A stretch of DNA of 64,000 nucleotides, taken from NCBI RefSeq assembly GCF_036500295.1, contig NZ_DASYCH010000075.1:3458-67457 (forward strand). The letters are read 5' to 3'. Positions 1 through 64,000 of this stretch are shown one piece after another (within the stretch, counting starts at the first letter, position 1; every line of letters begins with the position of its first letter). The position numbers were made by a program, and so were the translations under genes. Origin of the DNA: Puia sp. Its GTDB lineage: Bacteria > Bacteroidota > Bacteroidia > Chitinophagales > Chitinophagaceae. The notes under the pieces were generated by a model. The model ran no database searches and was not told the DNA's origin. It saw only the letters and a list, made by a program, of their open reading frames with translations.

Positions 1-255
1 GACCACATTCCGGGTGACAAGAAAAAGATAACTCTTCACCGATTCCACCTTCGCCAGATGCCCGCGCTTCTCCCAGATCCGGACAAATACATCCTGGGTC
101 AACTCGGCCAGACCGTCACCGGAAGACTCGAATAGACCAATGTATCGTTGGACATAACCGTAATAGCGGGTATAAAAGATCCTGAACGCATCCCGATCCC
201 CCTGGGATATCTGCCTGAGCAGTTCTGGTTCATTATGGATTTCATCAAAAGGCAC
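1..255 (-). CDS. ECF-type RNA polymerase sigma-70 factor (5' part; runs off window start)
   Basis: Not in the ORF track. Manual translation from GTG at 255 gives MPFDEIHNEPELLRQISQGDRDAFRIFYTRYY...ELTQDVFVRIWEKR...SVKSYLFLVTRNVV, typical of region 1.2/2 of Bacteroidota ECF sigma factors. Start codon uncertain. Confidence 0.85.
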   Translation of the reverse strand, partial: MPFDEIHNEPELLRQISQGDRDAFRIFYTRYYGYVQRYIGLFESSGDGLAELTQDVFVRIWEKRGHLAKVESVKSYLFLVTRNVV

Positions 256-445
256 GGTTCTTCGATGTTGATTTGGAGGTAAAGCAATTCCCGGACACGA
301 AAAGGGTTTCAATTGTCAACATAGTAATAAGGGGTTCTTCGCTAAAAATAACGAGATATTCCCGTCTGGCGACCATTTTCCCGGCTTTTTGGTGATAATT
401 TTCCACCCAAACAGGCCCCAGGGTCTATCCACCTCCTCGTAATAT

Positions 446-3400
446 CTATTTTATCATCCGCTTTTTTCCTTTTTCATCCGTGATCTCGATCGATACCACC
501 GGATCGCTCCATTCCACAAAACGGCCCGACTGCGACAGAAAGGACTCCCCATAATGGAATTCCTCCCTTCGCACCTTCCCATTCCGAAGCCGCACGGCCG
601 CCGTTTGATCCCCCGGCAGCAATGGGATCAGCCTGCCTCCTTTCCGCTCGCCGAAAACCATCAACGGCCCCCTGTTCTGCCCCGCCGCCAACATCACATG
701 CCCCCCCGCCCCACTGATTTTCACAAGCGCCTTCCCATCCCCCGGAATATAGATCCCGCTTTGCACGATCGTCTCCGCACTGAACCCGCCTTTGCCATCC
801 CCCTTCAGGAAAAGTCCGTTCAGAGCATCATACCGGCCCGAACTGACGTCCGTACCATAGTCATTGCCGTTAATAACGATATCCAGGTTCCCATCGTGAT
901 CGAAATCGCCTGCCACCATCCCGTTGAGCACCGACAACTGCGCCTGCATCGGCAACGGGATCATCGTAAACTTGCCGCCGCCATCGTTCCGGAACAGGCA
1001 ACTGCGAAACTGATTCGCTTCCAGCACAACCGCTCCCTGCCGCTGCTCCGGCGTCAGGACCTCATCCATCGTCGCCACCGCATAGGATTTATAGGTGGGG
1101 AAACGCGTACGCATAGAGGTCATCTGGCGAAGAAGATCATCCCTCGAGATAGCCGGGAATTCACGGGAGTTCCCCTGCTGATCGGGTAAATAAAGGGACG
1201 GGATCATATCATAGACGCCGTTCTTGTCGAAATCCTTCCCATATACCCTGACAGGTTTTTCCTTCGTCCCCCGGTAATAGGAATTCAACCCAAGATTACC
1301 GACAACATAGTCGATATCCCCATCATTATCGAAATCTCCCGCGACAATGCTGTTCCACCATCCCCTCTCCTCACTCACCCCCGTCCCGGCGGTGATGTTC
1401 TTCAACACCCCATGATCATTGTGGAACACGGTCAGCGGCATCCACTCCCCTGCCAGCAAAAGATCGGGCCAGCCATCATTGTCGACATCGGTCCAGAGCC
1501 CGTCACAGACCATGCCGATCGATTGCAGCCCGGGCGCCACACCGGCCGTTACATTCGTAAACCGGACATGCCCGCCCTGCGATTCATTCCGGTATACAAA
1601 GCTCGACACCGGCCGCGGATAATGTCCCGGGTCCACCCTGCCACTGATAAAAAGATCGGGTTTGCCATCATGATCGTAATCGGCCGCACGCACACAGAAT
1701 TTACTCGTAAAATTCTCCGGCAACGCATCGGGCTGCAACACAAAATGCCCCTTGCCGTCATTCAGATAGAACCGGTCCCGGTAAGCCTTGCTGTTCTCCT
1801 CATTCTCATAGCCGCCGCCGGCAATATAGAGGTCGGGATACCCATCGCCATTGGCATCGAAGAGCAGCAGACCTTCATCGTCACAGGTCTTCGCCAGCGC
1901 AACAGGGTCCTCCACGAGTTTCGATTGCACGAAGTTCCCGCCCTGTCCCTGCAGGAACACCTGCGCGCTGTGCCCGGCCGATCCGCCCACGATCATATCC
2001 TCCAGTCCGTTGCCGTCGATATCGCCAACGGCGATACCGGGGCCGTATTCGGAAAATTTATGGGGTAACAGTCGCTGAACGTTAAAATCAATATAATCCC
2101 GCTCCTCATGCCGGTAATGAATGCCAAGGCTGTCGGTAATGTTCCGGAACAATGCCCCGGAAGCAAGACCCGGCTTATCCGCCTCATACGGCATCCCCGC
2201 ATTTTTTATATCCACCTTTACCACCTGGTCCACCGGCACGCTTCGGATCAGCTGCATCCTACCATTCGGCCATTTCACGACCAGCGAATCCACCACTCCT
2301 ATCCGGCCAAGCCCGAAATGCGGAAGGTCGGCGATCGTCGATAAATATCCCCGGTAAGGGTTATTCTCATACACCTGCTGCCGGCCATGATCATAGTGGA
2401 GTTCCACCACCGCCCCAAATCCTTTCCGGTTCAGGCTGTCACCGGTAAGGGCCACCTCCAGAAAATGCGATTCATCCGGCGATTTCTCCCTCGCCATATT
2501 CCGGTACACCTGCGCCTCGTCGTTGATATTGTTGATGACGACATCGAGATCCCCATCCCCATCCAGGTCCGCATAAGCGGCGCCATTGGAGAATCCCGGC
2601 GTCGACAGCCCCCAGTCGCGGGATACATCGGTAAAGGTCAGATCTCCATTGTTGCGGAATGCAAAATTCCGGATGCGAACCTGTGGTATCTGATCGAGGA
2701 TATACTGCTTCGACGCCAGGTTGTTGGACTGTTTCATGAACATGACAAAGTCATGATCCGTGATGTCCTTCGGATAACCGCCCGTGACGATGATATCCCG
2801 CTTGCCGTCATTGTCGAAATCGGCAACCAGCGGCGTCCAGCTCCAATCCGTTTCGGCGATCCCGCCAAACCAGCTGATCTCACTGAAAACAGGGTCGCCG
2901 ATCGAATCCAAACCATTGACCCTCCTCCCCTGATTCAACTGCAGACTATTCCTGACATATTGATACTGATAGCCATAGTTGTCGGTGTTTTGATAAATAA
3001 GATAATTCGAAGCGTTGAGGAACATCTTCTTCCGGTAGTTATCCGGCGGGTTCATATCCAACTCCACTACATCGGGCAATCCGTCATTGTTGATATCCTG
3101 GATATCCTGCCCCATCCCATTGGCAGACGTATGTTTAAAATAGGTTTTCACCTCATCGGTAAACGTCCCGTCATGGTTGTTGATGTACAGGATATCGTCG
3201 CCGATAAAATCATTGGTCACATAAATATCCTTCCATCCGTCTCCATTGATATCGGCAATGGTGGCCGCATGCCCCAATCCCTCGATCGTGATCCCCGCCT
3301 GCCGGCTTACATCATGGAACACCGGATGTCCCAGGGAGTCATTCCGGTCATTCCGGTACAACCGGCCGGTGCTCGGAAAACTCCCGTCCGTGATCCTCGC

Positions 3401-4030
3401 CCGGAAAACATTGGCATTGTATCCCTTCGGGATCTCATTGACCGTTAGATACATGTCCAGGTCGCCGTCGTTATCATAATCGAAGAAGGCAGCCATCGTG
3501 GAATAGAGGGTGTCGGCCAAGCCATATTCCGCCGCCATCTCCTTGAAATGAGGCACCCCCTGTGCATCCACTCCCTGGTTGACATAAAGCAGATTGGTCC
3601 GCTGCCGTGGATCCGGCTTCATATTCGCACAGAGATAGATATCCGGCAGACCGTCATTGTTGATGTCGACGATCGATACGCCTCTGAACCACTCCCCATT
3701 ACCGCCGACTCCCGCAACATCTGTGATATCCTCGAAGTGGAAATTACCCTTGTTCAGATACAGCTTATTCGGGACCATGTTCCCCGTAAAATAAATGTCC
3801 TGCAGCCCATCTCCATTGAGATCACCGATGCCAACCCCGCCGCCATTGTAGATATTGGTCATATCCATCGGGTTGACACTGTCGTTCTCGACGATCTTGT
3901 TATTGAAATGGATCCCGGACTCGTTAGGGTCCACCCGTTTCAACAGGGGGCTATGGCCCTTACACGCTGCAAATACAAGGATACAAAAGGCCGCCGCGGC
4001 CTGCGCGAGCCGTTTTTCAAATGCGATCAT
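446..4030 (-). CDS. VCBS/FG-GAP repeat lipoprotein with central ASPIC/UnbV domain (CRTAC1-like)
   Basis: Lipobox LVFAAC; about 13 DxD/NxDGxxD Ca-binding repeats in two groups around an ASPIC/UnbV-like segment (GFGAVVEL...PHFGLG...VKWPNG). Confidence 0.9.
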   Translation of the reverse strand: MIAFEKRLAQAAAAFCILVFAACKGHSPLLKRVDPNESGIHFNNKIVENDSVNPMDMTNIYNGGGVGIGDLNGDGLQDIYFTGNMVPNKLYLNKGNFHFEDITDVAGVGGNGEWFRGVSIVDINNDGLPDIYLCANMKPDPRQRTNLLYVNQGVDAQGVPHFKEMAAEYGLADTLYSTMAAFFDYDNDGDLDMYLTVNEIPKGYNANVFRARITDGSFPSTGRLYRNDRNDSLGHPVFHDVSRQAGITIEGLGHAATIADINGDGWKDIYVTNDFIGDDILYINNHDGTFTDEVKTYFKHTSANGMGQDIQDINNDGLPDVVELDMNPPDNYRKKMFLNASNYLIYQNTDNYGYQYQYVRNSLQLNQGRRVNGLDSIGDPVFSEISWFGGIAETDWSWTPLVADFDNDGKRDIIVTGGYPKDITDHDFVMFMKQSNNLASKQYILDQIPQVRIRNFAFRNNGDLTFTDVSRDWGLSTPGFSNGAAYADLDGDGDLDVVINNINDEAQVYRNMAREKSPDESHFLEVALTGDSLNRKGFGAVVELHYDHGRQQVYENNPYRGYLSTIADLPHFGLGRIGVVDSLVVKWPNGRMQLIRSVPVDQVVKVDIKNAGMPYEADKPGLASGALFRNITDSLGIHYRHEERDYIDFNVQRLLPHKFSEYGPGIAVGDIDGNGLEDMIVGGSAGHSAQVFLQGQGGNFVQSKLVEDPVALAKTCDDEGLLLFDANGDGYPDLYIAGGGYENEENSKAYRDRFYLNDGKGHFVLQPDALPENFTSKFCVRAADYDHDGKPDLFISGRVDPGHYPRPVSSFVYRNESQGGHVRFTNVTAGVAPGLQSIGMVCDGLWTDVDNDGWPDLLLAGEWMPLTVFHNDHGVLKNITAGTGVSEERGWWNSIVAGDFDNDGDIDYVVGNLGLNSYYRGTKEKPVRVYGKDFDKNGVYDMIPSLYLPDQQGNSREFPAISRDDLLRQMTSMRTRFPTYKSYAVATMDEVLTPEQRQGAVVLEANQFRSCLFRNDGGGKFTMIPLPMQAQLSVLNGMVAGDFDHDGNLDIVINGNDYGTDVSSGRYDALNGLFLKGDGKGGFSAETIVQSGIYIPGDGKALVKISGAGGHVMLAAGQNRGPLMVFGERKGGRLIPLLPGDQTAAVRLRNGKVRREEFHYGESFLSQSGRFVEWSDPVVSIEITDEKGKKRMIK

Positions 4031-4173
4031 GAAAGAAATTTCAAGAAAAAAAACAACACTAAAAAATCAATTTACCCGGCCGGCCTCTTTTGTCTCGCCG
4101 CTCCTTTGTCCGGCCTGCCTCATTAATCCCGCCGCCCCTTTGTCAACTCAGCCTCATTTGCCCCGCCTGCCTC

Positions 4174-4206
4174 AAAAAAAGAGGCCGTCATAGAATAGAC
4201 GGCCTC
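4174..4206 (-). terminator. Intrinsic terminator after susD
   Basis: 9-bp stem GAGGCCGTC/GACGGCCTC followed by T7 on the minus strand. Confidence 0.8.
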
Positions 4207-4236
4207 GTTGGAATGATTGGTATAAATGTACCCGTC

Positions 4237-6081
4237 TTAGTATCCGGGCAACTGTTTCAAATAGATCGTCCCTAGCGAATTCTCAGCATCGATCTGCTGC
4301 TGCGGGATCGGGAAGTATTCCGTCTTGCCTTCCGTAAAATGGACGTTCTTGTACATCGACGGATGCAGCGTAGCCTCTTTCGTCGCATAGGTGTTCAACA
4401 CCGTCGTCATGTAACCCGGCGTCTGCACCTGCCAGCGCTGCAGATCGAAGAACCGGTGCCCTTCCATGGCCAGCTCCAGCCGGCGCTCCATGATGATCGC
4501 ATACATGGCCGTCGTCTTACTGGTAAAATACGCGGCCGGGTAAGCCGCCACCTTGTAGCTGTCCGCGGGGACCGTCCCGTTCTTATAGGTATACGTACCC
4601 GGATCGAACGTTCCGTCCTTGTAGACCCACCAGGACGTCTTGGCGGCACGGGTGCGCACCTGGTTGACCAGGTTCTCCGCTTTCACCAGGTCAGGCGCCG
4701 ATCCCTGCACATAACACTCGGCATCCCACAGCAGGACATCGGCAAACCGGATCAGGTTCACGTTATTGGACGACAGCTCCACATTGGCCCAATAGCTTTC
4801 GTTATCGGACAGCGTACCCTGCTGCGCCTTGGCATACACATTCTTCTTGGCATTGAAGTGACCGTCATCTGCCGGGCTGCGGATCCAGCTGTCGCCGGGA
4901 TGCGGACCCCAGTCCAGATACGGAACTCCCGCCCTGCCGATCGCGATGTCGATTCGCGGATCCAGGTTGCCGACATAAGCGCCGTGGTCGGGATCGCTCA
5001 CCCCCAGACCCGCCTGCCAGGTATAGTTCGTCAAAGGAAGACCGGTGGCATCCGTCTTATAGGCATTGGCAAGGTCCTGGCTGGGATTGTCAAATCCGCA
5101 GCAGGCTCCGGGACCACCCCCATACGGGAAGTTCAGGGCATCCCCATAGTTACCGTTACCGTTGTAGCCCAGGGCATCGCTGGCCGAGCCGTCATTTACC
5201 GACATCTGAGCGGCAAATACACTTTCCGAACTATTTTTAGCATGTGCGTCGGGATCAAAATTTGTCGAGTAATTATCCAGCAGGGCATATTTTTCTCCCG
5301 TAGCCGTGACCCCATTGGTGATCAGATCATCCAGCAAAGGCCTCGCCTTGTCATACTGGCCCTCGTACATATACACCTTTGCGAGGAAAGCCTGCGCAGC
5401 CCATTTATTGGCCTGGCCCGGATTACCCTGTGTAGCGGGGAGATTGGTCATTGCATACTGAAAATCAGCTTCGATCTTCGGCCAGATCTCGATGAAATTC
5501 CCCGATCCATCGACGTTCGGCACATTGACATTATTGTTCGGCACCGTTATGTTCTCATCGACATAAGGCGGATAATGAAACACCTTGCGCAGCTCGAAAT
5601 GATAGAAGGCCCGCAGGAACAAAGCCTCTGCCTTGAACTCGACCGTGTCCGCCGCAGACATATCCTTCACCTGACGCATAACCCGGATAACGTCATTACT
5701 ACGCTGGATGGCATCGTACATAGCCGCCCATTTGTTGCCCGGATAACTGTTGGTCGGTGTGGTCGACCACTGCAGCATCGGCACGATATCCCCCTGGTCG
5801 GAAGGGGTCGACCCCTTATAAGCATTGTCAGCGCATACATCCCCATAGGTCCAGTTCGAGGCCGCAGATCCCCAGCCCGAATTGTTGAGTCCCTCCCCAT
5901 CGAGCCCGGAATAGGCGCCGACCAGGATAGCCGTCACACCATCCTTGGTAGTGACGATCTCGGGATTAAGTGTACCGATGGGCGGCTTGGTGAGAAATTT
6001 GTGTCCGCAGGCATTGAGCAGGATGACAAGCGTCAACACCCCCGGGATTATTAGCATTATTTTTTTCTGAAGCTTATTCAT
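4237..6081 (-). CDS. susD: RagB/SusD family nutrient uptake outer membrane lipoprotein
   Basis: Lipobox LLNAC; SusD motifs FLRAFYHFEL, IRFADVLLWDAE, ERRLELAMEGHRFFDLQRW, YFPIPQQQID; directly downstream of SusC. Symbol is family-level only. Confidence 0.95.
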   Translation of the reverse strand: MNKLQKKIMLIIPGVLTLVILLNACGHKFLTKPPIGTLNPEIVTTKDGVTAILVGAYSGLDGEGLNNSGWGSAASNWTYGDVCADNAYKGSTPSDQGDIVPMLQWSTTPTNSYPGNKWAAMYDAIQRSNDVIRVMRQVKDMSAADTVEFKAEALFLRAFYHFELRKVFHYPPYVDENITVPNNNVNVPNVDGSGNFIEIWPKIEADFQYAMTNLPATQGNPGQANKWAAQAFLAKVYMYEGQYDKARPLLDDLITNGVTATGEKYALLDNYSTNFDPDAHAKNSSESVFAAQMSVNDGSASDALGYNGNGNYGDALNFPYGGGPGACCGFDNPSQDLANAYKTDATGLPLTNYTWQAGLGVSDPDHGAYVGNLDPRIDIAIGRAGVPYLDWGPHPGDSWIRSPADDGHFNAKKNVYAKAQQGTLSDNESYWANVELSSNNVNLIRFADVLLWDAECYVQGSAPDLVKAENLVNQVRTRAAKTSWWVYKDGTFDPGTYTYKNGTVPADSYKVAAYPAAYFTSKTTAMYAIIMERRLELAMEGHRFFDLQRWQVQTPGYMTTVLNTYATKEATLHPSMYKNVHFTEGKTEYFPIPQQQIDAENSLGTIYLKQLPGY

Positions 6082-6119
6082 ACAGCATGTATTTTTTCTG
6101 GATGGTAATAGATCCTTTT

Positions 6120-9100
6120 TTAGAACGTGAGGCTCAAACCGAGTACATAGGTTTTTTGATTGGCGGGATAGTTACCCAGGTCGATCCCGAAGTTGGTCTG
6201 ATCGTCCAGGTTCGAACCTTGTAATTCCGGATCAAGACCCTTGTACGGCGTGACCGTGAACAGGTTGGCGCCCTGCAGATAGATCCGCAGTCTGTCGATA
6301 CCCACCTTCTTGAGAAGGTCCGGGTTGATCGTATAACCCACCGTAAGTGCCTTCAGGCGCAGGTACGAACCCTTCTCCACATACCAGGAATTGATGGCGT
6401 TCGTGCTGCTGAATCCCGGTGAACCGGAGATCTTCGGATACTTCGGATTGAGATTGGTCGGCGACCAGCTGTTCTGGATCAGATCGGCGCTGACGTTCCC
6501 CTGAAACACCTGTGGGAAGTCGATCCAGTATTTTACATAGTTGAAGATATCGTTACCGTAGCTGCCATAGAAGAAGGCGGCGAAATCGAATCCCTTGTAG
6601 GTAGCGGCCAGGTTCAGACCATAGGTCAGCTTGGGGTTGGGATCACCGATCCAGGTCCGGTCGCTGTCCGTGATCGCTCCGCTATGATTGACATCGGCAT
6701 ATTTGAAGAGACCCGGCGCGGCATCCTGCTGGGTGGGCGACTTGTCTACGTCATTTTGATCCTTGAAGTAACCATCCACCTTATAGCCAAAGAACTGGCC
6801 GACGGATGCTCCTTTCTGCACCCGGGTAAAGGCCCCGATACGGTTCGAACCGGCATTGGTGAAGTTGTCATAATATTTGATCCCGGCCGGCAAGTCGGTC
6901 ACCTTGCTCTTGTAATGAGTGAACGTACCGGTGATATCGAAATGGAAATCCCTGTTCACGGATCCATGATAAGTGATCGATCCGTCAAAACCGGTATTCT
7001 GGATATCCCCGAAGTTTACATACGGAGCCAACGCGCCGCCTGCCGTGTTAGGCAGCTGAGCGCGGTAAAGCAATCCGCTGACCGCCTTCTTGAACCAGTC
7101 CACCGTGATATCGAAATGCTTGATGCTGAGGTCGGCCCCGAAATCCGTCAGAATGTCCTGCTCCCAGGTGGTATTCGAGTTACCGATCTGGCTGGAATAG
7201 AAGCCCTGCATGCTGCTGGTGCTTGCCCCGGCCAGATCATAGTAACTCATGTACGCATTCTGGTTGAACAAATTGTAGGGGTTCGTATTGGGAACGTTCG
7301 AAAGACTGCCCGATTTACCCCAGCTGCCGCGCAGTTTCAGGTCATTGATCCAGGTGACATCCTTCATGAAGGCTTCCTGCGAAATGCGCCAGCCGGCCGA
7401 CACCGAGGGGAACCAACCAACCTGTTTGCCCGGCGCGAACAGCGACGAAGCATCCCGGCGCAACGTACCACTCAACAGGTATCTGTCCTTGAACGCATAA
7501 TCCAGCCGGCCGATATACGACCAGAGCGAGCTCTGGGCCGGCAGACCGCCGGTATAAGCATAGGTCAGGCCCGTATTGGCCTGGGAATTGGGTGCACCGC
7601 CATTCAACGTCCAAAAGTTAGGATCGGTGGAGAAATAGTTCGACCGGTTGGCCTGCAGCCCACGGTCATAGAATTTCTTGGACTCCGTACCGACCAGCAC
7701 CTTGATGCTATGGTCACCGAAGGTCTGGTTGTAATTCAACGTATTCGTCCAGATCATGGTGCTGTTAAAACCCGCACCTTCCGTATAGCTGTTGGCCGCC
7801 GTACTGCCCTCGGCATTCTCATACGGAGTATAAGAGAAGGAATTGTAATAGTAATTGTCCACCGTACCGCCGATGCTCGTCCGTGCCGTGAAATGATTGA
7901 GGAAATCTACTTCGGCGAAAACATTACCGTTTATCTGCCAGTCATTCCCCTTGTTGTTCTTCTTACGCTCCTGATCCGCAACAGGGTTATTGGAGTTGTT
8001 GACGGTGAACGAGTGTGTACCCGCATAGTTACCCATGACATCATATACAGGGATCAACGGCGGGATGCGATAAGCATAGGAAATGGCGTTCCCTTCATTC
8101 TGGTTGGTGATCTGTGGATTGTCCTTGTAGAAGATATAGGCATTCTCCCCGACCCGGATATGATTCTTTACATTGAACACCGTGTTGGCCCGTACCGCAT
8201 AGCGCTTGCTGTAGGTGTCGATCAGCGTACCCTCCTGGTTCAGATAGTTGAAGGAGAAATAGTAGCTTGACCTGTCCGTGCTTCCACTGGCCGAAATACT
8301 GTGCTGCTGCCAGGGCGCCGGTTTGAAGATCTCATGGAACCAGTCGGTGCCGATCTTATTGGTCTTCGTGATCTTGTTGTCCACGATATCATAGGTCGAA
8401 GGATTTTGCTGCGACGCATAATCCGGATTCACAAGCAACCCTAATGTCGGATCCGAAATGTAAGGAGTAGGCGTCAGATAATCCGGCAATGTGGGAGGTG
8501 CATAACTGCCGCCACCCTTGCCAAACCAAAGATTTCCCGGGGTATTCCCGTCATTATATGACTCCAGCCAAAGCACATCGGCGTAGTTCTGACTGCCGCC
8601 CAGGCGGAAACCATTCTTCAACGGCCGTTGTGTACCATAGAACCCATCATAGGTGATCGTGGCCTTGCCCTTACCGCGTTTCGTCGTCACGACGATAACC
8701 CCGTTGGATCCCTGCACTCCGTAGATAGCGACGGCGCCGGCATCCTTCAACACCTGGATCGATTCGATATCTGCCTGGTTGAGGTCATGCAGGCTTCCCT
8801 GCACCCCGTCGATGATCACCAGCGGATCGACACTCCCGATCGAGGTGATACCCCGGATCCGGATGTTACTTCCACCACCCGGCGCGCCCGAGTTGATGAC
8901 CGTCACCCCCGCAGCCTGTCCTTGCAGCAGGCTCTCCGTTGTCGATCCGGGCACACTCTTCATGTTCTTGATATCCACCACCGCAACGGCGCCGGTGATA
9001 TCTTTCTTCTTCTGCGCCGTGTAACCGGTGACGATCACGTCATTCAACGTGCTGTTGCTCTGAGCAAGGGAGATGTCTCCGATACTCGTCCTGCCCGCAA

Positions 9101-9377
9101 CAGGGATCTGAAAACCTTCAAACCCGATCGCTGTGATGATCAGCGTCGGGTTCGCATCGTTTCCTGGTAATTTTAGTGTGAATGTTCCGTCTGCCCCGGT
9201 GGATGTGGCAGTCTTAGTGCCTTTTACCTGTACCGTCGCACCCAGTACCGGTTGATTGTCCGACTTACCAATGACCCTTCCGGTGATCGTCGTCTGGGCA
9301 AAAAGACTACAGCTTATAAGCAAAGCAAGGACGACAAGGCCATAGCCTTTGCAAGCTCCGTTAGTTTTGGATGGCAT
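6120..9377 (-). CDS. susC: SusC/RagA family TonB-dependent outer membrane transporter
   Basis: Signal peptide, CarboxypepD_reg-like N-terminus, plug motif LKDAGAVAIYGVQGSNGVIVVTTKRG, C-terminal Phe. Symbol is family-level only. Confidence 0.95.
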   Translation of the reverse strand: MPSKTNGACKGYGLVVLALLISCSLFAQTTITGRVIGKSDNQPVLGATVQVKGTKTATSTGADGTFTLKLPGNDANPTLIITAIGFEGFQIPVAGRTSIGDISLAQSNSTLNDVIVTGYTAQKKKDITGAVAVVDIKNMKSVPGSTTESLLQGQAAGVTVINSGAPGGGSNIRIRGITSIGSVDPLVIIDGVQGSLHDLNQADIESIQVLKDAGAVAIYGVQGSNGVIVVTTKRGKGKATITYDGFYGTQRPLKNGFRLGGSQNYADVLWLESYNDGNTPGNLWFGKGGGSYAPPTLPDYLTPTPYISDPTLGLLVNPDYASQQNPSTYDIVDNKITKTNKIGTDWFHEIFKPAPWQQHSISASGSTDRSSYYFSFNYLNQEGTLIDTYSKRYAVRANTVFNVKNHIRVGENAYIFYKDNPQITNQNEGNAISYAYRIPPLIPVYDVMGNYAGTHSFTVNNSNNPVADQERKKNNKGNDWQINGNVFAEVDFLNHFTARTSIGGTVDNYYYNSFSYTPYENAEGSTAANSYTEGAGFNSTMIWTNTLNYNQTFGDHSIKVLVGTESKKFYDRGLQANRSNYFSTDPNFWTLNGGAPNSQANTGLTYAYTGGLPAQSSLWSYIGRLDYAFKDRYLLSGTLRRDASSLFAPGKQVGWFPSVSAGWRISQEAFMKDVTWINDLKLRGSWGKSGSLSNVPNTNPYNLFNQNAYMSYYDLAGASTSSMQGFYSSQIGNSNTTWEQDILTDFGADLSIKHFDITVDWFKKAVSGLLYRAQLPNTAGGALAPYVNFGDIQNTGFDGSITYHGSVNRDFHFDITGTFTHYKSKVTDLPAGIKYYDNFTNAGSNRIGAFTRVQKGASVGQFFGYKVDGYFKDQNDVDKSPTQQDAAPGLFKYADVNHSGAITDSDRTWIGDPNPKLTYGLNLAATYKGFDFAAFFYGSYGNDIFNYVKYWIDFPQVFQGNVSADLIQNSWSPTNLNPKYPKISGSPGFSSTNAINSWYVEKGSYLRLKALTVGYTINPDLLKKVGIDRLRIYLQGANLFTVTPYKGLDPELQGSNLDDQTNFGIDLGNYPANQKTYVLGLSLTF

Positions 9378-9479
9378 AACTTCGTGAGTAGTTTTTGAAT
9401 GGTTACTAAAATCTTCGTCGAAACTACACCCAATGTAAACAAAAAATTGATATTATTTTAACAAATCCTTGTACTATTT

Positions 9480-11042
9480 TTAATGTTCCTTTAACTTTTC
9501 TCTTGCTAGTCCCTTCAAAAGCAACAACGTCGGCCCCTTCTTCCAGTCGACCGTGTCCTTGCTCAAAGATGGCCCCACCGAAAAATTTCCCAGCACCAGA
9601 TCCATTCGCCCATCTCCATCCACATCCCCCGCATCCATCGTCAGCCACCGCCCGCTCCGTGCAGCCGGTACCGAATACGGAGTAAAGTTCAGGCCTCCCC
9701 GGTTCTCCAAATAGACAAAGCCCTCTTCCGGCCGCCGCCGGTAGTCGGCGAAATACGCGATCAACGCAATGTCCAGGTCCCCATCCCCGTCAAAATCCCG
9801 GGCAATCGCCTTGTAACATCCATTGATGGGGTAGAAGAACTTCCGGTAGAACCGGTTGTTCCCGTCATTTAAAAAGATATACACCCCATGATAAGGTTTC
9901 AGGACAACAGAATAGTCCGCATTGTCCCCACAGGTATAAATAATATCCGGGTGGCCATCCCGATTGATATCGGCCAGCTCGAACGAGGACGACCCATAAG
10001 CCGGCGGAAACCGCAACACCTCCCGCTCCTCGAACCGCCCCTGCCCCTTATTAGTATAGAGGAAGATCCCCTCTTCCCCCTGCGCGAACAACACCCAGAT
10101 ATCGGGACGCCCATCTTTATTGACATCCTGGACATACGCCTTTATCGCACCCGGCTGCGCCCGCAACACATGCCGGATAAATCCGCCCTTGCCGTTATCT
10201 TCCATCCAGGTCAATGCCCCTCGCAGATTGCCAAATTCACAAACCACATAGTCGGTCCGCCCATCCCCATTCATATCCGCCCCCGTCACCTGGACCGGCC
10301 GCGCAAGATCCCGCAGAAAAGGCATGCTGTCCATCCGCATCCGCCCCACCCCGTCAATATGCACCCTATAGGCATTACCAAGCCGGGCATTGTTGGGATT
10401 GATGTTACCGATATCACACGCAACCCCGGCCGTATCGCCAATCTGCATATCGACGATCCCGCCGCGGACAAACTGCGAGTCCAGTTTACTCCCCCGGGGA
10501 TCATACCGGGAGACCACACCCGGGAACACCCTGCCCCCAAGGATCTGATGCCTCTTCCCCATCGTGTCGATATGCACAAAACAGGTGACGGGAGCAGTTC
10601 CGTCCTTGATCCATACCGGTTGAAAAAGGGCCGGCCTGTCCCGGATAGGCACATGATCCGGCTGCGGCGGCATCGAATCCGGTGACATCCCGGAATAATA
10701 ATCGATGATGTCCTGCCATTCCCGGTCCGTCATCAACGGCCTCGACGGATAAGCCTCGGTCCCGACATACGGATCGAAAAGATAGGAAGGATACCGCTCC
10801 TTCTTGTATTGAAAGATACCCAGCCTCGGCCCCATGGCCGGCAAGACCCCCGCCTCCCAGGTCTTCTTGTTTAACAATTCAGGCACTGGTAACACATGAC
10901 ATGACTTACAGTAAAGCGACGCCAGCACACGGCCATGCCGGATGGAAGAATCCGCGATCACCAAACCGGCCGAATTATGCGCAGGGGATCGACAGGAGGA
11001 CAGAAACAGGCAAACGACTGTTATTTTTTGAAGTATCTTCAT
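9480..11042 (-). CDS. Lipoprotein with N-terminal single haem c domain and FG-GAP beta-propeller
   Basis: Start taken at MKILQKITVVCLFLSSC (lipobox); CKSCH haem motif with candidate axial Met (VLPAMG); five DxNxDGxxD/DxDGDGxxD repeats. Confidence 0.8.
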   Translation of the reverse strand: MKILQKITVVCLFLSSCRSPAHNSAGLVIADSSIRHGRVLASLYCKSCHVLPVPELLNKKTWEAGVLPAMGPRLGIFQYKKERYPSYLFDPYVGTEAYPSRPLMTDREWQDIIDYYSGMSPDSMPPQPDHVPIRDRPALFQPVWIKDGTAPVTCFVHIDTMGKRHQILGGRVFPGVVSRYDPRGSKLDSQFVRGGIVDMQIGDTAGVACDIGNINPNNARLGNAYRVHIDGVGRMRMDSMPFLRDLARPVQVTGADMNGDGRTDYVVCEFGNLRGALTWMEDNGKGGFIRHVLRAQPGAIKAYVQDVNKDGRPDIWVLFAQGEEGIFLYTNKGQGRFEEREVLRFPPAYGSSSFELADINRDGHPDIIYTCGDNADYSVVLKPYHGVYIFLNDGNNRFYRKFFYPINGCYKAIARDFDGDGDLDIALIAYFADYRRRPEEGFVYLENRGGLNFTPYSVPAARSGRWLTMDAGDVDGDGRMDLVLGNFSVGPSLSKDTVDWKKGPTLLLLKGLAREKLKEH

Positions 11043-11046
11043 TACT

Positions 11047-11346
11047 ATGAAAAAGATTGCCTGGTCGATAGCACTGCTCCTGGTCACCGCGGCAGGCTGC
11101 CAAAGGAAGAGGTCGGCAGCAGAAATAAAAGATCACCTCAAGGAAGCGATGGCGGAAAAACTGCAAAAACAACGGCCGCCCAATGCGCCTCCACTGCATT
11201 TTAAGATCATCGACGTGATCTACTTCGAAGATGTCAAATACTATGACTGTGAGTTTACGATACAACTCCAGCGAACCAATGGCTCCGATACCACCGGAAA
11301 AGTAAGAGGAAGAGTGTCGAAGGATTTTACCACCGTCCTCAGATAA
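11047..11346 (+). CDS. Small hypothetical lipoprotein
   Basis: 99 aa with clear lipoprotein signal MKKIAWSIALLLVTAAGC; followed by a terminator hairpin. Confidence 0.75.
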   Translation: MKKIAWSIALLLVTAAGCQRKRSAAEIKDHLKEAMAEKLQKQRPPNAPPLHFKIIDVIYFEDVKYYDCEFTIQLQRTNGSDTTGKVRGRVSKDFTTVLR

Positions 11347-11348
11347 AC

Positions 11349-11377
11349 CGGATGGCATTGTTAAACAATGCCATCCG
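11349..11377. terminator. Bidirectional terminator-like hairpin between convergent genes
   Basis: Perfect 13-bp inverted repeat CGGATGGCATTGT-TAA-ACAATGCCATCCG; U-tract weak. Confidence 0.65.
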
Positions 11378-11392
11378 TGATCATTTCATTCG

Positions 11393-11974
11393 CTAGCTGG
11401 TTGCCCAGGCCTTTTCACCCTTCTTATAATCGACACACCCCTCATACTTGCCCGGCACGGCGACATAACGCAAAGCCTTGGTCGCACCCGGCTCCGAAGT
11501 AAAGTACCCCCATAACGTTAATTCCTTCATCATGCGGAAGTAATGCGCCGGGTCGTCCTTCTTCTTCTTGTCGGTATACTCCTTTTGCTCCTTGTCCAGA
11601 TCGACCAGGAGGTTATGACGCTGCTCCGGCGTGCACTCCATAAAGGACTTGCCGTTCTTCGCCTTGCAGGCGGCTTCCAGCTTCAGCATGCCATCGAGAA
11701 ATATCTTCTGATCTGCCTCTGTATAGCAGTCCTTCACGATCCTGCCCATAAACTCACCCACCTTCGCTTCCTTGGCGCCCGGGGTATCCGTTGCCGGCAG
11801 GATGGTCTCCGAAACCTCGTCCAGGAAAGCGATATCATCGTTGGAGAAGTTGGTACCCGCTCCGCCGACACGCTTCTCCGGCGAATTGGTACATCCCGAC
11901 AGAAAGGCCTCGGCGCCGATAATGGTTCCACCCAGTAACAGCCCAACCCGGGCCAATGCGTCTCTTCTATTCAT
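11393..11974 (-). CDS. Gluconate 2-dehydrogenase subunit 3 family protein (Tat-exported small subunit of GMC dehydrogenase)
   Basis: Twin-arginine leader MNRRDAL; motifs LPATDTPGAKEAKVGEF and FRMMKELTLWGYFTSE; downstream of GMC genes. Confidence 0.9.
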   Translation of the reverse strand: MNRRDALARVGLLLGGTIIGAEAFLSGCTNSPEKRVGGAGTNFSNDDIAFLDEVSETILPATDTPGAKEAKVGEFMGRIVKDCYTEADQKIFLDGMLKLEAACKAKNGKSFMECTPEQRHNLLVDLDKEQKEYTDKKKKDDPAHYFRMMKELTLWGYFTSEPGATKALRYVAVPGKYEGCVDYKKGEKAWATS

Positions 11975-11990
11975 AATGTTGATTTTTTTT

Positions 11991-12077
11991 GTGCCCCGGG
12001 ATGGGTTTCACCGAAAATAACCCATCCCCGGTGCACGGCTTATGATGGGCCTTCGGCCGACGAGCCTGTGGCTCGTC
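11991..12077 (-). repeat. Three-hairpin intergenic element, copy A
   Basis: Minus strand GACGAGCC-ACA-GGCTCGTC, GGCC-GAA-GGCC, CATCATAAG spacer, long GGGGATGGGTT/AACCCATCCC hairpin; homologous to copies at 55035, 56469, 58869 and 59246. Confidence 0.9.
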
Positions 12078-13791
12078 AAAGGTCTCCTTTTTTTAATTCA
12101 GTCACGGCAAAATCCGCCGCCCTCGCCGTAAGGGCCATATAGGTCAACGAAGGATTTTGACAGGCCGACGAGGCCATACAAGCCCCATCCGTAACAAAAA
12201 CATTCGGCGCATCCCAAACCTGGTTATGCCCGTTCAGCACACTGGTCTTCGGATCACGCCCCATCCGCGCCGAACCCATCTCATGGATGCCGTCACCCAC
12301 CGGATGTCCCCGGTCCCACGAATGAACGCCCTTTACCCCGGCCGCCTCCAGCATCGCCACCGCCTCCGACTGCATATCTTTCCGCATCTTCTTCTCATTG
12401 TCCTTCAGCTCCGCATCCATCGACAGGATCGGCAAACCCCACTTGTCCTTCTTCTCCTTGTCAAGCGTGATCTTGTTCTCATGATAAGGAAGCAGCTCTC
12501 CAAATCCCGTGATGCCGATCGTCCACTGCCCCGGCTCCGTCAACGTCTCCTTCAACGTAGCGCCCACGCTCATCTCCGCCACATTCCGCTGCCAGCCTTC
12601 CCGGCTCGCTCCTCCCTGATAACCAAATCCCCGCAAATAATCGCGTTTATCGCCAAACAGGTTCGCAAACCGGACAATATATATTCCATTTGGTCTCCTG
12701 CCATACACATACTTGTCCTCATATCCCTCCATCACCCCGGCAGCACCGAGATTGTAGTGATGATCCATGATGTTGTGCCCAAGTTCCCCGCTGCTGCTGC
12801 CCAGCCCGCCCGGCCAGACATCCGTGGCCGAGTTCATCAACACCCAGGCACTGTTCAGCGCACTGGCATTGACAAAAACGATCTTCGAAGAGAAGGTATA
12901 GGTCTTGTTCGTTTCGGCATCCAACACCTCCACTCCCGTAGCTCGCTGCTTATCCTTGTCATAAAGGACACGGGTCACGATCGAGTACGGTCTCACCGTC
13001 AGCTTTCCCGTCGCCCGCGCAGCCGGCAGTGTCGAGGATTGCGTACTGAAATACCCGCCGAACGGACAACCCTCCCAGCAACGGTTCCGGAACTGACACT
13101 GGGTCCTCCCGGGGATCGGCGCCGTCAGGTTGGCGCTGCGGCCGATGATCATATGCCGCTGCCCCTTGAAATGTTCCTTGATCCGGGCCGCCACATCCTT
13201 CTCCACACAGTTCATCTCCATCGGCGGCAAAAAATGGCCATCCGGCAACTGCGGCAACCCTTCCTTACTGCCATTGACACCCGCAAACCGCTCCACATAG
13301 TCGTACCAGGATTCAACATCCTTATAGCGGATCGGCCAGTCGATAGCCCAGCCGTCTTTTTCATTGGCGCCGAAATCATGATCGCTCCACCGGTAGCTCT
13401 GCCTTCCCCAAAGGATCGATCGCCCTCCCAGCCGGTAAGCACGCCACCAGTTGAAAGGCTTTACTTCCGAATACGGACAATCCACATCCTTCGCCCAGGA
13501 ATCGATCACGGCCTCGGTAGCCCCCCAGGTCCTGGCCATATAAGGCCGGTCCTTCAACTCCTGCTGCGTCACCTTGCCCCGGTGCGGAAAGTCCCAGGGG
13601 TCCATATTCGCCGTCTTATAATCCTTTATATGCTCATAGTTGGGCCCACGCTCAAGCATAAGCGTCCGAAGCCCTTTTTCGGTAAGCTCCTTTGCCGCCC
13701 AGCCGCCACTGATCCCGCTGCCGATAACAATGGCGTCATAACGGTTCTGCTCATCCGCCCGGTTGTTGATATTTAGCGTGTCCCCGCCCAT
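12076..13791 (-). CDS. GMC family FAD oxidoreductase (putative glycoside 3-dehydrogenase large subunit), paralog 2
   Basis: GSGISGG FAD motif, C-terminal IHEMGSARMG and NPSLTYMALTARA. Confidence 0.9.
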   Translation of the reverse strand: MGGDTLNINNRADEQNRYDAIVIGSGISGGWAAKELTEKGLRTLMLERGPNYEHIKDYKTANMDPWDFPHRGKVTQQELKDRPYMARTWGATEAVIDSWAKDVDCPYSEVKPFNWWRAYRLGGRSILWGRQSYRWSDHDFGANEKDGWAIDWPIRYKDVESWYDYVERFAGVNGSKEGLPQLPDGHFLPPMEMNCVEKDVAARIKEHFKGQRHMIIGRSANLTAPIPGRTQCQFRNRCWEGCPFGGYFSTQSSTLPAARATGKLTVRPYSIVTRVLYDKDKQRATGVEVLDAETNKTYTFSSKIVFVNASALNSAWVLMNSATDVWPGGLGSSSGELGHNIMDHHYNLGAAGVMEGYEDKYVYGRRPNGIYIVRFANLFGDKRDYLRGFGYQGGASREGWQRNVAEMSVGATLKETLTEPGQWTIGITGFGELLPYHENKITLDKEKKDKWGLPILSMDAELKDNEKKMRKDMQSEAVAMLEAAGVKGVHSWDRGHPVGDGIHEMGSARMGRDPKTSVLNGHNQVWDAPNVFVTDGACMASSACQNPSLTYMALTARAADFAVTELKKGDL

Positions 13792-13794
13792 GAC

Positions 13795-15474
13795 TTACAG
13801 GTTGCCCTTTTTTAGTTCACTTACTGCATGATCCACGGCCCTTGCCGTAAACGCCATATAACTCAACGAAGGATTCACACAATTGGCCGAGACCATGAAC
13901 GAACCGTCGGTCACATAGACATTCTTCGCATCCCACAGCTGGTTCCAGGAGTTCAGCACCGATGTCTTCGGGTCCCTCCCCATCCTTGCCGTACCCATCT
14001 CGTGGATCCCACGGCCGGGATAAGGATTGTCGCTCCGGCTCTTTACATTCTTCACCCCACAGGCTTCCAGCATCTCCACCGCATCGGCCTCCATATCCTT
14101 TCTCATCTTCAACTCATTTTCCTTCAGCTCGCAATCGATGTTCAGGACATTGAGCCCCCATTTATCCTTCTTCGTCTTGTCCAGCGTCACCTTGTTCTCA
14201 TGATAAGGCAGTATCTCGCCGAACCCGCCGATATTCATCGTCCAGGAACCGGGTTCCGTCAACGCCTCCTTGTATTCTTTCCCGATGCTATACTCGGCGA
14301 TCTGGTGATTATAGCCCTCACGGCCGCCCCCACCCTGATAACCGAAGCCCCGCAGATAATCGCGCTTGTCCCCGTTGATATTCCGGAAACGCGGGATATA
14401 GATGCCGTTTGCCCGGCGCCCGAAATAATACTTATCCTCATACCCCTCGACATGACCGCTGGCCCCGACACCAAGATGATGGTCCATCAGGTTATGACCC
14501 AGTTCCCCACTGCTGCTGCCCAGCCCGTCAGGCCAGATATCGGTGGCGGAATTCATCAGGATCCAGGCGCTGTTCAGCGTCGAAGCATTCAGGAAAACGA
14601 TCTTCGCCTTGTATTCGTAGGTCTTGTTGGTCTCTGCATCAAGCACCTCCACACCCGTGGCCTTCTTCGTATCCTTATCATACAGGATCTTCGTAACGAT
14701 CGACCAGGGACGCAAGGTCAGATTACCCGTCGCCTGCGCGGCCGGCAGCGTCGATGACTGCGTACTGAAATAGCCGCCGAACGGACAACCCAGCCAGCAC
14801 TTGTTCCGAAACTGACAGCCCGGCCTTCCTTCGTGCGGCACCGTGATATTGGCTACCCGCCCGATGATCATATGCCGCATACCCTTGTAATGATCCTTGA
14901 GTCTCGCCGAGACATCCTTCTCCACACAGGTCATATCATAAGCCGGCAGGAAATGACTGTCCGGCAGATGCGCGATATTTTCCTTCGACCCGCTGATCCC
15001 GGCCCATTTCTCGACATAAGTGTACCAGGGTTCGATCTCGTGATAACGAACCGGCCAGTCGATCGCAATCCCTTCGCGCTTATTCGCCTCGTAATCGAAA
15101 TCGCTCCACCGGTAACTCTGACGGCCCCACATCAGGCTCCGGCCGCCCGTATGATAACCCCGAAACCAGTCAAATCGCTTGGTCTCTGTATAAGGGCTTT
15201 CGCTATCCTTGCACCAGAAATCCAGGTTCCATTCGTTCAACGGATAGTCGCGCTTCAGCACCGGGTAATCCGCCTTCATCTGCTCCGTCGCCTTGCCGCG
15301 ATGCGGAAAATCCCAGGCCTCCTTGTTCGCACTCGGGTAATCCTTAACGTGTTCGATATGCCGTCCCCGCTCCAGCATGATCACCTTCAATCCTTTTTGG
15401 GTAAGCTCTTTGGCAGCCCAGCCTCCGCTGATGCCGCTGCCGATGACGATCGCGTCATACGTATTGTCAGCCAT
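13795..15474 (-). CDS. GMC family FAD oxidoreductase (putative glycoside 3-dehydrogenase large subunit), paralog 1
   Basis: GSGISGG, IHEMGTARMG, NPSLSYMAFTARA; clearly paralogous to 12076-13791. Confidence 0.9.
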   Translation of the reverse strand: MADNTYDAIVIGSGISGGWAAKELTQKGLKVIMLERGRHIEHVKDYPSANKEAWDFPHRGKATEQMKADYPVLKRDYPLNEWNLDFWCKDSESPYTETKRFDWFRGYHTGGRSLMWGRQSYRWSDFDYEANKREGIAIDWPVRYHEIEPWYTYVEKWAGISGSKENIAHLPDSHFLPAYDMTCVEKDVSARLKDHYKGMRHMIIGRVANITVPHEGRPGCQFRNKCWLGCPFGGYFSTQSSTLPAAQATGNLTLRPWSIVTKILYDKDTKKATGVEVLDAETNKTYEYKAKIVFLNASTLNSAWILMNSATDIWPDGLGSSSGELGHNLMDHHLGVGASGHVEGYEDKYYFGRRANGIYIPRFRNINGDKRDYLRGFGYQGGGGREGYNHQIAEYSIGKEYKEALTEPGSWTMNIGGFGEILPYHENKVTLDKTKKDKWGLNVLNIDCELKENELKMRKDMEADAVEMLEACGVKNVKSRSDNPYPGRGIHEMGTARMGRDPKTSVLNSWNQLWDAKNVYVTDGSFMVSANCVNPSLSYMAFTARAVDHAVSELKKGNL

Positions 15475-15502
15475 AATCGTTACTTATTGTTTTGATGTTT
15501 TA

Positions 15503-16399
15503 TTAAATATCGCAGATCTTCACCCCCGCCTCAAGAGAGTCCAGCTTATCCGCCTTCGCCGGTATGAATTCCTGCGCGACGAACCCCTTATAACCCGTAG
15601 CGGCGATCGCCCGCATGATCGCGGGGTAGAACAACTCCTGGGACTCGTCTATCTCATGACGTCCCGGCACGCCGCCGGTATGGTAATGCCCGAAGTATTG
15701 ATGGTTGTCCGTAATGGTCCGGATCACATCCCCTTCATCTATTTGCATGTGATAGATATCGTACAGTAATTTGAAGTTCTCCGACCCCACCCGCTTTACC
15801 AGCTCGATCCCCCATTTGGTGTTGTCGCACATCTGATCCTTGTGATTGATCTTGCTGTTCAGCAATTCCATATACACCGTGATACCCCGCTTCTCCGCAT
15901 CGCCCAATATATTCTTCAACCCGGTAACACAGTTCTTCAATCCCGTTTCGTCATCCATACCGGCACGATTGCCGCTGAAACAGATCACATTCTTATACCC
16001 CGCCGTGGTCATCATGGGCAGATATTTGGTGTAATTGTCGATCAGCTTGGCATGATACTCGGTGTGGTTCCAGCCTTCGGTCAGACTGATCTCCGCACCG
16101 TTACACATCGAAGAGTAAATGCCGTGCTTCTGCAGCGTTGCCCAATTCTCGGGCGGCACCAGGTCGATAGCACTAAAGCCTATCTGCTTGACGGCAACGC
16201 AAAGATCATCGAGCTGGATGTCGCCATAACACCAACGGCAGACAGAATGATTGATCGTACCCTTTAGTTTCAGTGCTTTCATATCGTGTGGCTTCTTATG
16301 TGACAGTAACAGGGAGACTGCGGCGCCGCCTGCACCAACGACCGCTGCCCCTCCAACGATCGTTTTGATGGCTTTACGCCTTGAAGATTTTTCCGCCAT
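15503..16399 (-). CDS. Tat-signal hydroxypyruvate isomerase / xylose-isomerase-like TIM barrel protein
   Basis: SRRKAIK twin-arginine leader; MELLNS, LLYDIYHMQI, HYHTGGVPGRHE, QEFIP metal-site motifs. Confidence 0.85.
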   Translation of the reverse strand: MAEKSSRRKAIKTIVGGAAVVGAGGAAVSLLLSHKKPHDMKALKLKGTINHSVCRWCYGDIQLDDLCVAVKQIGFSAIDLVPPENWATLQKHGIYSSMCNGAEISLTEGWNHTEYHAKLIDNYTKYLPMMTTAGYKNVICFSGNRAGMDDETGLKNCVTGLKNILGDAEKRGITVYMELLNSKINHKDQMCDNTKWGIELVKRVGSENFKLLYDIYHMQIDEGDVIRTITDNHQYFGHYHTGGVPGRHEIDESQELFYPAIMRAIAATGYKGFVAQEFIPAKADKLDSLEAGVKICDI

Positions 16400-16440
16400 A
16401 GGTCGGTCTGAATTTTATTAAGGAAGGAATTTACGAAATG

Positions 16441-17754
16441 TTATTGATTAACAGCCAGCGCCTCGAGTCCACCGGCCTTTTTCCGGTTGCGCATATAGAA
16501 CACGAGGATCGCAAAGGCAAGGATCAGCACCACGGGAATGACCATCGTGGTCTGCAGCACCTCCGGTCCTGCAGCCGACCTCGCCGCATCATAGGCCCTC
16601 GCCAGATCCGTCCCGGCCGGTGCGGAACGATAGGTATCCAGGCTGGCGCCCGCCGGCAGCTTACCGATCATCAGCCGGTCATAATACCCCCCCATGAACA
16701 TCATATAAATGGAAACCCCGAACATCCCCGCCCCACCCATCAGGTTCAACCCGACAGCACCCGTACGGGGCATGTTCTCCGCTACAAAGCCGATCATACA
16801 GGGCCAGAAGAACGCAACCCCCAACCCAAAGATCACGGCGCCGGCAAAAATGGCCGTTCCCGTTAAATGGATCAGCATATAGATGCCAAGAGCCGAAAAA
16901 ATAGCCGATAACAACAATACCCCCTGCGGCGCAAGCCGATGGACCACCGGACCCGCAAAAGCCCGGCCCAAAACCTGCATCGAAGCCACGAACGTAAGGA
17001 TCAACAGCGAATTCTGCGTCACCGTCCGGAAAAGCACATCGGTCCATTGATTGGTAAACAACTCCGTTATCGCAGTCCCGAACATACAGATGATCATAAA
17101 CAGGAATAGCGGATTGAACAGCGCCTTGTACATCTCATTGGTGCTGACACCGGCGGCAACCCGCTCGGTCACAGGGAATTCCAGCTTCGCAAACAGGTAA
17201 CCATAGATCAGCGTCGGGATCAGCATCACCGCTACCTCCACCTGGGAAACCCAGTAGGGCAACTCCGCGGCTCCCGCAGCCAGCATATTGTTCAGTCCAA
17301 AAACCACCAGCGTCCCGATCACGATGCCCGCGGGGAACCAAAGATGGAAATGGTTCAGTTTCGTAGTCTTGTTCTTTGTAAAAAGCGAGGCTACCAGCGG
17401 ATTACAAGCCGCCTCCACCGTCCCGTTGGCGATCCCGATCAGCAGGGTCGACAGAAAAAGGGTCCAGTATCCGTTCGCGAAGATCGTCAGCAGGATACCC
17501 GCAAGATGAAAGATAAAGGCGCCGACAAGCAGTTTCTTCATCCCGATGATATCGACGATGACCCCGCCGATGACAATTGCCAGCGGAAAACCCCAGAAAG
17601 CGGTCGCGGCGATAGTGCTCAGTTGGGAAGCATCAAGATGAAAATGAACGCCCTGCATGTTCAGGATACCGGCCCGGATGCCAAAAGAAAGAGAAGTTAC
17701 AAGCAATGCCAGACAGCTGGCCGTAAATAGCTTATTGGTGTGGATTTCACGCAT
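16441..17754 (-). CDS. MFS sugar transporter
   Basis: About 12 hydrophobic segments, GGVIVDIIGMKKLL MFS loop motif; start taken at MREIHTNK. Confidence 0.85.
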   Translation of the reverse strand: MREIHTNKLFTASCLALLVTSLSFGIRAGILNMQGVHFHLDASQLSTIAATAFWGFPLAIVIGGVIVDIIGMKKLLVGAFIFHLAGILLTIFANGYWTLFLSTLLIGIANGTVEAACNPLVASLFTKNKTTKLNHFHLWFPAGIVIGTLVVFGLNNMLAAGAAELPYWVSQVEVAVMLIPTLIYGYLFAKLEFPVTERVAAGVSTNEMYKALFNPLFLFMIICMFGTAITELFTNQWTDVLFRTVTQNSLLILTFVASMQVLGRAFAGPVVHRLAPQGVLLLSAIFSALGIYMLIHLTGTAIFAGAVIFGLGVAFFWPCMIGFVAENMPRTGAVGLNLMGGAGMFGVSIYMMFMGGYYDRLMIGKLPAGASLDTYRSAPAGTDLARAYDAARSAAGPEVLQTTMVIPVVLILAFAILVFYMRNRKKAGGLEALAVNQ

Positions 17755-17870
17755 GGCAAGATCAGTTTTTAATTTTGCGACGGGGCGATTTGCGCCTGCC
17801 ACCAGCACTTTTTGTCAACTGGACACAATGTAAATGTAATTTTTTATTTTTAATAAATGTATCCTAAAAT

Positions 17871-17884
17871 TGCAATCGGCTTCA
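17871..17884. promoter_or_regulatory. Candidate LacI-family operator 1
   Basis: TGCAATCGGCTTCA, one mismatch to TGnAAnCGnTTnCA; overlaps near-consensus -7 element TAAAATTG (17865-17872). Confidence 0.5.
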
Positions 17885-17894
17885 CACACACATT

Positions 17895-17908
17895 TGCAAT
17901 CAATTTCA
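17895..17908. promoter_or_regulatory. Candidate LacI-family operator 2
   Basis: TGCAATCAATTTCA, one mismatch to consensus, immediately before the ATG at 17910. Confidence 0.5.
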
Positions 17909-17909
17909 T

Positions 17910-19067
17910 ATGAACAGAAAACTAAGAATGGGAATGATCGGCGGCGGAAAGAACGCCTTCATAGGTGCCGTTCATCGCATTGCGGCCAATATGGACGGAC
18001 TCATCGAGCTGGTTTGCGGAGCCTTTAGCAGCCATCCCGATAACGCACGCGCGTCCGGAAGAGACCTCTTCCTCCCGGAAGACCGCATCTATCTCTCCTA
18101 CGAAGAGATGATGGACAGGGAAAGCAAGCTCCCCGCGGATAAAAGGATGGACTTCGTAGTCATCGTAACGCCCAACCATCTGCACTTCGCCCCGGCGATG
18201 CTCGCCCTCGAAAAAGGTTTTCATGTAGTGCTCGACAAACCGATGACGTTTTCGCTCGACGAGGCAAAACAACTAAAGAAAAAAGTGGAAGACACCGGTC
18301 TTCTCCTCTGTCTGACCCATACCTATTCCGGCTATCCCATGGTCAAACAGGCCCGCCAGATGATAAAGGAAGGGGTCTTCGGAAAGATCAGAAAGGTCTA
18401 CGTCGAATACCCCCAGGGCTGGCTCAGCCGGCTCTCCGAAAAGGACGGTAGCAAACAGGCCGAATGGCGCACCGACCCGAAACGCTCCGGCAAAAGCGGC
18501 GCCATGGGCGACATCGGAACACACGCCGCCCACCTCGCCGAATATATCAGCGGTTTGAAAATAAGCCAGCTCTGCGCCGATCTCAACATCATGGTCCCGG
18601 GCCGCGCCCTCGATGACGACGGCGGCGTACTCCTGCGCTTCGACAACGGCGCCACTGGCGTCCTCTTCGCCTCACAGGTCGCAGCCGGCGAAGAGAACGC
18701 ACTGAAGATCCGCATCTACGGCGAGAACGGCGGCATCGAATGGGCACAGCAGGAACCCAACACCCTGTTGGTAAAATGGCTCGACCAGCCCACACAGGTC
18801 TATCGCGCCGGCATGGGCTACCTCGGCTCCTATGCCAAATTCAATACCCGGACCCCCGGCGGGCATCCCGAAGGCTATCTCGAAGCATTCGGCAATCTCT
18901 ACCGCAATTTTGCCGTCACCCTCATGGCCCGCATCGACGGCGCCACCCCGCCAAAAGAAGCCCTCGACTTCCCCTCGGCGGAAGACGGGGTTCGCGGCAT
19001 GGCCTTTATCGACAACCTCATCCGCAGCAACGAAAGCAAGGAGAAATGGACACCATTCACCATCTGA
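17910..19067 (+). CDS. Gfo/Idh/MocA family NAD(P) oxidoreductase (cytoplasmic)
   Basis: GMIGGG Rossmann start, IVTPNHLH, LDKPMT, GAMGDIGTH. Confidence 0.9.
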   Translation: MNRKLRMGMIGGGKNAFIGAVHRIAANMDGLIELVCGAFSSHPDNARASGRDLFLPEDRIYLSYEEMMDRESKLPADKRMDFVVIVTPNHLHFAPAMLALEKGFHVVLDKPMTFSLDEAKQLKKKVEDTGLLLCLTHTYSGYPMVKQARQMIKEGVFGKIRKVYVEYPQGWLSRLSEKDGSKQAEWRTDPKRSGKSGAMGDIGTHAAHLAEYISGLKISQLCADLNIMVPGRALDDDGGVLLRFDNGATGVLFASQVAAGEENALKIRIYGENGGIEWAQQEPNTLLVKWLDQPTQVYRAGMGYLGSYAKFNTRTPGGHPEGYLEAFGNLYRNFAVTLMARIDGATPPKEALDFPSAEDGVRGMAFIDNLIRSNESKEKWTPFTI

Positions 19068-19100
19068 TAAACACAATGCTTCTCAAAAAATAATTGTCAT

Positions 19101-20156
19101 ATGCAAACATTAAAAGGACCCGGCATCTTCCTCGCCCAGTTCATGGGTGACCAGCCCCCCTTCAACTCCCTCGCCTCCATCTGCAAATGGGCGGCTTCTC
19201 TCGGCTACATCGGCGTTCAGATCCCCTCCTGGGATAGCCGCCTTATCGATCTGCAAAAGGCCGCAGAAAGCAAAACCTACGCCGACGAGATAAAAGGGAT
19301 CGTACAAAACGCCGGTCTACAGATTACCGAACTGTCCACCCACCTCCAGGGACAACTCGTAGCCGTCCACCCCGCATATGACAGTCTCTTTGACGGCTTC
19401 GCCCCCGCCACCGTACATGGCAACCCGAAAGCCCGCCAGGAATGGGCCGTCCAGCAATTGAGATACGCGGCAAAAGCTTCGCAGAATCTCGGCCTCAATG
19501 CCCATGCAACGTTCAGCGGCGCCCTTCTCTGGCCCACGGTATATCCCTGGCCCCAGCGCCCCGCCGGTCTCGTGGAAACAGGCTTCAAAGAACTGGCGGC
19601 CCGCTGGCTGCCCATCCTCGACGAGTTCGATCGGCACGGCGTCGATCTCTGCTACGAGATCCATCCCGGCGAAGACCTCCACGACGGGATCACCTACGAG
19701 ATATTTCTTAAACATACCAACAACCACCCCCGCGCCTGCCTGCTCTACGATCCCTCGCATTTCGTCCTGCAATGCCTCAACTACCTGGAATATATCGACC
19801 ACTACCACGAACGGATCCGCATGTTCCACGTAAAGGACGCAGAGTTCAACCCCACCGGTAAACAGGGCGTCTACGGCGGCTACCAGGGATGGGTCGAACG
19901 CGCAGGCCGCTTCCGCTCCCTCGGCGACGGCCAGGTCGACTTCAAAGGTATCTTCAGCAAACTGACGCAATACAACTATAAAGGCTGGGCCGTACTGGAA
20001 TGGGAATGCGCCCTCAAACACCCGGAAGACGGCGCAAAAGAAGGCGCACCATTCATAAAAGAACACATCATCCGGGTCACCGAAAAAGCCTTCGACGACT
20101 TCGCCGGCACCGGCAGCGACGAAAAATTTAACCGTTCTGTGCTCGGGTTGAAATAA
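19101..20156 (+). CDS. Sugar phosphate isomerase/epimerase family TIM barrel protein (cytoplasmic)
   Basis: YEIHPGEDLHDG, LYDPSHF, FHVKDAE, VLEWEC metal ligands. Confidence 0.9.
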   Translation: MQTLKGPGIFLAQFMGDQPPFNSLASICKWAASLGYIGVQIPSWDSRLIDLQKAAESKTYADEIKGIVQNAGLQITELSTHLQGQLVAVHPAYDSLFDGFAPATVHGNPKARQEWAVQQLRYAAKASQNLGLNAHATFSGALLWPTVYPWPQRPAGLVETGFKELAARWLPILDEFDRHGVDLCYEIHPGEDLHDGITYEIFLKHTNNHPRACLLYDPSHFVLQCLNYLEYIDHYHERIRMFHVKDAEFNPTGKQGVYGGYQGWVERAGRFRSLGDGQVDFKGIFSKLTQYNYKGWAVLEWECALKHPEDGAKEGAPFIKEHIIRVTEKAFDDFAGTGSDEKFNRSVLGLK

Positions 20157-20192
20157 ACCTGCCTAACTTCGGCTCACCAAAGAAACTAAATC

Positions 20193-20603
20193 ATGACTAA
20201 ACAGCTAGTAGCCGCCCTCTCCTGCGCCATCCTCATGGCCGCCTGCGGCGGTTCAGGAGACAAGAAAGCAAGTGATGCAACGGCAAAAGACAGCGCCACC
20301 ACGCCCTCCAGTTCGACAACCACAAACGCGGCCGCGGATAAAGCCCTCGATCTCATCGGCGCCAGCGACTGCACCACCTGCCATCGGCTGAACAAGAATG
20401 TCGGCGGCGCATCCATCGGCCCGGCCTATAGCGACGTCGCAGCAAAATACAACCCCGCGGCAGATTCCACCGTCGACCGGCTCGTAAAAAAAGTCATCAC
20501 AGGCGGCAGCGGCATCTGGGGCACCGTTCCCATGACCCCGCACCCAACCCTGAAACCGGAAGATGTAAAGACCATGGTTACCTACATCCTGACCTTAAAA
20601 TAA
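20193..20603 (+). CDS. Class I cytochrome c lipoprotein (c551/c552-like)
   Basis: Lipobox LMAAC; CTTCH; GSGIWGTVPMTPH with axial Met. Confidence 0.9.
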   Translation: MTKQLVAALSCAILMAACGGSGDKKASDATAKDSATTPSSSTTTNAAADKALDLIGASDCTTCHRLNKNVGGASIGPAYSDVAAKYNPAADSTVDRLVKKVITGGSGIWGTVPMTPHPTLKPEDVKTMVTYILTLK

Positions 20604-20631
20604 TAGTCGAAAAAACAACAGGTTCACCGAT

Positions 20632-21390
20632 ATGAAAAGATTAGCACGTCACAGGCTTGGCATTCTCCTGCTCGGCCTCACCATCTGCACCATCGTCTGC
20701 AGCTACTGCGACCGCTCCCACTCCGACCGCTTTGCCAAACCGAGCGTGCTCATCTTTTGCAAGACCAATGGCTATCATCACGCCAGCATCAGCACCGGCA
20801 TCGCCGCCATCACTAAACTGGGACAGGAAAATGGCTTTGCCGTCGACAGCACCACCGACTCAACGCGGTTCCGGGAAAAGAACCTGAAAAAATACAAGAC
20901 ACTCATCTTCCTCAGCCCCACCGGCACCGTATTCGGCCCCGAAGAAGAAAAAGCCCTCCAGGCCTATATCCACCAGGGCGGCGGATTCGTCGGCATCCAC
21001 GCCGCCGCGGACTGCGAATACAACTGGCAATGGTATGGAGATCTGGTAGGCGGCTACTTCAAGTCCCACCCCCGCCCACAGGAAGCAAAATTCATCATCG
21101 TCGACAAAGACCACCCCGCTACACAGGGATTACCCAACCCCTGGACGCATTTCGACGAACTGTACAACTACAAGTATTATGCGCCGGACATCAAGGTCCT
21201 CATAAAGATCGACGAGACTTCCTATAGCGGCGGCGAGAACGGCGAAAACCATCCCATGGCCTGGTATCACCCCTTCGAAGGCGGCAGATCCTTCTATACC
21301 GCATTGGGCCACACCGACGAAGCCTGGTCTGACCCGATGTTCCTGCACCATGTGCTGGGCGGCATCCAATATGCAATGGGGAAAAAATAG
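20632..21390 (+). CDS. ThuA-like (trehalose utilisation) domain protein, exported
   Basis: Signal peptide; FCKTNGYHHASI, GGGFVGIHAA, GRSFYTALGH. Confidence 0.85.
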   Translation: MKRLARHRLGILLLGLTICTIVCSYCDRSHSDRFAKPSVLIFCKTNGYHHASISTGIAAITKLGQENGFAVDSTTDSTRFREKNLKKYKTLIFLSPTGTVFGPEEEKALQAYIHQGGGFVGIHAAADCEYNWQWYGDLVGGYFKSHPRPQEAKFIIVDKDHPATQGLPNPWTHFDELYNYKYYAPDIKVLIKIDETSYSGGENGENHPMAWYHPFEGGRSFYTALGHTDEAWSDPMFLHHVLGGIQYAMGKK

Positions 21391-22242
21391 CTAAAATCTC
21401 TTCACATAAGAGAGCCCGAACGACCCGTTATTGTAGGTCGGCATGACCACATTCACCACCTCGGGGTTCTTATTCTTGCCAAACAGCTGCTGCACCTTGG
21501 GATACAGCCAATAGGCGATTCGCGTAGACGCAATACCCACACCCGCACCCGCTATCACATCACTCATCCAGTGCTTGTCATTGTACATCCTTAACATCCC
21601 CGTGGCCGTCGCCATCGCATAACCCGCGATACCATACCAGGGCGAGACATCCTTGTACTCCAACCGCATGAACTCCGCCCCCACAAATGCCTCCGCCGTG
21701 TGCCCCGACGGAAACGAAGCCCGATCCGACCCATCAGGCCGCATCTCATGCGACCAGCCCTTCACCGAGAAAACCGTTCCGTTTGCAATAACATTCGCCA
21801 TCAGCAGGATGATCGTCCTGTCCTTGAAATTATGCGCTCCATGAATACCCGCCGCATTCAACGCATACACCGATAAGGTAGGCGCAAACATCAGATAATT
21901 ATCCAGGTGAAAAGGCTTGTGTGGATTGTCCTCCCAGACCTGTTCCTTCACCTCCCCGTTCACCTTTTGCAACGTTCCGTTATGCACCGCCGTCGCGCCA
22001 TACGCGATCATCGCCGCAGGCAGAAAAAGACTATGAAAGGGAAAGGGCTGTTTGTACGTGGCCGCCAGATGCCAGTCGATCTTATGGGGCACCGTGTCGC
22101 GCGCCGATCCCCAGGTCGGGGTAATGCTCACTTCCTTGATCGTATCCGGGACGACTGACCCTTCATTCTCTCTTAAATTCTGTGCCGACGCCAATTGGCA
22201 CACCCAGGTCAGGCATACTGCTACGGTTACGAGTTTAATCAT
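21391..22242 (-). CDS. PAP2 family phosphatase
   Basis: KxxxxxxRP (KGWSHEMRP), SFPSGHT, RMYNDKHWMSDV; start taken at MIKLVTV. Confidence 0.88.
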   Translation of the reverse strand: MIKLVTVAVCLTWVCQLASAQNLRENEGSVVPDTIKEVSITPTWGSARDTVPHKIDWHLAATYKQPFPFHSLFLPAAMIAYGATAVHNGTLQKVNGEVKEQVWEDNPHKPFHLDNYLMFAPTLSVYALNAAGIHGAHNFKDRTIILLMANVIANGTVFSVKGWSHEMRPDGSDRASFPSGHTAEAFVGAEFMRLEYKDVSPWYGIAGYAMATATGMLRMYNDKHWMSDVIAGAGVGIASTRIAYWLYPKVQQLFGKNKNPEVVNVVMPTYNNGSFGLSYVKRF

Positions 22243-22503
22243 AGTGATGTATTCTTTAATGTTTAGTTTTGAACGGCATTCCATGTCTCGGGGAACTTGG
22301 CTATCCCTGCACCTCTCTTCAACGACAAAAATCAAAAGAAATTTTGGAAAATCCGGGCAAAAGGGTGCTTTTGCGACACCGCGCGCACGGAATTAACACC
22401 GATTTTGGTTAAGAAACTTAACAGAAAATCGTTTTAGCTAGCCTTTCTGTAAACATACTGGCGACATTCTGAAGCCATCGGCCTTTGAATGCACCCATCA
22501 TCC

Positions 22504-23835
22504 CTATATCGTCGGCAACTTATAACCGTTGTGATATTCCTTCATTAGGTATTGCTGATTGACCCCCTCATCGGTGAACTTCCCCGCCGCCTTGTCCCAG
22601 GCAAGCCGCTGCCCGCTGCGCAGACTGATATTTCCCATCTGGGCAACCGTAGCCACCAGCGAACCATCCTCGATCGAACAATGCAGTTCCTCCATCTTAC
22701 GGTTACGCACAACGCCAATGAAATTAGCCATATGATTGTCCAGGCCGTTGTCGGATGACTTCACAAAAGGCTTGCTCACCTTGTTCTTGCTTTGCCGTTC
22801 TTCGATCACCTCCCATCCGCCCCGGCTAAGCACCAGCGTACCGTTATTGCCGATATACGCGATGCCGTGATCCCGGCCATAACTGCCGTTGTCGATGCCC
22901 ATCGCATGGTCCCACACCAGGTTAAACCCATCAAACTCATAAAGGGTCGTCAGCGTATCCGGCGTTTCTTCATACAGGTCGGGATAAGCGAATTTGCCTC
23001 CCAGCGCCGCGATCGTCTTCGGATATTGCGCCTTCATCCCCAACAACCCATAATCCAGCAGATGCACACCCCAATCCGTCATCAGGCCGCCGGCATAGTC
23101 CCAAAACCAACGGAAGTTGAAATGGAACCGGCTCGCATTGAACGTCCTCGTAGGCGCCGGGCCCAGCCACATCGCATAGTCCACGCCCGCGGGCGGCGCC
23201 GTATCCGGCACGACCGGTCCGGGTTTCATCCAACCCTGATAACACCATACTTTCACCGTCCGGATATTCCCCAGCTGTCCCGACTGTACAAAATCCACCG
23301 CATCCTTGAAATGCTGCTGGCTGCGTTGCCACTGCCCGCCTTGCACCACCCTGTTGTATTTCTTCTGCGCAGCCATCATCGCCCGGCATTCCCCAATGGA
23401 ATTGCCAACCGGCTTCTCCACATAGACATCCTTGCCCGCCATACAGGCCTCCATCATGATCAGGGCATGCCAATGATCGGGCGTACCGATGATCACCACG
23501 TCGATATCCTTTTGCTCCAACAGCTTCCGGTAGTCCCCATAGGTCTTGATCTTACCCGTATCCACCTTCTTGGACTCCAGTTCCTTCATCCGCTTGTCAA
23601 GGACGTTCCTGTCGACATCACAAAGCGCCACGACATTGACACCCGGCAACTTGATCGCAGCCGAAAGATCGGCCCAACCCATGCCGTTCAGGCCAATCGC
23701 CCCGACATTGATCTGGTCGGAAGGTGAAACACCGCTAAAAGAAGAAAAAGGATGGGAACTAAAAGCCGAAAGAAGGATCGCTCCACCCGCGAGGGCCGAG
23801 CCTTGCTGAAGAAAAGTACGCCGGGAATTTTTCAT
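22504..23835 (-). CDS. Tat-exported Gfo/Idh/MocA family oxidoreductase
   Basis: NSRRTFLQ twin-arginine leader; GTPDHWH, VYVEKP, DWGVHLLD. Confidence 0.9.
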   Translation of the reverse strand: MKNSRRTFLQQGSALAGGAILLSAFSSHPFSSFSGVSPSDQINVGAIGLNGMGWADLSAAIKLPGVNVVALCDVDRNVLDKRMKELESKKVDTGKIKTYGDYRKLLEQKDIDVVIIGTPDHWHALIMMEACMAGKDVYVEKPVGNSIGECRAMMAAQKKYNRVVQGGQWQRSQQHFKDAVDFVQSGQLGNIRTVKVWCYQGWMKPGPVVPDTAPPAGVDYAMWLGPAPTRTFNASRFHFNFRWFWDYAGGLMTDWGVHLLDYGLLGMKAQYPKTIAALGGKFAYPDLYEETPDTLTTLYEFDGFNLVWDHAMGIDNGSYGRDHGIAYIGNNGTLVLSRGGWEVIEERQSKNKVSKPFVKSSDNGLDNHMANFIGVVRNRKMEELHCSIEDGSLVATVAQMGNISLRSGQRLAWDKAAGKFTDEGVNQQYLMKEYHNGYKLPTI

Positions 23836-23883
23836 ATACAAGCCGCGCAGATTTGCTACGCAGCTTCAATATACAAAAGATTC

Positions 23884-23897
23884 TGCAATCGATTGTA
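23884..23897. promoter_or_regulatory. Candidate LacI-family operator 3
   Basis: Near-perfect palindrome TGCAATCGATTGTA about 50 bp upstream of the Tat-Gfo start; same TGCAATC half-site as 17871 and 17895. Confidence 0.55.
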
Positions 23898-23938
23898 TTT
23901 TGCCGTGACCCCTCTCCCGCAACTCGTCCGGAGGGGTG

Positions 23939-24499
23939 TTATTTCTGTCTCTTCAGGTAGATCACCGATCGGATGTTAGTGACCGCCGCGCCGCTGGTGT
24001 CGAAGCCTTGCGAGGTCAGCGTCAGACTGTCTCCCTTCAGCACATACGTAGAGCCCTGCCCCTTGGACGTGGAATCCAACGCCGCGAGGATCCCGCCGCT
24101 GGGGAAGTAAAGCGAGTCGCTGCCGACCATCGTATATTTGGCGGAAACCGATGTGGGCGGTATCGTGTAACTCAGCGCCTGCTTGACGGAGTCATACACC
24201 ACACTGTTAAAGGAAAAGTAGGTTGTAAAAGAAGTATCTACCGTATATCCAAGGCCGGAAACGGCCATCGAATCCGTGTTGAAACTTATCGTACCGACAT
24301 TGCTCTTGGTAACAAAAGAGGCGGATGTAACAACCCGGACCCCACCGGTCGTATCCGCTGTGGTTTGCGTTTGTGCGCTCATCCCAAGAAAGGCCCAGGT
24401 TCCGCCAAGCCCCTGGGAAGTGAGGGCACCGGATTTCTTACAGGAAACGACGATCAATATACACACAATAGGGACTAGGAAACCGATGGTTTTTCGCAT
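23939..24499 (-). CDS. Hypothetical lipoprotein (beta-rich)
   Basis: MRKTIGFLVPIVCILIVVSC lipobox; no family recognised. Confidence 0.7.
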   Translation of the reverse strand: MRKTIGFLVPIVCILIVVSCKKSGALTSQGLGGTWAFLGMSAQTQTTADTTGGVRVVTSASFVTKSNVGTISFNTDSMAVSGLGYTVDTSFTTYFSFNSVVYDSVKQALSYTIPPTSVSAKYTMVGSDSLYFPSGGILAALDSTSKGQGSTYVLKGDSLTLTSQGFDTSGAAVTNIRSVIYLKRQK

Positions 24500-24614
24500 G
24501 GTACTGGCTTTGACAGCCATAACGAAAAAACAGCCTTTTTAGTGTGATCCAACGCGCCTCCCCGCGGCCCTCAACTGGTCCCTGCGCGCCTCTCAGCCGG
24601 CCTCTGCGTGGCCT

Positions 24615-25271
24615 CTAATGCAGGTTCTTACTCACCAGTGTCTGCGAGAAATCCTCATAGAAAATGTTCTTACCTCCCGTAGTATCCGTCCGCCAGTCTT
24701 CCATTCTCACCGGCCCGACTCCGGGACTGAGATAAGAGACAACTTCTTCCAGTATCGTCGAATGACAGTCCGTGATCACTTCGACATTCTTATATGCTTG
24801 GTATCCATAGATGGAAGCCGGCGCAGCATAGCCATATTGTACCGATGAGATCGGACACGCCGGATTCGAATAGTCCCCGCCGGTACCGACCGCCCCATCC
24901 TGGTTCACCGTCTGAAAGAAAGTATAGGGTTGAAAATACGGTGCATCCGCTTCGTAGACCGCAAAATTGGAAGGATCGACCGCGATAAAGGCGCTATCAA
25001 ACCAGCCATACTGGCCATCCTGAAGACCAAGGAAGATGGTCCCCGAACCCGGATCGGTCCATGTCGTCTTGGTCGCCACCATCGTATCAAGGTACGCCTC
25101 CACCGCGCCGGAATCCGTAAACGCCGAATCCTGGTAGTACCAGGTATTCCCCGCCGTCAATGGAAAAAGTGAATTCGCCCCATAACCCGGATTAGGACCG
25201 GAGGTCTTCTTATGACAGGCAACGGATAACAGGGTAAAGGCAATTAGGATTAAAGCAAAATATCTCTTCAT
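24615..25271 (-). CDS. Hypothetical lipoprotein
   Basis: MKRYFALILIAFTLLSVAC lipobox; FPLTAGNTWYY and YLSPGVGPVR resemble common Bacteroidota lipoprotein motifs. Confidence 0.75.
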   Translation of the reverse strand: MKRYFALILIAFTLLSVACHKKTSGPNPGYGANSLFPLTAGNTWYYQDSAFTDSGAVEAYLDTMVATKTTWTDPGSGTIFLGLQDGQYGWFDSAFIAVDPSNFAVYEADAPYFQPYTFFQTVNQDGAVGTGGDYSNPACPISSVQYGYAAPASIYGYQAYKNVEVITDCHSTILEEVVSYLSPGVGPVRMEDWRTDTTGGKNIFYEDFSQTLVSKNLH

Positions 25272-25303
25272 AACCAGGGATTTCGGCGGCTTGGAACCTC
25301 CGC

Positions 25304-25333
25304 CTTTGTTAAAGTTTATCCGGACTTTGTTAA
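25304..25333. promoter_or_regulatory. 9-bp direct repeat with 12-bp spacer (response-regulator-type site)
   Basis: CTTTGTTAA at 25304-25312 and 25325-25333 in a divergent intergenic region. Confidence 0.4.
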
Positions 25334-25414
25334 CGAATTCCTAAGATTAATACGTGCACAAGGGGTTTTAAGTTGTGTTTTAAGCTAATTTTAATTCAAA
25401 CGATCCTTTCTCAA

Positions 25415-26485
25415 ATGTCAATCCGACTGTTATCCTTTCTGTTCCCTGCGGTCTTTATTTGCAGCACCTCCATCGCCCAGACCGTCTCCGGCGATTATTC
25501 GATCCCCGGCTTCACTTTTCACACGGGTGAAACGACCTTGCCGGTCCTGAAGCTCCACTATGTCACGCTTGGTCAACCGCGAAACAATCAACAGGGTCAG
25601 GTGAGTAACGCCGTTCTCATTCTCCATGGTACAGGCAGCAGAGGCCGTAACTTTCTTACCCCTTCTTTCGCCGGCGTGCTCTTCGGCCCCGGAAAACTGC
25701 TCGATACCAACAAATATTACATTATCCTGCCCGACGGCATCGGCCATGGCGGCTCGAGCAAACCCAGCGATAGTCTTCATATGCGATTCCCCCATTACAA
25801 TTACGATGACATGGTGAAGGCCTGTCATTTGCTGCTCACCCGCCATCTTCATGTCGATCATCTCCGGCTGATCCTCGGCACTTCCATGGGTGCCATGCAC
25901 GCGTGGATGTTCGGCTATACCTATCCGAAATACTGCGACGCCTTGCTTCCGCTGGCAAGCCTTCCCGTCGCCATCGCCGGCCGCAACCGCATGATGCGCA
26001 AACAGGCGATCCGCCTCATCGAAATGGATCCCGCCTGGAAAAATGGCGAGTACAGTGCCGAACCCCTCCAGGGCCTCGCAGGCGCGTCCTCCTCCCTTTT
26101 CTTTATGAACAGCAGCCCGCTGCAACTACAAAAGAAAGCGCCCACCCGCGAAGCAGCCGATCAACTTCTGGCCGCCATGGAGAAGGGGTATCTCTCTTCC
26201 CTCGACGCCAACGATCTCATCTACCAGCTGGATGCCTCCCGCGACTACGACCCCTCCCCCTGGTTATCGAAAATAAAGGCCACCGTCTATGCCATCAACT
26301 CCGCCGACGACCAGATCAACCCGCCCGAACTCGGCATTATGGAGAAAGAGATCAAAAAAGTACCAAAAGGAAAATATATCCTCCTTCCCATCACCGAAAA
26401 AACCGTCGGCCACGGCACCAATTCCCTGCCCGCCATCTGGGGCGAGGATCTCGCCCAGCTCCTCGTCGCCACAAATAAAAACTAG
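25415..26485 (+). CDS. Alpha/beta hydrolase, homoserine O-acetyltransferase (MetX)-like, with signal peptide
   Basis: GTSMG nucleophile elbow, NSADD acid, GHG His; start taken at MSIRLL. Confidence 0.8.
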   Translation: MSIRLLSFLFPAVFICSTSIAQTVSGDYSIPGFTFHTGETTLPVLKLHYVTLGQPRNNQQGQVSNAVLILHGTGSRGRNFLTPSFAGVLFGPGKLLDTNKYYIILPDGIGHGGSSKPSDSLHMRFPHYNYDDMVKACHLLLTRHLHVDHLRLILGTSMGAMHAWMFGYTYPKYCDALLPLASLPVAIAGRNRMMRKQAIRLIEMDPAWKNGEYSAEPLQGLAGASSSLFFMNSSPLQLQKKAPTREAADQLLAAMEKGYLSSLDANDLIYQLDASRDYDPSPWLSKIKATVYAINSADDQINPPELGIMEKEIKKVPKGKYILLPITEKTVGHGTNSLPAIWGEDLAQLLVATNKN

Positions 26486-26500
26486 ATCAAACACCCCCAC

Positions 26501-26941
26501 ATGGAATACCAGCAAACAGAAGACATCCTCACCCAGCCACCCGCATTTAAACTATACAAGGATAGCCATATCGGCATCGCTACCTTCCTGGGCGGCCCCC
26601 TCATCGGCGGCTACCTGGCCGCAGAAAATTTCAACCGCCTCGGCGCCCCGCGCGGCGCACGAAACGCCTGGATCATCGGCATCGTCTCCACCCTCCTCAT
26701 CTTCAGCGCCGTCTTCCTCGTCCCCGGCATCACAAACCTCCCAACCTTCGTGATCCCCCTCCTCTACTCCACCATCACCCGGGTCCTCGTACAAAAATAT
26801 CAGGGCAATGCCCTCCGCGCACACGGCGCCAACGGCGGACAATATTATAACCCCTGGCGCGCCGTCGGGATCAGCCTCATCGGCGCCGCCCTGCTCCTCG
26901 CCGTCCTCATCGGCATCATGTACTATTCCGATGCCTCATAA
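26501..26941 (+). CDS. Hypothetical membrane protein
   Basis: 146 aa, about 4 hydrophobic segments. Confidence 0.7.
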   Translation: MEYQQTEDILTQPPAFKLYKDSHIGIATFLGGPLIGGYLAAENFNRLGAPRGARNAWIIGIVSTLLIFSAVFLVPGITNLPTFVIPLLYSTITRVLVQKYQGNALRAHGANGGQYYNPWRAVGISLIGAALLLAVLIGIMYYSDAS

Positions 26942-27028
26942 AAGAGCCCTCTCAGCCCGCTACCTCAGTCGTACTGGATTAGCTTCGCTGCTCCATGGCC
27001 TCCGGCGGCCCCCTTACCCAAGGCCTCT

Positions 27029-27057
27029 CAGCCCGCTACCGCGGGCTGCGGCTTTTT
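27029..27057 (+). terminator. Terminator-like hairpin after membrane protein gene
   Basis: CAGCCCGC-TACC-GCGGGCTG then CGGCTTTTT. Confidence 0.45.
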
Positions 27058-27100
27058 CACTTGTTCGCGTCCGCAAGCAAGCTTGCTACCGCTCCCAAGC

Positions 27101-27133
27101 AAAAAAGCCGGCCAGACTTATCGTCTGGCCGGC
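27101..27133 (-). terminator. tRNA-Val terminator
   Basis: 11-bp stem GCCGGCCAGAC/GTCTGGCCGGC followed by T-run on the minus strand. Confidence 0.8.
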
Positions 27134-27137
27134 CTTG

Positions 27138-27211
27138 TGGGTTGTACTGGATTCGAACCAGTGACCCCTACCATGTCAAGGTAATACTCTAACCAACTGA
27201 GCTAACAACCC
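27138..27211 (-). tRNA. tRNA-Val(GAC)
   Basis: GGGTTGT/ACAACCC acceptor, AGCTCAGTTGGTTAGAG D-arm, TT-GAC-AT anticodon loop, GGTTCGAATCC T-arm; CCA not encoded. Confidence 0.97.
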
Positions 27212-27340
27212 GTATACAACCAGTCCGGCTGCATTCGAACTGCAAATTTTCATTAAAATCCCCAATTAACAAAATCCCCCGCCCAAATACCCCCTGATTT
27301 TTTTATTTTTAGCCAACCCTACCCTTAAAGCCGGGAACAA

Positions 27341-28252
27341 ATGGAAGGAACCCCCAAAGACAAACTGATCGTAAAACTCCAATACCGGGACTATGAAGCA
27401 GGCGAATTCACCGCAATCCATCCCTGCGACGCCGCGGAAACCATCCGGCTGATCGCCAACTACCCCTGGGAAGAGCAACGTGACCATATCTCCATCGGCC
27501 TCACAAACCCCTCCATTACCATCGAGGGACCCGACAACGACTTTCTCAAACTATCCCCTTATTACAACGGCAAATTTGTCCTGCATTATTTTGATAAGGA
27601 CCACCACCTGTTTACCCGGTCGTTCGACACGATTTCCACCGTCGATCCGGTCATCCAGTCCTTTTTCGGGGTCCATCCCTTCGATCCCGCCGGCTTCAAA
27701 AAAGAAACCACCTGGCTACAGTCCAACTCTATCCACTTTAAAACCCAGGAATTCCATTACGCCCTGACCCCCGCCCGCCTCATCGGTCCTGTCCTCGCAG
27801 CACTGTTCCTGCTTGTTGTCGCCACAGTCTGGACCCTCGGCTTTCTCGCGCTGACGCATTTCTCCATCGCCTTCCTGATACTCCCCGCAGCGATGATTAT
27901 CCTCCTGGTACGGATCGCCGCCCTGGCCGCCAACCATTACCGCTCCGCAAAAGACAAACTCCTCATTCTCTCAAAAGGAAAAGATGAATTCTCATTCGGA
28001 AATCCCTTTTCGCTGAATACTTACAACAAAAAAGACATCCGGCAGATAACAACCTATGGCCGCCGCCAGCGTGGCGGCTACCCCGCATTGACAAGAGTGG
28101 AAATATTTTTTGAAAATGGCCGGACCATCGACATCTCCTGCCTCATCATCCACCAGGAAACCCTCGTCGCAAAATTCCCGCATACCCCCCACTCCATCGT
28201 CGGCAAGTCCTTCCCCTTTATAAACCCCGACGCCGCAGCTCTTTTCGGATAA
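27341..28252 (+). CDS. Hypothetical membrane protein
   Basis: 303-aa ORF with two central TM segments; no family recognised. Confidence 0.7.
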   Translation: MEGTPKDKLIVKLQYRDYEAGEFTAIHPCDAAETIRLIANYPWEEQRDHISIGLTNPSITIEGPDNDFLKLSPYYNGKFVLHYFDKDHHLFTRSFDTISTVDPVIQSFFGVHPFDPAGFKKETTWLQSNSIHFKTQEFHYALTPARLIGPVLAALFLLVVATVWTLGFLALTHFSIAFLILPAAMIILLVRIAALAANHYRSAKDKLLILSKGKDEFSFGNPFSLNTYNKKDIRQITTYGRRQRGGYPALTRVEIFFENGRTIDISCLIIHQETLVAKFPHTPHSIVGKSFPFINPDAAALFG

Positions 28253-29450
28253 GCCCCAGCTCACGGCCCGTCTGCCCCGAAACCGAACTGTTCTCCTGCG
28301 CCCGCCGCATCAGATAAGGGATCACATCCTTCAAAGGCCCGAACGGCAGGTACTTACTCACCGCACAGCCGGCCTTGGCCAGATTGAAGGTGATATTGTC
28401 ACTCATGCCATACAACTGCGAGAAATGAACATGCGGATGATTCAACGCCACCCCCTTTTCCTGCAACAGCCGCACCGCAAGCAGATTGCTGTATTCATTA
28501 TGCGACGCAACGATCATTGAGACACGATCCAGATGCGCGATACAAAACTCCACCCCCGCATTGTAATCTTTATCCGTCGATTCCTTATCGGGTTGAATAG
28601 GCGACGCAACACCCTTCTCCAACGCACGCCGCCGCTCTTTCTCCATATAGGCGCCCCGAACCAGTTTGGCCCCGAGGATAAAATCCCGCTGCTCGGCCGC
28701 TTCAAACGAATCTTTTAAAAAGGCCAGCCGGTCCCGGCGATAAAGCTGGATCGTATTGTAAACAACCGTCCTGCCCCTGTTGAACTGCTCCATCATCAAT
28801 ATCGTCAGCGCATCCACCGGGTCCTGTATCCAGGTCTCCTCCGCATCCACAAGCACCCCGATCTTTCGATCGGCCGCCGCTCGGCAGATCTGTTGCATCC
28901 GCCGGCTCACCGACTGCCACTCGGCAGTTTCCTCCGGCGTCAACAGTTCCAAGGCCCGGGCATATCGTTTCATCAACGATCCCTCGATGCCGGCCATCGC
29001 CGCATCCAGCTTTTCCAAAAGGCCAAAACGCGCAAACCCCGTCACTTTAATACTCATCAAAGGGATATTCGCCTGCGTGGCCGCATAGTCGATCACCCGG
29101 ATGAATTCTTTACACGCATGGTCAAAACCTTCCTCCCCATCCTCACCTCCCTCCACTCCATAGTCGAGGATCACCTGCACCCGGTATTCACCCAGCTTCC
29201 GCGCCACATCCGCCGTTTCATCCAACGTCTCCCCACCTACAAACTGATTAAAGATCGTTTCCCGGATGATACTCCTCACCGGAAAACCCGACCGGATCAT
29301 CCACGGCGTAACCCGCGTCCCGATCTTCACCAGCGCGGAAAAACCCATGCTTCGAAAAAGGAACTCGGCCTTTTTTAGTTCTTTGTTGGACTTGTATTCA
29401 AATGCATTCGCGGTATTTTCAAAAGAAACAGATTTGGGGGTGGTACTCAT
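28218..29450 (-). CDS. Monofunctional proline dehydrogenase
   Basis: LVDAEETWIQ, KLVRGAYMEKE, VASHNE, FSQLYGMSD, YLPFGP, YLMRRAQEN; start at MSTTPK. Confidence 0.92.
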   Translation of the reverse strand: MSTTPKSVSFENTANAFEYKSNKELKKAEFLFRSMGFSALVKIGTRVTPWMIRSGFPVRSIIRETIFNQFVGGETLDETADVARKLGEYRVQVILDYGVEGGEDGEEGFDHACKEFIRVIDYAATQANIPLMSIKVTGFARFGLLEKLDAAMAGIEGSLMKRYARALELLTPEETAEWQSVSRRMQQICRAAADRKIGVLVDAEETWIQDPVDALTILMMEQFNRGRTVVYNTIQLYRRDRLAFLKDSFEAAEQRDFILGAKLVRGAYMEKERRRALEKGVASPIQPDKESTDKDYNAGVEFCIAHLDRVSMIVASHNEYSNLLAVRLLQEKGVALNHPHVHFSQLYGMSDNITFNLAKAGCAVSKYLPFGPLKDVIPYLMRRAQENSSVSGQTGRELGLIRKELRRRGL

Positions 29451-29471
29451 TGACAATCGATAATTTGGCCG

Positions 29472-29479
29472 CAAAATTA
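29472..29479 (-). promoter_or_regulatory. Bacteroidota sigma-A -7 element for proline dehydrogenase
   Basis: TAATTTTG on the minus strand, about 20 nt upstream of ATG. Confidence 0.55.
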
Positions 29480-29527
29480 GCGATTGCTGCAAAAATTCAC
29501 CGTATTTTCGGATTAAATCGTCTGCTC

Positions 29528-31201
29528 ATGAGAAAACGCGCGCCCCTTTGGCCCCTGATGGGGCTTTTTCTTGCCTGCCACCCTACCCCCCATTATGACA
29601 CGATTGTAAAGAACGGCACCGTCTATGACGGCACCGGCGCCAGGCCCTTTTTAGGCGATATTGCCATCCAGGGCGACACCATCGCTGCCATCGGCGACCT
29701 TTCCGGAGCAACGGCCACCACTATCGTCGACGCAAAGAACAAGGCCGTCAGCCCGGGTTTTATCGATCTCCAAAGCCAGTCCATGGTCTCCCTCCTCCAG
29801 GATGGCCGCTCCCTCGGCGCAATCAAACAGGGGGTCACCCTCGAGATCTTCGGTGAAGGCTCCTCCGAAGGACCTTTCACCGATACCATGCGGCAGACCG
29901 AACAAAAAGACCAGGGCGATATCAAATACCCTGTCGAATGGTCCACCCTGAAAGAATATCTCCTGCACCTGCAAAAAAACGGCGTTTCGACAAATGTCGC
30001 CTCCTTCGTCGGCGCGGCCACTATCCGCGAGAACCTGCTCGGTTACGCCAACCGCGCCCCCGACAGCGCGCAGCAGGACCGGATGAACGGGCTCGTCCGC
30101 AAAGCCATGGAAGAAGGCGCCCTCGGCATCGGCTCCGCCCTCATCTATGCCCCCGGCGCCTATGCAAAGACCCCTGAGCTCATCCAGCTATGCAAGGCAG
30201 CGGCGCCCTATGGCGGCGTCTATATCTCCCATATCCGCAGCGAAGGGAACCGCTTGCTGGAAGCCGCTGACGAACTGATTCACATCTCCGCGGAAGCCCA
30301 TATCCCCGCCATCTTCTACCACCTCAAAGCAGCCGGTAAACCCAACTGGAACAAGATGGACAGCCTCATCGCAAAGATCGACAGCGCCCGCAAGGCCGGC
30401 CTCGACATCACCGCCTGCATGTATACCTACACCGCCGGCGCCACCGGCTTCGACGCCTCCATGCCCACCGCCGTACAGGAAGGCGGGCTCGACAAATGGA
30501 TCCAGCGCCTGAAAGACCCGGTCATCCGCAAGCAGGTGATAAAAGAGATGCGCACGCCGTCAAAGGATTGGGAAAATCTCTACCTCGGCGCCGGCGCAGA
30601 CAACATCATCTGCACCGGCTTCAAACAGGACTCCCTGAAGTACCTCACCGGCAAACGCCTCAGCGAGATCGCAAAAATGCGGCATACTACCCCCGAACAG
30701 ACCATCATCGATCTCGTCATCGCCGACCACTCACGGGTAGAGGTCATCTATTTCCTGATGAGCGAAGAAAACGTGAAAAAAGAGATCGCCCTTCCCTATA
30801 TGGCCTTCGGCTCCGACGAAGCCAGCATGGCGCCCGAAGGAGTATTCCTGAAAAGCAGCTGCCATCCCCGCGCCTATGGCAATTTCGCCCGGCTCCTCGG
30901 CCACTATGTCCGCGACGAAAAACTGATCCCGCTCGAAACAGCCATCTACAAACTCACCGGAATGCCCGCCGGCTGGCTGAAGCTGAACAAACGAGGAACG
31001 CTAAAAACCGGTAACTACGCCGACGTCGTGGTCTTCGACCCGGCCACGGTAAAAGATAATGCCACCTACGAAAAACCCCACCAGCTGGCCACCGGCGTAG
31101 AGGACGTCTTCGTCAACGGCGCCCAGGTCCTCAAAGCAGGAACACATACCGGCGCCAAACCCGGCCGCGCCGTTTTCGGCCCGGGCTACAAAGCCGGCTG
31201 A
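29528..31201 (+). CDS. N-acyl-D-amino-acid deacylase (D-aminoacylase) family lipoprotein
   Basis: Lipobox GLFLAC; SPGFID, YISHIRSE, HPRAYGNF, KTGNYADVVVFDP. Confidence 0.88.
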   Translation: MRKRAPLWPLMGLFLACHPTPHYDTIVKNGTVYDGTGARPFLGDIAIQGDTIAAIGDLSGATATTIVDAKNKAVSPGFIDLQSQSMVSLLQDGRSLGAIKQGVTLEIFGEGSSEGPFTDTMRQTEQKDQGDIKYPVEWSTLKEYLLHLQKNGVSTNVASFVGAATIRENLLGYANRAPDSAQQDRMNGLVRKAMEEGALGIGSALIYAPGAYAKTPELIQLCKAAAPYGGVYISHIRSEGNRLLEAADELIHISAEAHIPAIFYHLKAAGKPNWNKMDSLIAKIDSARKAGLDITACMYTYTAGATGFDASMPTAVQEGGLDKWIQRLKDPVIRKQVIKEMRTPSKDWENLYLGAGADNIICTGFKQDSLKYLTGKRLSEIAKMRHTTPEQTIIDLVIADHSRVEVIYFLMSEENVKKEIALPYMAFGSDEASMAPEGVFLKSSCHPRAYGNFARLLGHYVRDEKLIPLETAIYKLTGMPAGWLKLNKRGTLKTGNYADVVVFDPATVKDNATYEKPHQLATGVEDVFVNGAQVLKAGTHTGAKPGRAVFGPGYKAG

Positions 31202-31246
31202 ACAAAGCCGGCTGACCCCCACCGCTAATTTCAACCCGCAAGCCCT

Positions 31247-31254
31247 TATCTTTG
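31247..31254 (+). promoter_or_regulatory. Sigma-A -7 element for dipeptide epimerase
   Basis: TATCTTTG 30 nt upstream of ATG. Confidence 0.55.
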
Positions 31255-31283
31255 CCGCGCCAACGGCGAAATCAACACGCACC

Positions 31284-32417
31284 ATGACGATCCTTCACAC
31301 CGATATCTATAAGTTCTCCATCCCGATGCACCCTTTCACCATCGCAACGGGAACGATGCACTACGCCCAGAATATTTTCATCCGCATACACACCGACGCA
31401 GGCTACTACGGCGTCGGCGAATGCTCCGCCTTCCCCATGATCGTCGGCGAAACACAAGCCACCTGCTTCGAGATGGCAAAAGACTTCGCAGCCCTCTGGA
31501 AAGGAAAAGACGCCGCCGCACTGCCGACCCGCATGCAGGAACTCCACGATTTCACGGCCTTCAACGCAACCATCAAAAGCGCCTTCGACATGGCCCTGCA
31601 TGATCTCGCCGCAAAAGCCGCCGGACAGCCGCTCTACCAGTTCCTCGGCAACGGGAGCACCAGCGACAACAGCAGCGGGAAAACCATCGCGAACAGACCC
31701 ATCGAGACCGATCTCACCATCGGCATCGACACCCCGGAGAAAATGGCCGCCAGAGCCGTCGAATTCAAAGCCGACGGCGTCCGCATGATCAAGGTAAAAC
31801 TCGGAAAAAACGGTCCCGAAGACGTCGATCGCATCAGCCGGATCCGCGCCGCCGTCGGCCCGGACATCATCCTGCGCATAGACGCCAACCAGGGCTGGGA
31901 CTTCGAAACCGCCCGCACCACCCTGCAAAAAATAGGACCTTTCGATATCCAGTTCTGCGAACAGCCTATGCGACACTGGGATGACCACCGCCTCCCCCTG
32001 CTGCGCAGCCAGTCACCGGTAAAGATCATGGCCGACGAAAGCGTCTTCGATCATCCCGATGCAACCCGCCTCCTGGCGGCCAAAGCCTGCGACTACGTCA
32101 ATATAAAATTTGCAAAATCGGGCGGCATCCTCGAAGCCACAAAGATCGATGCCGTCTGTAAAGAACACCAGATACCCTGTATGATGGGCGGCATGCTGGA
32201 AAGCCGCGTAGCCCTCACCGCCTTCGCCCATTTCGCCCTCGCCCATGACAACATCCGCTTCCACGATATGGATACCTGTCTGCTGGGACACAAGACCGAC
32301 CCGGTCACTGGCGGCGTTCGGTACAACGGCTATTTCCTCGAGACCCCGGATACCCCCGGCATCGGCGCCGACGCGGATGAAGCCTTCCTCCGGCAATGTG
32401 AACACGCCTCAGTCTAA
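31284..32417 (+). CDS. L-Ala-D/L-Glu dipeptide epimerase (enolase superfamily)
   Basis: KVKLG, RIDANQGW, EQP, MADES, NIKFAKSGG motifs. Confidence 0.9.
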   Translation: MTILHTDIYKFSIPMHPFTIATGTMHYAQNIFIRIHTDAGYYGVGECSAFPMIVGETQATCFEMAKDFAALWKGKDAAALPTRMQELHDFTAFNATIKSAFDMALHDLAAKAAGQPLYQFLGNGSTSDNSSGKTIANRPIETDLTIGIDTPEKMAARAVEFKADGVRMIKVKLGKNGPEDVDRISRIRAAVGPDIILRIDANQGWDFETARTTLQKIGPFDIQFCEQPMRHWDDHRLPLLRSQSPVKIMADESVFDHPDATRLLAAKACDYVNIKFAKSGGILEATKIDAVCKEHQIPCMMGGMLESRVALTAFAHFALAHDNIRFHDMDTCLLGHKTDPVTGGVRYNGYFLETPDTPGIGADADEAFLRQCEHASV

Positions 32418-33977
32418 CAGTTTCAGCGCCTCCTGGTCGTCATACTGCTGGATCAGCCGCTTCAGTTGCTGCTTCAATTCGGCAATCTTCCCGGCATACG
32501 CCGGATCACCATAAAGGTTCTTCACCTCATGCGGGTCCTTCTCCAGGTCATACAGCTCCCAGAAATTCCCCGGCCCATAGAATCGCGCGAGAACCCATCG
32601 CTCCGTACGGATGCCGAAATGCGGATAGACATGATGCGGCTGCGGGAACTCATAGTAATGATAGTACATGGCCTTCCTCCAGCCGGCGGCAGCGGCAGCA
32701 GTCGACCGCGCACCCCGCCTGCCGTCCACCAACGGCAAAAAAGAAACTCCCTGCATATCCGCCGGAGCCGGGATCCCCGCAATATCCAACATCGTCGGCG
32801 CCCAGTCGATATTGAGCATCATCGCCGGAACCGTACTCCCCGCCTTGATAACCCCCGGCCATCGCATCACAAACGGCGTCCTGAGCGACTCCTCATAGAT
32901 CCACCGCTTGTCGAACCAGCCATGCTCGCCAAGAAAAAATCCCTGGTCCGAAGTATACACCACGATCGTATTCTTCGACAATCCACTCCTGTCCAGATAG
33001 TCCAGCAACTGGCCGATATTGCGGTCCAGCGACCTCGCCACCGATAAATAATCTTTCAGATACCGTTGATACTTCCAGCGCAGCAACGCCTCCCCGCTGT
33101 CCTTCCGCGCATCGAATTCCCGGCTGACGGTATTCTCATAATAATTGTAAAAAGCCTTCTTCTGCTCCGGAGTAAACCGGTTGTAAATGCCGCTATGCTC
33201 GTAGTCCGCATGCACCTTCAGGTCCTCCCTGAGCCGCATCGTTTTCGCGATCGTCATATCCTGATCCGCCGCCGCCTTGCGCCCGGCATAGTCATCATGA
33301 AAAGTCGGCGGCAACGGAAGATCCCGGCCATCATAGGCGCCCAGGTCCTGGATATCGGGCAGCCATTCCCGATGGGTGGCCTTTTCACCCACAACCAGCA
33401 TAAAGGGCTTCGTCGTATCCCGCGCGGCAAGCCAGTCCTCCGTCAGCTTCGTGATGATATCGGTGACATAACCCGTCATCCGCGTCGTATCCCGCGAATC
33501 GATCAGATCGGGATTATAGTACTCCCCCTGCCCGTTGAGGATACGGAAATAGTCGAATCCCCGGGGAAGATTCCCCAGATGCCATTTCCCGATCCATGCC
33601 GTCTGATAGCCATTACCCCGCATCAGCATCGGAAACACGGGTTGACTGGTATTGAACTTTTTCTCATTTAACGTATAGCCGTTCTTATGACTGTATTTGC
33701 CCGTAAGCAACGTCGCCCGGCTGGGCCCGCAAATGGAATTGGTGACCATCGCCCGCGTAAAAAGGGCTCCTTCCCGGGCGATCCGGTCGATATTGGGCGT
33801 CGCAGTCAACCGGCTGCCATATGCGCCGATCGCCTGATAGGCATGATCGTCTGACAAAATAAAAATTATGTTAGGTCGCCCGGCGCCAGCCGCCGGAACA
33901 ACCGCCCGGCTCTGCGCCCGGCCTGCCGCACCCGCAAAAAGCTGGAGCCCAAGCAAGAAAATGATATGTCCTTTCAT
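32409..33977 (-). CDS. Formylglycine-dependent sulfatase (Cys-type), exported
   Basis: PNIIFILSDDH, SICGPSRATLLTG, YTSDQGFFLGEHG. Confidence 0.92.
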   Translation of the reverse strand: MKGHIIFLLGLQLFAGAAGRAQSRAVVPAAGAGRPNIIFILSDDHAYQAIGAYGSRLTATPNIDRIAREGALFTRAMVTNSICGPSRATLLTGKYSHKNGYTLNEKKFNTSQPVFPMLMRGNGYQTAWIGKWHLGNLPRGFDYFRILNGQGEYYNPDLIDSRDTTRMTGYVTDIITKLTEDWLAARDTTKPFMLVVGEKATHREWLPDIQDLGAYDGRDLPLPPTFHDDYAGRKAAADQDMTIAKTMRLREDLKVHADYEHSGIYNRFTPEQKKAFYNYYENTVSREFDARKDSGEALLRWKYQRYLKDYLSVARSLDRNIGQLLDYLDRSGLSKNTIVVYTSDQGFFLGEHGWFDKRWIYEESLRTPFVMRWPGVIKAGSTVPAMMLNIDWAPTMLDIAGIPAPADMQGVSFLPLVDGRRGARSTAAAAAGWRKAMYYHYYEFPQPHHVYPHFGIRTERWVLARFYGPGNFWELYDLEKDPHEVKNLYGDPAYAGKIAELKQQLKRLIQQYDDQEALKLLD

Positions 33978-33982
33978 CTGTA

Positions 33983-33990
33983 TATATTTG
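33983..33990 (+). promoter_or_regulatory. Sigma-A -7 element 4 nt before ATG (leaderless candidate)
   Basis: TATATTTG-CAGT-ATG. Confidence 0.55.
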
Positions 33991-33994
33991 CAGT

Positions 33995-34516
33995 ATGCAA
34001 ATTAAAGCAAAGACGGCCAAAGAATCCCTCATTGTCATGACGGAACTGGTATTGCCAAACGATACCAACGTATTCGGCAACCTGATGGGCGGCCGCCTGA
34101 TGTACTGGATGGATATCGCCGCCGCCCTGTCCGCAGGAAAACACTGCAACGCCCCGGTGGTCACCGCCTCCGTCGACAATATATCCTTCGAAAACCCGAT
34201 CAAACTGGGCAATGTGGTGCACATTGAGGCAAAAGTCAGCCGCGCATTCAAAAGCTCCATGGAAGTGCACATGAAGGTCTGGGGAGAAGACCTCACCCAG
34301 CAATATCGCTACAAGAGCAACGAAGCCTATTATACCTTCGTGGCCCTCGACCCCAACCGCAGACCACGCCCCGTCCCCGAGGTCAACGCCGAAACAGACG
34401 AGGAAAAAAAATTATACGATGGCGCACTCCGCCGCCGGCAATTACGCCTGATCCTCGGCGGAAAAATGCAACCCGAAGAAGCCGGCGAACTGAAAGCCTT
34501 CTTCATGAAAAGCTAA
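33995..34516 (+). CDS. Acyl-CoA thioesterase (hotdog fold)
   Basis: PNDTNVFGNLMGGRLMYWMD motif. Confidence 0.92.
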   Translation: MQIKAKTAKESLIVMTELVLPNDTNVFGNLMGGRLMYWMDIAAALSAGKHCNAPVVTASVDNISFENPIKLGNVVHIEAKVSRAFKSSMEVHMKVWGEDLTQQYRYKSNEAYYTFVALDPNRRPRPVPEVNAETDEEKKLYDGALRRRQLRLILGGKMQPEEAGELKAFFMKS

Positions 34517-34631
34517 GGCCGAGGATTATTTTTTAAAGACATGCTTTTGTTCTATATTTAGAAAGCGTCCACAGTACACGATAGGTCGCTTCTGGTATCC
34601 CGTGCCCGTCACACACCAAAGCTTGTCATTA

Positions 34632-35318
34632 ATGAATTCCCAAAAGCGATTCATCAACTGCTGTATCCTGCTTATACTGCTAGCCTTATCAGCGAGCCCC
34701 GCCCTCTCCCAGGACGGCGCCGGCCCCGATAGCCGGCTTTACAATGGCCACGAATATATTCGAAACGGCATCCACGCGGTAGGCTTTCCCTTCTTGCTTT
34801 CAGACAGCCTGCAACCGGGCACCCTGGTCTATGACGGCATCCTATACCCCAATCTCCCGATGCAATATGACCTCGTTCTCGACGAGCTCATTATCCGCGA
34901 CTATACGGGCAAGGCGCTGATCAGCCTTATCCCGAACAAGATCGGCCACTTTCTCATCGGGGATCATTCCTTTCGCTATATCCCGGAAACCCCACTCGCT
35001 TCATCGCTACCCAAAGCAGGCTTCTACGAAGAGCTTTGCGGCAGGGACTCCGTTGCCCTATTCGCCCACCGCGAAAAAAAACTCGTCTTCCCGGCCAGGC
35101 CCGAAGACCCGGTAAGATATGAACAGCGCAGTTATTACTTTCTCCGCATCGGCAGCGCCTACACTCCCGTCGATGGCGAATCCTCCCTCCTCGCACCACT
35201 GAAAGACAAAAAACCCACCTTGAAAAAATACATCCGTGACAATAACATCCGCTTCAAAAAAGACCTTGAGAAAGCGCTTGTATCCACGACGGCGTATTAT
35301 CTGAAATTAACCAACTGA
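34632..35318 (+). CDS. Conserved exported protein preceding a TonB receptor
   Basis: Signal peptide; LYNGHEY...YDLVLDELII; KKYIRDNNIRF; first gene of a tightly packed operon. Confidence 0.75.
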   Translation: MNSQKRFINCCILLILLALSASPALSQDGAGPDSRLYNGHEYIRNGIHAVGFPFLLSDSLQPGTLVYDGILYPNLPMQYDLVLDELIIRDYTGKALISLIPNKIGHFLIGDHSFRYIPETPLASSLPKAGFYEELCGRDSVALFAHREKKLVFPARPEDPVRYEQRSYYFLRIGSAYTPVDGESSLLAPLKDKKPTLKKYIRDNNIRFKKDLEKALVSTTAYYLKLTN

Positions 35319-35319
35319 C

Positions 35320-38091
35320 ATGCCCCACCGCCCGCTTCATATCTTCCTTCTTATTCTATTCCTCATCGCTGGAGTGGACACCAAGGCACAGGACCGGCCG
35401 CGGGTGACCGGCAACTTCGAAGGATATACCTTCCAACGCCTCGCCGCCCGCCTGGAAGGCATCACCGGCTATCGTTTCTACTACGATCCAAAGGACGTCG
35501 ACAGCATGTCCATCGAAATGTCGGTCAACAAAGCCACCCTCTCCCAGATCCTGGACCAGATCTTTCAGAATACCGATCTTCACTATACCATCGATCCCTC
35601 GGGACGCATCTTCATCACCAGACACGTCGTCCTGCTCACCACCCTGCCCATGCGGCTCGGCGGCGCCACCCGCCTGCCGGATTCATCGAAGAATATCCTC
35701 AGCGAAGAACAGCCGCAGCAGGAGCGCTCGGGGTTGAAAAAAGCACTCGTCGAAAACCAGTTGCTGGAGATCGGCAGCAGAACCGGCCGCTCAGGCGGAA
35801 AAGCCACCATCGCCGGCTACGTGCGGAATAGCAAAACAGGCGAGCCGATCGTCGGCGTCAACGTCTATGCCGATACGACGGCACTCGGAGTGGCGACGGA
35901 CCAATTCGGCTATTATTCGCTCACCATCCCCAAAGGCCGCCATATTATCCACATCAGCTATGCCGGACTGAAAGATACCCGGCGCCACATCGATCTCCAC
36001 TCGGACGGAAAACTGGACGTCGATATGGTGGATGCCATCACCACCCTGACAACGGTCATCGTCTCAGCCGAAAAGACCTCCAACACCCAAAGCGTGCAAA
36101 TGGGCGTAAACCGGCTGAACATAAAACAGATAAAACAGGTGCCCGTCGTCTTTGGCGAAACCGATGTAATGAAGGTCGTTCTTACCCTCCCGGGTGTCAC
36201 CTCGGTAGGCGAAGCCAGCAACGGGATCAACGTCAGGGGCGGCTCCACGGACCAGAACCTGATCCTCTTCGATGACGCAACAGTCTATAACCCTTCCCAT
36301 CTCTTCGGGTTCTTCTCCGCCTTTAACCCCGATGTCGTAAAAGGGGTCGAACTCTATAAAAGCGCCATCCCACCCAAATATGGCGGCCGCCTGTCCTCCG
36401 TCCTGGATGTGACCATGCTGGACGGTAACAGCAAAAAATGGTCGGGCGTCGCGGGCATCGGTCCCCTGACCAGCAAATTTGCGATCGAAGGGCCCCTCCA
36501 AAAAGACAAAACATCCATCGTGGCGGCATTCCGCACCACCTATTCCGACTGGCTGCTGAATGCCGTCCCAAACAGCGCCTACAACAACAGCAAAGCCAAT
36601 TTCTATGATGGGAATATCCGTATCACCCATGTCATCGATCCAAAGAACAGCCTCTATCTGATGGGCTACCTCAGCTCCGATTGGTTCAATCTGAACAATG
36701 ACACCACCTATCGCTATAAGAACAGGAACGCCAACATAAAATGGAAACACATTTTCAACAATAAATCCTACGCTCTTTTTTCAGCCGGTCTCGATCGCTA
36801 TCAGTATGGAATCTCCGATCCCCACGATACGGTCAACGCGTTTAAGCTGGGATTCGACATCAACCAAACCTGGTTCCGCGCCGAGTTCAGCTACACGCCC
36901 AACAACCGGCACTCGATCAGTTATGGTGTCAACAGCATCTATTATACGCTGCACCCCGGTTACTACTCTCCGGTCGGCGCGGACTCCAGGGTCGTCAATA
37001 ACGTACTCGCCGCCGAGCAGGGACTGGAAAACGCCGTCTATCTGGGTGATCGCTACACCGTCAATTCAAAACTCTCCATCGATGCCGGCATCCGGTACTC
37101 CATATTCAGTTATCTCGGGCCACATGATGTCTACAATTACGTCCCCGGCCTTCCAAAACAGGTGACAACCATCACCGACACCACGGTCTATAATAAAGGA
37201 AAGATCATAAAAACCTATGGCGCACCCGAGATCCGGCTGTCCGCCCGCTACACGCTTTCCGATAACTCCTCCATCAAGGCCAGCGTCAATACCCTCCAGC
37301 AATACATCCACATGCTCTCCAACACCGTCGCCATCTCCCCGACGGATATCTGGAAGCTAAGCGACCCCAACATCAAACCCCAACAGGGCCAACAGGTCTC
37401 CATCGGCTATTACCGGAATCTCAAGTCGAATACCATCGAAGCATCCATCGAGGTCTACTATCGGCGGATAAAGAACTACCTGGATTATAAAAGCGGCGCC
37501 CAGTTGGTGCTGAATCCGCATATCGAAACCGATGTCCTGAGAACAAAAGGAAAAGCCTATGGGGTCGAGCTCCTGCTAAAGAAGCCCGCGGGCCGGCTGA
37601 ACGGCTGGCTCAGCTACACATGGTCAAGAACCTTTCTCAAACAGGACGATCCACTCGCGGGCGAACTTATAAACGACGGCAAGTATTACCCCGCAAGCTT
37701 CGACAAGCCGCATAACATCAATTTCGTCGGCAATTACCGCATCACTCACCGCTACAGCATCTCGACGAACATCGTCTACAACACCGGCCGGCCGATCACC
37801 CTCCCCCTGGCCGTATTCACCCTCGGCGGATCACCGGGACTCTATTATTCCCAGCGCAACCAATACCGGATACCCGACTATTTTCGCGCCGACCTGTCCG
37901 TCATCATCGACGGCAATCACCGGCTCCATCAGGCCACACATAATTTCTGGACCTTTGGCGTATACAACCTCACCGGACGAAAAAATCCCTACTCAGTATA
38001 CTTCGTCCAGGAGAACGGCCTGGTAAAGGGCTACCAGTTGTCCATATTCGGCACGCTCATACCCTTCGTCACCTATACCATAAAATTCTGA
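35320..38091 (+). CDS. TonB-dependent receptor with N-terminal STN-like and carboxypeptidase-regulatory-like domains
   Basis: LPGVTSVGE, RGGSTDQNL, PPKYGGRLSSVLDV plug motifs; C-terminal YTIKF. Confidence 0.9.
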   Translation: MPHRPLHIFLLILFLIAGVDTKAQDRPRVTGNFEGYTFQRLAARLEGITGYRFYYDPKDVDSMSIEMSVNKATLSQILDQIFQNTDLHYTIDPSGRIFITRHVVLLTTLPMRLGGATRLPDSSKNILSEEQPQQERSGLKKALVENQLLEIGSRTGRSGGKATIAGYVRNSKTGEPIVGVNVYADTTALGVATDQFGYYSLTIPKGRHIIHISYAGLKDTRRHIDLHSDGKLDVDMVDAITTLTTVIVSAEKTSNTQSVQMGVNRLNIKQIKQVPVVFGETDVMKVVLTLPGVTSVGEASNGINVRGGSTDQNLILFDDATVYNPSHLFGFFSAFNPDVVKGVELYKSAIPPKYGGRLSSVLDVTMLDGNSKKWSGVAGIGPLTSKFAIEGPLQKDKTSIVAAFRTTYSDWLLNAVPNSAYNNSKANFYDGNIRITHVIDPKNSLYLMGYLSSDWFNLNNDTTYRYKNRNANIKWKHIFNNKSYALFSAGLDRYQYGISDPHDTVNAFKLGFDINQTWFRAEFSYTPNNRHSISYGVNSIYYTLHPGYYSPVGADSRVVNNVLAAEQGLENAVYLGDRYTVNSKLSIDAGIRYSIFSYLGPHDVYNYVPGLPKQVTTITDTTVYNKGKIIKTYGAPEIRLSARYTLSDNSSIKASVNTLQQYIHMLSNTVAISPTDIWKLSDPNIKPQQGQQVSIGYYRNLKSNTIEASIEVYYRRIKNYLDYKSGAQLVLNPHIETDVLRTKGKAYGVELLLKKPAGRLNGWLSYTWSRTFLKQDDPLAGELINDGKYYPASFDKPHNINFVGNYRITHRYSISTNIVYNTGRPITLPLAVFTLGGSPGLYYSQRNQYRIPDYFRADLSVIIDGNHRLHQATHNFWTFGVYNLTGRKNPYSVYFVQENGLVKGYQLSIFGTLIPFVTYTIKF

Positions 38092-38093
38092 TC

Positions 38094-39245
38094 ATGAAGC
38101 TCCGGGTCCTGTATATTTCTCTATTGATGGTGACGCTGCTGGTGGTCGTCATCCGCTGCAAACAGGTCTATGCGCCGCCCGCGATCAAAGCCACAAACAA
38201 TTACCTGGTAGTCGACGGATTCATTAACACCGGCGCCAACGCCGTCTCCTCCATAAATCTCAACAGAACAAGAGGCCTCAACGACTCCACACCTTCGGGC
38301 ATCCCCGAGTTGCATGCCAAAATCTCCATCGTAGCATCCGGCGGCGCCGGCTATCCCCTCACCGATACCGCCGGCAACGGCACCTACACAAGCGCCCCGT
38401 TAAACCTCGACATCAACCAACGCTATTCCCTCGAGATCACGACCTCGGACGGCCGCAAATATGCTTCCGATGCAGTCTCCTGCAAACGAACCCCGCCGAT
38501 CGACAGCGTCTACTGGCGCCAGCCCGGTGACCTCACGATCTATGCGACTACCCATGATCCCGCCAACAATACCCGGTACTACCGCTTCGACTATCTCGAA
38601 ACCTGGGAACACGATGCCAACCTGCAAACACCCTGGATAGTCGTCAACGGCAGGATCACCGCCGCCGACTCCCTCACTCAGCGATCCCAGTGCTGGACCA
38701 CGGTCCCCTCCGGCAATGTCCTGCTGGCCAATTCCACCGCCCTCTCCACGGATGTCATCAACGGCTTTGCACTGACCACCATCCCCTACGGCGACACCCG
38801 GTTCAACATCAAATACACCATCCTCGTCCGGGATTACGCCTTGTCGGAAGACGCTTACAATTACTGGCTACTCGTTCAGAAAACCTCCGACAATCTCGGT
38901 ACGCTGTTCGACCTGCAGCCCACTCAGTTGCTCGGCAACATCCACTGCACCAGCAATCCCTCCGAAGCGGTCATCGGCTATCTCTCCGCCACTTCGGTAC
39001 AGGAGCAACGGATATTCATCTACCGGTATTATCTGAACAGCTGGCCCCACAACGATCTGACCTATGGCTGCGATTCGATAAGTATTCCCAAAAACCCAGC
39101 GGACGCCCTTATCTACACCTACCCGGATACCCTCTATGCGCCCTGGTATTTCATCACGAATGGTCCCCTGGTGCTCGCCTCCCGCATCTGCCTGGATTGC
39201 ACGCTCTTCGGCGGTTCCAATAAAAGACCCTCTTTCTGGCAATAA
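38094..39245 (+). CDS. DUF4249 family lipoprotein, copy 1
   Basis: YLVVDGFI, PPIDSVYW, GNIHC...VIGYLSA, C-terminal CLDCTLFGGSNKRPSFW. Confidence 0.85.
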   Translation: MKLRVLYISLLMVTLLVVVIRCKQVYAPPAIKATNNYLVVDGFINTGANAVSSINLNRTRGLNDSTPSGIPELHAKISIVASGGAGYPLTDTAGNGTYTSAPLNLDINQRYSLEITTSDGRKYASDAVSCKRTPPIDSVYWRQPGDLTIYATTHDPANNTRYYRFDYLETWEHDANLQTPWIVVNGRITAADSLTQRSQCWTTVPSGNVLLANSTALSTDVINGFALTTIPYGDTRFNIKYTILVRDYALSEDAYNYWLLVQKTSDNLGTLFDLQPTQLLGNIHCTSNPSEAVIGYLSATSVQEQRIFIYRYYLNSWPHNDLTYGCDSISIPKNPADALIYTYPDTLYAPWYFITNGPLVLASRICLDCTLFGGSNKRPSFWQ

Positions 39246-40399
39246 TGGGGATCCAAAAAAGACATATCATCCCTTTCCTGTTGCTGCTCCTCGCCGGCGG
39301 GATCCGCTGCAGACAAACCTACGCCCCGCCCGCCATCCAGGCCGTCAACAGCTATCTGGTGGTGGATGGGTTTATCAACACCGGGACAAATAGCATCACC
39401 ACCTTTAAGATCAACCGGACCAGAAATCTCGGTGACTCGACCGTCACCGGCATCCCGGAATTGCACGCCCGGATCTCCATCGTAAGCGACAATGGCGCCA
39501 CCTGGTCCCTCACCGACACCGCCGGCAACGGCACCTATACCAGCGCTGCCCTCACGCTCGACATCAATCATCGTTATAGCATCGCGATCACGACCTCCGA
39601 CGGCCGAAAATATGCTTCCGACCCGGTCCCCTGTAAGCAGTCCCCCCCGCTCGACAGCGTCTACTGGCGCCAGCCCAATGATTTCTTCGTCTATGTTTCC
39701 TCTCATGACCCCACCGGCAACACCCGCTACTACCGGTACGACTATACCGAAACCTGGGCGCACGATGCCACCTTTTCAACGCCCTGGGGCGTGGCCAACG
39801 GCAAGATCATCGCATTGGACACGACAGATCAAACGACGTTTTGCTGGACGACCGTCAACTCTTCCAACGTCCAGCTGGTCAATAATGCCGCACTTTCGCA
39901 GGACATCGTCTCCGGATATAACGTCAGGACCATCCCAAACGGCGATTCCAAAATAACCAAACGCTATAGTATCCTCGTCCGCCAATACGCCCTGACGGAA
40001 GAAGCATACAATTATTGGCTGCTCATTCAAAAGACCTCCGACAACCTGGGAACTCTTTTCGACGTCCAGCCCACCCAACTCGTGAGCAACATCCACTGCA
40101 TCACCAACTCTTCCGAACCCGTCATCGGCTTCCTCAGCGCCACCTCGGTACAACAACAAAGGATCTTCGTCTATCAGACCTGGCTCAACAACTGGCAGCA
40201 CCAAAGTCTCGTTTATCAGTGTGATACCCTCGAATTAGGCTATGATCCGTCCACGTTCCCGGCTTTCAATCCACCAAAGCAGGATTCCGGCTACGCTCCC
40301 TATTATTTTCATGGCTTTACGGTCCTGATACTGGCTCCACAATTTTGTCTGGACTGCAGATTGTTCGGCGGCACAAACCAAAAACCTTCATTCTGGTAA
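39245..40399 (+). CDS. DUF4249 family lipoprotein, copy 2
   Basis: Close paralog of 38094-39245; TAATG stop/start overlap. Confidence 0.85.
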   Translation: MGIQKRHIIPFLLLLLAGGIRCRQTYAPPAIQAVNSYLVVDGFINTGTNSITTFKINRTRNLGDSTVTGIPELHARISIVSDNGATWSLTDTAGNGTYTSAALTLDINHRYSIAITTSDGRKYASDPVPCKQSPPLDSVYWRQPNDFFVYVSSHDPTGNTRYYRYDYTETWAHDATFSTPWGVANGKIIALDTTDQTTFCWTTVNSSNVQLVNNAALSQDIVSGYNVRTIPNGDSKITKRYSILVRQYALTEEAYNYWLLIQKTSDNLGTLFDVQPTQLVSNIHCITNSSEPVIGFLSATSVQQQRIFVYQTWLNNWQHQSLVYQCDTLELGYDPSTFPAFNPPKQDSGYAPYYFHGFTVLILAPQFCLDCRLFGGTNQKPSFW

Positions 40400-40400
40400 T

Positions 40401-42767
40401 ATGCGGATCATCACTACGACCCTCTTGCTTTTCATTTGCGGCGCCGCCTGGGCGCAGGCCGAAAAAGATAGCCTGCAAAGCGCGTTCGTCCGGTACCAGT
40501 CGCATACCCCCCGGGAGAAGCTGTTCGTACACATGGATAAGACGGTTTACCTCGCCGGGGAAACCATTTGGTTCAAGCTGTATTCGCTCGACGCGGTCGC
40601 CGATACTCCCCTTACCCTCTCAAACGGGGTCTACGTGGAAGTCCTGGATAAAGATCAGAAAGCCGTGTTGCAGGAAAAACTGGCGCTCGACAACGCCAGA
40701 GGCGACGGCTATTTCAGGATACCCGCCTCCATTCCCTCCGGCCATTATGTCTTCCGCGCCTATACCAACTGGATGAAGAACTTTAGCCCCGACGGGTATT
40801 ACCAGCAACAGCTGACGATCCTCAACACCCTTAGCGAATCGGCAGGCCCCGACTCCTCCCGCCATGGGGAGGATAATATCCGCTTCTTCCCCGAAGGCGG
40901 TAACCTCGTGAACGGCATCTCCTCCGTCATCGCCTTCAAAGCAGTCAACGCCGCCGGCCGGGGTATCACCTGTCACGGCGTGATCGTCACCCAGCAGCAG
41001 GACACGGTCGCCCGTTTTCAGTCAAACCAACTGGGGATGGGAAACTTCTCGCTGACACCCGCAAAAGGGAACAGCTACTATGCACGCGTGGAAACCCCTT
41101 CTTCCGTCCAGACGGAAAAACTCCCCACGGCATTCGACCAGGGCTATGTAATGCACCTCGATCGGCCCGAAGGAAAAGATCTTCGCATCCTCGTAACCGC
41201 AACATCCGCCACCACCGCTCCGGTGGTGTATCTTTTTGTGCATACCCGCGGCCAGGCAAAGATGGTCCGGACCGGCTACCTCAATAACAACCAGGTCAGC
41301 TTCTCCGTCAACCCGGACAGCCTCGACGAAGGGATATCCCATTTCACCGTCCTCAATAGCAACCGGCAACCGGTCTGCGAACGGCTTTGGTGCAAACCAC
41401 CCCGCCGGCAATTACACATCGGGGTAAATATGACCGCGGCGGCAAACCCACGCGAAAAGATAATGGTCCGCCTCTCCACGACGCGGCCCGACAACCGCCC
41501 CGCCAGGGCCAACCTGTCCGTGTCCGTATTCCTCCTTGATTCCCTGCAATCTATCCCGGAGGAGAACATCGTCAACTATCTGCTGCTGACCTCCGATCTC
41601 CGCGGAAGGATAGAATCCCCGGCTTCCTATTTCGAAAACACAGACCCGGCAACAAGTGCCATCCTCGACAACCTGATGCTCACACAGGGATGGACTCGCT
41701 TCCGCTGGGAGGATATCCTCCGGGATAAACTGTCAAACCTGGACTTCCGGCCGGAAAAGGATGGCCTGCAGATCAGCGGAAGGATTATAGACAGAAGGAC
41801 AAACCTGCCTCCCCCGCCGACGATCGGCTATCTTTCGGTACCGGGTAGACGCTTTAGCCTGGCAACGACCCTCAGTCGCAGCGATGGCAGCCTGCTGTTT
41901 CACGTCAACCCCTTCTACGGGAGCAGGGAGATCATCGTGCAGGCCGATAACCGCGCGGACAGCAATCTCCATATCGAGATCTCGAACCCTTTCTCCGACC
42001 GGTTCGCCTGGCAACCGGAAACGGATTCCCTGATCCCCGCCGGAGCCCGGAACCAACTCCTGTATCGCAGCATAAATGTACAGGCGGAAAATGCCTATCG
42101 CACCGCGGAGAAACATCGGCTGTCGCCCCTCTCGCCGGGAGACACGACAGGGTTTTATGGCTATCCCGATCTCCGGTATAACCTCGACGACTATACCCGG
42201 TTTGTAACGATGGATGAAGTGGTCCGCGAATATATTCAGGATGTACGCGTTCGCAGGAATTCCGGCAGCGCTTATTTCCGCGTGCGAAACGCCCTGTTCA
42301 ACAATTTCTTTGACGACGATCCCCTGCTGCTCGTCGACGGCGTTCCTGTATTCGACGGAGCGAAGATGATGTCCATCGATCCGCTCAGGATCGATAAGAT
42401 CGACGTCGTCTCCCACCGGTATCAATACGGTCCCTCATTTACCGATGGTATCGTCAGTTTCCTTTCTTACCAGGGAGACCTCGGTGGGTATACCCTGGAT
42501 CCCTCCGCCGTAGCGGTCCAGTATAATGGGTTCCAGCAACACCAGGAATTCTATTCTCCCATCTACCAGCCGGGCGACCAAAGCCCCCTGCCCGATCTCC
42601 GCAACCAGCTGCTCTGGTCGCCCGAGGTCGATACCGACGCCGCCGGCGAAAAACAGCTCTCACTGTACACCTCCGATTGGAAAGGGAAATATGTTCTGGT
42701 AGTTCAGGGGATCACGGCCGATGGCCTCCCCGGCTATGCGGTCAGCACGTTCACCGTCGGAAAATAG
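40401..42767 (+). CDS. Exported MG2/macroglobulin-like plus TonB plug-like domain protein
   Basis: EKLFVHMDKTVYLAGETIWFK N-terminus, plug-like PLLLVDGVPV, C-terminal DLRNQLLWSP...VVQGITADG; no beta-barrel evident. Confidence 0.75.
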   Translation: MRIITTTLLLFICGAAWAQAEKDSLQSAFVRYQSHTPREKLFVHMDKTVYLAGETIWFKLYSLDAVADTPLTLSNGVYVEVLDKDQKAVLQEKLALDNARGDGYFRIPASIPSGHYVFRAYTNWMKNFSPDGYYQQQLTILNTLSESAGPDSSRHGEDNIRFFPEGGNLVNGISSVIAFKAVNAAGRGITCHGVIVTQQQDTVARFQSNQLGMGNFSLTPAKGNSYYARVETPSSVQTEKLPTAFDQGYVMHLDRPEGKDLRILVTATSATTAPVVYLFVHTRGQAKMVRTGYLNNNQVSFSVNPDSLDEGISHFTVLNSNRQPVCERLWCKPPRRQLHIGVNMTAAANPREKIMVRLSTTRPDNRPARANLSVSVFLLDSLQSIPEENIVNYLLLTSDLRGRIESPASYFENTDPATSAILDNLMLTQGWTRFRWEDILRDKLSNLDFRPEKDGLQISGRIIDRRTNLPPPPTIGYLSVPGRRFSLATTLSRSDGSLLFHVNPFYGSREIIVQADNRADSNLHIEISNPFSDRFAWQPETDSLIPAGARNQLLYRSINVQAENAYRTAEKHRLSPLSPGDTTGFYGYPDLRYNLDDYTRFVTMDEVVREYIQDVRVRRNSGSAYFRVRNALFNNFFDDDPLLLVDGVPVFDGAKMMSIDPLRIDKIDVVSHRYQYGPSFTDGIVSFLSYQGDLGGYTLDPSAVAVQYNGFQQHQEFYSPIYQPGDQSPLPDLRNQLLWSPEVDTDAAGEKQLSLYTSDWKGKYVLVVQGITADGLPGYAVSTFTVGK

Positions 42768-42843
42768 AACCGCCTACCCTCCACTGTCCTCGCCCCGTCG
42801 GCCCTCCCTGCCCGCGTCGCCGCCGGCCCCGGATGTGCCGCAG

Positions 42844-44538
42844 TCAATACGCCGATCCTTCCGGCATCTCCTCCGCCTTGGCGAACGCCGCGTTTGCCTT
42901 CGCCCGGTACTCCGCCGCGCCGTTCTTATGCTGCGCCTCCAGGCATTGCGCCAGCCCCAGCATCGACCACCCGTTCCCCGGGTTATGGACCAGGTCATCC
43001 CGGTATAGCTTCTCCGCCTCCACCGGATTTTTCTGCCTGAGCAGGCAAGCCCCCGCAAAATGCCGCGCCGGCAAAACCCAATCTTTCGGCTCCCCATAGG
43101 TCATCGCATCTTCGAGCCGGATCGCCTGTTCAAAAGCGGTATTCGCCTCGCGGTTGTTTCCCCGTGCAAATAGGATCTCGCCTTCAAGGAGGGCCGCTGC
43201 AACGGAAGCACCCGCGATCGGCGCATTGTGTGGCCGGATCCTCTCGGTCAGCACCGGGTCCTTCATCTTCAGCCGCAGCCCATCCAGACAAGCCGTCGCC
43301 GCCGGGACATCCCCCTTGCGGACAAACGCCATCCCCCGCGCAAATTCGTTGAGTATCCAGGCATACGTCCACGCGCTGTCCGGCTCGGCCCGGTCCAGAA
43401 TTGACTGCCATTTCCTCATCCGGATATCGACAAAAACCGGCATCGTATACAGGTATTGCAGGTAGGTTTCTTCATGCCGCATCCTAGGCTCCGCTATCCG
43501 CCGGCATTCCTCCGCCTCCCGCATGGCCACGTCATACATCCCGCCGGTAAGGGCGCAGAAGGATTCCACCGCATGATAATGGATAATGGAAGACCCAAGA
43601 TGCAGGTTCGGCGCCAGCCGGACGAATTCCCTTTGCGCCTCACTCGCCGAATCATTAATGGCCACCCCACGCACATAAAGACCCGTCCGCTGAAAAGAAT
43701 GACTGGCCATATGCACCATATGCGGGACACCCGGCATCAGCAAAGGCAGCTTCTCTGCGCTGGCCAGCGTCGCCTCCGGATGCCGCGAGGCTTCCAGCAA
43801 ATGGATCTGATAGTGTAAAGCCGCCGGATGGTTGGCATCGGCCGCAAGGATCTCCGCGCAATACCGCACCAGCTCGGGCGTCCAGGGCTTTGGCTCGCCT
43901 GCCGGATCAAACATATCCCAGGCATGTTCGGTCATCACCCCATCGATATACAATGCCTTGATATCCCGGTCGCCGGGATATTTCGCGATCATCCGTTTCA
44001 TGGCTTCCGAATAGGCGCTGTTCAGGTCGGCGCGGTGGCTGTCTGAGACATCATCGGAATACCGCCGGTCCATGACGGCCGCCAGGTCCTTCTCCTTTTG
44101 CGGTGCATTACCCGCCAATCGGTTCATCTTCTTCAACACCGGCAACACCCACGAAGGCATCTTATAAGTAAAGGTGCTGTTATAATAAGGTCCCATGGCC
44201 AGGGCCTGCCCCCAGTAGGTCATCAGGCTGCTGCTGTCTCTCAACGAGGCTTCCCGGAAGGAAGCAAGGGACTCCGTCAGGTGATAGCCGTAGTAAAGGC
44301 TTAGCCCCTGATCAAAATAATATTGCGCACTGTCATTGGTAGTGGAAATGGGATAATGATAATGCCCCCATCCGGGAAAAATGGGCGAATCCCGGCCCGC
44401 TGCGTCCGGCGACGGGTCCGTCTCCGCGGCGGATGAACAATCGACGATCTCCCCCTTCCTTACATAGCCGGAAGGAACAGGTTGCCGCGTCCCCGTACTG
44501 AGGGATAAGAAAAGCAGCACGAACAATAGTCGAAACAT
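42844..44538 (-). CDS. Exported TPR-like protein with His cluster, unknown function
   Basis: Signal peptide, AQYYFDQGL helix, HPAALHYQIH and PHMVHMASH, C-terminal TPR-like helices. Confidence 0.8.
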   Translation of the reverse strand: MFRLLFVLLFLSLSTGTRQPVPSGYVRKGEIVDCSSAAETDPSPDAAGRDSPIFPGWGHYHYPISTTNDSAQYYFDQGLSLYYGYHLTESLASFREASLRDSSSLMTYWGQALAMGPYYNSTFTYKMPSWVLPVLKKMNRLAGNAPQKEKDLAAVMDRRYSDDVSDSHRADLNSAYSEAMKRMIAKYPGDRDIKALYIDGVMTEHAWDMFDPAGEPKPWTPELVRYCAEILAADANHPAALHYQIHLLEASRHPEATLASAEKLPLLMPGVPHMVHMASHSFQRTGLYVRGVAINDSASEAQREFVRLAPNLHLGSSIIHYHAVESFCALTGGMYDVAMREAEECRRIAEPRMRHEETYLQYLYTMPVFVDIRMRKWQSILDRAEPDSAWTYAWILNEFARGMAFVRKGDVPAATACLDGLRLKMKDPVLTERIRPHNAPIAGASVAAALLEGEILFARGNNREANTAFEQAIRLEDAMTYGEPKDWVLPARHFAGACLLRQKNPVEAEKLYRDDLVHNPGNGWSMLGLAQCLEAQHKNGAAEYRAKANAAFAKAEEMPEGSAY

Positions 44539-44544
44539 ATGTCG

Positions 44545-45309
44545 TTAGATAGGTTCCTTGATCCAGTGATGGGCCCCCTTCAGCATAAACTTCTTACTCT
44601 GTTCGATACCATCCATCACCTGTTCCAGGATACGTTCCACCGGCGCGTCGTAGTCAATAGGCAGCGGTTCTTTAAAAGTAACGGAGAGCGGGATGCCCTT
44701 TTTCTTGAACTTCAACCCCTTCTTGTCAAAGGCCCGCCAGAATCCGCCAATTACCACCGGCACGACGATCGGCCGGGTTTGCTTGATGATATGCGCCGTA
44801 CCCTTCCGGCCCGGAGCAAAGGCCTTGGTAGTACCCTGCGGAAAAGTGATCACCCAGTTGCTCTCCAGGGCCCGGAAGATCTTCCGCGTATCCGAAGGAT
44901 CGAGCCCCCTGCGCACTTCCTTGCTCTCCCTGTTCCAGGTGCGCTTCACCGTTAATGCCCCGCCCATCGTGAACAGCCGGCTCACCCAGGTGGCCCGCAT
45001 CGTTTCCTCCGCGGCGACATAATACACATTCGTAAAAGGATTCAAAAGATAATAAGGAATGCCCAACTTGTCCCTCTTCCCCCATTTCACGGCACAGAAT
45101 ATATGCAGAAAGGTGATCACATCCGCGAAATAGGTCTGATGATTGCTGACAAACAGTACGTTCCCCTTGGGCAACCGGCGAAGATGCTCCGTTCCGCTGA
45201 TGGTGAGGCGGTTCACAATCGTTAACCCGGGATAGGAGATTATCCCTACAACAGCATAAACCAGCTTCCGCACCAGCCGGAAATTCTTCAAGCGTTCTCT
45301 CAATGGCAT
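44545..45309 (-). CDS. 1-acyl-sn-glycerol-3-phosphate acyltransferase (PlsC family)
   Basis: NHQTYFAD (NHxxxxD), FPQGT; start at MPLRERL. Confidence 0.9.
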   Translation of the reverse strand: MPLRERLKNFRLVRKLVYAVVGIISYPGLTIVNRLTISGTEHLRRLPKGNVLFVSNHQTYFADVITFLHIFCAVKWGKRDKLGIPYYLLNPFTNVYYVAAEETMRATWVSRLFTMGGALTVKRTWNRESKEVRRGLDPSDTRKIFRALESNWVITFPQGTTKAFAPGRKGTAHIIKQTRPIVVPVVIGGFWRAFDKKGLKFKKKGIPLSVTFKEPLPIDYDAPVERILEQVMDGIEQSKKFMLKGAHHWIKEPI

Positions 45310-45393
45310 TGTAGAAAGTATGTAGGACTGATTACCGGTTCGAATGTACGGAAGAATCCGCAATTACCCTTAACAAAGACACCCCGCATGCTG

Positions 45394-45401
45394 TAACTTT
45401 G
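45394..45401 (+). promoter_or_regulatory. Sigma-A -7 element 6 nt before ATG (leaderless candidate)
   Basis: TAACTTTG-CACCCT-ATG. Confidence 0.55.
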
Positions 45402-45407
45402 CACCCT

Positions 45408-46067
45408 ATGGCGCTTAACACAGTTATCTTCGACATGGATGGCCTGCTCATCGATTCCGAACCCTGCTGGCAGGAAGCCGGGATGGAAACCTTACTGGAA
45501 TTCAAAGTTACCCTCTCGCAGGTGCAATACCACCACACCACCGGTCTTCGCACCCGCGAATGGCTGGATTATTGGTTCTCACAATTCGGCATCGGCAAAG
45601 AAGGAATACCCGCAGCCGAAGCCGCGCTCCACAGGAACGTTATCGGGAAGATAAAAGCCAATGCCGCGCCCATGCCGGGTGTCAAACCCATCATCGATTT
45701 CTTCAAAACCCGCGGCTTCCACATCGGTCTGGCCACCTCTTCCCCCCTCTCGCTCGTACAGGTGGTGGTCGACAAACTCGGGATCGGCAACTGCTTCGAA
45801 GCCATCGCCTCCGCCGAACACCTGCCCTATGGGAAACCCCATCCGCAGGTGTATATGGACTGCGCTGAAGCGCTTTCCGTCAACCCGCTCCACTGCCTCG
45901 CCTTCGAAGATTCCTTCAACGGCCTCATCGCCGCCAAAGCCGCCCGGATGAAATGCGTGGTGGTGCCCGTCAATGACCAGGCCCACCTGCCAAAATGGGG
46001 CGCCGCCGACCTCCAACTCGGCTCCCTCCTCGAATTCACCGAACAACATCTAAAACAGCTCCAATAA
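45408..46067 (+). CDS. HAD family sugar phosphatase (hexitol phosphatase-like)
   Basis: FDMDGLLIDSE, GKPHPQVY, FEDSFNG. Confidence 0.88.
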   Translation: MALNTVIFDMDGLLIDSEPCWQEAGMETLLEFKVTLSQVQYHHTTGLRTREWLDYWFSQFGIGKEGIPAAEAALHRNVIGKIKANAAPMPGVKPIIDFFKTRGFHIGLATSSPLSLVQVVVDKLGIGNCFEAIASAEHLPYGKPHPQVYMDCAEALSVNPLHCLAFEDSFNGLIAAKAARMKCVVVPVNDQAHLPKWGAADLQLGSLLEFTEQHLKQLQ

Positions 46068-46096
46068 AAAAAGGCTTGGTCGCAAGACCAAGCCTT
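46066..46096. terminator. rpsA terminator (bidirectional)
   Basis: AAGGCTTGGTC-GCAA-GACCAAGCCTT with T-run on the minus strand. Confidence 0.85.
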
Positions 46097-46117
46097 ATAT
46101 TTCGCATTCAGCGCTTA

Positions 46118-48034
46118 CTATTTCTTCTCCTCACCACCAACATTCTGATCCTTCTCTTCCTGCTTCAGCTTCTCTTTGATAGAAGCTAAGGCGCCCAGAT
46201 CACCAAGCGTCGGCTTCTCAACCTTCTGCTGGATGTTCTTAACAGCCTTGCGGGTCTTGTCGGCATCAACCCTCGCTTCCTTCTTGACAGCCTCACGCTC
46301 CTGATGCTGGGACTGTTCCCAAAGCCGGGTATGCGACAACACGATCCTCTTCTCATTGCGATCAAACTCGATCACCATGAACGAAGCCGTCTCGTCAGCC
46401 TGCACCTGCTTGCCGTCTTCCTTGTTGAGGTGACGGTTGGGAGCGAAACCTTCCAGACCGTAAGGCAGCTGCACGATAGCACCCTTCTCATCCTTGCGGA
46501 TGACCAGGCCTTCATGCACGGAGCCGACAGCGAAAGTTTCCTCCAGCGCATTCCAGGGATCTTCTTCCAGTTGTTTGTGTCCCAGTTGCAGCTTGCGATT
46601 GTCCTTGTCGATGCCAAGGATCATCACGTCGATATGCTGTCCAACTTTCGTATACTCGGAGGGGTGATTGAAACGTTTCAACCAGCTCAGGTCGCTGATA
46701 TGGATCATACCGCCGATGCCGGGAGCCAGCTCGACAAATACGCCATAAGGAGTGATATTCTTCACCAGACCGTTGTGACGGCTGCCCTGCGGGAATTTCG
46801 TTTCGATCGTATTCCAGGGATCCTCGCTCAGCTGCTTGATGGACAAGCTCATCTTGCGGGCATCCTTGTCAAGCGTAACAACCTTCGCCTGGTGCTCGTC
46901 GCCCAGTTTGAAGAATTCCTTCGCATTGATCGGCGTATTGGCCCAGGTGATCTCACTCACGTGCACCAGACCTTCTACGCCAGGCATGATCTCCAGAAAT
47001 GCACCGTAGTCTTCGATATTGACCACCTTACCCTTAACGATCTCACCTTCCTTGATCGTCTCAGGCAGCACATCCCACGGATGCGGTGTCAGCTGTTTCA
47101 AACCCAGACTGATACGCTTCTTGCCGTCGTCGAAGTCCAGAACCACCACTTGCAGCTTCTGGTCCAGCTTCAGCACCTCGCTCGGATGGCTGATACGTCC
47201 CCAGCTGATATCGGTGATATACAGCAGACCGTCCAGACCACCGAGGTCCATAAAGGCGCCGAAATCGGTGATATTCTTGATCGTACCTTCCAACACCTGG
47301 CCTTTCTCGAGCTTGCTGATAATCTCGGCACGTTGTGCTTCGATATCGCTTTCGATAAGCGCCTTGTGGGAAACTACGGCATTCTTGATGGCTTCGTTGA
47401 TCTTCACGACCTTGAACTCCATCGTCTTGCCCACGAACTGATCATAATCGGTAACCGGCTTCACGTCGATCTGGCTACCAGGTAAGAAGGTTTCCATACC
47501 AAATACATCGACGATAAGGCCACCCTTGGTCTTGCTGGTAACGGTACCCGTAACCACTTCGCCGGTCTTGTGCACTTCCACGATCTTCTCCCAGGCGCGC
47601 GTAATACGTGCCTGCTTGCGGCTGAGGTGCAGATGACCTTCCCGGTCTTCCTTCTCAACCACCATTACTTCTACTTCATCACCGGTCCGCAGATTGGCGA
47701 GGTCCCGGAACTCATTCAGGGATACAAGCCCATCGCTCTTGAAACCGATGTTCACTACCACGTCGGTCTTGGTCAGACCTACTACAAGGCCTTTTACCAG
47801 TTCCCCATCCGTGATAGCCACGAACGTACCCTCATACACCTTGTCATACTTCAATTTTTCTTCCTTGGTGTAGACGGCCACATTGCGCTTGTCAATGCTC
47901 CAGTCAAAATCATCATGTGCAGTTTGCACAGGCACAGGTGCTTTTGTTGACGCTGTAGCCTCCGGTGCAGCCGTTGCTACTCCCGCAGTCTCCTGTGATT
48001 CAGCGTTTGAGTTAACAATATTGTTTTCAGACAT
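46118..48034 (-). CDS. rpsA: 30S ribosomal protein S1
   Basis: Six S1 repeats, Bacteroidota DDFDWS N-terminal motif; start at MSENN. Confidence 0.97.
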
Positions 48035-48064
48035 AATAAAACCCCGGGTTTTTGATCGGGGTTG

Positions 48065-48072
48065 CAAAGATA
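48065..48072 (-). promoter_or_regulatory. rpsA promoter -7 element
   Basis: TATCTTTG on the minus strand about 30 nt before ATG. Confidence 0.7.
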
Positions 48073-48109
48073 CGAAAAATCACGAAATTTCTACCTGGCG
48101 GGCACCCTT

Positions 48110-49420
48110 TCATCCACCCTTCTCCGCCACCCCACCGCAGGCCGCCGCCCCGCCGCAGGCTGCCGCAACACTCGCCGCAGCTACCCATCCGCTTGTCCAG
48201 GCATGCTGGAAATTGAACCCGCCCGTCACCCCATCCACATCCAGGATCTCCCCCGCAAAGAAAAGCCCCGCCACCTTCCGGCTCTGCATACTTGCCGAAT
48301 CCACCTCCGCCAACCGGACCCCGCCGGCCGTCACAAACTCTTCCTTGAACGTCGTTTTCCCCCGCACGGCAAAGCTCCCCGCACAAAGCAGAGTGACCAG
48401 CTTGTTCTGCTCCCGGGCCGGCAGGTCGGCCCAGCGAACCCCGGCCCCGATCCCCGCCACCCCGAGCCAATATTCCCAAAGCCGCTGCGCAACTCCAAAA
48501 GGATTCCGGTTGACAACAGCTTGCCCCGCCCGCTCCTGCCGCTGATCCTGCATCACGTCCCGCGCCTCCTGCTCCGGCATATCGATCCAATTTACTTGAA
48601 TACCAAAAGAGTACGCCCGTTCCGCAAGCTCCCTCGCACCCCAGGCCGACAATCTCAGCACCGCCGGGCCGCTAAGCCCCCAATGCGTGATCAGCACCGG
48701 CCCCTTTTCCACCAGCTTCGTCCCGGCGACCTTCACCTGCACCCGCGGCATCGATACGCCCATCAACCCCACAATCGGATCTCCCGGCATATTGAACGTG
48801 AAAAGGGACGGTACCGGTTCCTCGATCGAATGCCCAAGCGCCCGGACCCAGTCAAACATTCCCGATTTGGGATATCCCCCGCAAGCGATACACACAAAGT
48901 CAGCCGGCAACACCCGGCCATCCGCCAGCCCGATCCGAAACCGCTCTGCCGCATCCACGTCACCCCCGCCCCCTATTGCCCCATCTCCGCCCCCCACCAT
49001 CTCGATCCTCTTCACCTCCGCCTGCATCCTGATCTCCACGCCATAGGCATTTACCTCCCGCATCAAACAGTCGATAATGGTCTGCGACGTATCCGTCACC
49101 GGAAACATCCGCCCATCTTCCTCCTTCTTCAATTCCACCCCTCTCTGCCGAAACCACTCGATCGTATCCGTCGTAAACCAGCGATGAAAAGCCTTGCGGA
49201 CAAAATGCTGCCCCCGCGGATACCGGCCGGCCATCGCGGCAATCTCAAAGCAGGCATGCGTCACATTGCACCGCCCGCCCCCGCTGACCTTGACCTTGCC
49301 GAGCAGCTTGCCACTCTTCTCAAGCACGGTCACACGCAGCCCCGGACTCATCCGCGCCGCATTCACCGCGCAAAAGATCCCCGCGGCCCCGCCGCCAATA
49401 ACGATCAATTGTTTACTCAT
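48110..49420 (-). CDS. NAD(P)/FAD-dependent oxidoreductase, HI0933/BaiN family
   Basis: GGGAAG, KVKVSGGGRCNVTH, VTAGGV, GEILDVDGVTGGFNFQHAW. Confidence 0.92.
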   Translation of the reverse strand: MSKQLIVIGGGAAGIFCAVNAARMSPGLRVTVLEKSGKLLGKVKVSGGGRCNVTHACFEIAAMAGRYPRGQHFVRKAFHRWFTTDTIEWFRQRGVELKKEEDGRMFPVTDTSQTIIDCLMREVNAYGVEIRMQAEVKRIEMVGGGDGAIGGGGDVDAAERFRIGLADGRVLPADFVCIACGGYPKSGMFDWVRALGHSIEEPVPSLFTFNMPGDPIVGLMGVSMPRVQVKVAGTKLVEKGPVLITHWGLSGPAVLRLSAWGARELAERAYSFGIQVNWIDMPEQEARDVMQDQRQERAGQAVVNRNPFGVAQRLWEYWLGVAGIGAGVRWADLPAREQNKLVTLLCAGSFAVRGKTTFKEEFVTAGGVRLAEVDSASMQSRKVAGLFFAGEILDVDGVTGGFNFQHAWTSGWVAAASVAAACGGAAACGGVAEKGG

Positions 49421-49445
49421 AAAAAAAGCCCCTCGGGAGAGGGGC
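49421..49445 (-). terminator. Terminator of the ribosomal operon/map transcript
   Basis: GCCCCTC-TCCC-GAGGGGC-TTTTTTT directly followed by the next ATG. Confidence 0.8.
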
Positions 49446-49455
49446 GCCGGTATCT

Positions 49456-50274
49456 TTAAGACGGCAGCGCAGCTGCCTGTCCAGTAAATAGATGATTATT
49501 CGCCTTCTCCGCAGCCTCGATAATACTATAATCCGAAAGGATATCCGCCTTCCCCTTCTTCACCGCCACATCATGCTCAAAATGCACCGAAGGCTGATGA
49601 TCCACCGTCCGCACCGTCCACCCATCACTCTCCGTATAAACGTCCCGCTTCCCCTGGTTGATCATCGGCTCGATCGCCAACACCATCCCCTCTTTTAGCT
49701 TCGCCCCCGTACCCCGGCGGCCATAGTTCGGGATCTGCGGGTCCTCATGAAGACTCTTCCCCAATCCATGCCCCACCAGCTCCCGGACCACCCCATAGCC
49801 ATATTTCCTCGCCGTATGCTCCTCTATCGCATAGGAGATATCTCCTACCCTGCCGCCCGCAATGGCCTTCTCGATCCCCTTGTACAGGGATTCCTTGGTC
49901 ACCTGGATCAGTTGCGTCACCTCCGGCCCCGGATCACCGATCGCAAAAGTATAGGCATGATCCCCATGATACCCCTTCTTGATCACCCCGATATCCACCG
50001 AAATGATATCCCCTTCCTTCAGCGCCTGCCCATTGGGAAACCCATGCACCACGACATCATTCACCGAAGTACAGGAGTTAAACGGATAACCCCGGTAATT
50101 GAGGAACGAAGGAATGGCCCCATGATCGCGGATAAACTCCCCGATCAGCTTGTCCAGTTCCAACGTCGTCGTCCCTGGCTTCAGGGTCTTAGCTACTTCA
50201 GTAAGCGTCTTGCTGACCAGCAGCGCGCTGTCGCGCATCAACTCTATCTCCGCCGGTGTCTTATAGTGTATCAT
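49456..50274 (-). CDS. map: Type I methionine aminopeptidase
   Basis: SVNDVVVHG, DIGV...GDHA, GHGLG, AIEPM, HFEH; start at MIHYK. Confidence 0.95.
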   Translation of the reverse strand: MIHYKTPAEIELMRDSALLVSKTLTEVAKTLKPGTTTLELDKLIGEFIRDHGAIPSFLNYRGYPFNSCTSVNDVVVHGFPNGQALKEGDIISVDIGVIKKGYHGDHAYTFAIGDPGPEVTQLIQVTKESLYKGIEKAIAGGRVGDISYAIEEHTARKYGYGVVRELVGHGLGKSLHEDPQIPNYGRRGTGAKLKEGMVLAIEPMINQGKRDVYTESDGWTVRTVDHQPSVHFEHDVAVKKGKADILSDYSIIEAAEKANNHLFTGQAAALPS

Positions 50275-50284
50275 ACTTGTAAAA

Positions 50285-50371
50285 TTGCGCGAATAGGTCT
50301 GCAAGCCAAATTAGCCCTATTCGCGCAAAAGGCTAACGTCTGACCTTCGGTCGAGCCGCTTCCAGCGGCTC
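50285..50371 (-). repeat. Three-hairpin intergenic element, copy F (diverged subfamily)
   Basis: GAGCCGCT-GGA-AGCGGCTC, GACC-GAA-GGTC, spacer AGACGTTAG, 13-bp stem TTGCGCGAATAGG/CCTATTCGCGCAA; same geometry and length as copies A-E. Confidence 0.7.
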
Positions 50372-50487
50372 TTATAAAAAGACCTGTCAGGAGGTCTAAT
50401 TCCTAACAGGTCACTATAGTAAAAAGTTTATTCGCTCTTTCTTACGATCCCGCGGTTCTGTTCCGGCGATCCTCGCCGGCCCAAACC

Positions 50488-51822
50488 CTAGATCACCGCA
50501 TTCGAAACCGAATTCGCGCGCCCCTGGATCCTTCCACTCTTCATCAACCCGTCATACTGACGCATCAGCAGCTGGGTCTCTACCTGCTGGAGGCTATCCA
50601 GGATAACACCCACCATGATCAACAGCGACGTGCCGCCAAAGAAAGAGGCAAACCCCTGCGTGACCCCCAGTCGTTGCGCAAATCCGGGCAGGATACCCAC
50701 GATAGCCAGCAAAAAGGCGCCGGGCAACGTGATCTTATCCATCACCGAACCGATATAGTCGGCCGTCGGCTGACCCGGCTTTACACCCGGGATGAAACCG
50801 TTGTTCCGCTTCAGATCGTCGGCAATCTGCTTGGGATTAAATATCAGCGCCGTATACAGGAAAGTAAACCCGATAACGATCACGCCGTAAATAACCATAT
50901 GGATATAGTCGCGCGGATCGGAGAACAGTCTCGCGATCCCCTTCGTGGAATCAAAGCTGGCAAAGATAGTCGGCAGGAACATGATCGCCTGCGCAAAGAT
51001 GATCGGCATTACACCCGAAGAGTTGACCTTCAAAGGCAGGAACTGCCGCGCGCCACCAAACTGGCGGCTGCCGACGATTTGCTTGGCATAGTTGACCGGC
51101 ACCTTGCGAACGCCCTGGATCAGGACGATAAGCCCCATGATGATGGCCACCAGAACGGCTATCTCGATGACAAAAACAAGGATACCACCGCTGCCGGTAG
51201 CGACCTTGGCATTCCACTCCTGCACGAAGCTGCGGGGAAGCCGGGCAAGGATACCGATCATGATGATCAGCGACTGCCCGTTGCCAAGTCCTTTATCCGT
51301 GATCTTCTCACCCAGCCACATGACAAACAGCGTACCCGCGGTCAGCACAATCGGCGTCACCAGCCAGAAATAAGCGCTGAACGAGTCGAGGATCGCATCC
51401 TTGCCAAGTCCTTTCAGATAAGTTACATAAGCATAAGCCTGAACAAAGGTGACGATCACCGTCAGATAACGCGTGTATTGGTTGATCTTCTTCTGACCGC
51501 TGGCCCCTTCCTTCTGGATCTTCTGCATCTGCGGGATCAGGATCGTCATCAGCTGCATAAAGATCGAAGCGGAGATATAAGGCATGATACCCAACGCCAG
51601 GATCGAAGCCTGGGAGAAGGCGCCGCCGGAAAACGCATCGATCAGTCCAAGGGCTCCGCTCTGAGCTCCGCTCAACGCGCTAAGCTTATTCGGATCGATC
51701 CCGGGCAATACGATAAACGTTCCAAGCCGGTAAACGAAGATCAGGCCGAAAGTCACGAGGATCTTACTTCTCAGATCCTCGATGCTCCAGATATTTCTAA
51801 GTGTCTGTACTAATTTCTTCAC
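50488..51822 (-). CDS. secY: Preprotein translocase subunit SecY
   Basis: ALGIMPYISASI, WLGEKIT..GLGNG.S, GFIPGVKPG, GGTSLLIMVGV; GTG start. Confidence 0.98.
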   Translation of the reverse strand: MKKLVQTLRNIWSIEDLRSKILVTFGLIFVYRLGTFIVLPGIDPNKLSALSGAQSGALGLIDAFSGGAFSQASILALGIMPYISASIFMQLMTILIPQMQKIQKEGASGQKKINQYTRYLTVIVTFVQAYAYVTYLKGLGKDAILDSFSAYFWLVTPIVLTAGTLFVMWLGEKITDKGLGNGQSLIIMIGILARLPRSFVQEWNAKVATGSGGILVFVIEIAVLVAIIMGLIVLIQGVRKVPVNYAKQIVGSRQFGGARQFLPLKVNSSGVMPIIFAQAIMFLPTIFASFDSTKGIARLFSDPRDYIHMVIYGVIVIGFTFLYTALIFNPKQIADDLKRNNGFIPGVKPGQPTADYIGSVMDKITLPGAFLLAIVGILPGFAQRLGVTQGFASFFGGTSLLIMVGVILDSLQQVETQLLMRQYDGLMKSGRIQGRANSVSNAVI

Positions 51823-51847
51823 GGATCAATGCAATTAATAGATAAGC

Positions 51848-51880
51848 AAAAAGACAAAGGACGCACTCAAAGATGCGTCC
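51848..51880 (-). terminator. Terminator/attenuator-like hairpin between rplO and secY
   Basis: GGACGCA-TCTTTGAG-TGCGTCC followed by TTTGTCTTTTT on the minus strand. Confidence 0.5.
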
Positions 51881-51898
51881 ATGCAAGTTACAGAAAAT

Positions 51899-52348
51899 TT
51901 ATTTCAGAATTTCTATTGTTCCGCCCGCCCCTTCAATAGCGGTTTTTGCCTTCTCGCTGACGGCGTGCACCCGGAAACTGAACTTACCCTTCAGTTCGCC
52001 GTTGGCCAATATCTTCACGACATCGCTTTGGCTAATTAATCCGTTGATATACAGATTCTCAGGCGAAAACTCAGTGATATTGTACTTTTCCGCCAGATGA
52101 TCGATCTGACCCAGGTTGAAAACCTTGAACTCCACCCGGTGGATATTGTTGAACCCACGCTTGGGGATCCTTCTCTGGATCGGCATCTGACCACCTTCGT
52201 GAGCCATCTTGCGCTGATAACCGGCACGGCTCTGGCCACCCTTATTACCCTTGGTGGAAGTACCACCCTTACCGGATGCTTCCCCACGGCCCAAACGCTT
52301 TTGTTTATGTGTTGCGCCTTCTGCAGGCTTGATCGTGTGTAAATTCAT
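51899..52348 (-). CDS. rplO: 50S ribosomal protein L15
   Basis: RLGRGEASGKGGTSTKGNKG, EGGQMPIQRRIPKRGF. Confidence 0.98.
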   Translation of the reverse strand: MNLHTIKPAEGATHKQKRLGRGEASGKGGTSTKGNKGGQSRAGYQRKMAHEGGQMPIQRRIPKRGFNNIHRVEFKVFNLGQIDHLAEKYNITEFSPENLYINGLISQSDVVKILANGELKGKFSFRVHAVSEKAKTAIEGAGGTIEILK

Positions 52349-52413
52349 TGTTTTTGATTTTGACTTACGGGGAATCGCCCCTCGCGAGCAGGCCCTTCAG
52401 GGCCCGCAAAAAA

Positions 52414-52596
52414 CTATTTTACCTCTTCCACTTTAACCAGGTGATCCACCTTACGGACCATACCCAGGATCTGCGGAGTCGCTTCCACTTCCTTCGTAGC
52501 GTGAAGCTTGTTCAGCCCGAGAGCCTTCAGCGTCTGCTTTTGACGTTCAGGCCGGTCGATGCCGCTCTTTACTTGCGTGATCTTGATCTTTGCCAT
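52414..52596 (-). CDS. rpmD: 50S ribosomal protein L30
   Basis: KITQVKSGI...TLKALGL...GMVRKV. Confidence 0.97.
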   Translation of the reverse strand: MAKIKITQVKSGIDRPERQKQTLKALGLNKLHATKEVEATPQILGMVRKVDHLVKVEEVK

Positions 52597-52649
52597 AACT
52601 TATTTTTTGGACTCTCCCCCGCAGGCTTTCGCCCGCGGCGCGTGTCAAT

Positions 52650-53168
52650 TTATCCGTTAAAAACTTTCTTTAATGAGAGATGACGCGTGCGGGAAACCTG
52701 GATCGGCTCACGCAGCATAGCCAACGCCTTGACCGTAGCCTTTACCACGTTATGCGGATTGGCAGAACCCAGCGACTTCGCCAGAACGTCGGTTACCCCG
52801 GCGCTTTCCAGAACGGCGCGCATAGAGCCCCCGGCGATCACACCCGTACCGTGAGCAGCAGGCTTGATCAACACCTTCGCAGCACCTTCCTTGGCCAGCT
52901 GGTCGTGCGGGATCGTCCCATGCATCACCGGAACTTTGATCAGGTTCTTCTTGGCATCCTCGATCCCCTTGGTGATCGCTTCCTGTACCTCTTTTGCCTT
53001 GCCCAGACCGTGACCGACAACCCCGTTCTCATTGCCCACTACAACCAATGCAGAGAAGCTGAATGCCCGGCCGCCTTTTGTCGTTTTTACAACACGATTG
53101 ATCGCAACCACCTTCTCCTTCAGTTCCAGGTCACCGGCTTTAACTCTGTTTAAGATTACTTTTGACAT
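52650..53168 (-). CDS. rpsE: 30S ribosomal protein S5
   Basis: [23 protein letters not shown]. Confidence 0.98.
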
Positions 53169-53198
53169 TGTAATTATTTACGAAGCTTATTATAAATA

Positions 53199-53552
53199 TT
53201 AAAAGTTCAGTCCACCTTCACGGGCGCCATCGGCAACAGCCTTTACCCGGCCGTGGTACAGATAACCGCCGCGATCGAAAACCACATCCTTCAGCCCCAG
53301 CTCGACAGCCTTCCGGGCGATCGCACTGCCAACCATCTTACCCTTCTCAGACTTCGTACCCTTCTGGGCAGCAATGTCCTTGTCGCGGGAAGAGGCGGAT
53401 GCCAGCGTCTTGGCGCCATCATCGTCAATCAGCTGAACATAGATGTCGTTGTTGCTCCTGAACACAGACAGCCGGGGACGCTGAGCCGATCCTGCAATCT
53501 TCTTGCGAACGCGGAACTTGATTTTCTCTCTTCTGAGTGCTTTCGTATCCAT
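53199..53552 (-). CDS. rplR: 50S ribosomal protein L18
   Basis: [23 protein letters not shown]. Confidence 0.98.
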
Positions 53553-53600
53553 GATATTCTATTTACTCCCCTGATTCCAGCCAGGAGACAGTGTTTAAAA

Positions 53601-54155
53601 TTATTTACCAGCAGCCTTACCAGCTTTCTTCCGTACCACTTCACCCACATAACGGACACCTTTACCCTTGTACGGCTCGGGCTTACGCAGACTGCGGATC
53701 TTTGCGGCAACCGCTCCGATCAACTGCTTGTCGGTCCCTTCCAGCGTGATCTTGGGATTCTCCCCTTTATTCTGCTCGGTTTGCAGCTTCAGCTCCTTGG
53801 GAATTTCGAAGATGATATTGTGCGAGTAGCCCAGCGCCAGGTCCAGGAGATTGCCCTGGTTGGATGCCTTGAAACCTACCCCGATCAATTCCAGTTGTCT
53901 TTTGTAGCCATCCGTTACACCCTTCACCATGTTGGAAGCCAGTGCGCGATACAGACCATGCAGCGCACGGTGACGGATCTGATCCGTAGGCCGGACGATC
54001 TCCAGATGACCTTCCTTTATTTCAACCTTGATATCGCGGTCGATGCTCTGCTTCAGTTCACCCTTCGGGCCCTTTATAGTCATCACATTCTCAGCGCTAA
54101 CGGTCACTGTCACACCCTTGGGAAGAACGACCGGCTGTTTACCTATACGAGACAT
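53601..54155 (-). CDS. rplF: 50S ribosomal protein L6
   Basis: MSRIGKQP, RKPEPYKGKGVRY. Confidence 0.98.
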   Translation of the reverse strand: MSRIGKQPVVLPKGVTVTVSAENVMTIKGPKGELKQSIDRDIKVEIKEGHLEIVRPTDQIRHRALHGLYRALASNMVKGVTDGYKRQLELIGVGFKASNQGNLLDLALGYSHNIIFEIPKELKLQTEQNKGENPKITLEGTDKQLIGAVAAKIRSLRKPEPYKGKGVRYVGEVVRKKAGKAAGK

Positions 54156-54256
54156 AATAATTCGATTTGTTTATTAAGATATATTGTTTCGTGTTGCCGG
54201 CCGGTCAGCCAGTATAGGTACGGGCTTAATGTACCGGCAACGCCTCTTCAGAACAA

Positions 54257-54655
54257 CTAATAGATGTAGCAAAGCACCTCGCCGCCTACATTCTGCAGCT
54301 TGGCTTCCTTGTCCGTCATCACACCCTTCGAGGTCGAGATGATCGCTACCCCAAGACCATTCTTCACCCGGACAAACTCGGCTGGGCTCGCATACTGGCG
54401 AAGACCCGGACGGCTAACCCTTTCAAGCGACTTGATCGCAGGTTCCTTGGTGGTCGGATCATACTTCAACGCGATCTTGATCACGCCTTGCTTGCTGTCA
54501 TCCTCGAACTTGTATTTAAGGATATAACCCTTGTCATACAGGATCTCGGTCATACGCTTCTTCAGGTTGGAAGCAGGGATCTCGACGATCCGGTGATTCG
54601 CCATTTGCGCATTACGGACTCTTGTCAGAAAGTCTGCTATTGGATCAGTAACCAT
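54257..54655 (-). CDS. rpsH: 30S ribosomal protein S8
   Basis: DPIADFLTRVRNA, VSRPGLRQY, STSKGVMTD. Confidence 0.98.
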   Translation of the reverse strand: MVTDPIADFLTRVRNAQMANHRIVEIPASNLKKRMTEILYDKGYILKYKFEDDSKQGVIKIALKYDPTTKEPAIKSLERVSRPGLRQYASPAEFVRVKNGLGVAIISTSKGVMTDKEAKLQNVGGEVLCYIY

Positions 54656-54750
54656 TGTCTATGTTCAGTTATAGATTATCAAAAATTATTACAATGCGAT
54701 ATCCAATGATATCATTCTCTTCGGCCCCCGTTTCCGGAGGATTCCCGCTC

Positions 54751-55020
54751 CTACCAGGACGCTTTCCTGACACCCGGGATCTTTCCCTGCAGAGCCATGT
54801 CGCGGAAGATCACCCTGGAGATCCCGAAATAACGGATATATCCCCGGGGGCGGCCTGTCAGGTGACAACGGTTATGCAATCTAACGGGAGACGCATTCCG
54901 GGGCAATTGATCAAGTGCCTTGTAATCGCCGGCGGCCTTTAAAGCGGCACGTTTCTCAGCATACTTAGCCGACAACGCTTCCCTTTTTCTCTGCCTCGCC
55001 TTTACGGACTCTTTAGCCAT
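54751..55020 (-). CDS. rpsN: 30S ribosomal protein S14 (89-aa, non-zinc type)
   Basis: [30 protein letters not shown]; lacks the CxxC pairs. Confidence 0.97.
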
Positions 55021-55034
55021 GTTATATTCTTTTG

Positions 55035-55123
55035 CGTGCGCAGGGGAGGGTTTCTCCGAAAATAACCCATCCCCCGCGCACGGTCTTATGATGGGCCTTC
55101 GGCCAGCGGACCAGTGGTCCGCT
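55035..55123 (-). repeat. Three-hairpin intergenic element, copy B (rplE-rpsN)
   Basis: AGCGGACC-ACT-GGTCCGCT, GGCC-GAA-GGCC, CATCATAAGAC, long hairpin. Confidence 0.9.
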
Positions 55124-55126
55124 TTG

Positions 55127-55696
55127 TTAGTCTTTCTTTACGTTACGGAAAGGCATGCCCAGCTCTTTCAGCAGCTCGTAAGCCTCTTCGTTGGTCCCGG
55201 CAGTCGTCACGAACGTGATGTCCATACCGGTGATCTTATTTACCTTGTCGATGTCGATCTCCGGGAAGATGATCTGCTCGGTGATACCCAGCGTATAGTT
55301 GCCGCGTCCGTCGAACGACTTCTCGTTGATACCCTTGAAGTCACGAACACGGGGCAATGCCGTAGCCACCAGCCGGTCCAGGAATTCGAACATCTTCTCG
55401 CCGCGAAGCGTAACCCGTGCACCGATCGGCATGTTCTTACGCAACTTGAAGTTCGAGATGTCCTTCTTGGATTGCGTCGTCACCGCTTTCTGACCGGTGA
55501 TGGTCGACAGCTCTTCCACAGCTACCTCGACAAGCTTCTTGTCGGTAACAGCGCCATTGACGCCACGGTTGATACAGATCTTCTCGAGTTTCGGCGCCTG
55601 CATGATCGTGCTGTAGCCGAACTTCTTCATAAGAGCAGGTACAACTTCTTTCTTGTACTTTTCTGCCAGACGCGGAGTGTATTTTGCAGTACTCAT
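55127..55696 (-). CDS. rplE: 50S ribosomal protein L5
   Basis: [36 protein letters not shown]. Confidence 0.98.
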
Positions 55697-56031
55697 TTGA
55701 TAACCTCCCCAGATTTTTTAGCGATTCGAACTAATTTCCCGTCCTCCCTGCTGCGCTTCACCTTGGTGGCGCCGCCGGACTTCGCATCATACAACTGAAT
55801 GTTGGAGATGTGAATGGGAGCTTCCTTCTTCACGATGCCACCCTTGGTGTTCTGTGCCGAAGGCTTGGTGTGCTTGGTCACGATATTCACCCCCTCGACC
55901 AATACCTTGGCCGCGTCGGGATAAACCTCCAGGACCTTCCGGGCCTTCTTCGGGTCCTTGTCGTCACCGGTGATCACAACCACGTTATCACCTTTTTTAA
56001 TATTGAACTTGGGTTTAAATCTGTTGCTCAT
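55693..56031 (-). CDS. rplX: 50S ribosomal protein L24
   Basis: [23 protein letters not shown]. Confidence 0.98.
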
Positions 56032-56083
56032 TTTATTATATTTTTCCCCGCTGCGGCGGAGCGTTCAATTCCTTGGTTTCCTC

Positions 56084-56452
56084 CTACAGCACCTCCGGCG
56101 CAAGAGAGATGATCTTCATATATCCCTTGTCACGCAGTTCCCTGGCGACAGGCCCGAAGATGCGGGTACCACGGGGCTCGTCGGATGCATTCAGCAATAC
56201 CACCGCATTGTCGTCAAAGCTGATATAGCTGCCATCTTTACGGCGTAATTTCTTCTTGGTGCGAACGATAACCGCCTTGGCAACGGTACCCTTCTTGATA
56301 CCGCCGGACGGCAGCGCATCCTTAACGGTAACTACGATCTTGTCGCCGATACCCGCATAGTCCTGCCCGCTGTTGCCCAATACGCGGATGCACAGAACCT
56401 CTTTGGCGCCGCTGTTGTCAGCCACATTTAGTCTGCTTTCTTGCTGAATCAT
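56084..56452 (-). CDS. rplN: 50S ribosomal protein L14
   Basis: [32 protein letters not shown]. Confidence 0.98.
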
Positions 56453-56468
56453 TTTATTTAGCTTTTAT

Positions 56469-56555
56469 GTACGAGGGTATGGGTTTCTCCGAAATTTGAC
56501 CCATCCCCTCGAACCTCTTATGATGGGCCTTCGGCCGTCGGACCCGTAGTCCGCC
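56469..56555 (-). repeat. Three-hairpin intergenic element, copy C (rpsQ-rplN)
   Basis: GGCGGACTACGGGTCCGAC, GGCCGAAGGCC, CATCATAAG, GAGGGGATGGGT/ACCCATACCCTC hairpin. Confidence 0.88.
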
Positions 56556-56565
56556 TTGTTTATAA

Positions 56566-56823
56566 TTACTTGGCCTTTTCCACAACCTCAACCAGGCGCC
56601 AACGCTTCGTCTTGCTCAGCGGACGGCTCTCCATGATCCTCACGATATCTCCTACGGTACACTCATTCTTCTCATCATGAGCGTGGAAACTGGTAGTCTT
56701 CTTTACGAACTTACCATAGATCGGGTGCTTCACTTTCCGTTCAACAGCCACCGTGATGGACTTATCCATCTTGTTGCTCTTTACCACCCCGATCCTCGTT
56801 TTGCGCAAATTTCTTTCAACCAT
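56566..56823 (-). CDS. rpsQ: 30S ribosomal protein S17
   Basis: [27 protein letters not shown]. Confidence 0.98.
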
Positions 56824-56845
56824 TGTATTAGCTTTTTGCTTTTTT

Positions 56846-57055
56846 TTATTTAACAGCAGTCTTCTGGGCCAATGCCGTCTTCAGACGGGCAACATCCTTC
56901 CGCAAAGCGCGGATGCTCATCGGATTCTCCAGCGGAGAAATGGCATGCGCAAACTCAAGCTTCTTCAGGCGCAGCTCGTCTTCCTGGATACGGGCCTGCA
57001 GATCGTTCTCGTTGAGATCCTTCAGGCTGTTTACAAAATCGATTCTCTTTGACAT
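56846..57055 (-). CDS. rpmC: 50S ribosomal protein L29
   Basis: [19 protein letters not shown]; position between rplP and rpsQ. Confidence 0.96.
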
Positions 57056-57079
57056 CGTATATCTGTTTTGCTATTATTA

Positions 57080-57517
57080 CTATTTTTTTACCACGACTTC
57101 CGCAACCACATCCCGGCGAACGATAAACTTCGTCTTGATCGGCAACTTCTGCGCAGCCAGCTCAAGCGCTTCCTTGGCAACCGCCATGGAAACACCATCC
57201 GCTTCAAACAGGATACGACCCGGCTCAACGACCGCAGCCCAATACTCGGGGTTACCCTTACCCTTACCCATACGCACTTCAAGCGGCTTCTTGGTGATCG
57301 GCTTGTCAGGGAAGACCCGGATCCAAACATTCCCCTCACGCTTCATCGCACGGGTAAGCGCCTGACGGGCAGCCTCCAGTTGACGATTGGTCAGCCAGAT
57401 AGCTTCCATGGCTTTCAAAGCATACGAACCAAAGGAAATAGTATCACCTCTCTTCGCCGTCTCACGGATACGACCTTTCTGTGCTTTCCTATGCTTGGTT
57501 CTTTTAGGTTGTAACAT
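57080..57517 (-). CDS. rplP: 50S ribosomal protein L16
   Basis: [30 protein letters not shown]. Confidence 0.98.
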
Positions 57518-57568
57518 CTTAGAATTATTTGCTGGTTACTATTAGTTATTATTTGAATCAACCGCGGA

Positions 57569-58429
57569 CTATCTCCGTCCACCGCCGCCGCCGCCGCGAC
57601 GATCTCCACCGCCGCCACCAGGCCTGCGGTCACCGCCGCCGCCGCCATGACCACCACGACGATCTCCACCCCGGTCTCCACCGCCACGACGATCGCCGCC
57701 GCCACGATGTCCATGATCATGATCACCATCCCTTCTGTCCCGGCGATCGCTCAGCCCACCTTCCTTACCACCGACAAAATTCGGGTTCAGGTCTCTCTTC
57801 GCCAGCACCTCACCCTTACAGATCCACACCTTGATACCGATCTTACCATAGACCGTCAGCGCAAACACATTCGCATAGTCGATATCCATCCGCAACGTGT
57901 GCAGCGGGGTCCGGCCCTGCTTGATCTCTTCCGTACGGGCGATCTCGGCGCCGCCCAGACGGCCGCTAACCTTGATCTTGATCCCCTCGGCACCCATCCG
58001 CAACGCAGAGGCGATCGCCATCTTGATCGCACGTTTATAGTTGATACGATTCTCTATCTGCCGGGCAATGGTATCCCCAACGATGTTCGCATCCAGCTCG
58101 GGCCGGCGGATCTCCAGGATATTGATCTGGACATCATCCTTGCCGGTCAGCTTCTTCAGCTCTTCCTTGATACGGTCCACCTCACCACCACCTTTCCCGA
58201 TGATGATGCCGGGCTTCGAAGTGTGGATCGTCACGATCAGCTTGTTCAGCGTCCGCTCGATCACGATCTTCGCAATCCCGCCCTTATTGATACGGGCATT
58301 CAGGTAGGTTCTGATCTTGTTGTCCTCGATCAACTTGGAAGCATAATCTTTTTTGCTGCCATACCAGTTGGATTCCCAACCGCGGATGATCCCTAACCTG
58401 GCCCCAATAGGATTCGTTTTCTGACCCAT
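57569..58429 (-). CDS. rpsC: 30S ribosomal protein S3 with long Gly/Arg-rich C-terminal tail
   Basis: [33 protein letters not shown], then GDRRGGG repeats. Confidence 0.98.
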
Positions 58430-58455
58430 AGTATATTAAATAAGTTTTATATTAA

Positions 58456-58854
58456 TTAGTTTTCCGCAGGCTGATTTTTGACCTTCGGTCGAACCGCCTT
58501 CGCCGGTTCACTGACTTTCTGATCAACGATAATGGTTACATGGTTGCTTCTCTTGCGAACACGATAACCTCTGCCCTGAGGGGCCGGACGCATACGCTTC
58601 AAAGTCCTTCCACCATCAACAAAGACCGTCTTAACGACCAGCGCGGCATCGGCCGCACTCTGACCTTCATTCTTCTGCTCCCAGTTCTTCACCGCAGACC
58701 ACAACAGCTTATGCAGCGGAGTGGAAGAATGTTGCGGGTGGTGCTCCAGCAAAGCCAGAGCTTTCTCAACATGCATACCGCGGATCTCATCAGCCAGTAA
58801 ACGCATTTTACGCGGCGATGTCGGGTAATTTCTCAATTTAGCTACTGCTTCCAT
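58456..58854 (-). CDS. rplV: 50S ribosomal protein L22
   Basis: [29 protein letters not shown]; about 20-aa C-terminal extension. Confidence 0.98.
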
Positions 58855-58868
58855 GTTAATTTTTTATT

Positions 58869-58954
58869 CGCGCTCCGGGCGTCAGGGTAAAATGTCGCCC
58901 TTCGCGCTCATTCCGTTTATGATTGGCCTTCGGCCGCCGGACCCGTGGTCCGTC
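58869..58954 (-). repeat. Three-hairpin intergenic element, copy D (rpsS-rplV)
   Basis: GACGGACC-ACG-GGTCCGGC, GGCCGAAGGCC, AATCATAAAC, diverged long hairpin (CGCG..GGGCG/CGCCC..CGCG). Confidence 0.85.
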
Positions 58955-58961
58955 TTATAGT

Positions 58962-59234
58962 TTAAGCGATCTTCTTGCTCGAATGTCCTTTAAAGTTGCG
59001 GGTGGGCGCAAACTCACCCAGCTTATGGCCTACCATAAACTCCGTCACATACACCGGGATGAACTTGTTACCGTTATGCACCGCCAGCGTATGCCCCACG
59101 AAATCGGGCGTAATGGTGGAACGACGGCTCCAGGTTTTGATCACCCCTTTCTTAGCTGTCCCTTCATTGATAGACAGGATCTTCTCTTCCAGGTTAGAGT
59201 CTACGTAAGGACCTTTTTTTATTGAACGACCCAT
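58962..59234 (-). CDS. rpsS: 30S ribosomal protein S19
   Basis: [32 protein letters not shown]. Confidence 0.98.
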
Positions 59235-59245
59235 AGTTGATGATT

Positions 59246-59333
59246 GTGCTCCGGGTATGTGTTTATCCGAATAGTACCCATCCCCGTCGCACGTCTAATG
59301 ATGGGCCTTCGGCCAGCGGACCCGTGGTCCGCT
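59246..59333 (-). repeat. Three-hairpin intergenic element, copy E (rplB-rpsS)
   Basis: AGCGGACC-ACG-GGTCCGCT, GGCCGAAGGCC, CATCATTAGAC, GTGC..GGGGATGGGT/..ATACCC..GCAC hairpin. Confidence 0.9.
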
Positions 59334-59337
59334 TTGG

Positions 59338-60177
59338 TTATTTCGACAATTTTTTACCGTTCTTCCGTTGGATGATCATATGATCGCTGTTCTTGCCTTT
59401 CTGACGGGTCTTCAGACCACGGCTGTACTGAGCATTCCTGCTCCGGGGCTGACCACCGGATGCCTTACCTTCACCACCACCCATCGGGTGATCCACAGGG
59501 TTCATGGCAACACCACGCACCCGCGGACGGATACCCCGCCAGATATTTCGGCCGGCCTTACCCATGCTCTGCAGCGAGTGATCGCTGTTGGATACAACCC
59601 CTACAGTCGCATAACAGTTGATCAGCACCTTCCTCAATTCGCCGGAAGGCATCTTCAGGACGGCATATTTCTCTTCCTTATTGGTCAACTGAGCGGAAGT
59701 ACCGGCGCTGCGCACCAGCTTGCCACCCTGACCAGGCTGCATTTCTATATTGTGAACATTGGTACCGAGAGGCATACTCTTCAGTTGCAATGCATTGCCC
59801 AACTCGGGAACTACATTGTCGCCGGAAAGCACCGTGGCGCCAACCTGCAGACCCTGCGGAGCCAGGATATACCTTTTCTCACCATCCACATAATTCACCA
59901 GGGCAATAAAAGCCGTACGGTACGGATCGTATTCGATAGACGCGATCACCCCTTTGATCTCCTTCTTATTCCGCTTGAAATCGATGATCCGGTACATCCT
60001 CTTGTGACCACCACCCATATAACGCATCGCCCTTCTTCCCTGAGCGTTCCGTCCGGCCGTGGATTTTACTTTCTCCAGCAGCGACTTTTCCGGGGTATCC
60101 GAAGTGATCTCGGCATAGGCGTTCCCAACTCTCCAACGAGTTCCGGCGGTGATCGGTTTGTATTTTTTCAGTGCCAT
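59338..60177 (-). CDS. rplB: 50S ribosomal protein L2
   Basis: GGGHKRMYRIIDFKR, VRGVAMNPVDHPMGGGEG. Confidence 0.99.
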   Translation of the reverse strand: MALKKYKPITAGTRWRVGNAYAEITSDTPEKSLLEKVKSTAGRNAQGRRAMRYMGGGHKRMYRIIDFKRNKKEIKGVIASIEYDPYRTAFIALVNYVDGEKRYILAPQGLQVGATVLSGDNVVPELGNALQLKSMPLGTNVHNIEMQPGQGGKLVRSAGTSAQLTNKEEKYAVLKMPSGELRKVLINCYATVGVVSNSDHSLQSMGKAGRNIWRGIRPRVRGVAMNPVDHPMGGGEGKASGGQPRSRNAQYSRGLKTRQKGKNSDHMIIQRKNGKKLSK

Positions 60178-60237
60178 GTCTGTTCTCTTTTTATTGCGAA
60201 ATTATCAGCTTCGCTAACTATTAGTCAATGAATATGT

Positions 60238-60537
60238 TTAAATGCTGGCGTAAAGATCGATCGACTCCCCTTCCGCTACAGTGATCAACGCCTTCTTGTA
60301 GGCAGGCTTCCGGCCCTGTACATAACCGGCCTTCGTAAAGCGGGTCTTGTTCTTGCCCGGTACGACAGAGGTGTTCACATCCACCACCTTCACGCCGTAG
60401 AAGTCTTCCACAGCCTTCTTGATCTCTAACTTGTTCGCCTTGCGGTTGACACGGAAAGCATAGCGGCGCAGTTTGTCCTGCTGGGCATTTGCCTTTTCTG
60501 TCAGTATCGGTTTTACTAAAACTTCAGAGAGTTTCAT
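60238..60537 (-). CDS. rplW: 50S ribosomal protein L23
   Basis: KPILTEKA, KLEIKKAVE, YKKALIT. Confidence 0.98.
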   Translation of the reverse strand: MKLSEVLVKPILTEKANAQQDKLRRYAFRVNRKANKLEIKKAVEDFYGVKVVDVNTSVVPGKNKTRFTKAGYVQGRKPAYKKALITVAEGESIDLYASI

Positions 60538-60565
60538 CTCTTATAAATTTTTCTAATTAATGAAA

Positions 60566-61198
60566 TTAAGCTTCCTCACCGTCCGCGAAGATCTTCGCAG
60601 CACCTTCACTAAGTACCAGGACCTCCGCATTCACGATGTCGTAGGTATTGATATCCGTCAGCATCGTGCCCTCCACCTTCGGAAGGTTCCGCAGGCTCAG
60701 GTACAGGTTCTTATCATAATCGGCGGGAAGAATAAACAAAATTTTCTTGCCGTCGATATTCAATTTCTTCAGCGCATCGGTGAAGGATTTCGTCTTCGGC
60801 GCATCCAGCTTGATGTCCTCGACAACTACAATCGCATTTCCCTTCGCCTTGTGAGCCAGCGCAGAGATCTTTGCCAGGTCCTTCACTTTCCGGTTCAGCT
60901 TGAAATCATAATCCCGGGGCTTGGGGCCGAAGATGGTACCACCACCCTTGTACAACGGGTTACGCAGATTACCCTTACGGCTACCGCCCGTTCCCTTCTG
61001 ACGATGGAGCTTCTTGCTCGAACCCTTCACTTCCAAACGCGTCTTCACCTTGTGCGTACCCTGACGCTGTGCAGCCAGGTACTGCTTGACGGCCAGGTAG
61101 ATCACATGATCGTTCGGCTCGGCGCCAAAGATCTCCTCGGGCAATTCCACCGTCCGGCCAGTCTTCTTTCCTTCTATATTTAAAACATCTGCTTGCAT
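60566..61198 (-). CDS. rplD: 50S ribosomal protein L4
   Basis: QRQGTHKVKTR, RQKGTGGSRKG, GGGTIFGPKPR. Confidence 0.98.
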   Translation of the reverse strand: MQADVLNIEGKKTGRTVELPEEIFGAEPNDHVIYLAVKQYLAAQRQGTHKVKTRLEVKGSSKKLHRQKGTGGSRKGNLRNPLYKGGGTIFGPKPRDYDFKLNRKVKDLAKISALAHKAKGNAIVVVEDIKLDAPKTKSFTDALKKLNIDGKKILFILPADYDKNLYLSLRNLPKVEGTMLTDINTYDIVNAEVLVLSEGAAKIFADGEEA

Positions 61199-61218
61199 GG
61201 TAATGTCTTTAAAAGAAT

Positions 61219-61836
61219 TTACTTCTGAATGAATACAATAGAACCGATATGACCAGGAACCGAACCGCTAACAAGGATATAGTTCTTCTCAGGGAAGATC
61301 TTCACAACCTTCAGCGCCTTCACCTTAACACGGTCGCCGCCCATCCGGCCCGCCATGCGGACACCCTTCATAACACGGCTGGCGTCAGAGGAGTTACCAA
61401 GGGAACCCGGAGCACGCTGACGGTCATGCTGACCATGCGACTGCTCACCTACCCCATGGAATCCATGACGCTTGACGACACCCTGAAAACCTTTACCCTT
61501 CGATGTGCCCACTACTTCAACTTTCTCACCTTCGGTGAAAATGTCTACAGTAACGGACTCACCAAGAGCCTTTTCTATAGAGAAATTGCGAAATTCTTTT
61601 ACGAACTGTTTGGGAGAAGTGTTGGACTTGGCGAAGTGATTTTTTTGCGCGGCAGTAGTGTGCTTTTCTTTCTTTTCGCCAAACGCTAACTGGTGGGAAG
61701 TATAACCATCTGATTCCTGGGTCTTCACCTGCGTAACTACACAGGGACCCGCTTCGATGATCGTGACGGCTGTTTGTTTGCCGTCAGGACTGAAGACGCT
61801 GGTCATCCCGATCTTTTTACCAATAATGCCTTTCAT
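61219..61836 (-). CDS. rplC: 50S ribosomal protein L3
   Basis: MKGIIGKKIGMT, GKGFQGVVKRHGF, MAGRMGG; start at MKGII. Confidence 0.98.
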   Translation of the reverse strand: MKGIIGKKIGMTSVFSPDGKQTAVTIIEAGPCVVTQVKTQESDGYTSHQLAFGEKKEKHTTAAQKNHFAKSNTSPKQFVKEFRNFSIEKALGESVTVDIFTEGEKVEVVGTSKGKGFQGVVKRHGFHGVGEQSHGQHDRQRAPGSLGNSSDASRVMKGVRMAGRMGGDRVKVKALKVVKIFPEKNYILVSGSVPGHIGSIVFIQK

Positions 61837-62203
61837 TTTCTTAAAAATTTGTGCCGTCGGGTATGAGACAGAGCATAGACTTACTACATTGGCTCGTAGC
61901 ATCGATCTACATCTTCAATCCCTCGTTTGCAGCCGACCTTTTCTTTTCGTCACCCCTCGCGCATCTTGTATGCATCCCGGGCGAACAGAAGTACCGGCAG
62001 TAAACAAACCCTGAACGGCTTGTTCATATGTGATACCTACTCTCGTAGGTGATTTACCATAGTAACAATCCAGCGCTACTTTATCTCAGCTCCCGCCGAA
62101 AGTTTGTAGATGGATAGAAAGAGCTATTGCGAATCCCTCGCCACTTACCCCTCAGGGCCGTCAAAACCCCCGATAGGCCCCGCCTATCAGTGCAACGCAC
62201 AGG

Positions 62204-62509
62204 TCAGGCCTTGATCTCAACATCCACACCCGAAGGCAGATCCAACTTGGACAACGCATCCACCGTCCGCGAAGACGAAGTGTAAATGTCCAACAGGCGC
62301 TTGTGCGTATGCAGCTGAAACTGCTCACGGGCCTTCTTGTTTACGTGCGGCGAACGCAGTACGGTAAAGATCTTCTTACGGGTAGGTAAGGGAATAGGAC
62401 CCGTTACCACTGCACCGGTACTCCGAACGGTTTTCACGATCTTTTCAGCAGATTTATCTACCAAATTGTGATCGTAAGACTGTAATTTGATTCTGATTCG
62501 TTGAGACAT
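62204..62509 (-). CDS. rpsJ: 30S ribosomal protein S10
   Basis: [34 protein letters not shown]. Confidence 0.99.
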
Positions 62510-62539
62510 AAGCCAAATCCCATTTTTTCGAATGGGATG

Positions 62540-62572
62540 CAAAGGTATGTATTTGTTTGCCTCACTCCCAAA
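62540..62572 (-). promoter_or_regulatory. S10 operon sigma-A promoter
   Basis: -33 TTTG (62569-62572), 21-nt spacer, -7 TACCTTTG (62540-62547); matches the Bacteroidota consensus. Confidence 0.8.
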
Positions 62573-62633
62573 AATTCGGGACTTTTTTTGGAAAAAACCC
62601 GGGCCCCGGCAGGAACAGCTCACTCCCCTAGCC

Positions 62634-64000
62634 CTACCTTCCCCCGGGTGGGCAGTTCCGCCTCAAAAACTCGGTATACGTCGCCGCAAGATGCTCCCGC
62701 GTCCCATCCCCCTCGAAGATCCCATGACTCCGGTTCGGATATGCCATAAACTGAAATACCTTCCCCGCCGCGATAAGGGCATTCAACAACTGCTCGGCAT
62801 TTTGATAGTGTACATTGTCATCACCAGTTCCATGAATGTATAAGAGCTTGCCTCTCAAATTCTTAGCGTAGGTGATCGGCGATCCGGCCACAAAATCCTC
62901 CCTGTTCTCCTCCGGTAACCCCATATACCGCTCCTGGTAAATATTGTCGTAGCTCAGCTGGTTTCCCACCGCGGCCACCGCGATGCCCGTCTTGTAGATC
63001 TCCGGATACTGGAACAACAGGTTCAGCGTACTCGATCCACCCCCACTCCAACCCCAGACCGCCACCCGGCTGCTATCCACGAACGGCCACTTCAGTATCT
63101 CCTTCGCCGCCATCGCCTGATCCCGGATATTGAGCCGGCCGATCTGCCGGTAAATGGACTTCCGCCATGCCCGGCCCTTCGGAGCCGGCGTACCCCTGTT
63201 GTCAAGACTCACGTAGATGTACCCATCCTTCGCCATATCCCCCGTATACAGGGGATTGGCCCCGATACCCGCCTGGTCCAGCACAGTCTGCGCGGCCGGC
63301 TCGCCGTATACGTAGAATACCACAGGATATTTCTTGGTAGCATCAAAGGGCGAAGGCCTTACCATCCAGCCGTCCATGTCCACCCCATCGGCGGTGCGAA
63401 CGCCAAAGAATAGTACCTCCTTCCCCGTCCCGGCCCCAACACCGCCACCCGGCGCGGCGGCCTCCTTTCCGCCCCCAACGCCCGCAACGGCGCGCGCAAG
63501 CGAAGCATGCCCCGGCAGTCCCACCATCTCCTGCCGCTCTTCCACATTCGCGCTGCTATAGGTATGGAGCGCAAACCGCCCATCGGGCGAAATATCGTAC
63601 TCGTGCATTCCCTTCTCATTTGCCGGCGTCAGCCGCTCCGGCCCGCCCTTTCCATCCAGCCGCGTCCGGTACAGGTATTTTTGCGTCGCATTCTGCGGAC
63701 TCGCCATGAAATACAACCAGCCGCCCTTCTCATCCACCCGGCTAACCCCCATCACATCGTAACTCCCACGGGTGACCAGGGTTTCCCGCTTCCCGTCCCG
63801 GCTCACCCGGTAAACATGACGCCAGCCATCCTTGTCCGATACCCAGAGGAACTCCCTGCCCCCGCCAAGCCAGTCCCAGCCCGCGATCACCCCGTCCTGC
63901 CAGACATCCTTGCAGTCGATAAAAGCGCTGTCCCTTTCGTCATAGATCTCCGTCGTCCGCCCCGTCGACACATCGCTGATCAGCAGCTTGCTCTCGTTTT
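62634..64000 (-). CDS. S9B family dipeptidyl peptidase IV-like serine peptidase (3' part; start outside window)
   Basis: GWSGGG nucleophile, [17 protein letters not shown]; the frame stays open to the window edge. Confidence 0.92.

Follow-up and report, generated by a model that had tools for sequence, protein, structure and literature searches.

Does a SusC/SusD importer with no glycoside hydrolase nearby supply the oxidative glycoside-cleaving enzymes encoded next to it? A locus in a 64,000-nucleotide stretch of Puia sp. DNA, referred to as the window and belonging to a soil bacterium of the Chitinophagaceae, raises this question. The 3-keto route of glycoside cleavage was worked out recently and is thought to be widespread and under-recognized. 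A preliminary description of the locus named SusC and SusD, two GMC flavoproteins, a Tat-targeted small subunit, two TIM barrels, two Gfo/Idh/MocA oxidoreductases, a ThuA protein, and an MFS transporter, and Pfam searches recovered each of them where it had been placed. The susC and susD genes are adjacent, as in a PUL, and no glycoside hydrolase (GH) or PL Pfam family occurs in open reading frames (ORFs) of at least about 100 amino acids between positions 446 and 28252, as the description had also noted for hydrolases. We interpret the locus as two side-by-side units. Unit 1 (11393 to 21390 plus 22504 to 23841) is very probably the version of the GlycDH-type 3-keto glycoside pathway that Bacteroidota possess. 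Unit 2 (446 to 11042) is a SusC/SusD importer with its habitual FG-GAP partners, FGA and the heme-c protein FG5, and is predicted to be transcribed separately. Taken as a whole, the explanation toward which we lean is that Unit 2 feeds Unit 1, as the likeliest relation between the two.

The oxidation step of Unit 1 would be carried out by GMC1 (13795 to 15474, minus strand) and GMC2 (12076 to 13791, minus strand; Pfam GMC_oxred_N/C), both predicted to be large subunits of a GlycDH-type FAD glycoside 3-dehydrogenase. Over their full length, they share 69% and 65% identity, respectively, with GlycDH of Rhizobium sp. GIN611, a characterized C3 glycoside dehydrogenase whose reference sequence, taken from Supplementary Table 6 of PMC10628242, contains a few OCR gaps. 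The motifs GSGISGG, GIHEMGTARMG, and NPSL align in GlycDH, GMC1, GMC2, and the C97 and C72 paralogs, so the FAD-binding and catalytic motifs are retained. GlycDH depends on a Tat partner and favors acceptors other than O2 for its electrons (PMC10628242). Neither GMC protein of the window has a signal peptide; the small subunit (11393 to 11974, minus strand; Gluconate_2-dh3 family, Pfam PF13618, 1.2e-42), with the N-terminus MNRRDALARVGLLLGG...LSGC, combines a twin-arginine signal (RRDAL motif) with a lipobox and is predicted to take the GMC subunits through the Tat system and to anchor them in the membrane. Two cytochrome c proteins had been proposed for the locus. One is a monoheme cytochrome c lipoprotein (20193 to 20603, plus strand; Pfam Cytochrom_C) with a CTTCH motif and a lipobox, which may be the electron acceptor of the dehydrogenase. 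The other is FG5, in which Pfam calls no cytochrome domain despite its single CKSCH site.

For hydration and reduction, the cytoplasmic TIM2 (19101 to 20156, plus strand) matches PDB 8RO4 with an E value of 1.3e-179 and 71% identity and, with Gfo1 adjacent, is the predicted ortholog of the 2-hydroxy-3-keto-glucal hydratase AtHYD. Gfo1 (17910 to 19067, plus strand), a cytoplasmic Gfo/Idh/MocA oxidoreductase without a signal (Pfam; PDB 3v5n from Sinorhizobium, E value of 1e-115), is a putative 3-keto-glucose reductase; its Rhizobium counterpart (49% identity) likewise lies beside the hydratase, and a Gfo reductase-hydratase pair has been characterized in A. tumefaciens (PMC10628242). On the evidence of the predicted proteins, the oxidation, hydration, and reduction enzymes have orthology to this pathway and compartments marked by their signal peptides, and the identities to GlycDH and AtHYD bear out the earlier placement of these families in a route of oxidation, elimination, hydration, and reduction. 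The MFS transporter (16441 to 17808, minus strand; Pfam MFS_1; start codon uncertain) may serve as the inner-membrane importer of the cleaved keto-sugar, and its position in relatives is held by a different MFS protein (43 to 45% identity) or a NupG-type permease. The block also encodes a ThuA-family protein with a signal peptide (20632 to 21390, plus strand; Pfam ThuA, 7.7e-76, 255 bits), a PAP2-family membrane protein (21391 to 22335, minus strand; Pfam) that close relatives retain alongside the block, and Gfo2 (22504 to 23841, minus strand), a Tat-exported Gfo/Idh/MocA oxidoreductase with the motif SRRTFLQ. The ThuAB trehalose 3-dehydrogenase pairs ThuA with ThuB, a Gfo/Idh/MocA protein; ThuA is present here, and Gfo2, assigned to that family as a whole, lies nearby on the other strand. 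Gfo2 matches PDB 8tdf/8tdh at an E value of 1e-35 over its N-terminal half only and scores 177.7 bits against NCBIfam BT_2158_fam, below the curated cut-off of 750; it is predicted to be a distant relative of the BT2158 glycoside 3-dehydrogenases.

The cleavage gene set had been called full, which does not hold for the elimination step. An AtOGE-like TIM-barrel lyase, carried by most related loci, is absent from the window, and DUF1080/3keto-disac_hyd (PF06439; BT2157, AL2), which adjoins cytochrome c in at least 50 related loci, gave no tblastn or Pfam match there. Both known types of 3-keto-glycoside lyase are also absent from the window's nearest relatives; outside the window, the same genome carries 6 OGE-like genes and about 13 DUF1080 genes. 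The only candidate for the lyase step within the window is TIM1 (15503 to 16399, minus strand), a xylose-isomerase-like TIM barrel (Pfam AP_endonuc_2) with the Tat motif SRRKAIK, whose gene is a neighbor of GMC in almost every related locus. TIM1 resembles hydroxypyruvate isomerase and ketose epimerases, with 3ngf, YgbM, and ketose 3-epimerases as its best PDB matches, and an AF2 model with a pLDDT of 64 returned ketose 3-epimerases in Foldseek. Residues E178, D214, H240, and E277 are invariant in 19 homologs, a metal site also common to epimerases and isomerases. BLASTP of TIM1 against AtOGE found no detectable similarity (E value of 0.63), and 8BVK, 7DNN, 7EXB, 7EXZ, and 8tct were absent from phmmer and profile searches of the PDB even at E values up to 10. 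By sequence, TIM1 is not AtOGE-like and shows no detectable resemblance to the C-glycoside deglycosidases or AL1/8tct.

Unit 2 lies entirely on the minus strand. Its core is a SusC-type TonB-dependent transporter without an STN signaling domain (6120 to 9377; Pfam CarbopepD_reg_2 and Plug) and a SusD-family lipoprotein (4237 to 6081; Pfam SusD_RagB, 2.8e-33, and SusD-like_3, 1.7e-19). This pair is bracketed by FGA and FG5, neither of which the preliminary list named as an FG-GAP protein. FGA (446 to 4030) is a CRTAC1-like lipoprotein of 1,194 amino acids with a lipobox (Pfam FG-GAP_3, 2.7e-71; UnbV_ASPIC, 3.7e-17), in which the UnbV_ASPIC segment is flanked by two groups of FG-GAP repeats; human CRTAC1 (9etn) is its sole solved relative. 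The genome has 12 paralogous genes, and about eight of those loci adjoin SusC-like genes, making FGA a recurrent SusCD partner here. FG5 (9480 to 11042) is a lipoprotein of 520 amino acids with its heme c site at the N terminus, followed by an FG-GAP beta-propeller (Pfam FG-GAP_3, 5e-35). The CXXCH motif is kept in all 10 orthologs and in four of four more distant homologs (Ferruginibacter, Flavisolibacter, and a metagenome), and distant family members adjoin GH2 or GH16 genes, the enzyme slot of PULs. The primary association of SusCD is with FG-GAP/ASPIC proteins, and this unit is found about eight times over in the genome with no GMC gene alongside.

Several features set the SusCD side apart from the dehydrogenase operon. 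A small lipoprotein ORF of 99 amino acids (11047 to 11346, plus strand) splits the two on the opposite strand, and ORFs of 88 to 107 amino acids were called at the same spot in relatives by independent gene callers. The terminator noted earlier at 11349 is a real hairpin (11349 to 11377) with 13 perfect pairs and a weak T tract; because the plus-strand ORF intervenes, it lies between convergent genes, and it is likely a bidirectional terminator. An AT-rich promoter-like block upstream of susC is kept in relatives regardless of the preceding gene. Given the hairpin, the opposite-strand ORF, and this conserved upstream block, SusCD is predicted to form a transcription unit separate from the dehydrogenase operon. 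A terminator-like GC-rich hairpin followed by T7 (4181 to 4206, minus strand) also lies between susD and FGA. Two LacI-operator-like sites, TGCAATCGGCTTCA and TGCAATCAATTTCA, occur in the divergent promoter region at 17871 to 17908, and a third lies at 23884 to 23897; such sites were found at enzyme promoters only, with none upstream of susC, FG5, or FGA. The operator evidence is weak, because the total in the window (5 found, 3.7 expected) is not above chance.

Comparison with relatives separates a widespread module from a local attachment. About 60 of 80 loci from Chitinophagaceae and Sphingobacteriaceae preserve the order cytochrome c-TIM2-Gfo1 and, divergently, MFS-TIM1-GMC-small subunit. 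In most Chitinophagaceae and most other genera, the enzyme module occurs without SusCD and with its own MFS. Synteny in relatives had been set beforehand as a test, and every Puia/Flavitalea-clade locus sampled has SusCD after the small subunit: susC lies there on the same strand in five of five orthologous loci of the genus and also in 10 genome-contig loci, in Flavitalea flava, as well as in metagenome contigs from other samples. Unit 2 in this clade sits just downstream of Unit 1, where other genera have an OGE-like lyase gene. Adjacency and orientation persist at SusCD identities of 42 to 80%, through relocation of FG5 and changes in flanking genes. Attachment of SusCD to the enzyme module is limited to this clade, in every sampled locus, plus a plasmid of Hymenobacter volaticus that independently joins an unrelated SusCD and GH65 to the same enzyme block. 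A second locus type, found in the same genome and in six of eight relatives' loci, places a GlycDH paralog (69% identity to GlycDH) in tight operons laid out as FGA-GMC-FGA or SusC-SusD-FGA-multiheme cytochrome-GMC, which supports a genuine SusCD-GlycDH link. All SusCD-linked cases except Hymenobacter fall within one GTDB genus, and shared ancestry could therefore explain much of the synteny. Co-function of SusCD with the enzymes, for which the preliminary description had cited proximity, now has support beyond proximity in one genome and is still something that we infer.

Under the explanation that we favor, the SusCD unit would most likely bring an oligosaccharide or glycoside through the outer membrane and so supply the dehydrogenases of the periplasm. 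The small-subunit Tat lipoprotein would carry GMC1 and GMC2 into the periplasm, where they would oxidize C3 of a glycosyl residue and hand electrons to cytochrome c. Beta-elimination would then cleave the 3-keto-glycoside, whether by TIM1, spontaneously for good leaving groups, or by OGE-like or DUF1080 paralogs acting in trans. The keto-sugar product would be imported by the MFS transporter, after which cytoplasmic TIM2 would hydrate 2-hydroxy-3-keto-glucal to 3-keto-glucose and Gfo1 would reduce the latter to glucose. In this scheme, the substrates, electron path, transporter cargo, and lyase step are what we infer.

We judge functional coupling of the SusCD unit to the enzyme module an even proposition on the gene content and synteny. 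A less probable but serious alternative is that the units are neighbors by descent only: SusCD, FGA, and FG5 would form an independent uptake unit, and the GlycDH module would take small glycosides or disaccharides that cross porins, its own MFS sufficing. The separate transcription units without a shared operator fit this alternative, as do a module that is complete and widespread without SusCD, the restriction of the synteny to one genus, and the FGA-SusCD loci that are common without GMC genes, both in this genome (about eight) and in relatives, where L037 and L045 carry window-type FGA-SusCD loci without the enzyme block. FG5 homologs likewise have GH2 or GH16, and no GMC, beside them. However, mere neighborhood sits poorly with an adjacency and orientation that outlast SusCD divergence, FG5 relocation, and flanking-gene change, and with the independent pairing of SusCD with GlycDH-type genes in the second locus type and on the Hymenobacter plasmid.

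A reading in which the dehydrogenase and cytochrome serve chiefly as a periplasmic oxidase for respiration or detoxification, harvesting electrons from sugars or inactivating plant or antibiotic glycosides instead of cleaving glycosides, is improbable. Lyase genes could then be lost, consistent with the lack of both known lyase types in the window and its nearest relatives; a cytochrome c partner is present, and the closest GMC proteins of solved structure are fructose and glucose dehydrogenases that act in respiration. Against this reading, a hydratase with 71% identity to AtHYD and a reductase, both of which make sense only after cleavage, are retained along with an importer, and the OGE-like and DUF1080 genes elsewhere in the genome could act in trans. 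A more far-reaching version of coupling is speculative and, in our estimate, rather unlikely: soil Chitinophagaceae might possess a class of "redox PULs" in which SusCD and its FG-GAP/ASPIC and heme-c FG-GAP lipoproteins cooperate not with glycoside hydrolases but with GlycDH-type dehydrogenases and c-type cytochromes. Oxidation would then open the imported glycans, electrons would pass to the respiratory chain, and the FG-GAP proteins might provide the lyase step or an electron relay.

The 3-keto pathway itself is already known, and its attachment to SusCD is probably, not provably, functional. If SusCD feeds a GlycDH-type module, CAZyme-based PUL prediction misses a class of loci, and abundant soil Bacteroidota have a respiration-linked means of opening alpha-, beta-, thio-, or C-glycosides. 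In that case, the FG-GAP/ASPIC ("CRTAC1-like," "VCBS") and heme-c FG-GAP lipoproteins, which are very common in Bacteroidota, would likewise gain their first functional handle. If the units are merely neighbors, the locus is just one more ordinary instance of a pathway already described.

Among known systems, the GlycDH-AtOGE-AtHYD-Gfo pathway of A. tumefaciens and Rhizobium sp. GIN611 (Bitter et al. 2023, PMC10628242; 8BVK, 8RO4) has in common with the window the GMC protein with its Tat partner (65 to 69%), the hydratase (71%), an adjacent Gfo reductase, and the same order of oxidation, elimination, hydration, and reduction. The window differs in having no AtOGE ortholog, in adding the Tat-exported TIM1 and Gfo2, a second GMC, cytochrome c, and ThuA, in using an MFS instead of an ABC transporter, and in being joined to SusCD/FG-GAP units. 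The BT2156-2160/AL1-5 system of B. thetaiotaomicron (Liu et al. 2021, PMC8121099; Nasseri et al., bioRxiv 10.1101/2024.03.25.586180) also proceeds by periplasmic C3 oxidation, 1,2-elimination, and hydration, and its BT2158 (8tdf) resembles the Tat-exported Gfo2 in the N-terminal half. The oxidant in the window is instead an FAD-GMC with cytochrome c rather than an enzyme with tightly bound NAD, DUF1080 and AL1-type lyases are lacking, and Gfo2 falls far under the BT_2158_fam cut-off. Caulobacter LacABC and other three-subunit flavoprotein dehydrogenases (FAD-GDH, 6a2u; fructose dehydrogenase, 7w2j) share the large GMC, the small Tat "hitch-hiker," and a cytochrome c, but the window's cytochrome is a small monoheme lipoprotein rather than a triheme membrane subunit, and similarity to the solved structures is low (E value of ~1e-35). 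Canonical PULs combine a SusC/SusD pair and adjacent lipoproteins, as here, with carbohydrate-active enzymes, whereas the window has neither GH nor PL genes around SusCD, the adjoining enzymes being oxidoreductases, and SusCD is accompanied by lipoproteins of the FG-GAP/ASPIC and heme-c FG-GAP types. Hymenobacter volaticus plasmid NZ_CP095062, compared by annotation only, encodes on one strand SusC-SusD followed by GMC, small subunit, permease, Gfo1, TIM2 (81%), cytochrome c, and TIM1; relative to the window, it has GH65, DUF1080, and two further TIM barrels, an unrelated SusC (27% identity), and no FG-GAP proteins.

All gene families named in the preliminary description were recovered in the ORF listing and Pfam scans. 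On the minus strand, an MFS transporter gene (17808-16441) precedes the xylose-isomerase-like barrel TIM1 (16399-15503), the GMC-type FAD dehydrogenase large subunits GMC1 (15474-13795) and GMC2 (13791-12076), and a Gluconate_2-dh3 small subunit (11974-11393). Divergent from the MFS gene, the plus strand encodes the Gfo/Idh/MocA oxidoreductase Gfo1 (17910-19067), a second barrel, TIM2 (19101-20156), a 136-aa cytochrome c (20193-20603), and ThuA (20632-21390), beyond which PAP2 (22335-21391) and a second oxidoreductase, Gfo2 (23841-22504), lie on the minus strand. Two lipoproteins of 193 and 218 aa without a Pfam match (23939-25271) adjoin Gfo2 in close relatives too. The reported absence of glycoside hydrolases held up, with no such Pfam match among ORFs of at least about 100 aa from 446 to 28252. 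Farther along are a sulfatase gene (32409-33977) and a cluster (35320-42767) in which an STN-type TonB-dependent receptor precedes a tandem pair of DUF4249 lipoproteins and an MG2-domain protein.

SusC (9377-6120) and SusD (6081-4237), both on the minus strand and confirmed by Pfam scan, had been correctly noted, but their two bracketing lipoproteins had not been recognized for what they are. These are FGA, a 1194-aa FG-GAP and UnbV_ASPIC lipoprotein (4030-446, minus), which lies beyond a GC-rich hairpin with a T7 tail (4206-4181), and FG5, a 520-aa haem-c lipoprotein (11042-9480, minus) whose FG-GAP character was overlooked. Directly downstream of FGA is another uptake unit, composed of an ECF sigma factor, a FecR anti-sigma factor, and an STN-type SusC (1-312, continuing on the contig upstream of the window). 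The terminator described at 11349 is indeed a perfect 13-bp hairpin (11377-11349); what had been missed is a plus-strand ORF for a 99-aa lipoprotein (11047-11346), which places the hairpin between convergent genes as a likely bidirectional terminator.

One operon has been described whose four enzymes, GlycDH, AtOGE, AtHYD, and a Gfo reductase, jointly convert 3-keto-phlorizin to aglycone and glucose (PMC10628242). GlycDH, a flavoenzyme of the GMC type that was expressed together with a "TAT-pathway signal protein," oxidizes O- and C-glucosides at C3 with an activity at least 100-fold higher with ferricyanide than with O2, AtOGE is a TIM-barrel O-glycoside beta-eliminase, and AtHYD is a hydratase (PMC10628242). 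We compared the GlycDH and AtOGE reference protein sequences from the supplement of that paper with the proteins of the window. GMC1 and GMC2 are 69% and 65% identical to GlycDH over their full length, and both contain the GSGISGG, GIHEMGTARMG, and NPSL motifs. TIM2 matches PDB 8RO4, "2-hydroxy-3-keto-glucal hydratase" (E 1.3e-179; 71% global identity), which is AtHYD of Agrobacterium tumefaciens and identical to the sequence in Supplementary Table 6 of PMC10628242. The best solved relative of Gfo1 is a Sinorhizobium oxidoreductase (3v5n; E 1e-115), and a Gfo gene 49% identical to it lies directly 3' of the hydratase gene on a Rhizobium plasmid. Oxidation, hydration, and reduction can thus be assigned by orthology to GlycDH, AtHYD, and Gfo, in keeping with the proposal that these families belong to an oxidation-elimination-hydration-reduction route. 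GMC matches on Rhizobium and Agrobacterium plasmids (25-32% identity) are other GMC enzymes and were rejected as GlycDH.

The AtHYD-type hydratase is unusually conserved, at 72-81% identity across Chitinophagaceae, Hymenobacter, and the plasmids or chromids (358 plasmid records) of Azospirillum, Rhizobium, Sinorhizobium, and Phyllobacterium. Tandem GMC copies vary from 1 to 5 per module with one small subunit (L059, L061, L066, L071, L084, L102; G001:C3:458893-468025), which suggests a diversified substrate range on a single Tat carrier.

The elimination step is where the description of a "full" gene set was overstated. TIM1 is not an AtOGE orthologue by BLASTP (E 0.63), phmmer, or profile search; phmmer and a 19-sequence profile run against the PDB at E values up to 10 retrieved neither 8BVK, nor C-glycoside deglycosidases, nor the Bacteroides AL1 lyase 8tct. 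Among solved structures, TIM1 comes closest to hydroxypyruvate-isomerase-like proteins (3ngf, YgbM) and ketose 3-epimerases, with weak similarity to the 3-keto-glucoside 4-epimerase YcjR. The AlphaFold model (pLDDT 64) is too weak to discriminate, and Foldseek matches are likewise non-discriminating. Residues E178, D214, H240, and E277 are invariant, so TIM1 is probably an active metal enzyme, predicted to act beside a carbonyl. In other loci, both recognized lyase types are parts of the usual module: in most loci outside Puia, an AtOGE-like gene (23-31% identity) directly follows the small subunit, and at least 50 of the 80 loci, Flavitalea flava among them, have a DUF1080/3keto-disac_hyd gene, of a family described as 3-keto-alpha-glucoside lyase/hydratase, beside cytochrome c. 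Neither gene occurs in the window or its closest relatives (L051-54, L078, L031-34), and the version of the module found here is therefore a reduced one. Elsewhere, the same genome holds 6 OGE-like and about 13 DUF1080 genes. It is rich in parts of the 3-keto pathway: at no fewer than four loci outside the window (on contigs C2, C36, C53, and C108), Gfo2 paralogues adjoin DUF1080 genes as BT2158/BT2157-like pairs.

Inspection of N-termini found a twin-arginine signal with a lipobox on the small subunit, Tat signals on TIM1 (SRRKAIK) and Gfo2 (SRRTFLQ), lipoboxes on cytochrome c, FG5, FGA, and SusD, and a signal peptide on ThuA, with none on GMC1, GMC2, Gfo1, or TIM2. In dehydrogenases of this type, the folded FAD subunit is exported from the cytoplasm riding on a small subunit that bears the Tat signal. 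The predicted signals fit this hitchhiker export scheme and indicate that Gfo1 and TIM2 would be cytoplasmic.

The window comes from a Puia-like bacterium of the family Chitinophagaceae. About 60 of 80 loci share the core module order (cytochrome c-TIM2-Gfo1, divergent from MFS-TIM1-GMC in 1 to 5 copies-small subunit), and loci with the module and no SusCD include those of Sediminibacterium, Ferruginibacter, Hanamia, Pinibacter, and Mucilaginibacter. Pinibacter was discarded as a further linked case, its SusC belonging to a separate ECF-sigma/FecR/STN unit past an unrelated gene. Within the Puia/Flavitalea clade (five genus genomes, 10 genome contig loci, Flavitalea flava, and metagenome contigs from other samples), synteny is conserved, and at every locus with enough flank SusC comes after the small subunit in the same orientation. 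This adjacency persists while SusC/SusD identity falls to 42-65%, with two SusCD flavours, and outlasts FG5 changing sides, a swapped MFS gene, and differing outer flanks. The SusCD unit is stably attached to the enzyme block in this one clade.

The window SusCD pair is also part of an FG-GAP/ASPIC uptake unit. FGA has 12 paralogues in the genome, and about 8 of their loci adjoin SusC-like genes with no GMC gene near, so that FGA-SusCD recurs as an independent unit; two window-type FGA-SusCD loci also occur in relatives without the enzyme block (L037, L045). The sole solved relative of FGA is human CRTAC1. Literature searches returned nothing on a role of FGA in PULs and nothing relevant on UnbV/ASPIC, or on GMC, together with SusC/SusD. 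A role for FG5 as dedicated electron acceptor of GlycDH was considered. The single CXXCH motif of FG5 is present in 10 of 10 orthologues, as well as in homologues assigned to Ferruginibacter and Flavisolibacter. This role is weakened by distant homologues with the same haem motif that adjoin GH2 or GH16 genes with no GMC gene near, which argues for FG5 as a general PUL accessory. Close FG5 relatives in the metagenome scan numbered only 3, all short. The wider haem-c and FG-GAP lipoproteins (window 9480-11042; L153, L154; P0176, P0195, P0207, P0234) share the motif YCQSCH...GVLPxMGPRLG, are abundant in Chitinophagaceae (more than 4000 matches), and apparently form a so far undescribed family of PUL accessories.

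An AT-rich block upstream of susC is conserved whichever gene precedes it; together with the hairpin and the opposite-strand ORF, it argues that the SusCD side (446-11042) is probably its own, separately transcribed unit, which counts against coupling with the enzyme block. LacI-operator-like sites resembling TGCAATCGATTGCA lie at 17871, 17895, and 23884, in both enzyme promoters, and none precedes susC, FG5, or FGA in the window, which likewise speaks against coupling. We rejected a shared operator as evidence of co-regulation: the motif count across the window is not above chance, and the apparent susC-upstream sites of relatives are coding, being either the lipobox of a small opposite-strand lipoprotein or the FG5 C terminus. 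There is no LacI gene in the window. Sequencing runs containing the window sequence comprised the source soil DNA run and no RNA runs. Upstream of the MFS/TIM1/GMC operon, the AT-rich motif TTAAAAATAAAAAATTACATTTA (~17830-17860) is almost invariant across genera (same place in L051, L059, L061, L062, L066, L067, L069, L073, L079, L080, and L100) and may be a promoter or regulator site. Overall, we consider the odds that SusCD uptake and the enzyme block are functionally coupled to be near even, leaning slightly toward coupling.

Two other arrangements point to a tendency to place SusCD uptake beside GlycDH-type oxidative chemistry. In the same genome, contig C97 (L047:12977-19944) carries a GlycDH paralogue (69% identical to GlycDH, 77% to GMC2) that is flanked on both sides by FGA genes, lying 2 nt from one and overlapping the other by 38 nt. 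Its orthologues at 6 of 8 relatives' loci (L134-L138, L140) lie in arrays of SusC-SusD-FGA-multihaem cytochrome c (~400 aa)-(X)-GMC. X is a 629-aa protein, the cytochromes come from several CXXCH families, and one relative has a GH35/42-like DUF5597 protein after the array. A Hymenobacter volaticus plasmid carries, on one strand, kinase-SusC-SusD-GH65-thioredoxin-like-GMC-small subunit-permease-Gfo1-TIM2-cytochrome c-TIM1-TIM-DUF1080-TIM, with a TIM2 81% identical to that of the window and an unrelated SusC (27% identity). The more unusual lead is this broader pattern of SusCD-FG-GAP loci with cytochromes and GlycDH paralogues; the enzyme block itself is very probably a member of the known 3-keto pathway family.

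Follow-up and report, generated by a model that had tools for sequence, protein, structure and literature searches.

Structured repeats in intergenic DNA have been well documented for Proteobacteria and Firmicutes, and hardly for Bacteroidota. The BOX elements of Streptococcus pneumoniae and the ERIC/IRU sequences of enterobacteria are dispersed, non-coding repeats of about 100-130 nt that lie in transcribed intergenic spacers. They form stable RNA folds, are modular with partial copies, show filled and empty sites between strains, and exert an orientation-dependent effect on the expression of neighboring genes or on mRNA stability; to our knowledge, no dedicated transposase has been established for them. 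Correia elements of Neisseria and other MITEs are non-autonomous elements of about 100-150 bp, which are co-transcribed with neighboring genes, alter their expression, and show insertion polymorphism between strains. MITEs also end in inverted repeats and duplicate a fixed target, TA in the case of Correia elements. REPs are palindromes of 20-40 nt with a GTAG or CGTC tag, located mostly downstream of genes and often arranged as inverted pairs (PMC3733652).

In this study, a repeat of approximately 90-100 nt was analyzed in a 64,000-nt stretch of DNA (the window) from an organism known from one soil metagenome only. The repeat consists of a G+C-rich hairpin of 7-8 bp (H1), an abutting mini-hairpin, G-N-C-C-GAA-G-G-N-C (H2), a spacer of 10-13 nt, and a longer hairpin with an A/U-rich loop (H3). 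It matches no Rfam family or repeat described in the literature searched, which covered Chitinophagaceae and Bacteroidetes repeats, MITEs, REP/RAYT and the literal word GGCCGAAGGCC; it resembles elements of the BOX/ERIC/REP kind. With Rfam release 15, only a tRNA-Val was matched in the whole window at gathering score, and only a chance U7 match on the other strand was obtained at E ≤5 in positions 49400-64000. The copy that lies between secY and map, referred to here as F, is as such explained by membership in a dispersed family.

The element before map and its copies in the window

The ribosomal-protein operon, secY, and map are all encoded on the minus strand. The features of the secY-map spacer are as follows.

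50371..50285, minus strand: copy F, a three-hairpin element of subfamily II, 87 nt
50371..50353, minus strand: H1 of F, GAGCCGCT-GGA-AGCGGCTC, an 8-bp hairpin
50352..50342, minus strand: H2 of F, GACC-GAA-GGTC, abutting H1
50341..50329, minus strand: spacer of F, AGACGTTAGCCTT, 13 nt
50328..50285, minus strand: H3 of F, TTGCGCGAATAGG / CCTATTCGCGCAA, a 13-bp stem with an 18-nt A/U-rich loop
50284..50275, minus strand: linker from H3 to the map ATG, TTTTACAAGT, 10 nt, A/U-rich; the ATG is at 50274..50272
49456..50274, minus strand: map (NCBIfam)
50488..51822, minus strand: secY (NCBIfam), with the stop TAG at 50490..50488
50412..50376, minus strand: terminator-like hairpin 3' of secY, GACCTGTTAGG..CCTGACAGGTC followed by TTTTT, the top terminator-like site in the scan

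The original prediction had described a three-hairpin element of 87 nt, ending 10 nt before the map ATG and lying about 116 nt from the secY stop. Both the sequence and the minimum free energy (MFE) fold confirm this layout: the RNA fold of F consists of exactly three hairpins (-40.6 kcal/mol, z = -4.2), none of 200 shuffles folded as well, and the gaps are 10 nt to the map ATG and 116 nt from the secY stop to H1. The linker carries A at -3 and -6 and is unpaired in the MFE fold, and no Shine-Dalgarno sequence is present in these 10 nt. No sense-strand hairpin of the element was flagged as an intrinsic terminator (a G+C-rich hairpin plus a U-run) in the terminator scan, which flagged only the separate hairpin at 50412..50381 and the antisense-strand H1 of copies B, C, D, and E, where a T-rich run follows.

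Three models were used to relate F to the other copies. R1 combines structure and sequence and was built from copies A-E only; R2 is of the same kind, was built from 67 copies of other genomes, and contains no window sequence; R3 is a sequence-only model from A-E only. On the window, R1 placed F at rank 6 with 34.4 bits (E 5e-7) and aligned it end to end (model positions 1-101). Copies A-E scored 77-108 bits, the next match was partial copy G at 14.4 bits, and the unrelated background reached at most 11.2 bits. Thus, a covariance model from A-E alone recovers F above background, which was the check proposed with the original prediction. R3 gave F only 10.2 bits (E 0.03), which indicates that about 24 bits of its R1 score come from structure, and R2 gave 53.2 bits (E 7e-13). 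There is virtually no doubt that F is a true member of the A-E repeat family. The other copies in the window are listed below.

11994..12077, minus strand: copy A (subfamily I), between a GMC oxidoreductase gene and a 193-aa ORF; R2 101.6 bits
55039..55123, minus strand: copy B (subfamily I), between rplE and rpsN; R2 99.3 bits
56471..56554, minus strand: copy C (subfamily I), between rpsQ and rplN; R2 85.0 bits
58874..58954, minus strand: copy D (variant H3), between rpsS and rplV; R2 64.8 bits
59250..59333, minus strand: copy E (subfamily I), between rplB and rpsS; R2 88.3 bits
58469..58509, minus strand: partial copy G, F-like and without H3; R1 14.4 bits, R2 25.3 bits (E 2.5e-5)
52362..52407, minus strand: decayed copy before rplO, an H1-like hairpin joined straight to a short H3 (GCGAGGGGCGATTCCCCGTAAGTC)

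In their MFE folds, A-E show the same succession of hairpins and spacer as F, at the same distances and with H2 abutting H1. Sequence identity is 56-59% between F and A-E and 64-83% among A-E. Taken with the R1 and R3 scores, this shows that within the window the geometry is kept while the sequence is largely lost. The earlier statement that F retains almost none of the sequence is therefore correct with respect to A-E, but it does not extend to the copies of its own subfamily, to which F is 78-91% identical.

Some copies overlap reading frames. The TGA stop of the ORF upstream of copy A overlaps the first two bases of H1. Partial copy G, composed of H1 GAACCGGCGAAGGCGGTTC, then GACCGAAGGTC, then the spacer AAAAATCAGCC, lies inside the rplV reading frame, among its last codons, and supplies 17 residues of the C-terminal tail; it is kept in the relative L043, in which the stop codon of L22 is located in the loop of H1. 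The decayed copy before rplO is without H2 and spacer and falls below the thresholds of both models, and its H3 part is identical to that of a full copy at the same site in the relative L003. As a separate observation, operon spacers of at least 45 nt mostly contain a G+C-rich hairpin, a 12-18-nt A-rich tail, and the ATG, even without a recognizable element.

Host range, insertion sites, and conservation of the fold

A scan of 185,579 species genomes with an exact subfamily I 20-mer, GGCCGAAGGCCCATCATAAG, yielded 42 loci, 40 of which belong to records labelled Puia, Flavitalea, Chitinophagaceae, or Sphingobacteriales. A cultured strain, Puia dinghuensis CGMCC 1.15448, is among the carriers (L006, L025). 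L011 and L042, from Rhizobiaceae and Planctomycetota MAGs, proved to be chance 20-mer matches in unrelated sequence and were rejected as family members. R1 found 67 copies in the 42 loci. A metagenome scan with a subfamily II word returned at least 120 stretches, and 80 of these loci, searched with R2, gave at least 110 copies. BLAST found no match to the element in plasmids or phages, and a pattern scan of viral contigs gave a single match, in a 306-kb contig. Judging from these matches, the family is confined to Puia-like Chitinophagaceae, which are soil bacteria.

The copies fall into at least two sequence subfamilies, subfamily I with A-E and subfamily II with F and partial copy G. The subfamily I spacer is CATCATAAG; that of subfamily II is AGAC-R-TTAGC, and the subfamily II words GAACCGCTGGAAGCGGTTC, GACCGAAGGTC, and AGACATTAGCC are abundant. 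In the alignment of genome copies, subfamily II has the spacer AGACATTAGC and an H3 starting TTTGCGGGA..GCTAATTT. F is 78-91% identical to more than 20 soil-metagenome copies, most of which share H1 GAACCGCTGGAAGCGGTTC and the GACC/GGTC form of H2, and is 81% identical (BLAST) to a copy before rpsE in L043 (7130-7213). H2 is almost invariant: among the matches listed, the CGAAG core is present in 165 of 177 copies sampled, and H2 and the spacer look invariant partly because the loci were seeded by exact H2-plus-spacer words. In the same 177 copies, again among the matches listed, the stem was GGCC/GGCC in 116, GACC/GGTC in 28, and GTCC/GGAC in 9. The compensatory double change to GACC/GGTC that had been noted in F is indeed present; its occurrence in 28 copies indicates a fixed subfamily character rather than an event in F. 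Mimicry of a tRNA anticodon by the UCAUAA of the subfamily I spacer was considered and dropped, because F and G lack UCAUAA.

The relatives with which insertion sites were compared are 81-85% identical to the window over aligned DNA. The sites are as follows.

rpsS: filled in the window (E); empty in L030 and L043, where the spacer is 16 nt
rplV: filled in the window (D) and L043; empty in L030
rplN: filled in the window (C); empty in L043 and L003
rpsN: filled in the window (B) and L003; empty in L043, L045, and metatranscriptome contigs of relatives
rpsE: filled in L043 (F-like copy); empty in the window, L045, and L003
rplW: filled in L030; empty in the window
map: filled in the window (F) and L081; empty in L043, L044, L045, and L003

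L003 has further copies before rplF, rpmD, rplO, and secY. Empty alleles at rpsN and rpsG, one each, were also seen in metatranscriptome contigs of relatives. Within the 19-nt rpsN spacer, the window and L003 carry their copies at different points, suggesting independent insertions. At the empty secY-map sites, a terminator-like hairpin and its T-run are followed after 7-22 nt by the ATG, with no F in between. This hairpin is the same, or almost the same, in L043, L044, L045, and L081; L003 has a similar one. L081, a metagenome genome, has an orthologous F with the same flanks, and its model match ends 7 nt from the map ATG. The linker TTTTACAAGT matches the original spacer TTTTACGATT of the empty site. 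F was thus inserted just 3' of the T-run of the terminator-like hairpin after secY, in a short A/T-rich stretch before the map start codon, and has been retained in at least two lineages since.

The family was very probably dispersed by copy-paste. The flanks of F (TTTTTA and TTTTA, versus TTTTTTA in the empty site) allow a target-site duplication at F only; comparison of filled and empty alleles at rpsE, rpsN, rplN, rpsS, and rpsG gave no consistent duplication. No conserved 5' target sequence was found among the copies, and no terminal inverted repeats were found in the element: its 5' end (H1) and 3' end (...CGCACATA) are not complementary and form local hairpins only. The ends of H1 vary (AGCGG, GACGG, GAACC), and copies occur singly or in tandem, not as inverted pairs. 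RAYT genes are single-copy. Within the element-bearing loci, which cover 1.25 Mb, a motif scan found no transposase with the HUH...Y motif (Y1/HUH, RAYT).

The fold is conserved across both sets of copies. For the 67 genome copies, 92.1% of the cells assigned to stems are paired, versus 69.6% with shuffled partners and 27-48% with partners slid by 1-3 columns, and 23 of 26 pairs have changed on both sides; for the metagenome copies (at least 110), the corresponding values are 91.8%, 66.5%, 31-49%, and 24 of 26. Both alignments were fitted to the model and so are biased towards structure, and the contrast with slid partners is still large. Two independent sets thus bear out the view that structure is conserved over sequence. 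G-U pairs (73) outnumber A-C mismatches (21), which favors the sense strand as the folding strand.

Orthologous copies allow the same comparison in place. F is identical at 79 of 87 positions (91%) between the window and L081, D at 80 of 88 (91%) between the window and L043, with one compensatory pair, in H3, and G at 42 of 51 between the window and L043. Identity at fourfold-degenerate sites of map and secY is 0.59 (n = 319). The differences between the two F orthologs comprise one compensatory change of G-C to A-U in H1 and one of G-C to G-U in H3, with the rest in the spacer and loop, and no pair is broken. The fold is likely to be under selection in place, a conclusion drawn from three orthologous pairs, to whose identity gene conversion could contribute. 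A pseudoknot or switch between the spacer (UUAGCS) and the H3 loop (SGCUAA) was set aside: these words pair in 79% of cells versus 75% after shuffling, and the only covarying pair is one that separates the two sub-subfamilies.

Position, transcription, and possible role

The relation of the element to genes was assessed by crude ORF calling, so the counts are approximate: of the 97 copies with sufficient flanking DNA, 79 are followed within 100 nt by the start of a sense ATG-ORF of 60 codons or more, compared with 30 in the antisense mirror control; the distance from the end of the model match to the ATG has a median of 16 nt (25 nt or less in 70 of 120 copies); and that from the upstream stop to H1 has a median of 53 nt. 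These medians agree with the original claim that position is fixed relative to the downstream start codon. For F itself, the nearness to the ATG is a result of the insertion point, as the ATG follows the hairpin and its T-run by 7-22 nt at empty sites. In 27 of 115 copies the ATG is 0-5 nt from the match end; H3 would then lie within the footprint of the ribosome, a position as compatible with neutrality or inhibition as with a benefit. On the antisense strand, the conserved spacers would read as AUG-containing words. Together with the terminator-like antisense H1, this would make antisense insertion in operons harmful, a plausible reason for the sense bias. Some copies sit between convergent genes.

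More than 100 unrelated genes lie behind the element. They include ribosomal-protein genes (rpsL, rpsG, rpsN, rplW, rpmD, rplO, rplF, rpsD, and rpsO) as well as metG, argG, fumC, thrB, sufC, greA, sigma factors, and many secreted proteins, and no common function emerges among them. RNA-derived contigs of relatives continue from the rpsL coding sequence through the upstream element, which fits co-transcription of the element with the gene; these contigs are undirected and could include DNA. No transcript ends were seen in the metatranscriptome contigs of relatives.

On balance, we consider F to be a copy of a dispersed, probably non-autonomous mobile repeat that would serve as a neutral-to-useful leader or intercistronic module and not as a map-specific regulator. 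A mobile structured repeat would have been inserted in leaders and intercistronic spacers, tolerated first, and kept afterwards as a self-contained module. Copies would persist mainly in sense orientation, just 5' of start codons, and be transcribed into mRNA. In Bacteroidia, initiation takes no account of Shine-Dalgarno sequences and is tuned by mRNA structure and by A residues upstream (PMC6847099). A self-contained RNA fold would leave the A-rich initiation region single-stranded, as such hosts presumably need, and candidate effects of the fold are insulation of the start site, protection of mRNA ends, and guidance of processing. The element may accordingly be a structural insulator or a 5'/3' stabilizer that is not gene-specific; that selection acts on the RNA in this capacity is a tentative suggestion. 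The original prediction favored a functional RNA leader over simple copy-paste. This opposition cannot be upheld, since F is itself a pasted subfamily II copy, the map site is empty in relatives, and the genes behind other copies, over 100 in number, are unrelated; spread by copy-paste goes together with selection on the fold.

The main rival explanation is that the hairpins serve transposition of single-stranded DNA. The family would then be a purely selfish element, derived from IS200/IS605 or of the REP/RAYT type, with hairpins for HUH/Y1 recognition and an RNA fold without a role. Such an element would leave the filled and empty sites seen among relatives, near-identical dispersed copies within subfamilies, and a strand-specific fold. 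The invariant CCGAAGG forms an extraordinarily stable DNA mini-hairpin, and RNA versions of mini-hairpins of this type are much less stable (PMC13037366). In Bacteroidetes, RAYT subclass 2.6 is flanked by 'atypical secondary structures' that are found again elsewhere in the genome (PMC6006769). However, neither an HUH/Y1 motif in the 1.25 Mb of element-bearing loci nor a conserved 5' target sequence was detected, and orthologous copies with 91% identity, against 59% at neutral sites, and with pairing-preserving changes are unlike a decaying selfish copy. The sense start-codon bias (79 versus 30 of 97) also looks stronger than a replication-strand preference alone would give. We therefore regard a purely selfish element as rather unlikely. 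It is improbable that the repeat has become a domesticated mobile RNA module in translation initiation, in which a stable hairpin about 8-20 nt before the AUG and an A-rich tail mark the start or hold it open. Such a module would replace the missing Shine-Dalgarno helix or a standby site, and in the long ribosomal-protein mRNA it would act as an insulator for every cistron; the complementarity between UUAGCS in the spacer and SGCUAA in the H3 loop could act as its switch. If so, new copies would be an evolvable way to retune expression.

Other explanations assign the element a more specific task. It is very improbable that H2 and the spacer form a platform bound by one trans-acting protein or RNA, the copies making up a post-transcriptional regulon: the prevalent CGAAG core, the spacer words CATCATAAG and AGACATTAGC, conserved though unpaired, and the geometry common to both subfamilies would suit a shared ligand, but the conservation of H2 and the spacer is inflated by the seeding of loci, the downstream genes are without a common function, and no candidate factor is known. 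A dedicated cis-regulatory leader controlling map translation is highly unlikely. In L043, L044, L045, and L003 no element occupies the site, and map lies 7-22 nt after the terminator-like hairpin; elsewhere, near-identical copies stand before metG, argG, fumC, rpsL, and genes for sigma factors and secreted proteins, among others. These facts outweigh the 10-nt distance of F from the map ATG, the stability of its fold, and its conservation at the same site in L081. It is scarcely credible that the element is a portable promoter whose A/T-rich H3 loop carries the Bacteroidetes -7 box TAnnTTTG, for example for map after the secY terminator. Copies do face the gene close to its start codon, F follows a terminator-like hairpin directly, and the H3 loop of the L081 ortholog contains TAATTTTG. 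Of 135 full copies, however, only 12 have TAnnTTTG, the last base of the loop consensus is C and not G, F has TAATTTGG instead of the box, and covariation of the stem would be left unexplained. The distance from the upstream TTTG to the box is 12 nt; about 19 nt is usual in Bacteroides and Flavobacterium promoters. A sigma-70 promoter scan does not apply to this phylum.

The reading of F as a member of a mobile, possibly useful repeat family has practical consequences. Because Bacteroidia use mRNA structure in the start region rather than Shine-Dalgarno pairing, the family offers natural alleles with and without the element for tests of initiation and mRNA stability. In annotation of Puia-like genomes, the element accounts for long spacers, for unusual C-terminal tails such as that of L22, and for genes called too far out at the N terminus.

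Comparison with described repeats and leader RNAs

Ribosomal-protein leader RNAs resemble the element in being structured RNAs before genes of the S10 and spc operons. Those leaders are specific to single genes, conserved by descent, and mimic rRNA sites; the element described here matches no Rfam family, precedes many unrelated genes as well, and occupies operon positions that differ between close relatives. Rickettsia palindromic elements offer a parallel to copy G, which lies in the rplV frame and encodes part of the L22 C-terminal tail, and to copy A, which supplies the stop of the upstream ORF. They differ in that most copies of the present family are intergenic.

Compared with mobile repeats, the element departs in size, tag, and dimers from what defines a REP, and it is without the terminal inverted repeats that define MITEs. 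In contrast to Correia elements and other MITEs, its ends are not inverted repeats of each other, and comparisons of filled and empty sites gave no consistent duplication. The likeness to REP, BIME, and REPIN sequences is that these are also short, structured intergenic repeats, transcribed within operons, with a strand-specific hairpin thought to stabilize mRNA. The present repeat instead combines three different hairpins in about 90 nt, has no conserved tag and no inverted dimers, and adjoins start codons. No RAYT gene flanked by the repeat was seen in the 1.25 Mb of element-bearing loci.

Three features are unusual in this family: its sense orientation beside start codons, the colonization of an essential ribosomal-protein operon differently in each close relative, and the retention of copies after insertion with compensatory changes. 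In sum, the element works most like BOX and ERIC sequences or REPs. With BOX and ERIC it shares size, dispersal, location in spacers, a stable fold, partial copies, and filled and empty sites. It has no sequence similarity to them, and it is built from three distinct hairpins, in place of the boxA-B-C modules or a single long imperfect palindrome; its hosts are Chitinophagaceae, in which it strongly favors the sense orientation at up to about 25 nt from start codons.

Terminator-like hairpins and possible alternative pairings around map

The stretch 3' of secY (AATAAACTTTTTACTATAGTGACCTGTTAGGAATTAGACCTCCTGACAGGTCTTTTT; window 50376-50440, minus strand) is near-identical in the window and in three relatives (L043, L045 and L081), despite the fact that the fourfold-degenerate sites of map and secY are merely 59% identical. 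It forms a terminator-like or attenuator hairpin immediately 5' of map, and map expression would have to depend on read-through of this hairpin. Two further terminator-like hairpins lie nearby:

51880..51859, minus strand: second terminator-like hairpin, 3' of rplO
49445..49428, minus strand: third terminator-like hairpin, 3' of map

In a predicted fold of 186 nt, CUAUAG (50419-50414, minus strand), located just 5' of the secY terminator-like hairpin, is paired with CUAUAA (50266-50261, minus strand) at map codons 3-5, and F, the element copy before map, is enclosed between them. This modeled pairing may be due to chance, because the map start differs in L043. Within the element, UUAGCS in the spacer and SGCUAA atop the H3 hairpin are complementary words, both in F (50336-50331 with 50315-50310, minus strand) and in the aligned subfamily II copies. 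Among these copies, UUAGCG occurs with CGCUAA in 19 and UUAGCC with GGCUAA in 17; crossed combinations are found in 2 only. Judged from sequence, this complementarity could represent an alternative pairing or a switch; the co-occurrence of the two words could also simply reflect linkage between two sub-subfamilies.

Hairpins in the spc-operon spacers

Nearly all spc-operon spacers of at least 45 nt contain one G+C-rich hairpin, followed by a 12-18-nt A-rich tail and then the ATG. Before rplO, this hairpin represents a decayed element copy, and the long hairpin before rplF is also kept in L043 and L045. In three relatives, a lone H1-type hairpin, GCGGACC-NNN-GGTCCGC, is located about 15 nt 5' of rpsH; it is absent from the window. 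This solitary hairpin indicates that the element seems to be modular, or to be decaying to single hairpins.

Window 52349-54750 and 56032-56083, minus strand: hairpin-bearing spacers before rplX, rplF, rplR, rpmD and rplO
L043 5622-5688, L045 948-1014, and L003: solitary H1-type hairpin before rpsH

Element copies at the ends of genes

Copies A and G of the window touch coding sequence. The first two bases of H1 in copy A, a subfamily I copy, overlap the TGA stop (12076-12078, minus strand) of a GMC-family oxidoreductase ORF (12076..13791), and the end of this gene appears to have been supplied or reshaped by the insertion. The other is copy G:

58469-58509, minus strand: partial F-like copy (H1, H2 and spacer), inside rplV (58456..58854)

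Translated in the rplV frame, copy G encodes part of the C-terminal tail of L22. In the L043 counterpart, the L22 stop codon falls within the H1 loop, and L22 is therefore 14 residues shorter there (118 aa vs 132 aa in the window).

Tandem copies and other repeats

The window also holds repeats of other kinds. The GC-rich short repeats of CCGCCGCC type at 57573-57727 correspond, in ribosomal protein S3, to a low-complexity C-terminal tail rich in Gly and Arg. Paralogous genes form two tandem pairs (12076-15474 and 38094-40399; ~71-76% DNA identity), one coding for GMC-type oxidoreductases, with a repeat offset of 1719 nt, and the other consisting of ORFs of ~384 aa (offset 1151 nt). Tandem copies of the element itself were found in other loci: L018 carries a pair of truncated copies (559-702, minus strand; spaced 79 nt), each comprising H1, H2 and the spacer followed by GTCTCTCTCTC, and full copies stand in adjacent tandem in L048, L080 and L090. 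Among the viral contigs scanned, the subfamily II word was matched once, in IMGVR_UViG_3300020380_000001 (L166; 306.5 kb), which may represent a large prophage region or bacterial sequence misclassified as viral.

Follow-up and report, generated by a model that had tools for sequence, protein, structure and literature searches.

The S10-spc ribosomal protein operon of Puia sp., a soil bacterium, raises the question of why four of its spacers should be almost filled by copies of one folded sequence when, as the first-pass annotation stated, neighbouring junctions are short (20-28 nt). That annotation of the 64-kb stretch of DNA analysed here (the window) offered two readings of these copies: a cis-acting mRNA module, or a REP/MITE-like non-autonomous repeat moved by an HUH-type transposase.

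On its minus strand the window carries a ~90-nt three-hairpin element, in six full copies and one partial copy (Table 1). Occupation of the four spacers and the anatomy of the element were confirmed as first described: a covarying 19-nt hairpin 1 (8 bp and a 3-nt loop), a CCGAAGG mini-hairpin (GGCC-GAA-GGCC), an AU-rich linker, reading CATCAT[T/A]AG or AATCATAAA in the four spacers, and a 45-48-nt hairpin 3, which in these spacers ends 11-16 nt before the next ATG. The long hairpin singled out as diverged is that of the rpsS-rplV copy (copy D, if lettered by rising coordinate), and the variant first-stem arms GACGAGCC/GGCTCGTC were located in the fifth copy. The exact mini-hairpin 11-mer occurs five times in the window; with at most one mismatch it occurs eight times, compared with 2.3 expected, a count reached in none of 100 shuffles. 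Covariance model E-values of the six full copies range from 3e-21 to 5e-10, and their folding z-scores from -1.7 to -5.5. The partial copy, recovered like the sixth full copy by the covariance model, adds 15 residues to L22 relative to locus L198, based on aligned L22 C-termini and DNA.

Table 1. Spacers and element copies in the window (HP, hairpin; mini, mini-hairpin).
Feature	Position	Strand	Score; folding z	Parts and neighbours
Spacer rplB-rpsS	59235-59337	-		almost filled by element
Spacer rpsS-rplV	58855-58961	-		almost filled by element
Spacer rpsQ-rplN	56453-56565	-		almost filled by element
Spacer rplE-rpsN	55021-55126	-		almost filled by element
rplB-rpsS copy, full	59246-59336	-	88.2 bits, E 1.2e-20; z -3.5	CAA lead-in 59334-59336; HP1 59315-59333, AGCGGACC-ACG-GGTCCGCT; mini 59304-59314, GGCC-GAA-GGCC; linker 59295-59303, CATCATTAG; HP3 59246-59292; downstream rpsS ATG at 59234
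rpsS-rplV copy, full, diverged subfamily	58868-58957	-	66.4 bits	HP1 58936-58954; mini 58925-58935; linker 58916-58924, AATCATAAA; HP3 ~58868-58912 with 3x3 internal loop (GAA / GGA)
rpsQ-rplN copy, full	56469-56558	-	80.8 bits	HP1 56537-56555; mini 56526-56536; linker 56517-56525; HP3 56469-56514
rplE-rpsN copy, full	55036-55126	-	86.9 bits; z -5.5	HP1 55105-55123; mini 55094-55104; linker 55085-55093; HP3 55036-55081
Fifth copy, full	11991-12080	-	91 bits; z -5.2	HP1 12059-12077, GACGAGCC-ACA-GGCTCGTC, overlapping TGA stop codon; mini 12048-12058; HP3 11991-12036; between GMC oxidoreductase (12076-13791) and gluconate 2-dehydrogenase subunit 3 (11393-11974) genes (Pfam)
Sixth copy (copy F), full, diverged	50280-50374	-	45.7 bits, E 5e-10; z -4.0	HP1 GAGCCGCT-GGA-AGCGGCTC; mini GACC-GAA-GGTC, compensatory change at second pair; linker AGACGTTAG; HP3 ends ~10 nt before ATG; between secY intrinsic terminator 50376-50412 and map ATG 50274 (Peptidase_M24 downstream)
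5'-module-only remnant	58465-58509	-	17.5 bits, E 0.005	in frame inside rplV 3' end; HP1-like stem GAACCG...CGGTTC, then GACC-GAA-GGTC and AAAAATCAG

The element is a lineage-specific family of structured intergenic repeats found in Puia and related Chitinophagaceae. An exact 17-mer, GGCCGAAGGCCMATCAT, matches more than 117 genomic stretches, nearly all from Puia, Flavitalea or Chitinophagaceae MAGs, and a covariance model (R1) identified 125 further copies in 99 Puia/Chitinophagaceae loci. The same model gave nothing at E<=0.01 in 80 S10 operons of other Bacteroidota, the one weak match having an E-value of 0.045. Extrapolation from the flanks of the fetched loci suggests that each genome carries roughly a hundred copies or more. 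Searching Rfam with the element returned no match and literature searches no description, in keeping with the earlier view that it is not a named family. The family is modular, with a 5' module of ~42 nt comprised of a freely covarying 8-bp hairpin, a mini-hairpin with an invariant CC-GAA-GG top and an AU-rich linker. The long form continues with the 45-48-nt hairpin, in which a purine-rich internal loop usually lies at the centre and a loop of TAWATTT type at the apex, and closes with an A-rich tail; the 5' module is also found alone or with unrelated 3' modules.

Standard pairs are present in 95.1% of pair cells; shuffling lowers this to 66.6% and sliding the partners to 28-44%. The covariation check proposed at the outset gave a strong result, with 600 cells changed on both sides against 175 in shuffles and none of 500 shuffles reaching the observed number. 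The second pair of the mini-hairpin occurs as GC, AU, UA and CG, and CCGAAGG is nearly invariant. Single stem mismatches are much more frequently G·T than A·C (32 against 6, p=2e-5), a bias that points to selection on the RNA strand; the few wobble pairs of antisense copies also lie on the element's own strand (4 G·T against 0 A·C). The CC-GAA-GG triloop is exceptionally stable as single-stranded DNA and unremarkable as RNA, which points to a DNA-level step, and apparently intact antisense copies with G·T on their own strand are not predicted by a structure acting in mRNA only.

Close relatives differ in which spacers are occupied, and filled and empty orthologous sites compare cleanly, as expected of the dispersed repeat originally suspected. 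Taken over all genomes, copies occupy 11-12 different S10-spc spacers, and four relatives have no copies. The rplB-rpsS spacer is empty (13-18 nt) in nine related operons, and the rpsQ-rplN spacer is empty (29-33 nt) in loci L023, L198, L199, L201, L202 and L205 and filled in L206, where a ~60-nt insertion lies inside the mini-hairpin. The cleanest junction is that of rplD-rplW, which reads TAATTTCGTTAATTAG in L198 (empty) and TAATTTC[AG-hairpin 1...hairpin 3]GTAATTAG in L199 (filled). The element inserts whole and directly 3' of stop codons, with one in-frame landing inside a gene, rplV; it arose as mobile, or at least insertable, DNA. Filled and empty junctions display neither terminal inverted repeats nor the target duplication that had been looked for, and no GTAG or CGTC tag was found in the element, leaving the proposed HUH-type transposase unsupported. 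The search for a mobilising enzyme flanked by copies was equally negative: no TnpA was seen in ~1 Mb of flanks, and the only RayT-like gene found has HIHENP at the position of the catalytic tyrosine, thereby lacking it, and is single-copy, in conserved synteny and without flanking copies in five genomes.

Once resident, copies are conserved in place. Between species, those that share a spacer are 82-90% identical, compared with 54-61% at fourfold sites of the flanking genes, and orthologous copies differ by compensatory double changes. In rplE-rpsN, for instance, where identity at fourfold sites is 58-61%, it is 89-90% for the copies of L202, which has the same position, and of L023, which shares the spacer but lies an extra 12-14 nt away from the stop codon compared with the window copy. 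The only relative of the rpsS-rplV copy in all fetched DNA is the L205 copy of the same spacer, 82% identical and carrying a compensatory change from GGCC/GGCC to GCCC/GGGC; as this subfamily is unique to the locus, the two are true orthologues. Gene conversion, or repeated insertion of consensus-like copies, could account for part of the high same-spacer identity. No copies within one genome are >=90% identical, and median identity is 62-63% both within and between genomes, giving no sign of recent transposition.

Where neighbouring genes share a direction, 73 copies are sense and 20 antisense. The claim that all copies follow transcript orientation holds within S10-spc, where they are sense in all 11-12 occupied spacers, but is not absolute elsewhere: of the copies in co-directional contexts, ~20% are antisense and apparently intact, and some of these would be read as a hairpin with a U-run after it. 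Four inverted pairs lie within single loci, and in these every copy is oriented as its own gene. Being nearly always gene-oriented and conserved far above silent sites, the copies look like once-mobile DNA that is now a folded part of the mRNA. Long-form copies are found beside a sense start codon in 47 cases and at convergent gene ends in four, compared with 23 and 16 for copies with other 3' modules in the same contexts (p=2.5e-4). Across the family hairpin 3 ends 5-35 nt before the ATG, A occupying 64-67% of the first two positions after it, and nine copies in divergent intergenic regions lie within 25 nt of a start codon. Predicted start-site accessibility is 0.59 with the element, 0.545 when it is deleted and 0.56 when it is shuffled, a small gain (p ~0.01). 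The 5' module is present at many loci in metatranscriptome contigs, which are assembled, unstranded and broken at repeats.

We lean, with about even confidence, towards a REP/BOX-like repeat of mobile origin kept as intercistronic mRNA structure. Of the two initial readings, the dispersed repeat has stood and the HUH link has not, and a cis-acting role at the RNA level is supported by the sense bias, the excess of G·T, the covariation and the same-spacer constraint. It is unlikely that the element is purely selfish, a REP- or IS200/IS605-derived (PATE-like) non-autonomous element with incidental RNA structure, the hairpins, including the C-GAA-G DNA mini-hairpin, being recognised by a single-strand-specific HUH Y1 enzyme and the sense bias arising as antisense copies inside operons are purged, some as hairpin-plus-U terminators. 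Such an origin would suit the plain junctions, seamless loss, subterminal hairpins, own-strand G·T bias in antisense copies as well, U-run reading of some of these, and enrichment of C on the immediate 5' side of the element (53% at position -22), which recalls insertion 3' of a short target. The rplV insertion likewise has reported counterparts among REPs, which can insert in frame into genes (PMC3733652, PMC6006769), and atypical secondary structures reportedly flank RAYT subclass 2.6 of Bacteroidetes (PMC6006769). However, passive copies should decay rather than be conserved far above fourfold sites with compensatory changes, and the inverted pairs tie orientation to genes instead of the replication fork; the lack of any sign of recent transposition, of a GTAG/CGTC tag and of an intact, copy-flanked RayT adds to these objections.

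The association of the long form with adjacent sense start codons, the narrow length of hairpin 3 and its A-rich approach to the ATG would also be expected of a dedicated initiation module for Shine-Dalgarno-less starts, with the 5' module secondary and hairpin 3, through its AU-rich apical loop and A-rich tail, serving as a standby or S1-type landing platform or a rate-setting insulator. The TAWATTT loop start kept across subfamilies with unrelated stems, and the slightly raised accessibility, agree with this; it is nevertheless improbable, given that the element is absent at most start codons of these genomes and from most orthologous spacers of relatives, the accessibility effect is small, ATG proximity is partly forced by empty spacers of only 14-30 nt, and it is the 5' module rather than hairpin 3 that is invariant across the family. 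The same loop start, found in most hairpin 3 loops, could instead make the element a portable promoter, TAnnTTT being a -7 box of the Bacteroidetes type (TAnnTTTG), ~40-45 nt upstream of the ATG, that drives the downstream gene with a 5' UTR of ~25-35 nt. The window's rpsJ promoter, read by eye, fits TTTG-N21-TACCTTTG, so the consensus applies to this host; copy F fills the entire secY terminator-map gap, and the nine copies near divergent starts are suitably placed. Against this, only ~1/10 of loops have the full TAnnTTTG, TTG at -33 spacing is absent from both main subfamilies, and in neither the divergent-context copies nor copy F did a scan of the element reveal a box that matched 6/6 or had -33 support; covarying stems and G·T bias are left unexplained, and internal promoters in every other ribosomal-protein operon spacer have no obvious use, making a promoter very improbable. 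We give scarcely any credence to a new class of self-cleaving or otherwise catalytic RNA with a core of CCGAAGG, linker and hairpin 3 internal loop. Invariant unpaired or loop nucleotides do lie beside freely covarying stems, many known ribozymes are similarly intercistronic, and the mini-hairpin CCGAA has its complement in the UUCGG frequent in hairpin 3 loops, but known ribozyme families gave no match even at E<=10, diverged copies have very different linkers (AGACGTTAG, AGATAAAAT, AATATAAAG), many copies lack UUCGG and the 5' module occurs with unrelated 3' modules or none.

Among known repeats, the REP/BIME of Proteobacteria, mobilised by RAYT (TnpA-REP), resemble the element as GC-rich hairpins in high copy number, mostly 3' of co-directional or convergent coding regions, sometimes supplying or overlapping the stop codon, and co-transcribed with their neighbours; extragenic placement, mosaics of units and occasional in-frame gene insertions are shared traits (PMC3733652, PMC6006769). 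The element differs in its missing tag, asymmetric three-part ~90-nt unit (a REP is a 20-40-nt palindrome), rare inverted dimers, strong sense bias, and a RayT-like gene that is unflanked and without the catalytic Tyr. REPs have known roles in mRNA 3'-end protection. BOX of Streptococcus pneumoniae, as well as RUP and ERIC, are modular arrangements of short boxes, ~100-200 nt, with stable predicted RNA folds, intergenic and co-transcribed, encoding no enzyme, with a mobiliser that is borrowed or not known, and with local expression effects. The element is likewise modular, intergenic, predicted to fold as RNA and without its own enzyme, but belongs to another phylum, has no sequence relation to them, and possesses a defined gene polarity, the invariant mini-hairpin and documented constraint in place. 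Correia elements (CREE/NEMIS) of Neisseria, ~100-150 nt and in hundreds of copies beside genes, are co-transcribed, and RNase III cuts their long mRNA hairpin, altering transcript stability; some have promoter-like boxes. By contrast with their symmetric form, with terminal inverted repeats and TA target duplication, the element is asymmetric and has neither. PATEs, derived from IS200/IS605, share its lack of both, one-strand subterminal hairpins, seamless loss and possibly a short target preceding the left end; yet the element's two end hairpins are mutually unrelated, only 2-3 nt separate its left end from hairpin 1, its orientation follows genes within single loci rather than one replication direction, and its flanks lack TnpA.

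In the RNase III sites of phage T7 and the malE-malF REP stabiliser, intercistronic hairpins punctuate polycistronic mRNA, leaving protective stem-loops at new ends; these are single fixed sites, whereas the element is a dispersed family, and the likeness lies in the proposed model, in which processing is likewise proposed. As a repeat kept for its mRNA structure, resident copies would be transcribed in sense at each locus within polycistronic mRNAs, and selection would keep their RNA fold. Hairpin 1 and the mini-hairpin may act as a 3' barrier that guards the upstream cistron against 3' exonucleases; an endonuclease of the RNase E/G/Y or RNase III type may enter and cleave at the single-stranded linker or the long stem; and hairpin 3 would close off the downstream cistron on its 5' side, self-folding keeping the insert off the A-rich start region. 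The likeliest role of the family, with putative effects on stability or translation, would be intercistronic mRNA punctuation in a phylum with Shine-Dalgarno-independent translation starts.

The repeat that fills spacers of the S10-spc ribosomal-protein operon represents an undescribed, modular family of three-hairpin elements in the Puia clade. The first-pass annotation had proposed that four spacers of this operon are nearly filled by homologous units of no named family, and both points stand: each spacer holds one such unit on the minus strand, and at Rfam gathering thresholds the window yields only a tRNA. The anatomy described at that stage is likewise borne out in all four, where the left end of the unit lies 1-11 nt 3' of the stop codon and is followed by a 19 nt hairpin (hairpin 1, with 8 bp and a 3 nt loop), a GGCC-GAA-GGCC mini-hairpin, a linker of the type CATCAT[T/A]AG and a long hairpin of 45-48 nt (hairpin 3) that stops 11-16 nt ahead of the following ATG. 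The exact 11-mer GGCC-GAA-GGCC core occurs five times in the window and, with one mismatch allowed, eight times, compared with 2.3 expected matches; eight was reached in no shuffle. A covariance model, R1, built from 46 copies, scores these four units and a fifth copy, the first stem of which overlaps a TGA stop codon, at 66-91 bits. It also detects a diverged sixth copy and, within rplV, a remnant comprising only the 5' module (hairpin 1, mini-hairpin and linker), which makes the L22 tail 15 residues longer than in the related locus L198; with filters off, R1 finds no further copies in the window. All of these sequences are on the minus strand and adjoin minus-strand genes, in a window containing 40 minus-strand and 17 plus-strand genes, and folding z-scores for the six copies range from -1.7 to -5.5.

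Coordinates of element copies and other features in the window and in loci fetched from other genomes (L-numbers)
Feature	Sequence	Position	Strand	Remarks
Filled spacer rplB-rpsS	window	59235-59337	-	one homologous unit
Filled spacer rpsS-rplV	window	58855-58961	-	one homologous unit
Filled spacer rpsQ-rplN	window	56453-56565	-	one homologous unit
Filled spacer rplE-rpsN	window	55021-55126	-	one homologous unit
Fifth copy	window	11991-12080	-	between GMC oxidoreductase and gluconate 2-dehydrogenase subunit 3 genes
Sixth copy, diverged	window	50280-50374	-	found with R1; between secY terminator and map
Remnant, 5' module only	window	58465-58509	-	found with R1; 45 nt; in-frame insertion, rplV 3' end
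rpsJ-rplC spacer	window	61837-62203	-	367 nt
rpsN-rpsH spacer	window	54656-54750	-	contains GATATCATTGGATATCGCATTGTAA
Hairpin directly upstream of rplO	window	52349-52413	-	CGAGGGG[C/A]GA[T/G]TCCCCG
RpsC (S3) C-terminal tail	window	57569-57800	-	Gly/Arg/Asp-rich repeats (GGDRRGG...)
RayT-like gene	L010	2465-3061		198 residues
RayT-like gene	L208-L212	4001-4597		198 residues
Tandem arrangement	L010	3594-3611 and 3682-3699		88 nt period
Tandem arrangement	L095	3127-3300		88 nt period; two full elements, head to tail
Interrupted rpsQ-rplN copy	L206	3836-3987		~60 nt insertion

An exact scan with GGCCGAAGGCCMATCAT, using one genome per species, returned at least 117 stretches. Approximately 100 among the matches listed come from Puia species, Flavitalea sp. 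BT771 and Chitinophagaceae or Chitinophagales MAGs, and the remainder of those listed are chance occurrences in other phyla, without flanking hairpins. Among the matches listed, R1 identified at least 125 copies in 99 loci, within 737 kb of seeded loci; around 20 of these copies lack the exact seed, equating to approximately one additional copy in every 35 kb of flanking DNA, which by rough extrapolation implies of the order of 100 or more copies per genome. In 80 S10 operons of other Bacteroidota, reached through S19 at 68-91% identity, R1 had no match at E <= 0.01 and one weaker match (E = 0.045). Nearer S10 operons, from other Chitinophagaceae, have long spacers holding unrelated hairpin repeats, for example AATTTGAAAATTTGAAAATG.../...CATTTTCAAATTTTCAAATT. 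Spacers in L118, L121, L127 and L129 are filled by lineage-specific hairpin repeats that are likewise unrelated to the element, one type having inverted TTTGAAAATTTGAAAA/TTTTCAAATTTTCAAA arms and another GCCCCTAACCCCTAAAGGGG hairpins, and long structured S10-spc spacers seem to be general in the family. Carriage by phage was rejected, as a viral collection gave only two matches, both by chance. No description of the element was found in the searchable literature on the core sequence, Chitinophagaceae repeats, Bacteroidetes REP, RAYT and MITE sequences or hairpin repeats; Chitinophagaceae-linked literature on RNA-guided transcription by dCas12f is unrelated to it. Structured intergenic repeats that are transcribed have been known before; this one is unusual in having an asymmetric three-part build, a polarity linked to genes, a GAA mini-hairpin that does not vary and, within a ribosomal-protein operon, resident copies on which selection can be demonstrated.

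The proposed structure is strongly supported by covariation. In an alignment of 125 copies, standard pairs make up 95.1% of pair cells, compared with 66.6% after shuffling and 28-44% when partners are slid, and 600 cells differ from the commonest pair on both sides, compared with 175 when shuffled; on every measure, the observed values were reached by 0 of 500 shuffles. This alignment was fitted to R1, which favours the structure, but the margin is still very large, and for hairpin 1 an alignment made with MAFFT alone gives the same pattern. The sequence of hairpin 1 is freely variable, the CC-GAA-GG top of the mini-hairpin is almost invariant, with the second pair covarying between GC, AU, UA and CG, and hairpin 3, the length of which varies little, falls into subfamilies with unrelated stems, usually featuring a purine-rich internal loop, an apical loop starting TAWATTT and A-rich sequence downstream. 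The 5' module is also found alone or with other 3' hairpins, terminators included. Hairpin 3 was rejected as an independent repeat, its GGGRATGGG arm never forming a hairpin without the 5' module. At six loci (L001, L004, L026, L078, L094 and L104) different repeated units, for example ACCCGR-stem-GTTCA-stem-CGCTC and short tandem GGGTCGATGGTCCGCTCTCA, come after the 5' module, suggesting that further repeat families combine with it. Tandem arrangements were seen in two loci, in one of which (L010) a full element is immediately preceded by a truncated 3' arm of hairpin 3.

Operons of relatives, some taken from the genome scan and ten more reached via an L14 protein identical to that of the window, differ in which spacers are occupied, the DNA of ribosomal-protein genes diverging by 10-18% among the compared genomes.

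S10-spc spacers occupied by the element in the window and in relatives
Operon	Occupied spacers
Window (= L200)	rplB-rpsS, rpsS-rplV, rpsQ-rplN, rplE-rpsN
L199, L021	rplD-rplW
L198	rpmD-rplO
L202	rpsS-rplV, rplN-rplX, rplE-rpsN
L205	rpsS-rplV
L206	rpmC-rpsQ, rpsQ-rplN
L023	rplE-rpsN, rpsH-rplF, rpsE-rpmD, rpmD-rplO (5' module only), rplO-secY (weak)
L102	rplR-rpsE
L201, L203, L204, L207	none

These comparisons establish that the element originates by insertion, with slow gain and loss. Filled and empty sites have clean junctions: the rplD-rplW junction reads TAATTTCGTTAATTAG where empty (L198) and TAATTTC[AG-hairpin 1...hairpin 3]GTAATTAG where filled (L199), and the rplB-rpsS spacer is just 13-18 nt in nine relatives. 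Neither terminal inverted repeats nor a target-site duplication were found at the filled and empty rplD-rplW, rpmD-rplO, rplB-rpsS and rpsS-rplV junctions, and the two ends of the element are unrelated to each other; AAGATC, TACAG and AG repeats, considered as candidate duplications, each occur at single sites and do not recur across junctions. Hairpin 1 was also rejected as a pre-existing target, as it arrives with the insert both in rpsS-rplV (L202 compared with L203) and in rplD-rplW (L199 compared with L198). The sole flank signal is C-A-[A/G/T] 5' of hairpin 1, and the distance from stop codon to element peaks at -7 to +9 nt. The rplE-rpsN copy shared by the window, L202 and L023 is missing, scar-free, from lineages that are their sisters in the gene tree (L198/L199 and L203/L205), indicating that seamless losses occur besides gains. 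Copies are as similar within one genome as between genomes (median identity 62-63%, maximum 84-87%) and no pair is at least 90% identical, so the family is old and no recent burst of transposition is visible. In L206, the rpsQ-rplN copy is interrupted inside the GAA mini-hairpin, the remainder being intact. Solo stems resembling hairpin 1, such as AGCGGGTC-TTT-GACCCGCT and ACGGAC-TAC-GGGTCCG, are found directly after stop codons in rpmD-rplO (L205 and L199), rpsS-rplV (L206) and rpsQ-rplN (L203 and L207), spacers that host full elements in other genomes; these stems may be remnants or may represent a small repeat of their own.

Other features of the operon were observed alongside these insertions. 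The rpsJ-rplC spacer is 90-408 nt long in all Chitinophagaceae relatives, in which other spacers are short, and might contain a small gene, an RNA or a leader. The GATATCATTGGATATCGCATTGTAA motif in the rpsN-rpsH spacer, a small hairpin with a tail, is also present in the distant relative L118; lying upstream of rpsH, it is a candidate for a conserved leader or for an autoregulatory site. The hairpin directly upstream of rplO is kept in nine of ten Puia-clade operons (the window, L198, L199 and L201-L206) and missing in L207, where the spacer is 12 nt; the remainder of this spacer is variable or hosts the element. RpsC has a long, repetitive C-terminal tail.

Resident copies are constrained in structure on one strand, and are conserved in place well above the silent-site rate. 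Single stem mismatches flanked by Watson-Crick pairs are G·T in 32 cases and A·C in 6 when read on the element strand (p = 2e-5), and purine-purine mismatches are likewise commoner than pyrimidine-pyrimidine ones. As a caveat, the few wobble pairs of antisense-placed copies also fall on the element's own strand, by 4 to 0. Compared with fourfold sites in ten flanking ribosomal-protein genes, at which identities are conservative because codon bias slows change, the element is 89% against 61% identical between the window and L202 and 90% against 58% between the window and L023 (both rplE-rpsN), 82% against 54% between the window and L205 (rpsS-rplV) and 84% against 57% between the window and L206 (rpsQ-rplN). 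Some same-spacer identities could be raised by gene conversion, or by consensus-like copies having inserted repeatedly; in L023, the rplE-rpsN copy is separated from the stop codon by 12-14 nt more than in the window. The rpsS-rplV subfamily was found nowhere else in ~1.5 Mb of fetched DNA, so the window and L205 copies are true orthologues. Compensatory changes between orthologues include GGCC/GGCC to GCCC/GGGC in the mini-hairpin and A-U to G-C in hairpin 3, with two pairs in hairpin 1 changed between L021 and L199, and across five same-spacer comparisons paired positions change around half as often as unpaired ones. The element thus displays the generic hallmarks of a structured cis-acting RNA: covariation, polarity, strand-specific wobbles and conservation above the neutral rate.

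Polarity was assessed from gene calls made by a codon-usage caller trained on the loci, which recovers the S10-spc map except for rpsN and rpsJ. Copies lie in sense between co-directional genes (53) or overlapped only by an over-extended sense ORF start (20), in antisense between co-directional genes (13) or within antisense ORF calls (7), 3' of genes at convergent junctions (17) and 5' of genes at divergent junctions (14). The polarity is therefore biased to sense, by 73 copies to 20 in the informative class (binomial p < 1e-7). The earlier observation that all copies described in the window follow the transcript holds, and every copy in the 11-12 occupied S10-spc spacers is sense; elsewhere, the antisense copies are real and intact. 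Orientation set by replication was rejected: four single 8 kb loci (L024, L026, L028 and L037) each contain two opposite copies, every one matching the direction of its own gene, indicating that polarity tracks transcription and not a single replication direction. The organism itself is a soil-metagenome population, 78% of its sampled words being present in one DNA run. Rhizosphere and root metatranscriptome contigs contain the 5' module at many loci, with word depth up to 261 compared with 12.6 in the flank, as well as relatives' empty rplB-rpsS junction; being undirected and broken at repeats, these contigs attest to presence in RNA pools and not to RNA ends.

A purely selfish element mobilised by an HUH-type enzyme is conceivable, if rather doubtful: it is favoured by a C-GAA-G loop that is stable as DNA, by junctions that are seamless and by antisense copies that remain intact, and disfavoured by conservation in place and the absence of a mobilising enzyme from the scanned loci. 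When the loci were searched for motifs in all six frames, a single HUH-type gene emerged, in L010. It encodes a RayT-like protein, single-copy in Puia genomes, of a family named RayT by some sources and scoring 21.5 bits against a Pfam threshold of 23. The association with a RAYT or HUH transposase suggested at first pass was not upheld, since this sole candidate occupies a fixed syntenic position (UvrD, hypothetical gene, RayT-like gene, ArsC, ECF sigma factor), lacks the catalytic Tyr and is not flanked by copies: there is no R1 match within ~2.7 kb at five loci, representing three different proteins, and CCGAAGG is absent from its flanks. SHLH and WQ are kept, with HIHENP in place of the RAYT YIHxNP in 7/7 aligned sequences, and the product resembles a Y1 protein that has been domesticated or is inactive. 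Flanking DNA totalling ~1 Mb yielded no Y1 gene whose Tyr motif is intact. Atypical secondary structures are reported on either side of Bacteroidetes RAYT subclass 2.6 (PMC6006769), so a different Y1 gene may exist elsewhere in these genomes. Like REP and BIME sequences, the element is high-copy, extragenic, mostly 3' of coding regions and present in metatranscriptome contigs, but it lacks their GTAG or CGTC tag at the foot of a 20-40 nt palindrome: its 5' lead-in is C-A-[A/G/T], followed by variable stems, and where a variant of hairpin 1 contains CGTC this is due to chance. Nor, at the loci scanned, does it form a REPtron, in which a RAYT gene is flanked by repeat copies. Unlike MITEs, it has neither terminal inverted repeats nor a target-site duplication. 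IS200/IS605-derived PATEs, to which the element may or may not belong, share this absence and the strand-specific subterminal hairpins. Insertion 3' of a fixed 4-5 nt target, one orientation relative to the replication fork and a TnpA(Y1) in the genome would also be expected of a PATE; the element is preceded only by C (53%), with flanks reading TTTC, CTTC, TTAC, TGAC and TAAC, and takes opposite orientations within single 8 kb loci.

The element is also linked to the downstream start. Of the full-length copies with a canonical hairpin 3, 47 adjoin a sense start codon and 4 lie at convergent gene ends, compared with 23 and 16 for copies with other 3' modules (Fisher p = 2.5e-4). A dedicated translation-initiation module nevertheless seems unlikely: across 37 copies, the predicted unpaired probability of the start region (-18 to +10) is 0.59 with the natural element, 0.545 with it deleted and 0.56 with it shuffled (p ~0.01 for each comparison), an effect in the expected direction, but small. 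That the element is a portable promoter, as the -7-like loop of hairpin 3 might suggest, is very unlikely, as these loops are mostly TAnnTTT, the final G of TAnnTTTG is rare, no -33 element (TTG ~19-21 nt upstream of the -7 TAnnTTTG box) is found at the right spacing and divergent-context copies contain no 6/6 promoter box. A new ribozyme would be more improbable still; at E <= 10, positions 50000-64000 of the window gave four chance-level Rfam matches, none at its family's gathering score, and the unmatched families include hammerhead, twister, pistol, hatchet and HDV-like ribozymes and Bacteroidota motifs.

We infer that resident copies act in the mRNA, for which intercistronic punctuation would be the most economical role. 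Hairpin 1 and the mini-hairpin would together present a barrier on the 3' side of the upstream cistron, nucleases would enter at the linker or long stem and hairpin 3 would act as a self-contained 5' cap, so that the inserted sequence would not pair with the start region, which is A-rich and lacks a Shine-Dalgarno sequence. In action, such punctuation would resemble REP stabilisers, Correia elements and phage T7 RNase III sites, although the element belongs to none of these. Translation in Bacteroidota starts largely without Shine-Dalgarno pairing, and a speculative reading, to which we would give only limited credence, is that the element is a portable expression cassette of such bacteria, a mobile intercistronic 'punctuation mark' with labour divided between its modules: the 5' module, in which CC-GAA-GG is invariant, would serve as the binding site of a dedicated protein or nuclease and mark where the upstream message ends, and hairpin 3 would establish the leader for the downstream message. 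If this cassette reading were true, one inserted unit would turn a tightly coupled junction into two separately stabilised, separately translated cistrons, and related lineages would achieve the same with unrelated hairpin repeats in the same operon. That sister lineages have such repeats in the same spacers suggests that these are a general niche or need, and that the family is no one-off.

To our knowledge, little is known of how Bacteroidota process and balance polycistronic mRNA. The element constitutes a natural experiment, in which a structured unit of ~90 nt has entered, in one polarity, at least 11 junctions of the most highly expressed operon and then been held by selection. Close relatives that can be paired because one has a given junction filled and the other has it empty, along with two cultured carriers, Puia dinghuensis CGMCC 1.15448 (loci L070 and L208) and Flavitalea sp. 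BT771 (L007 and L015), would enable the effects of the hairpins on mRNA ends, stability and initiation to be tested. With at least 125 copies, strong covariation and no Rfam entry, the family is a well-supported addition to the repeats of soil Chitinophagaceae, which are poorly catalogued.
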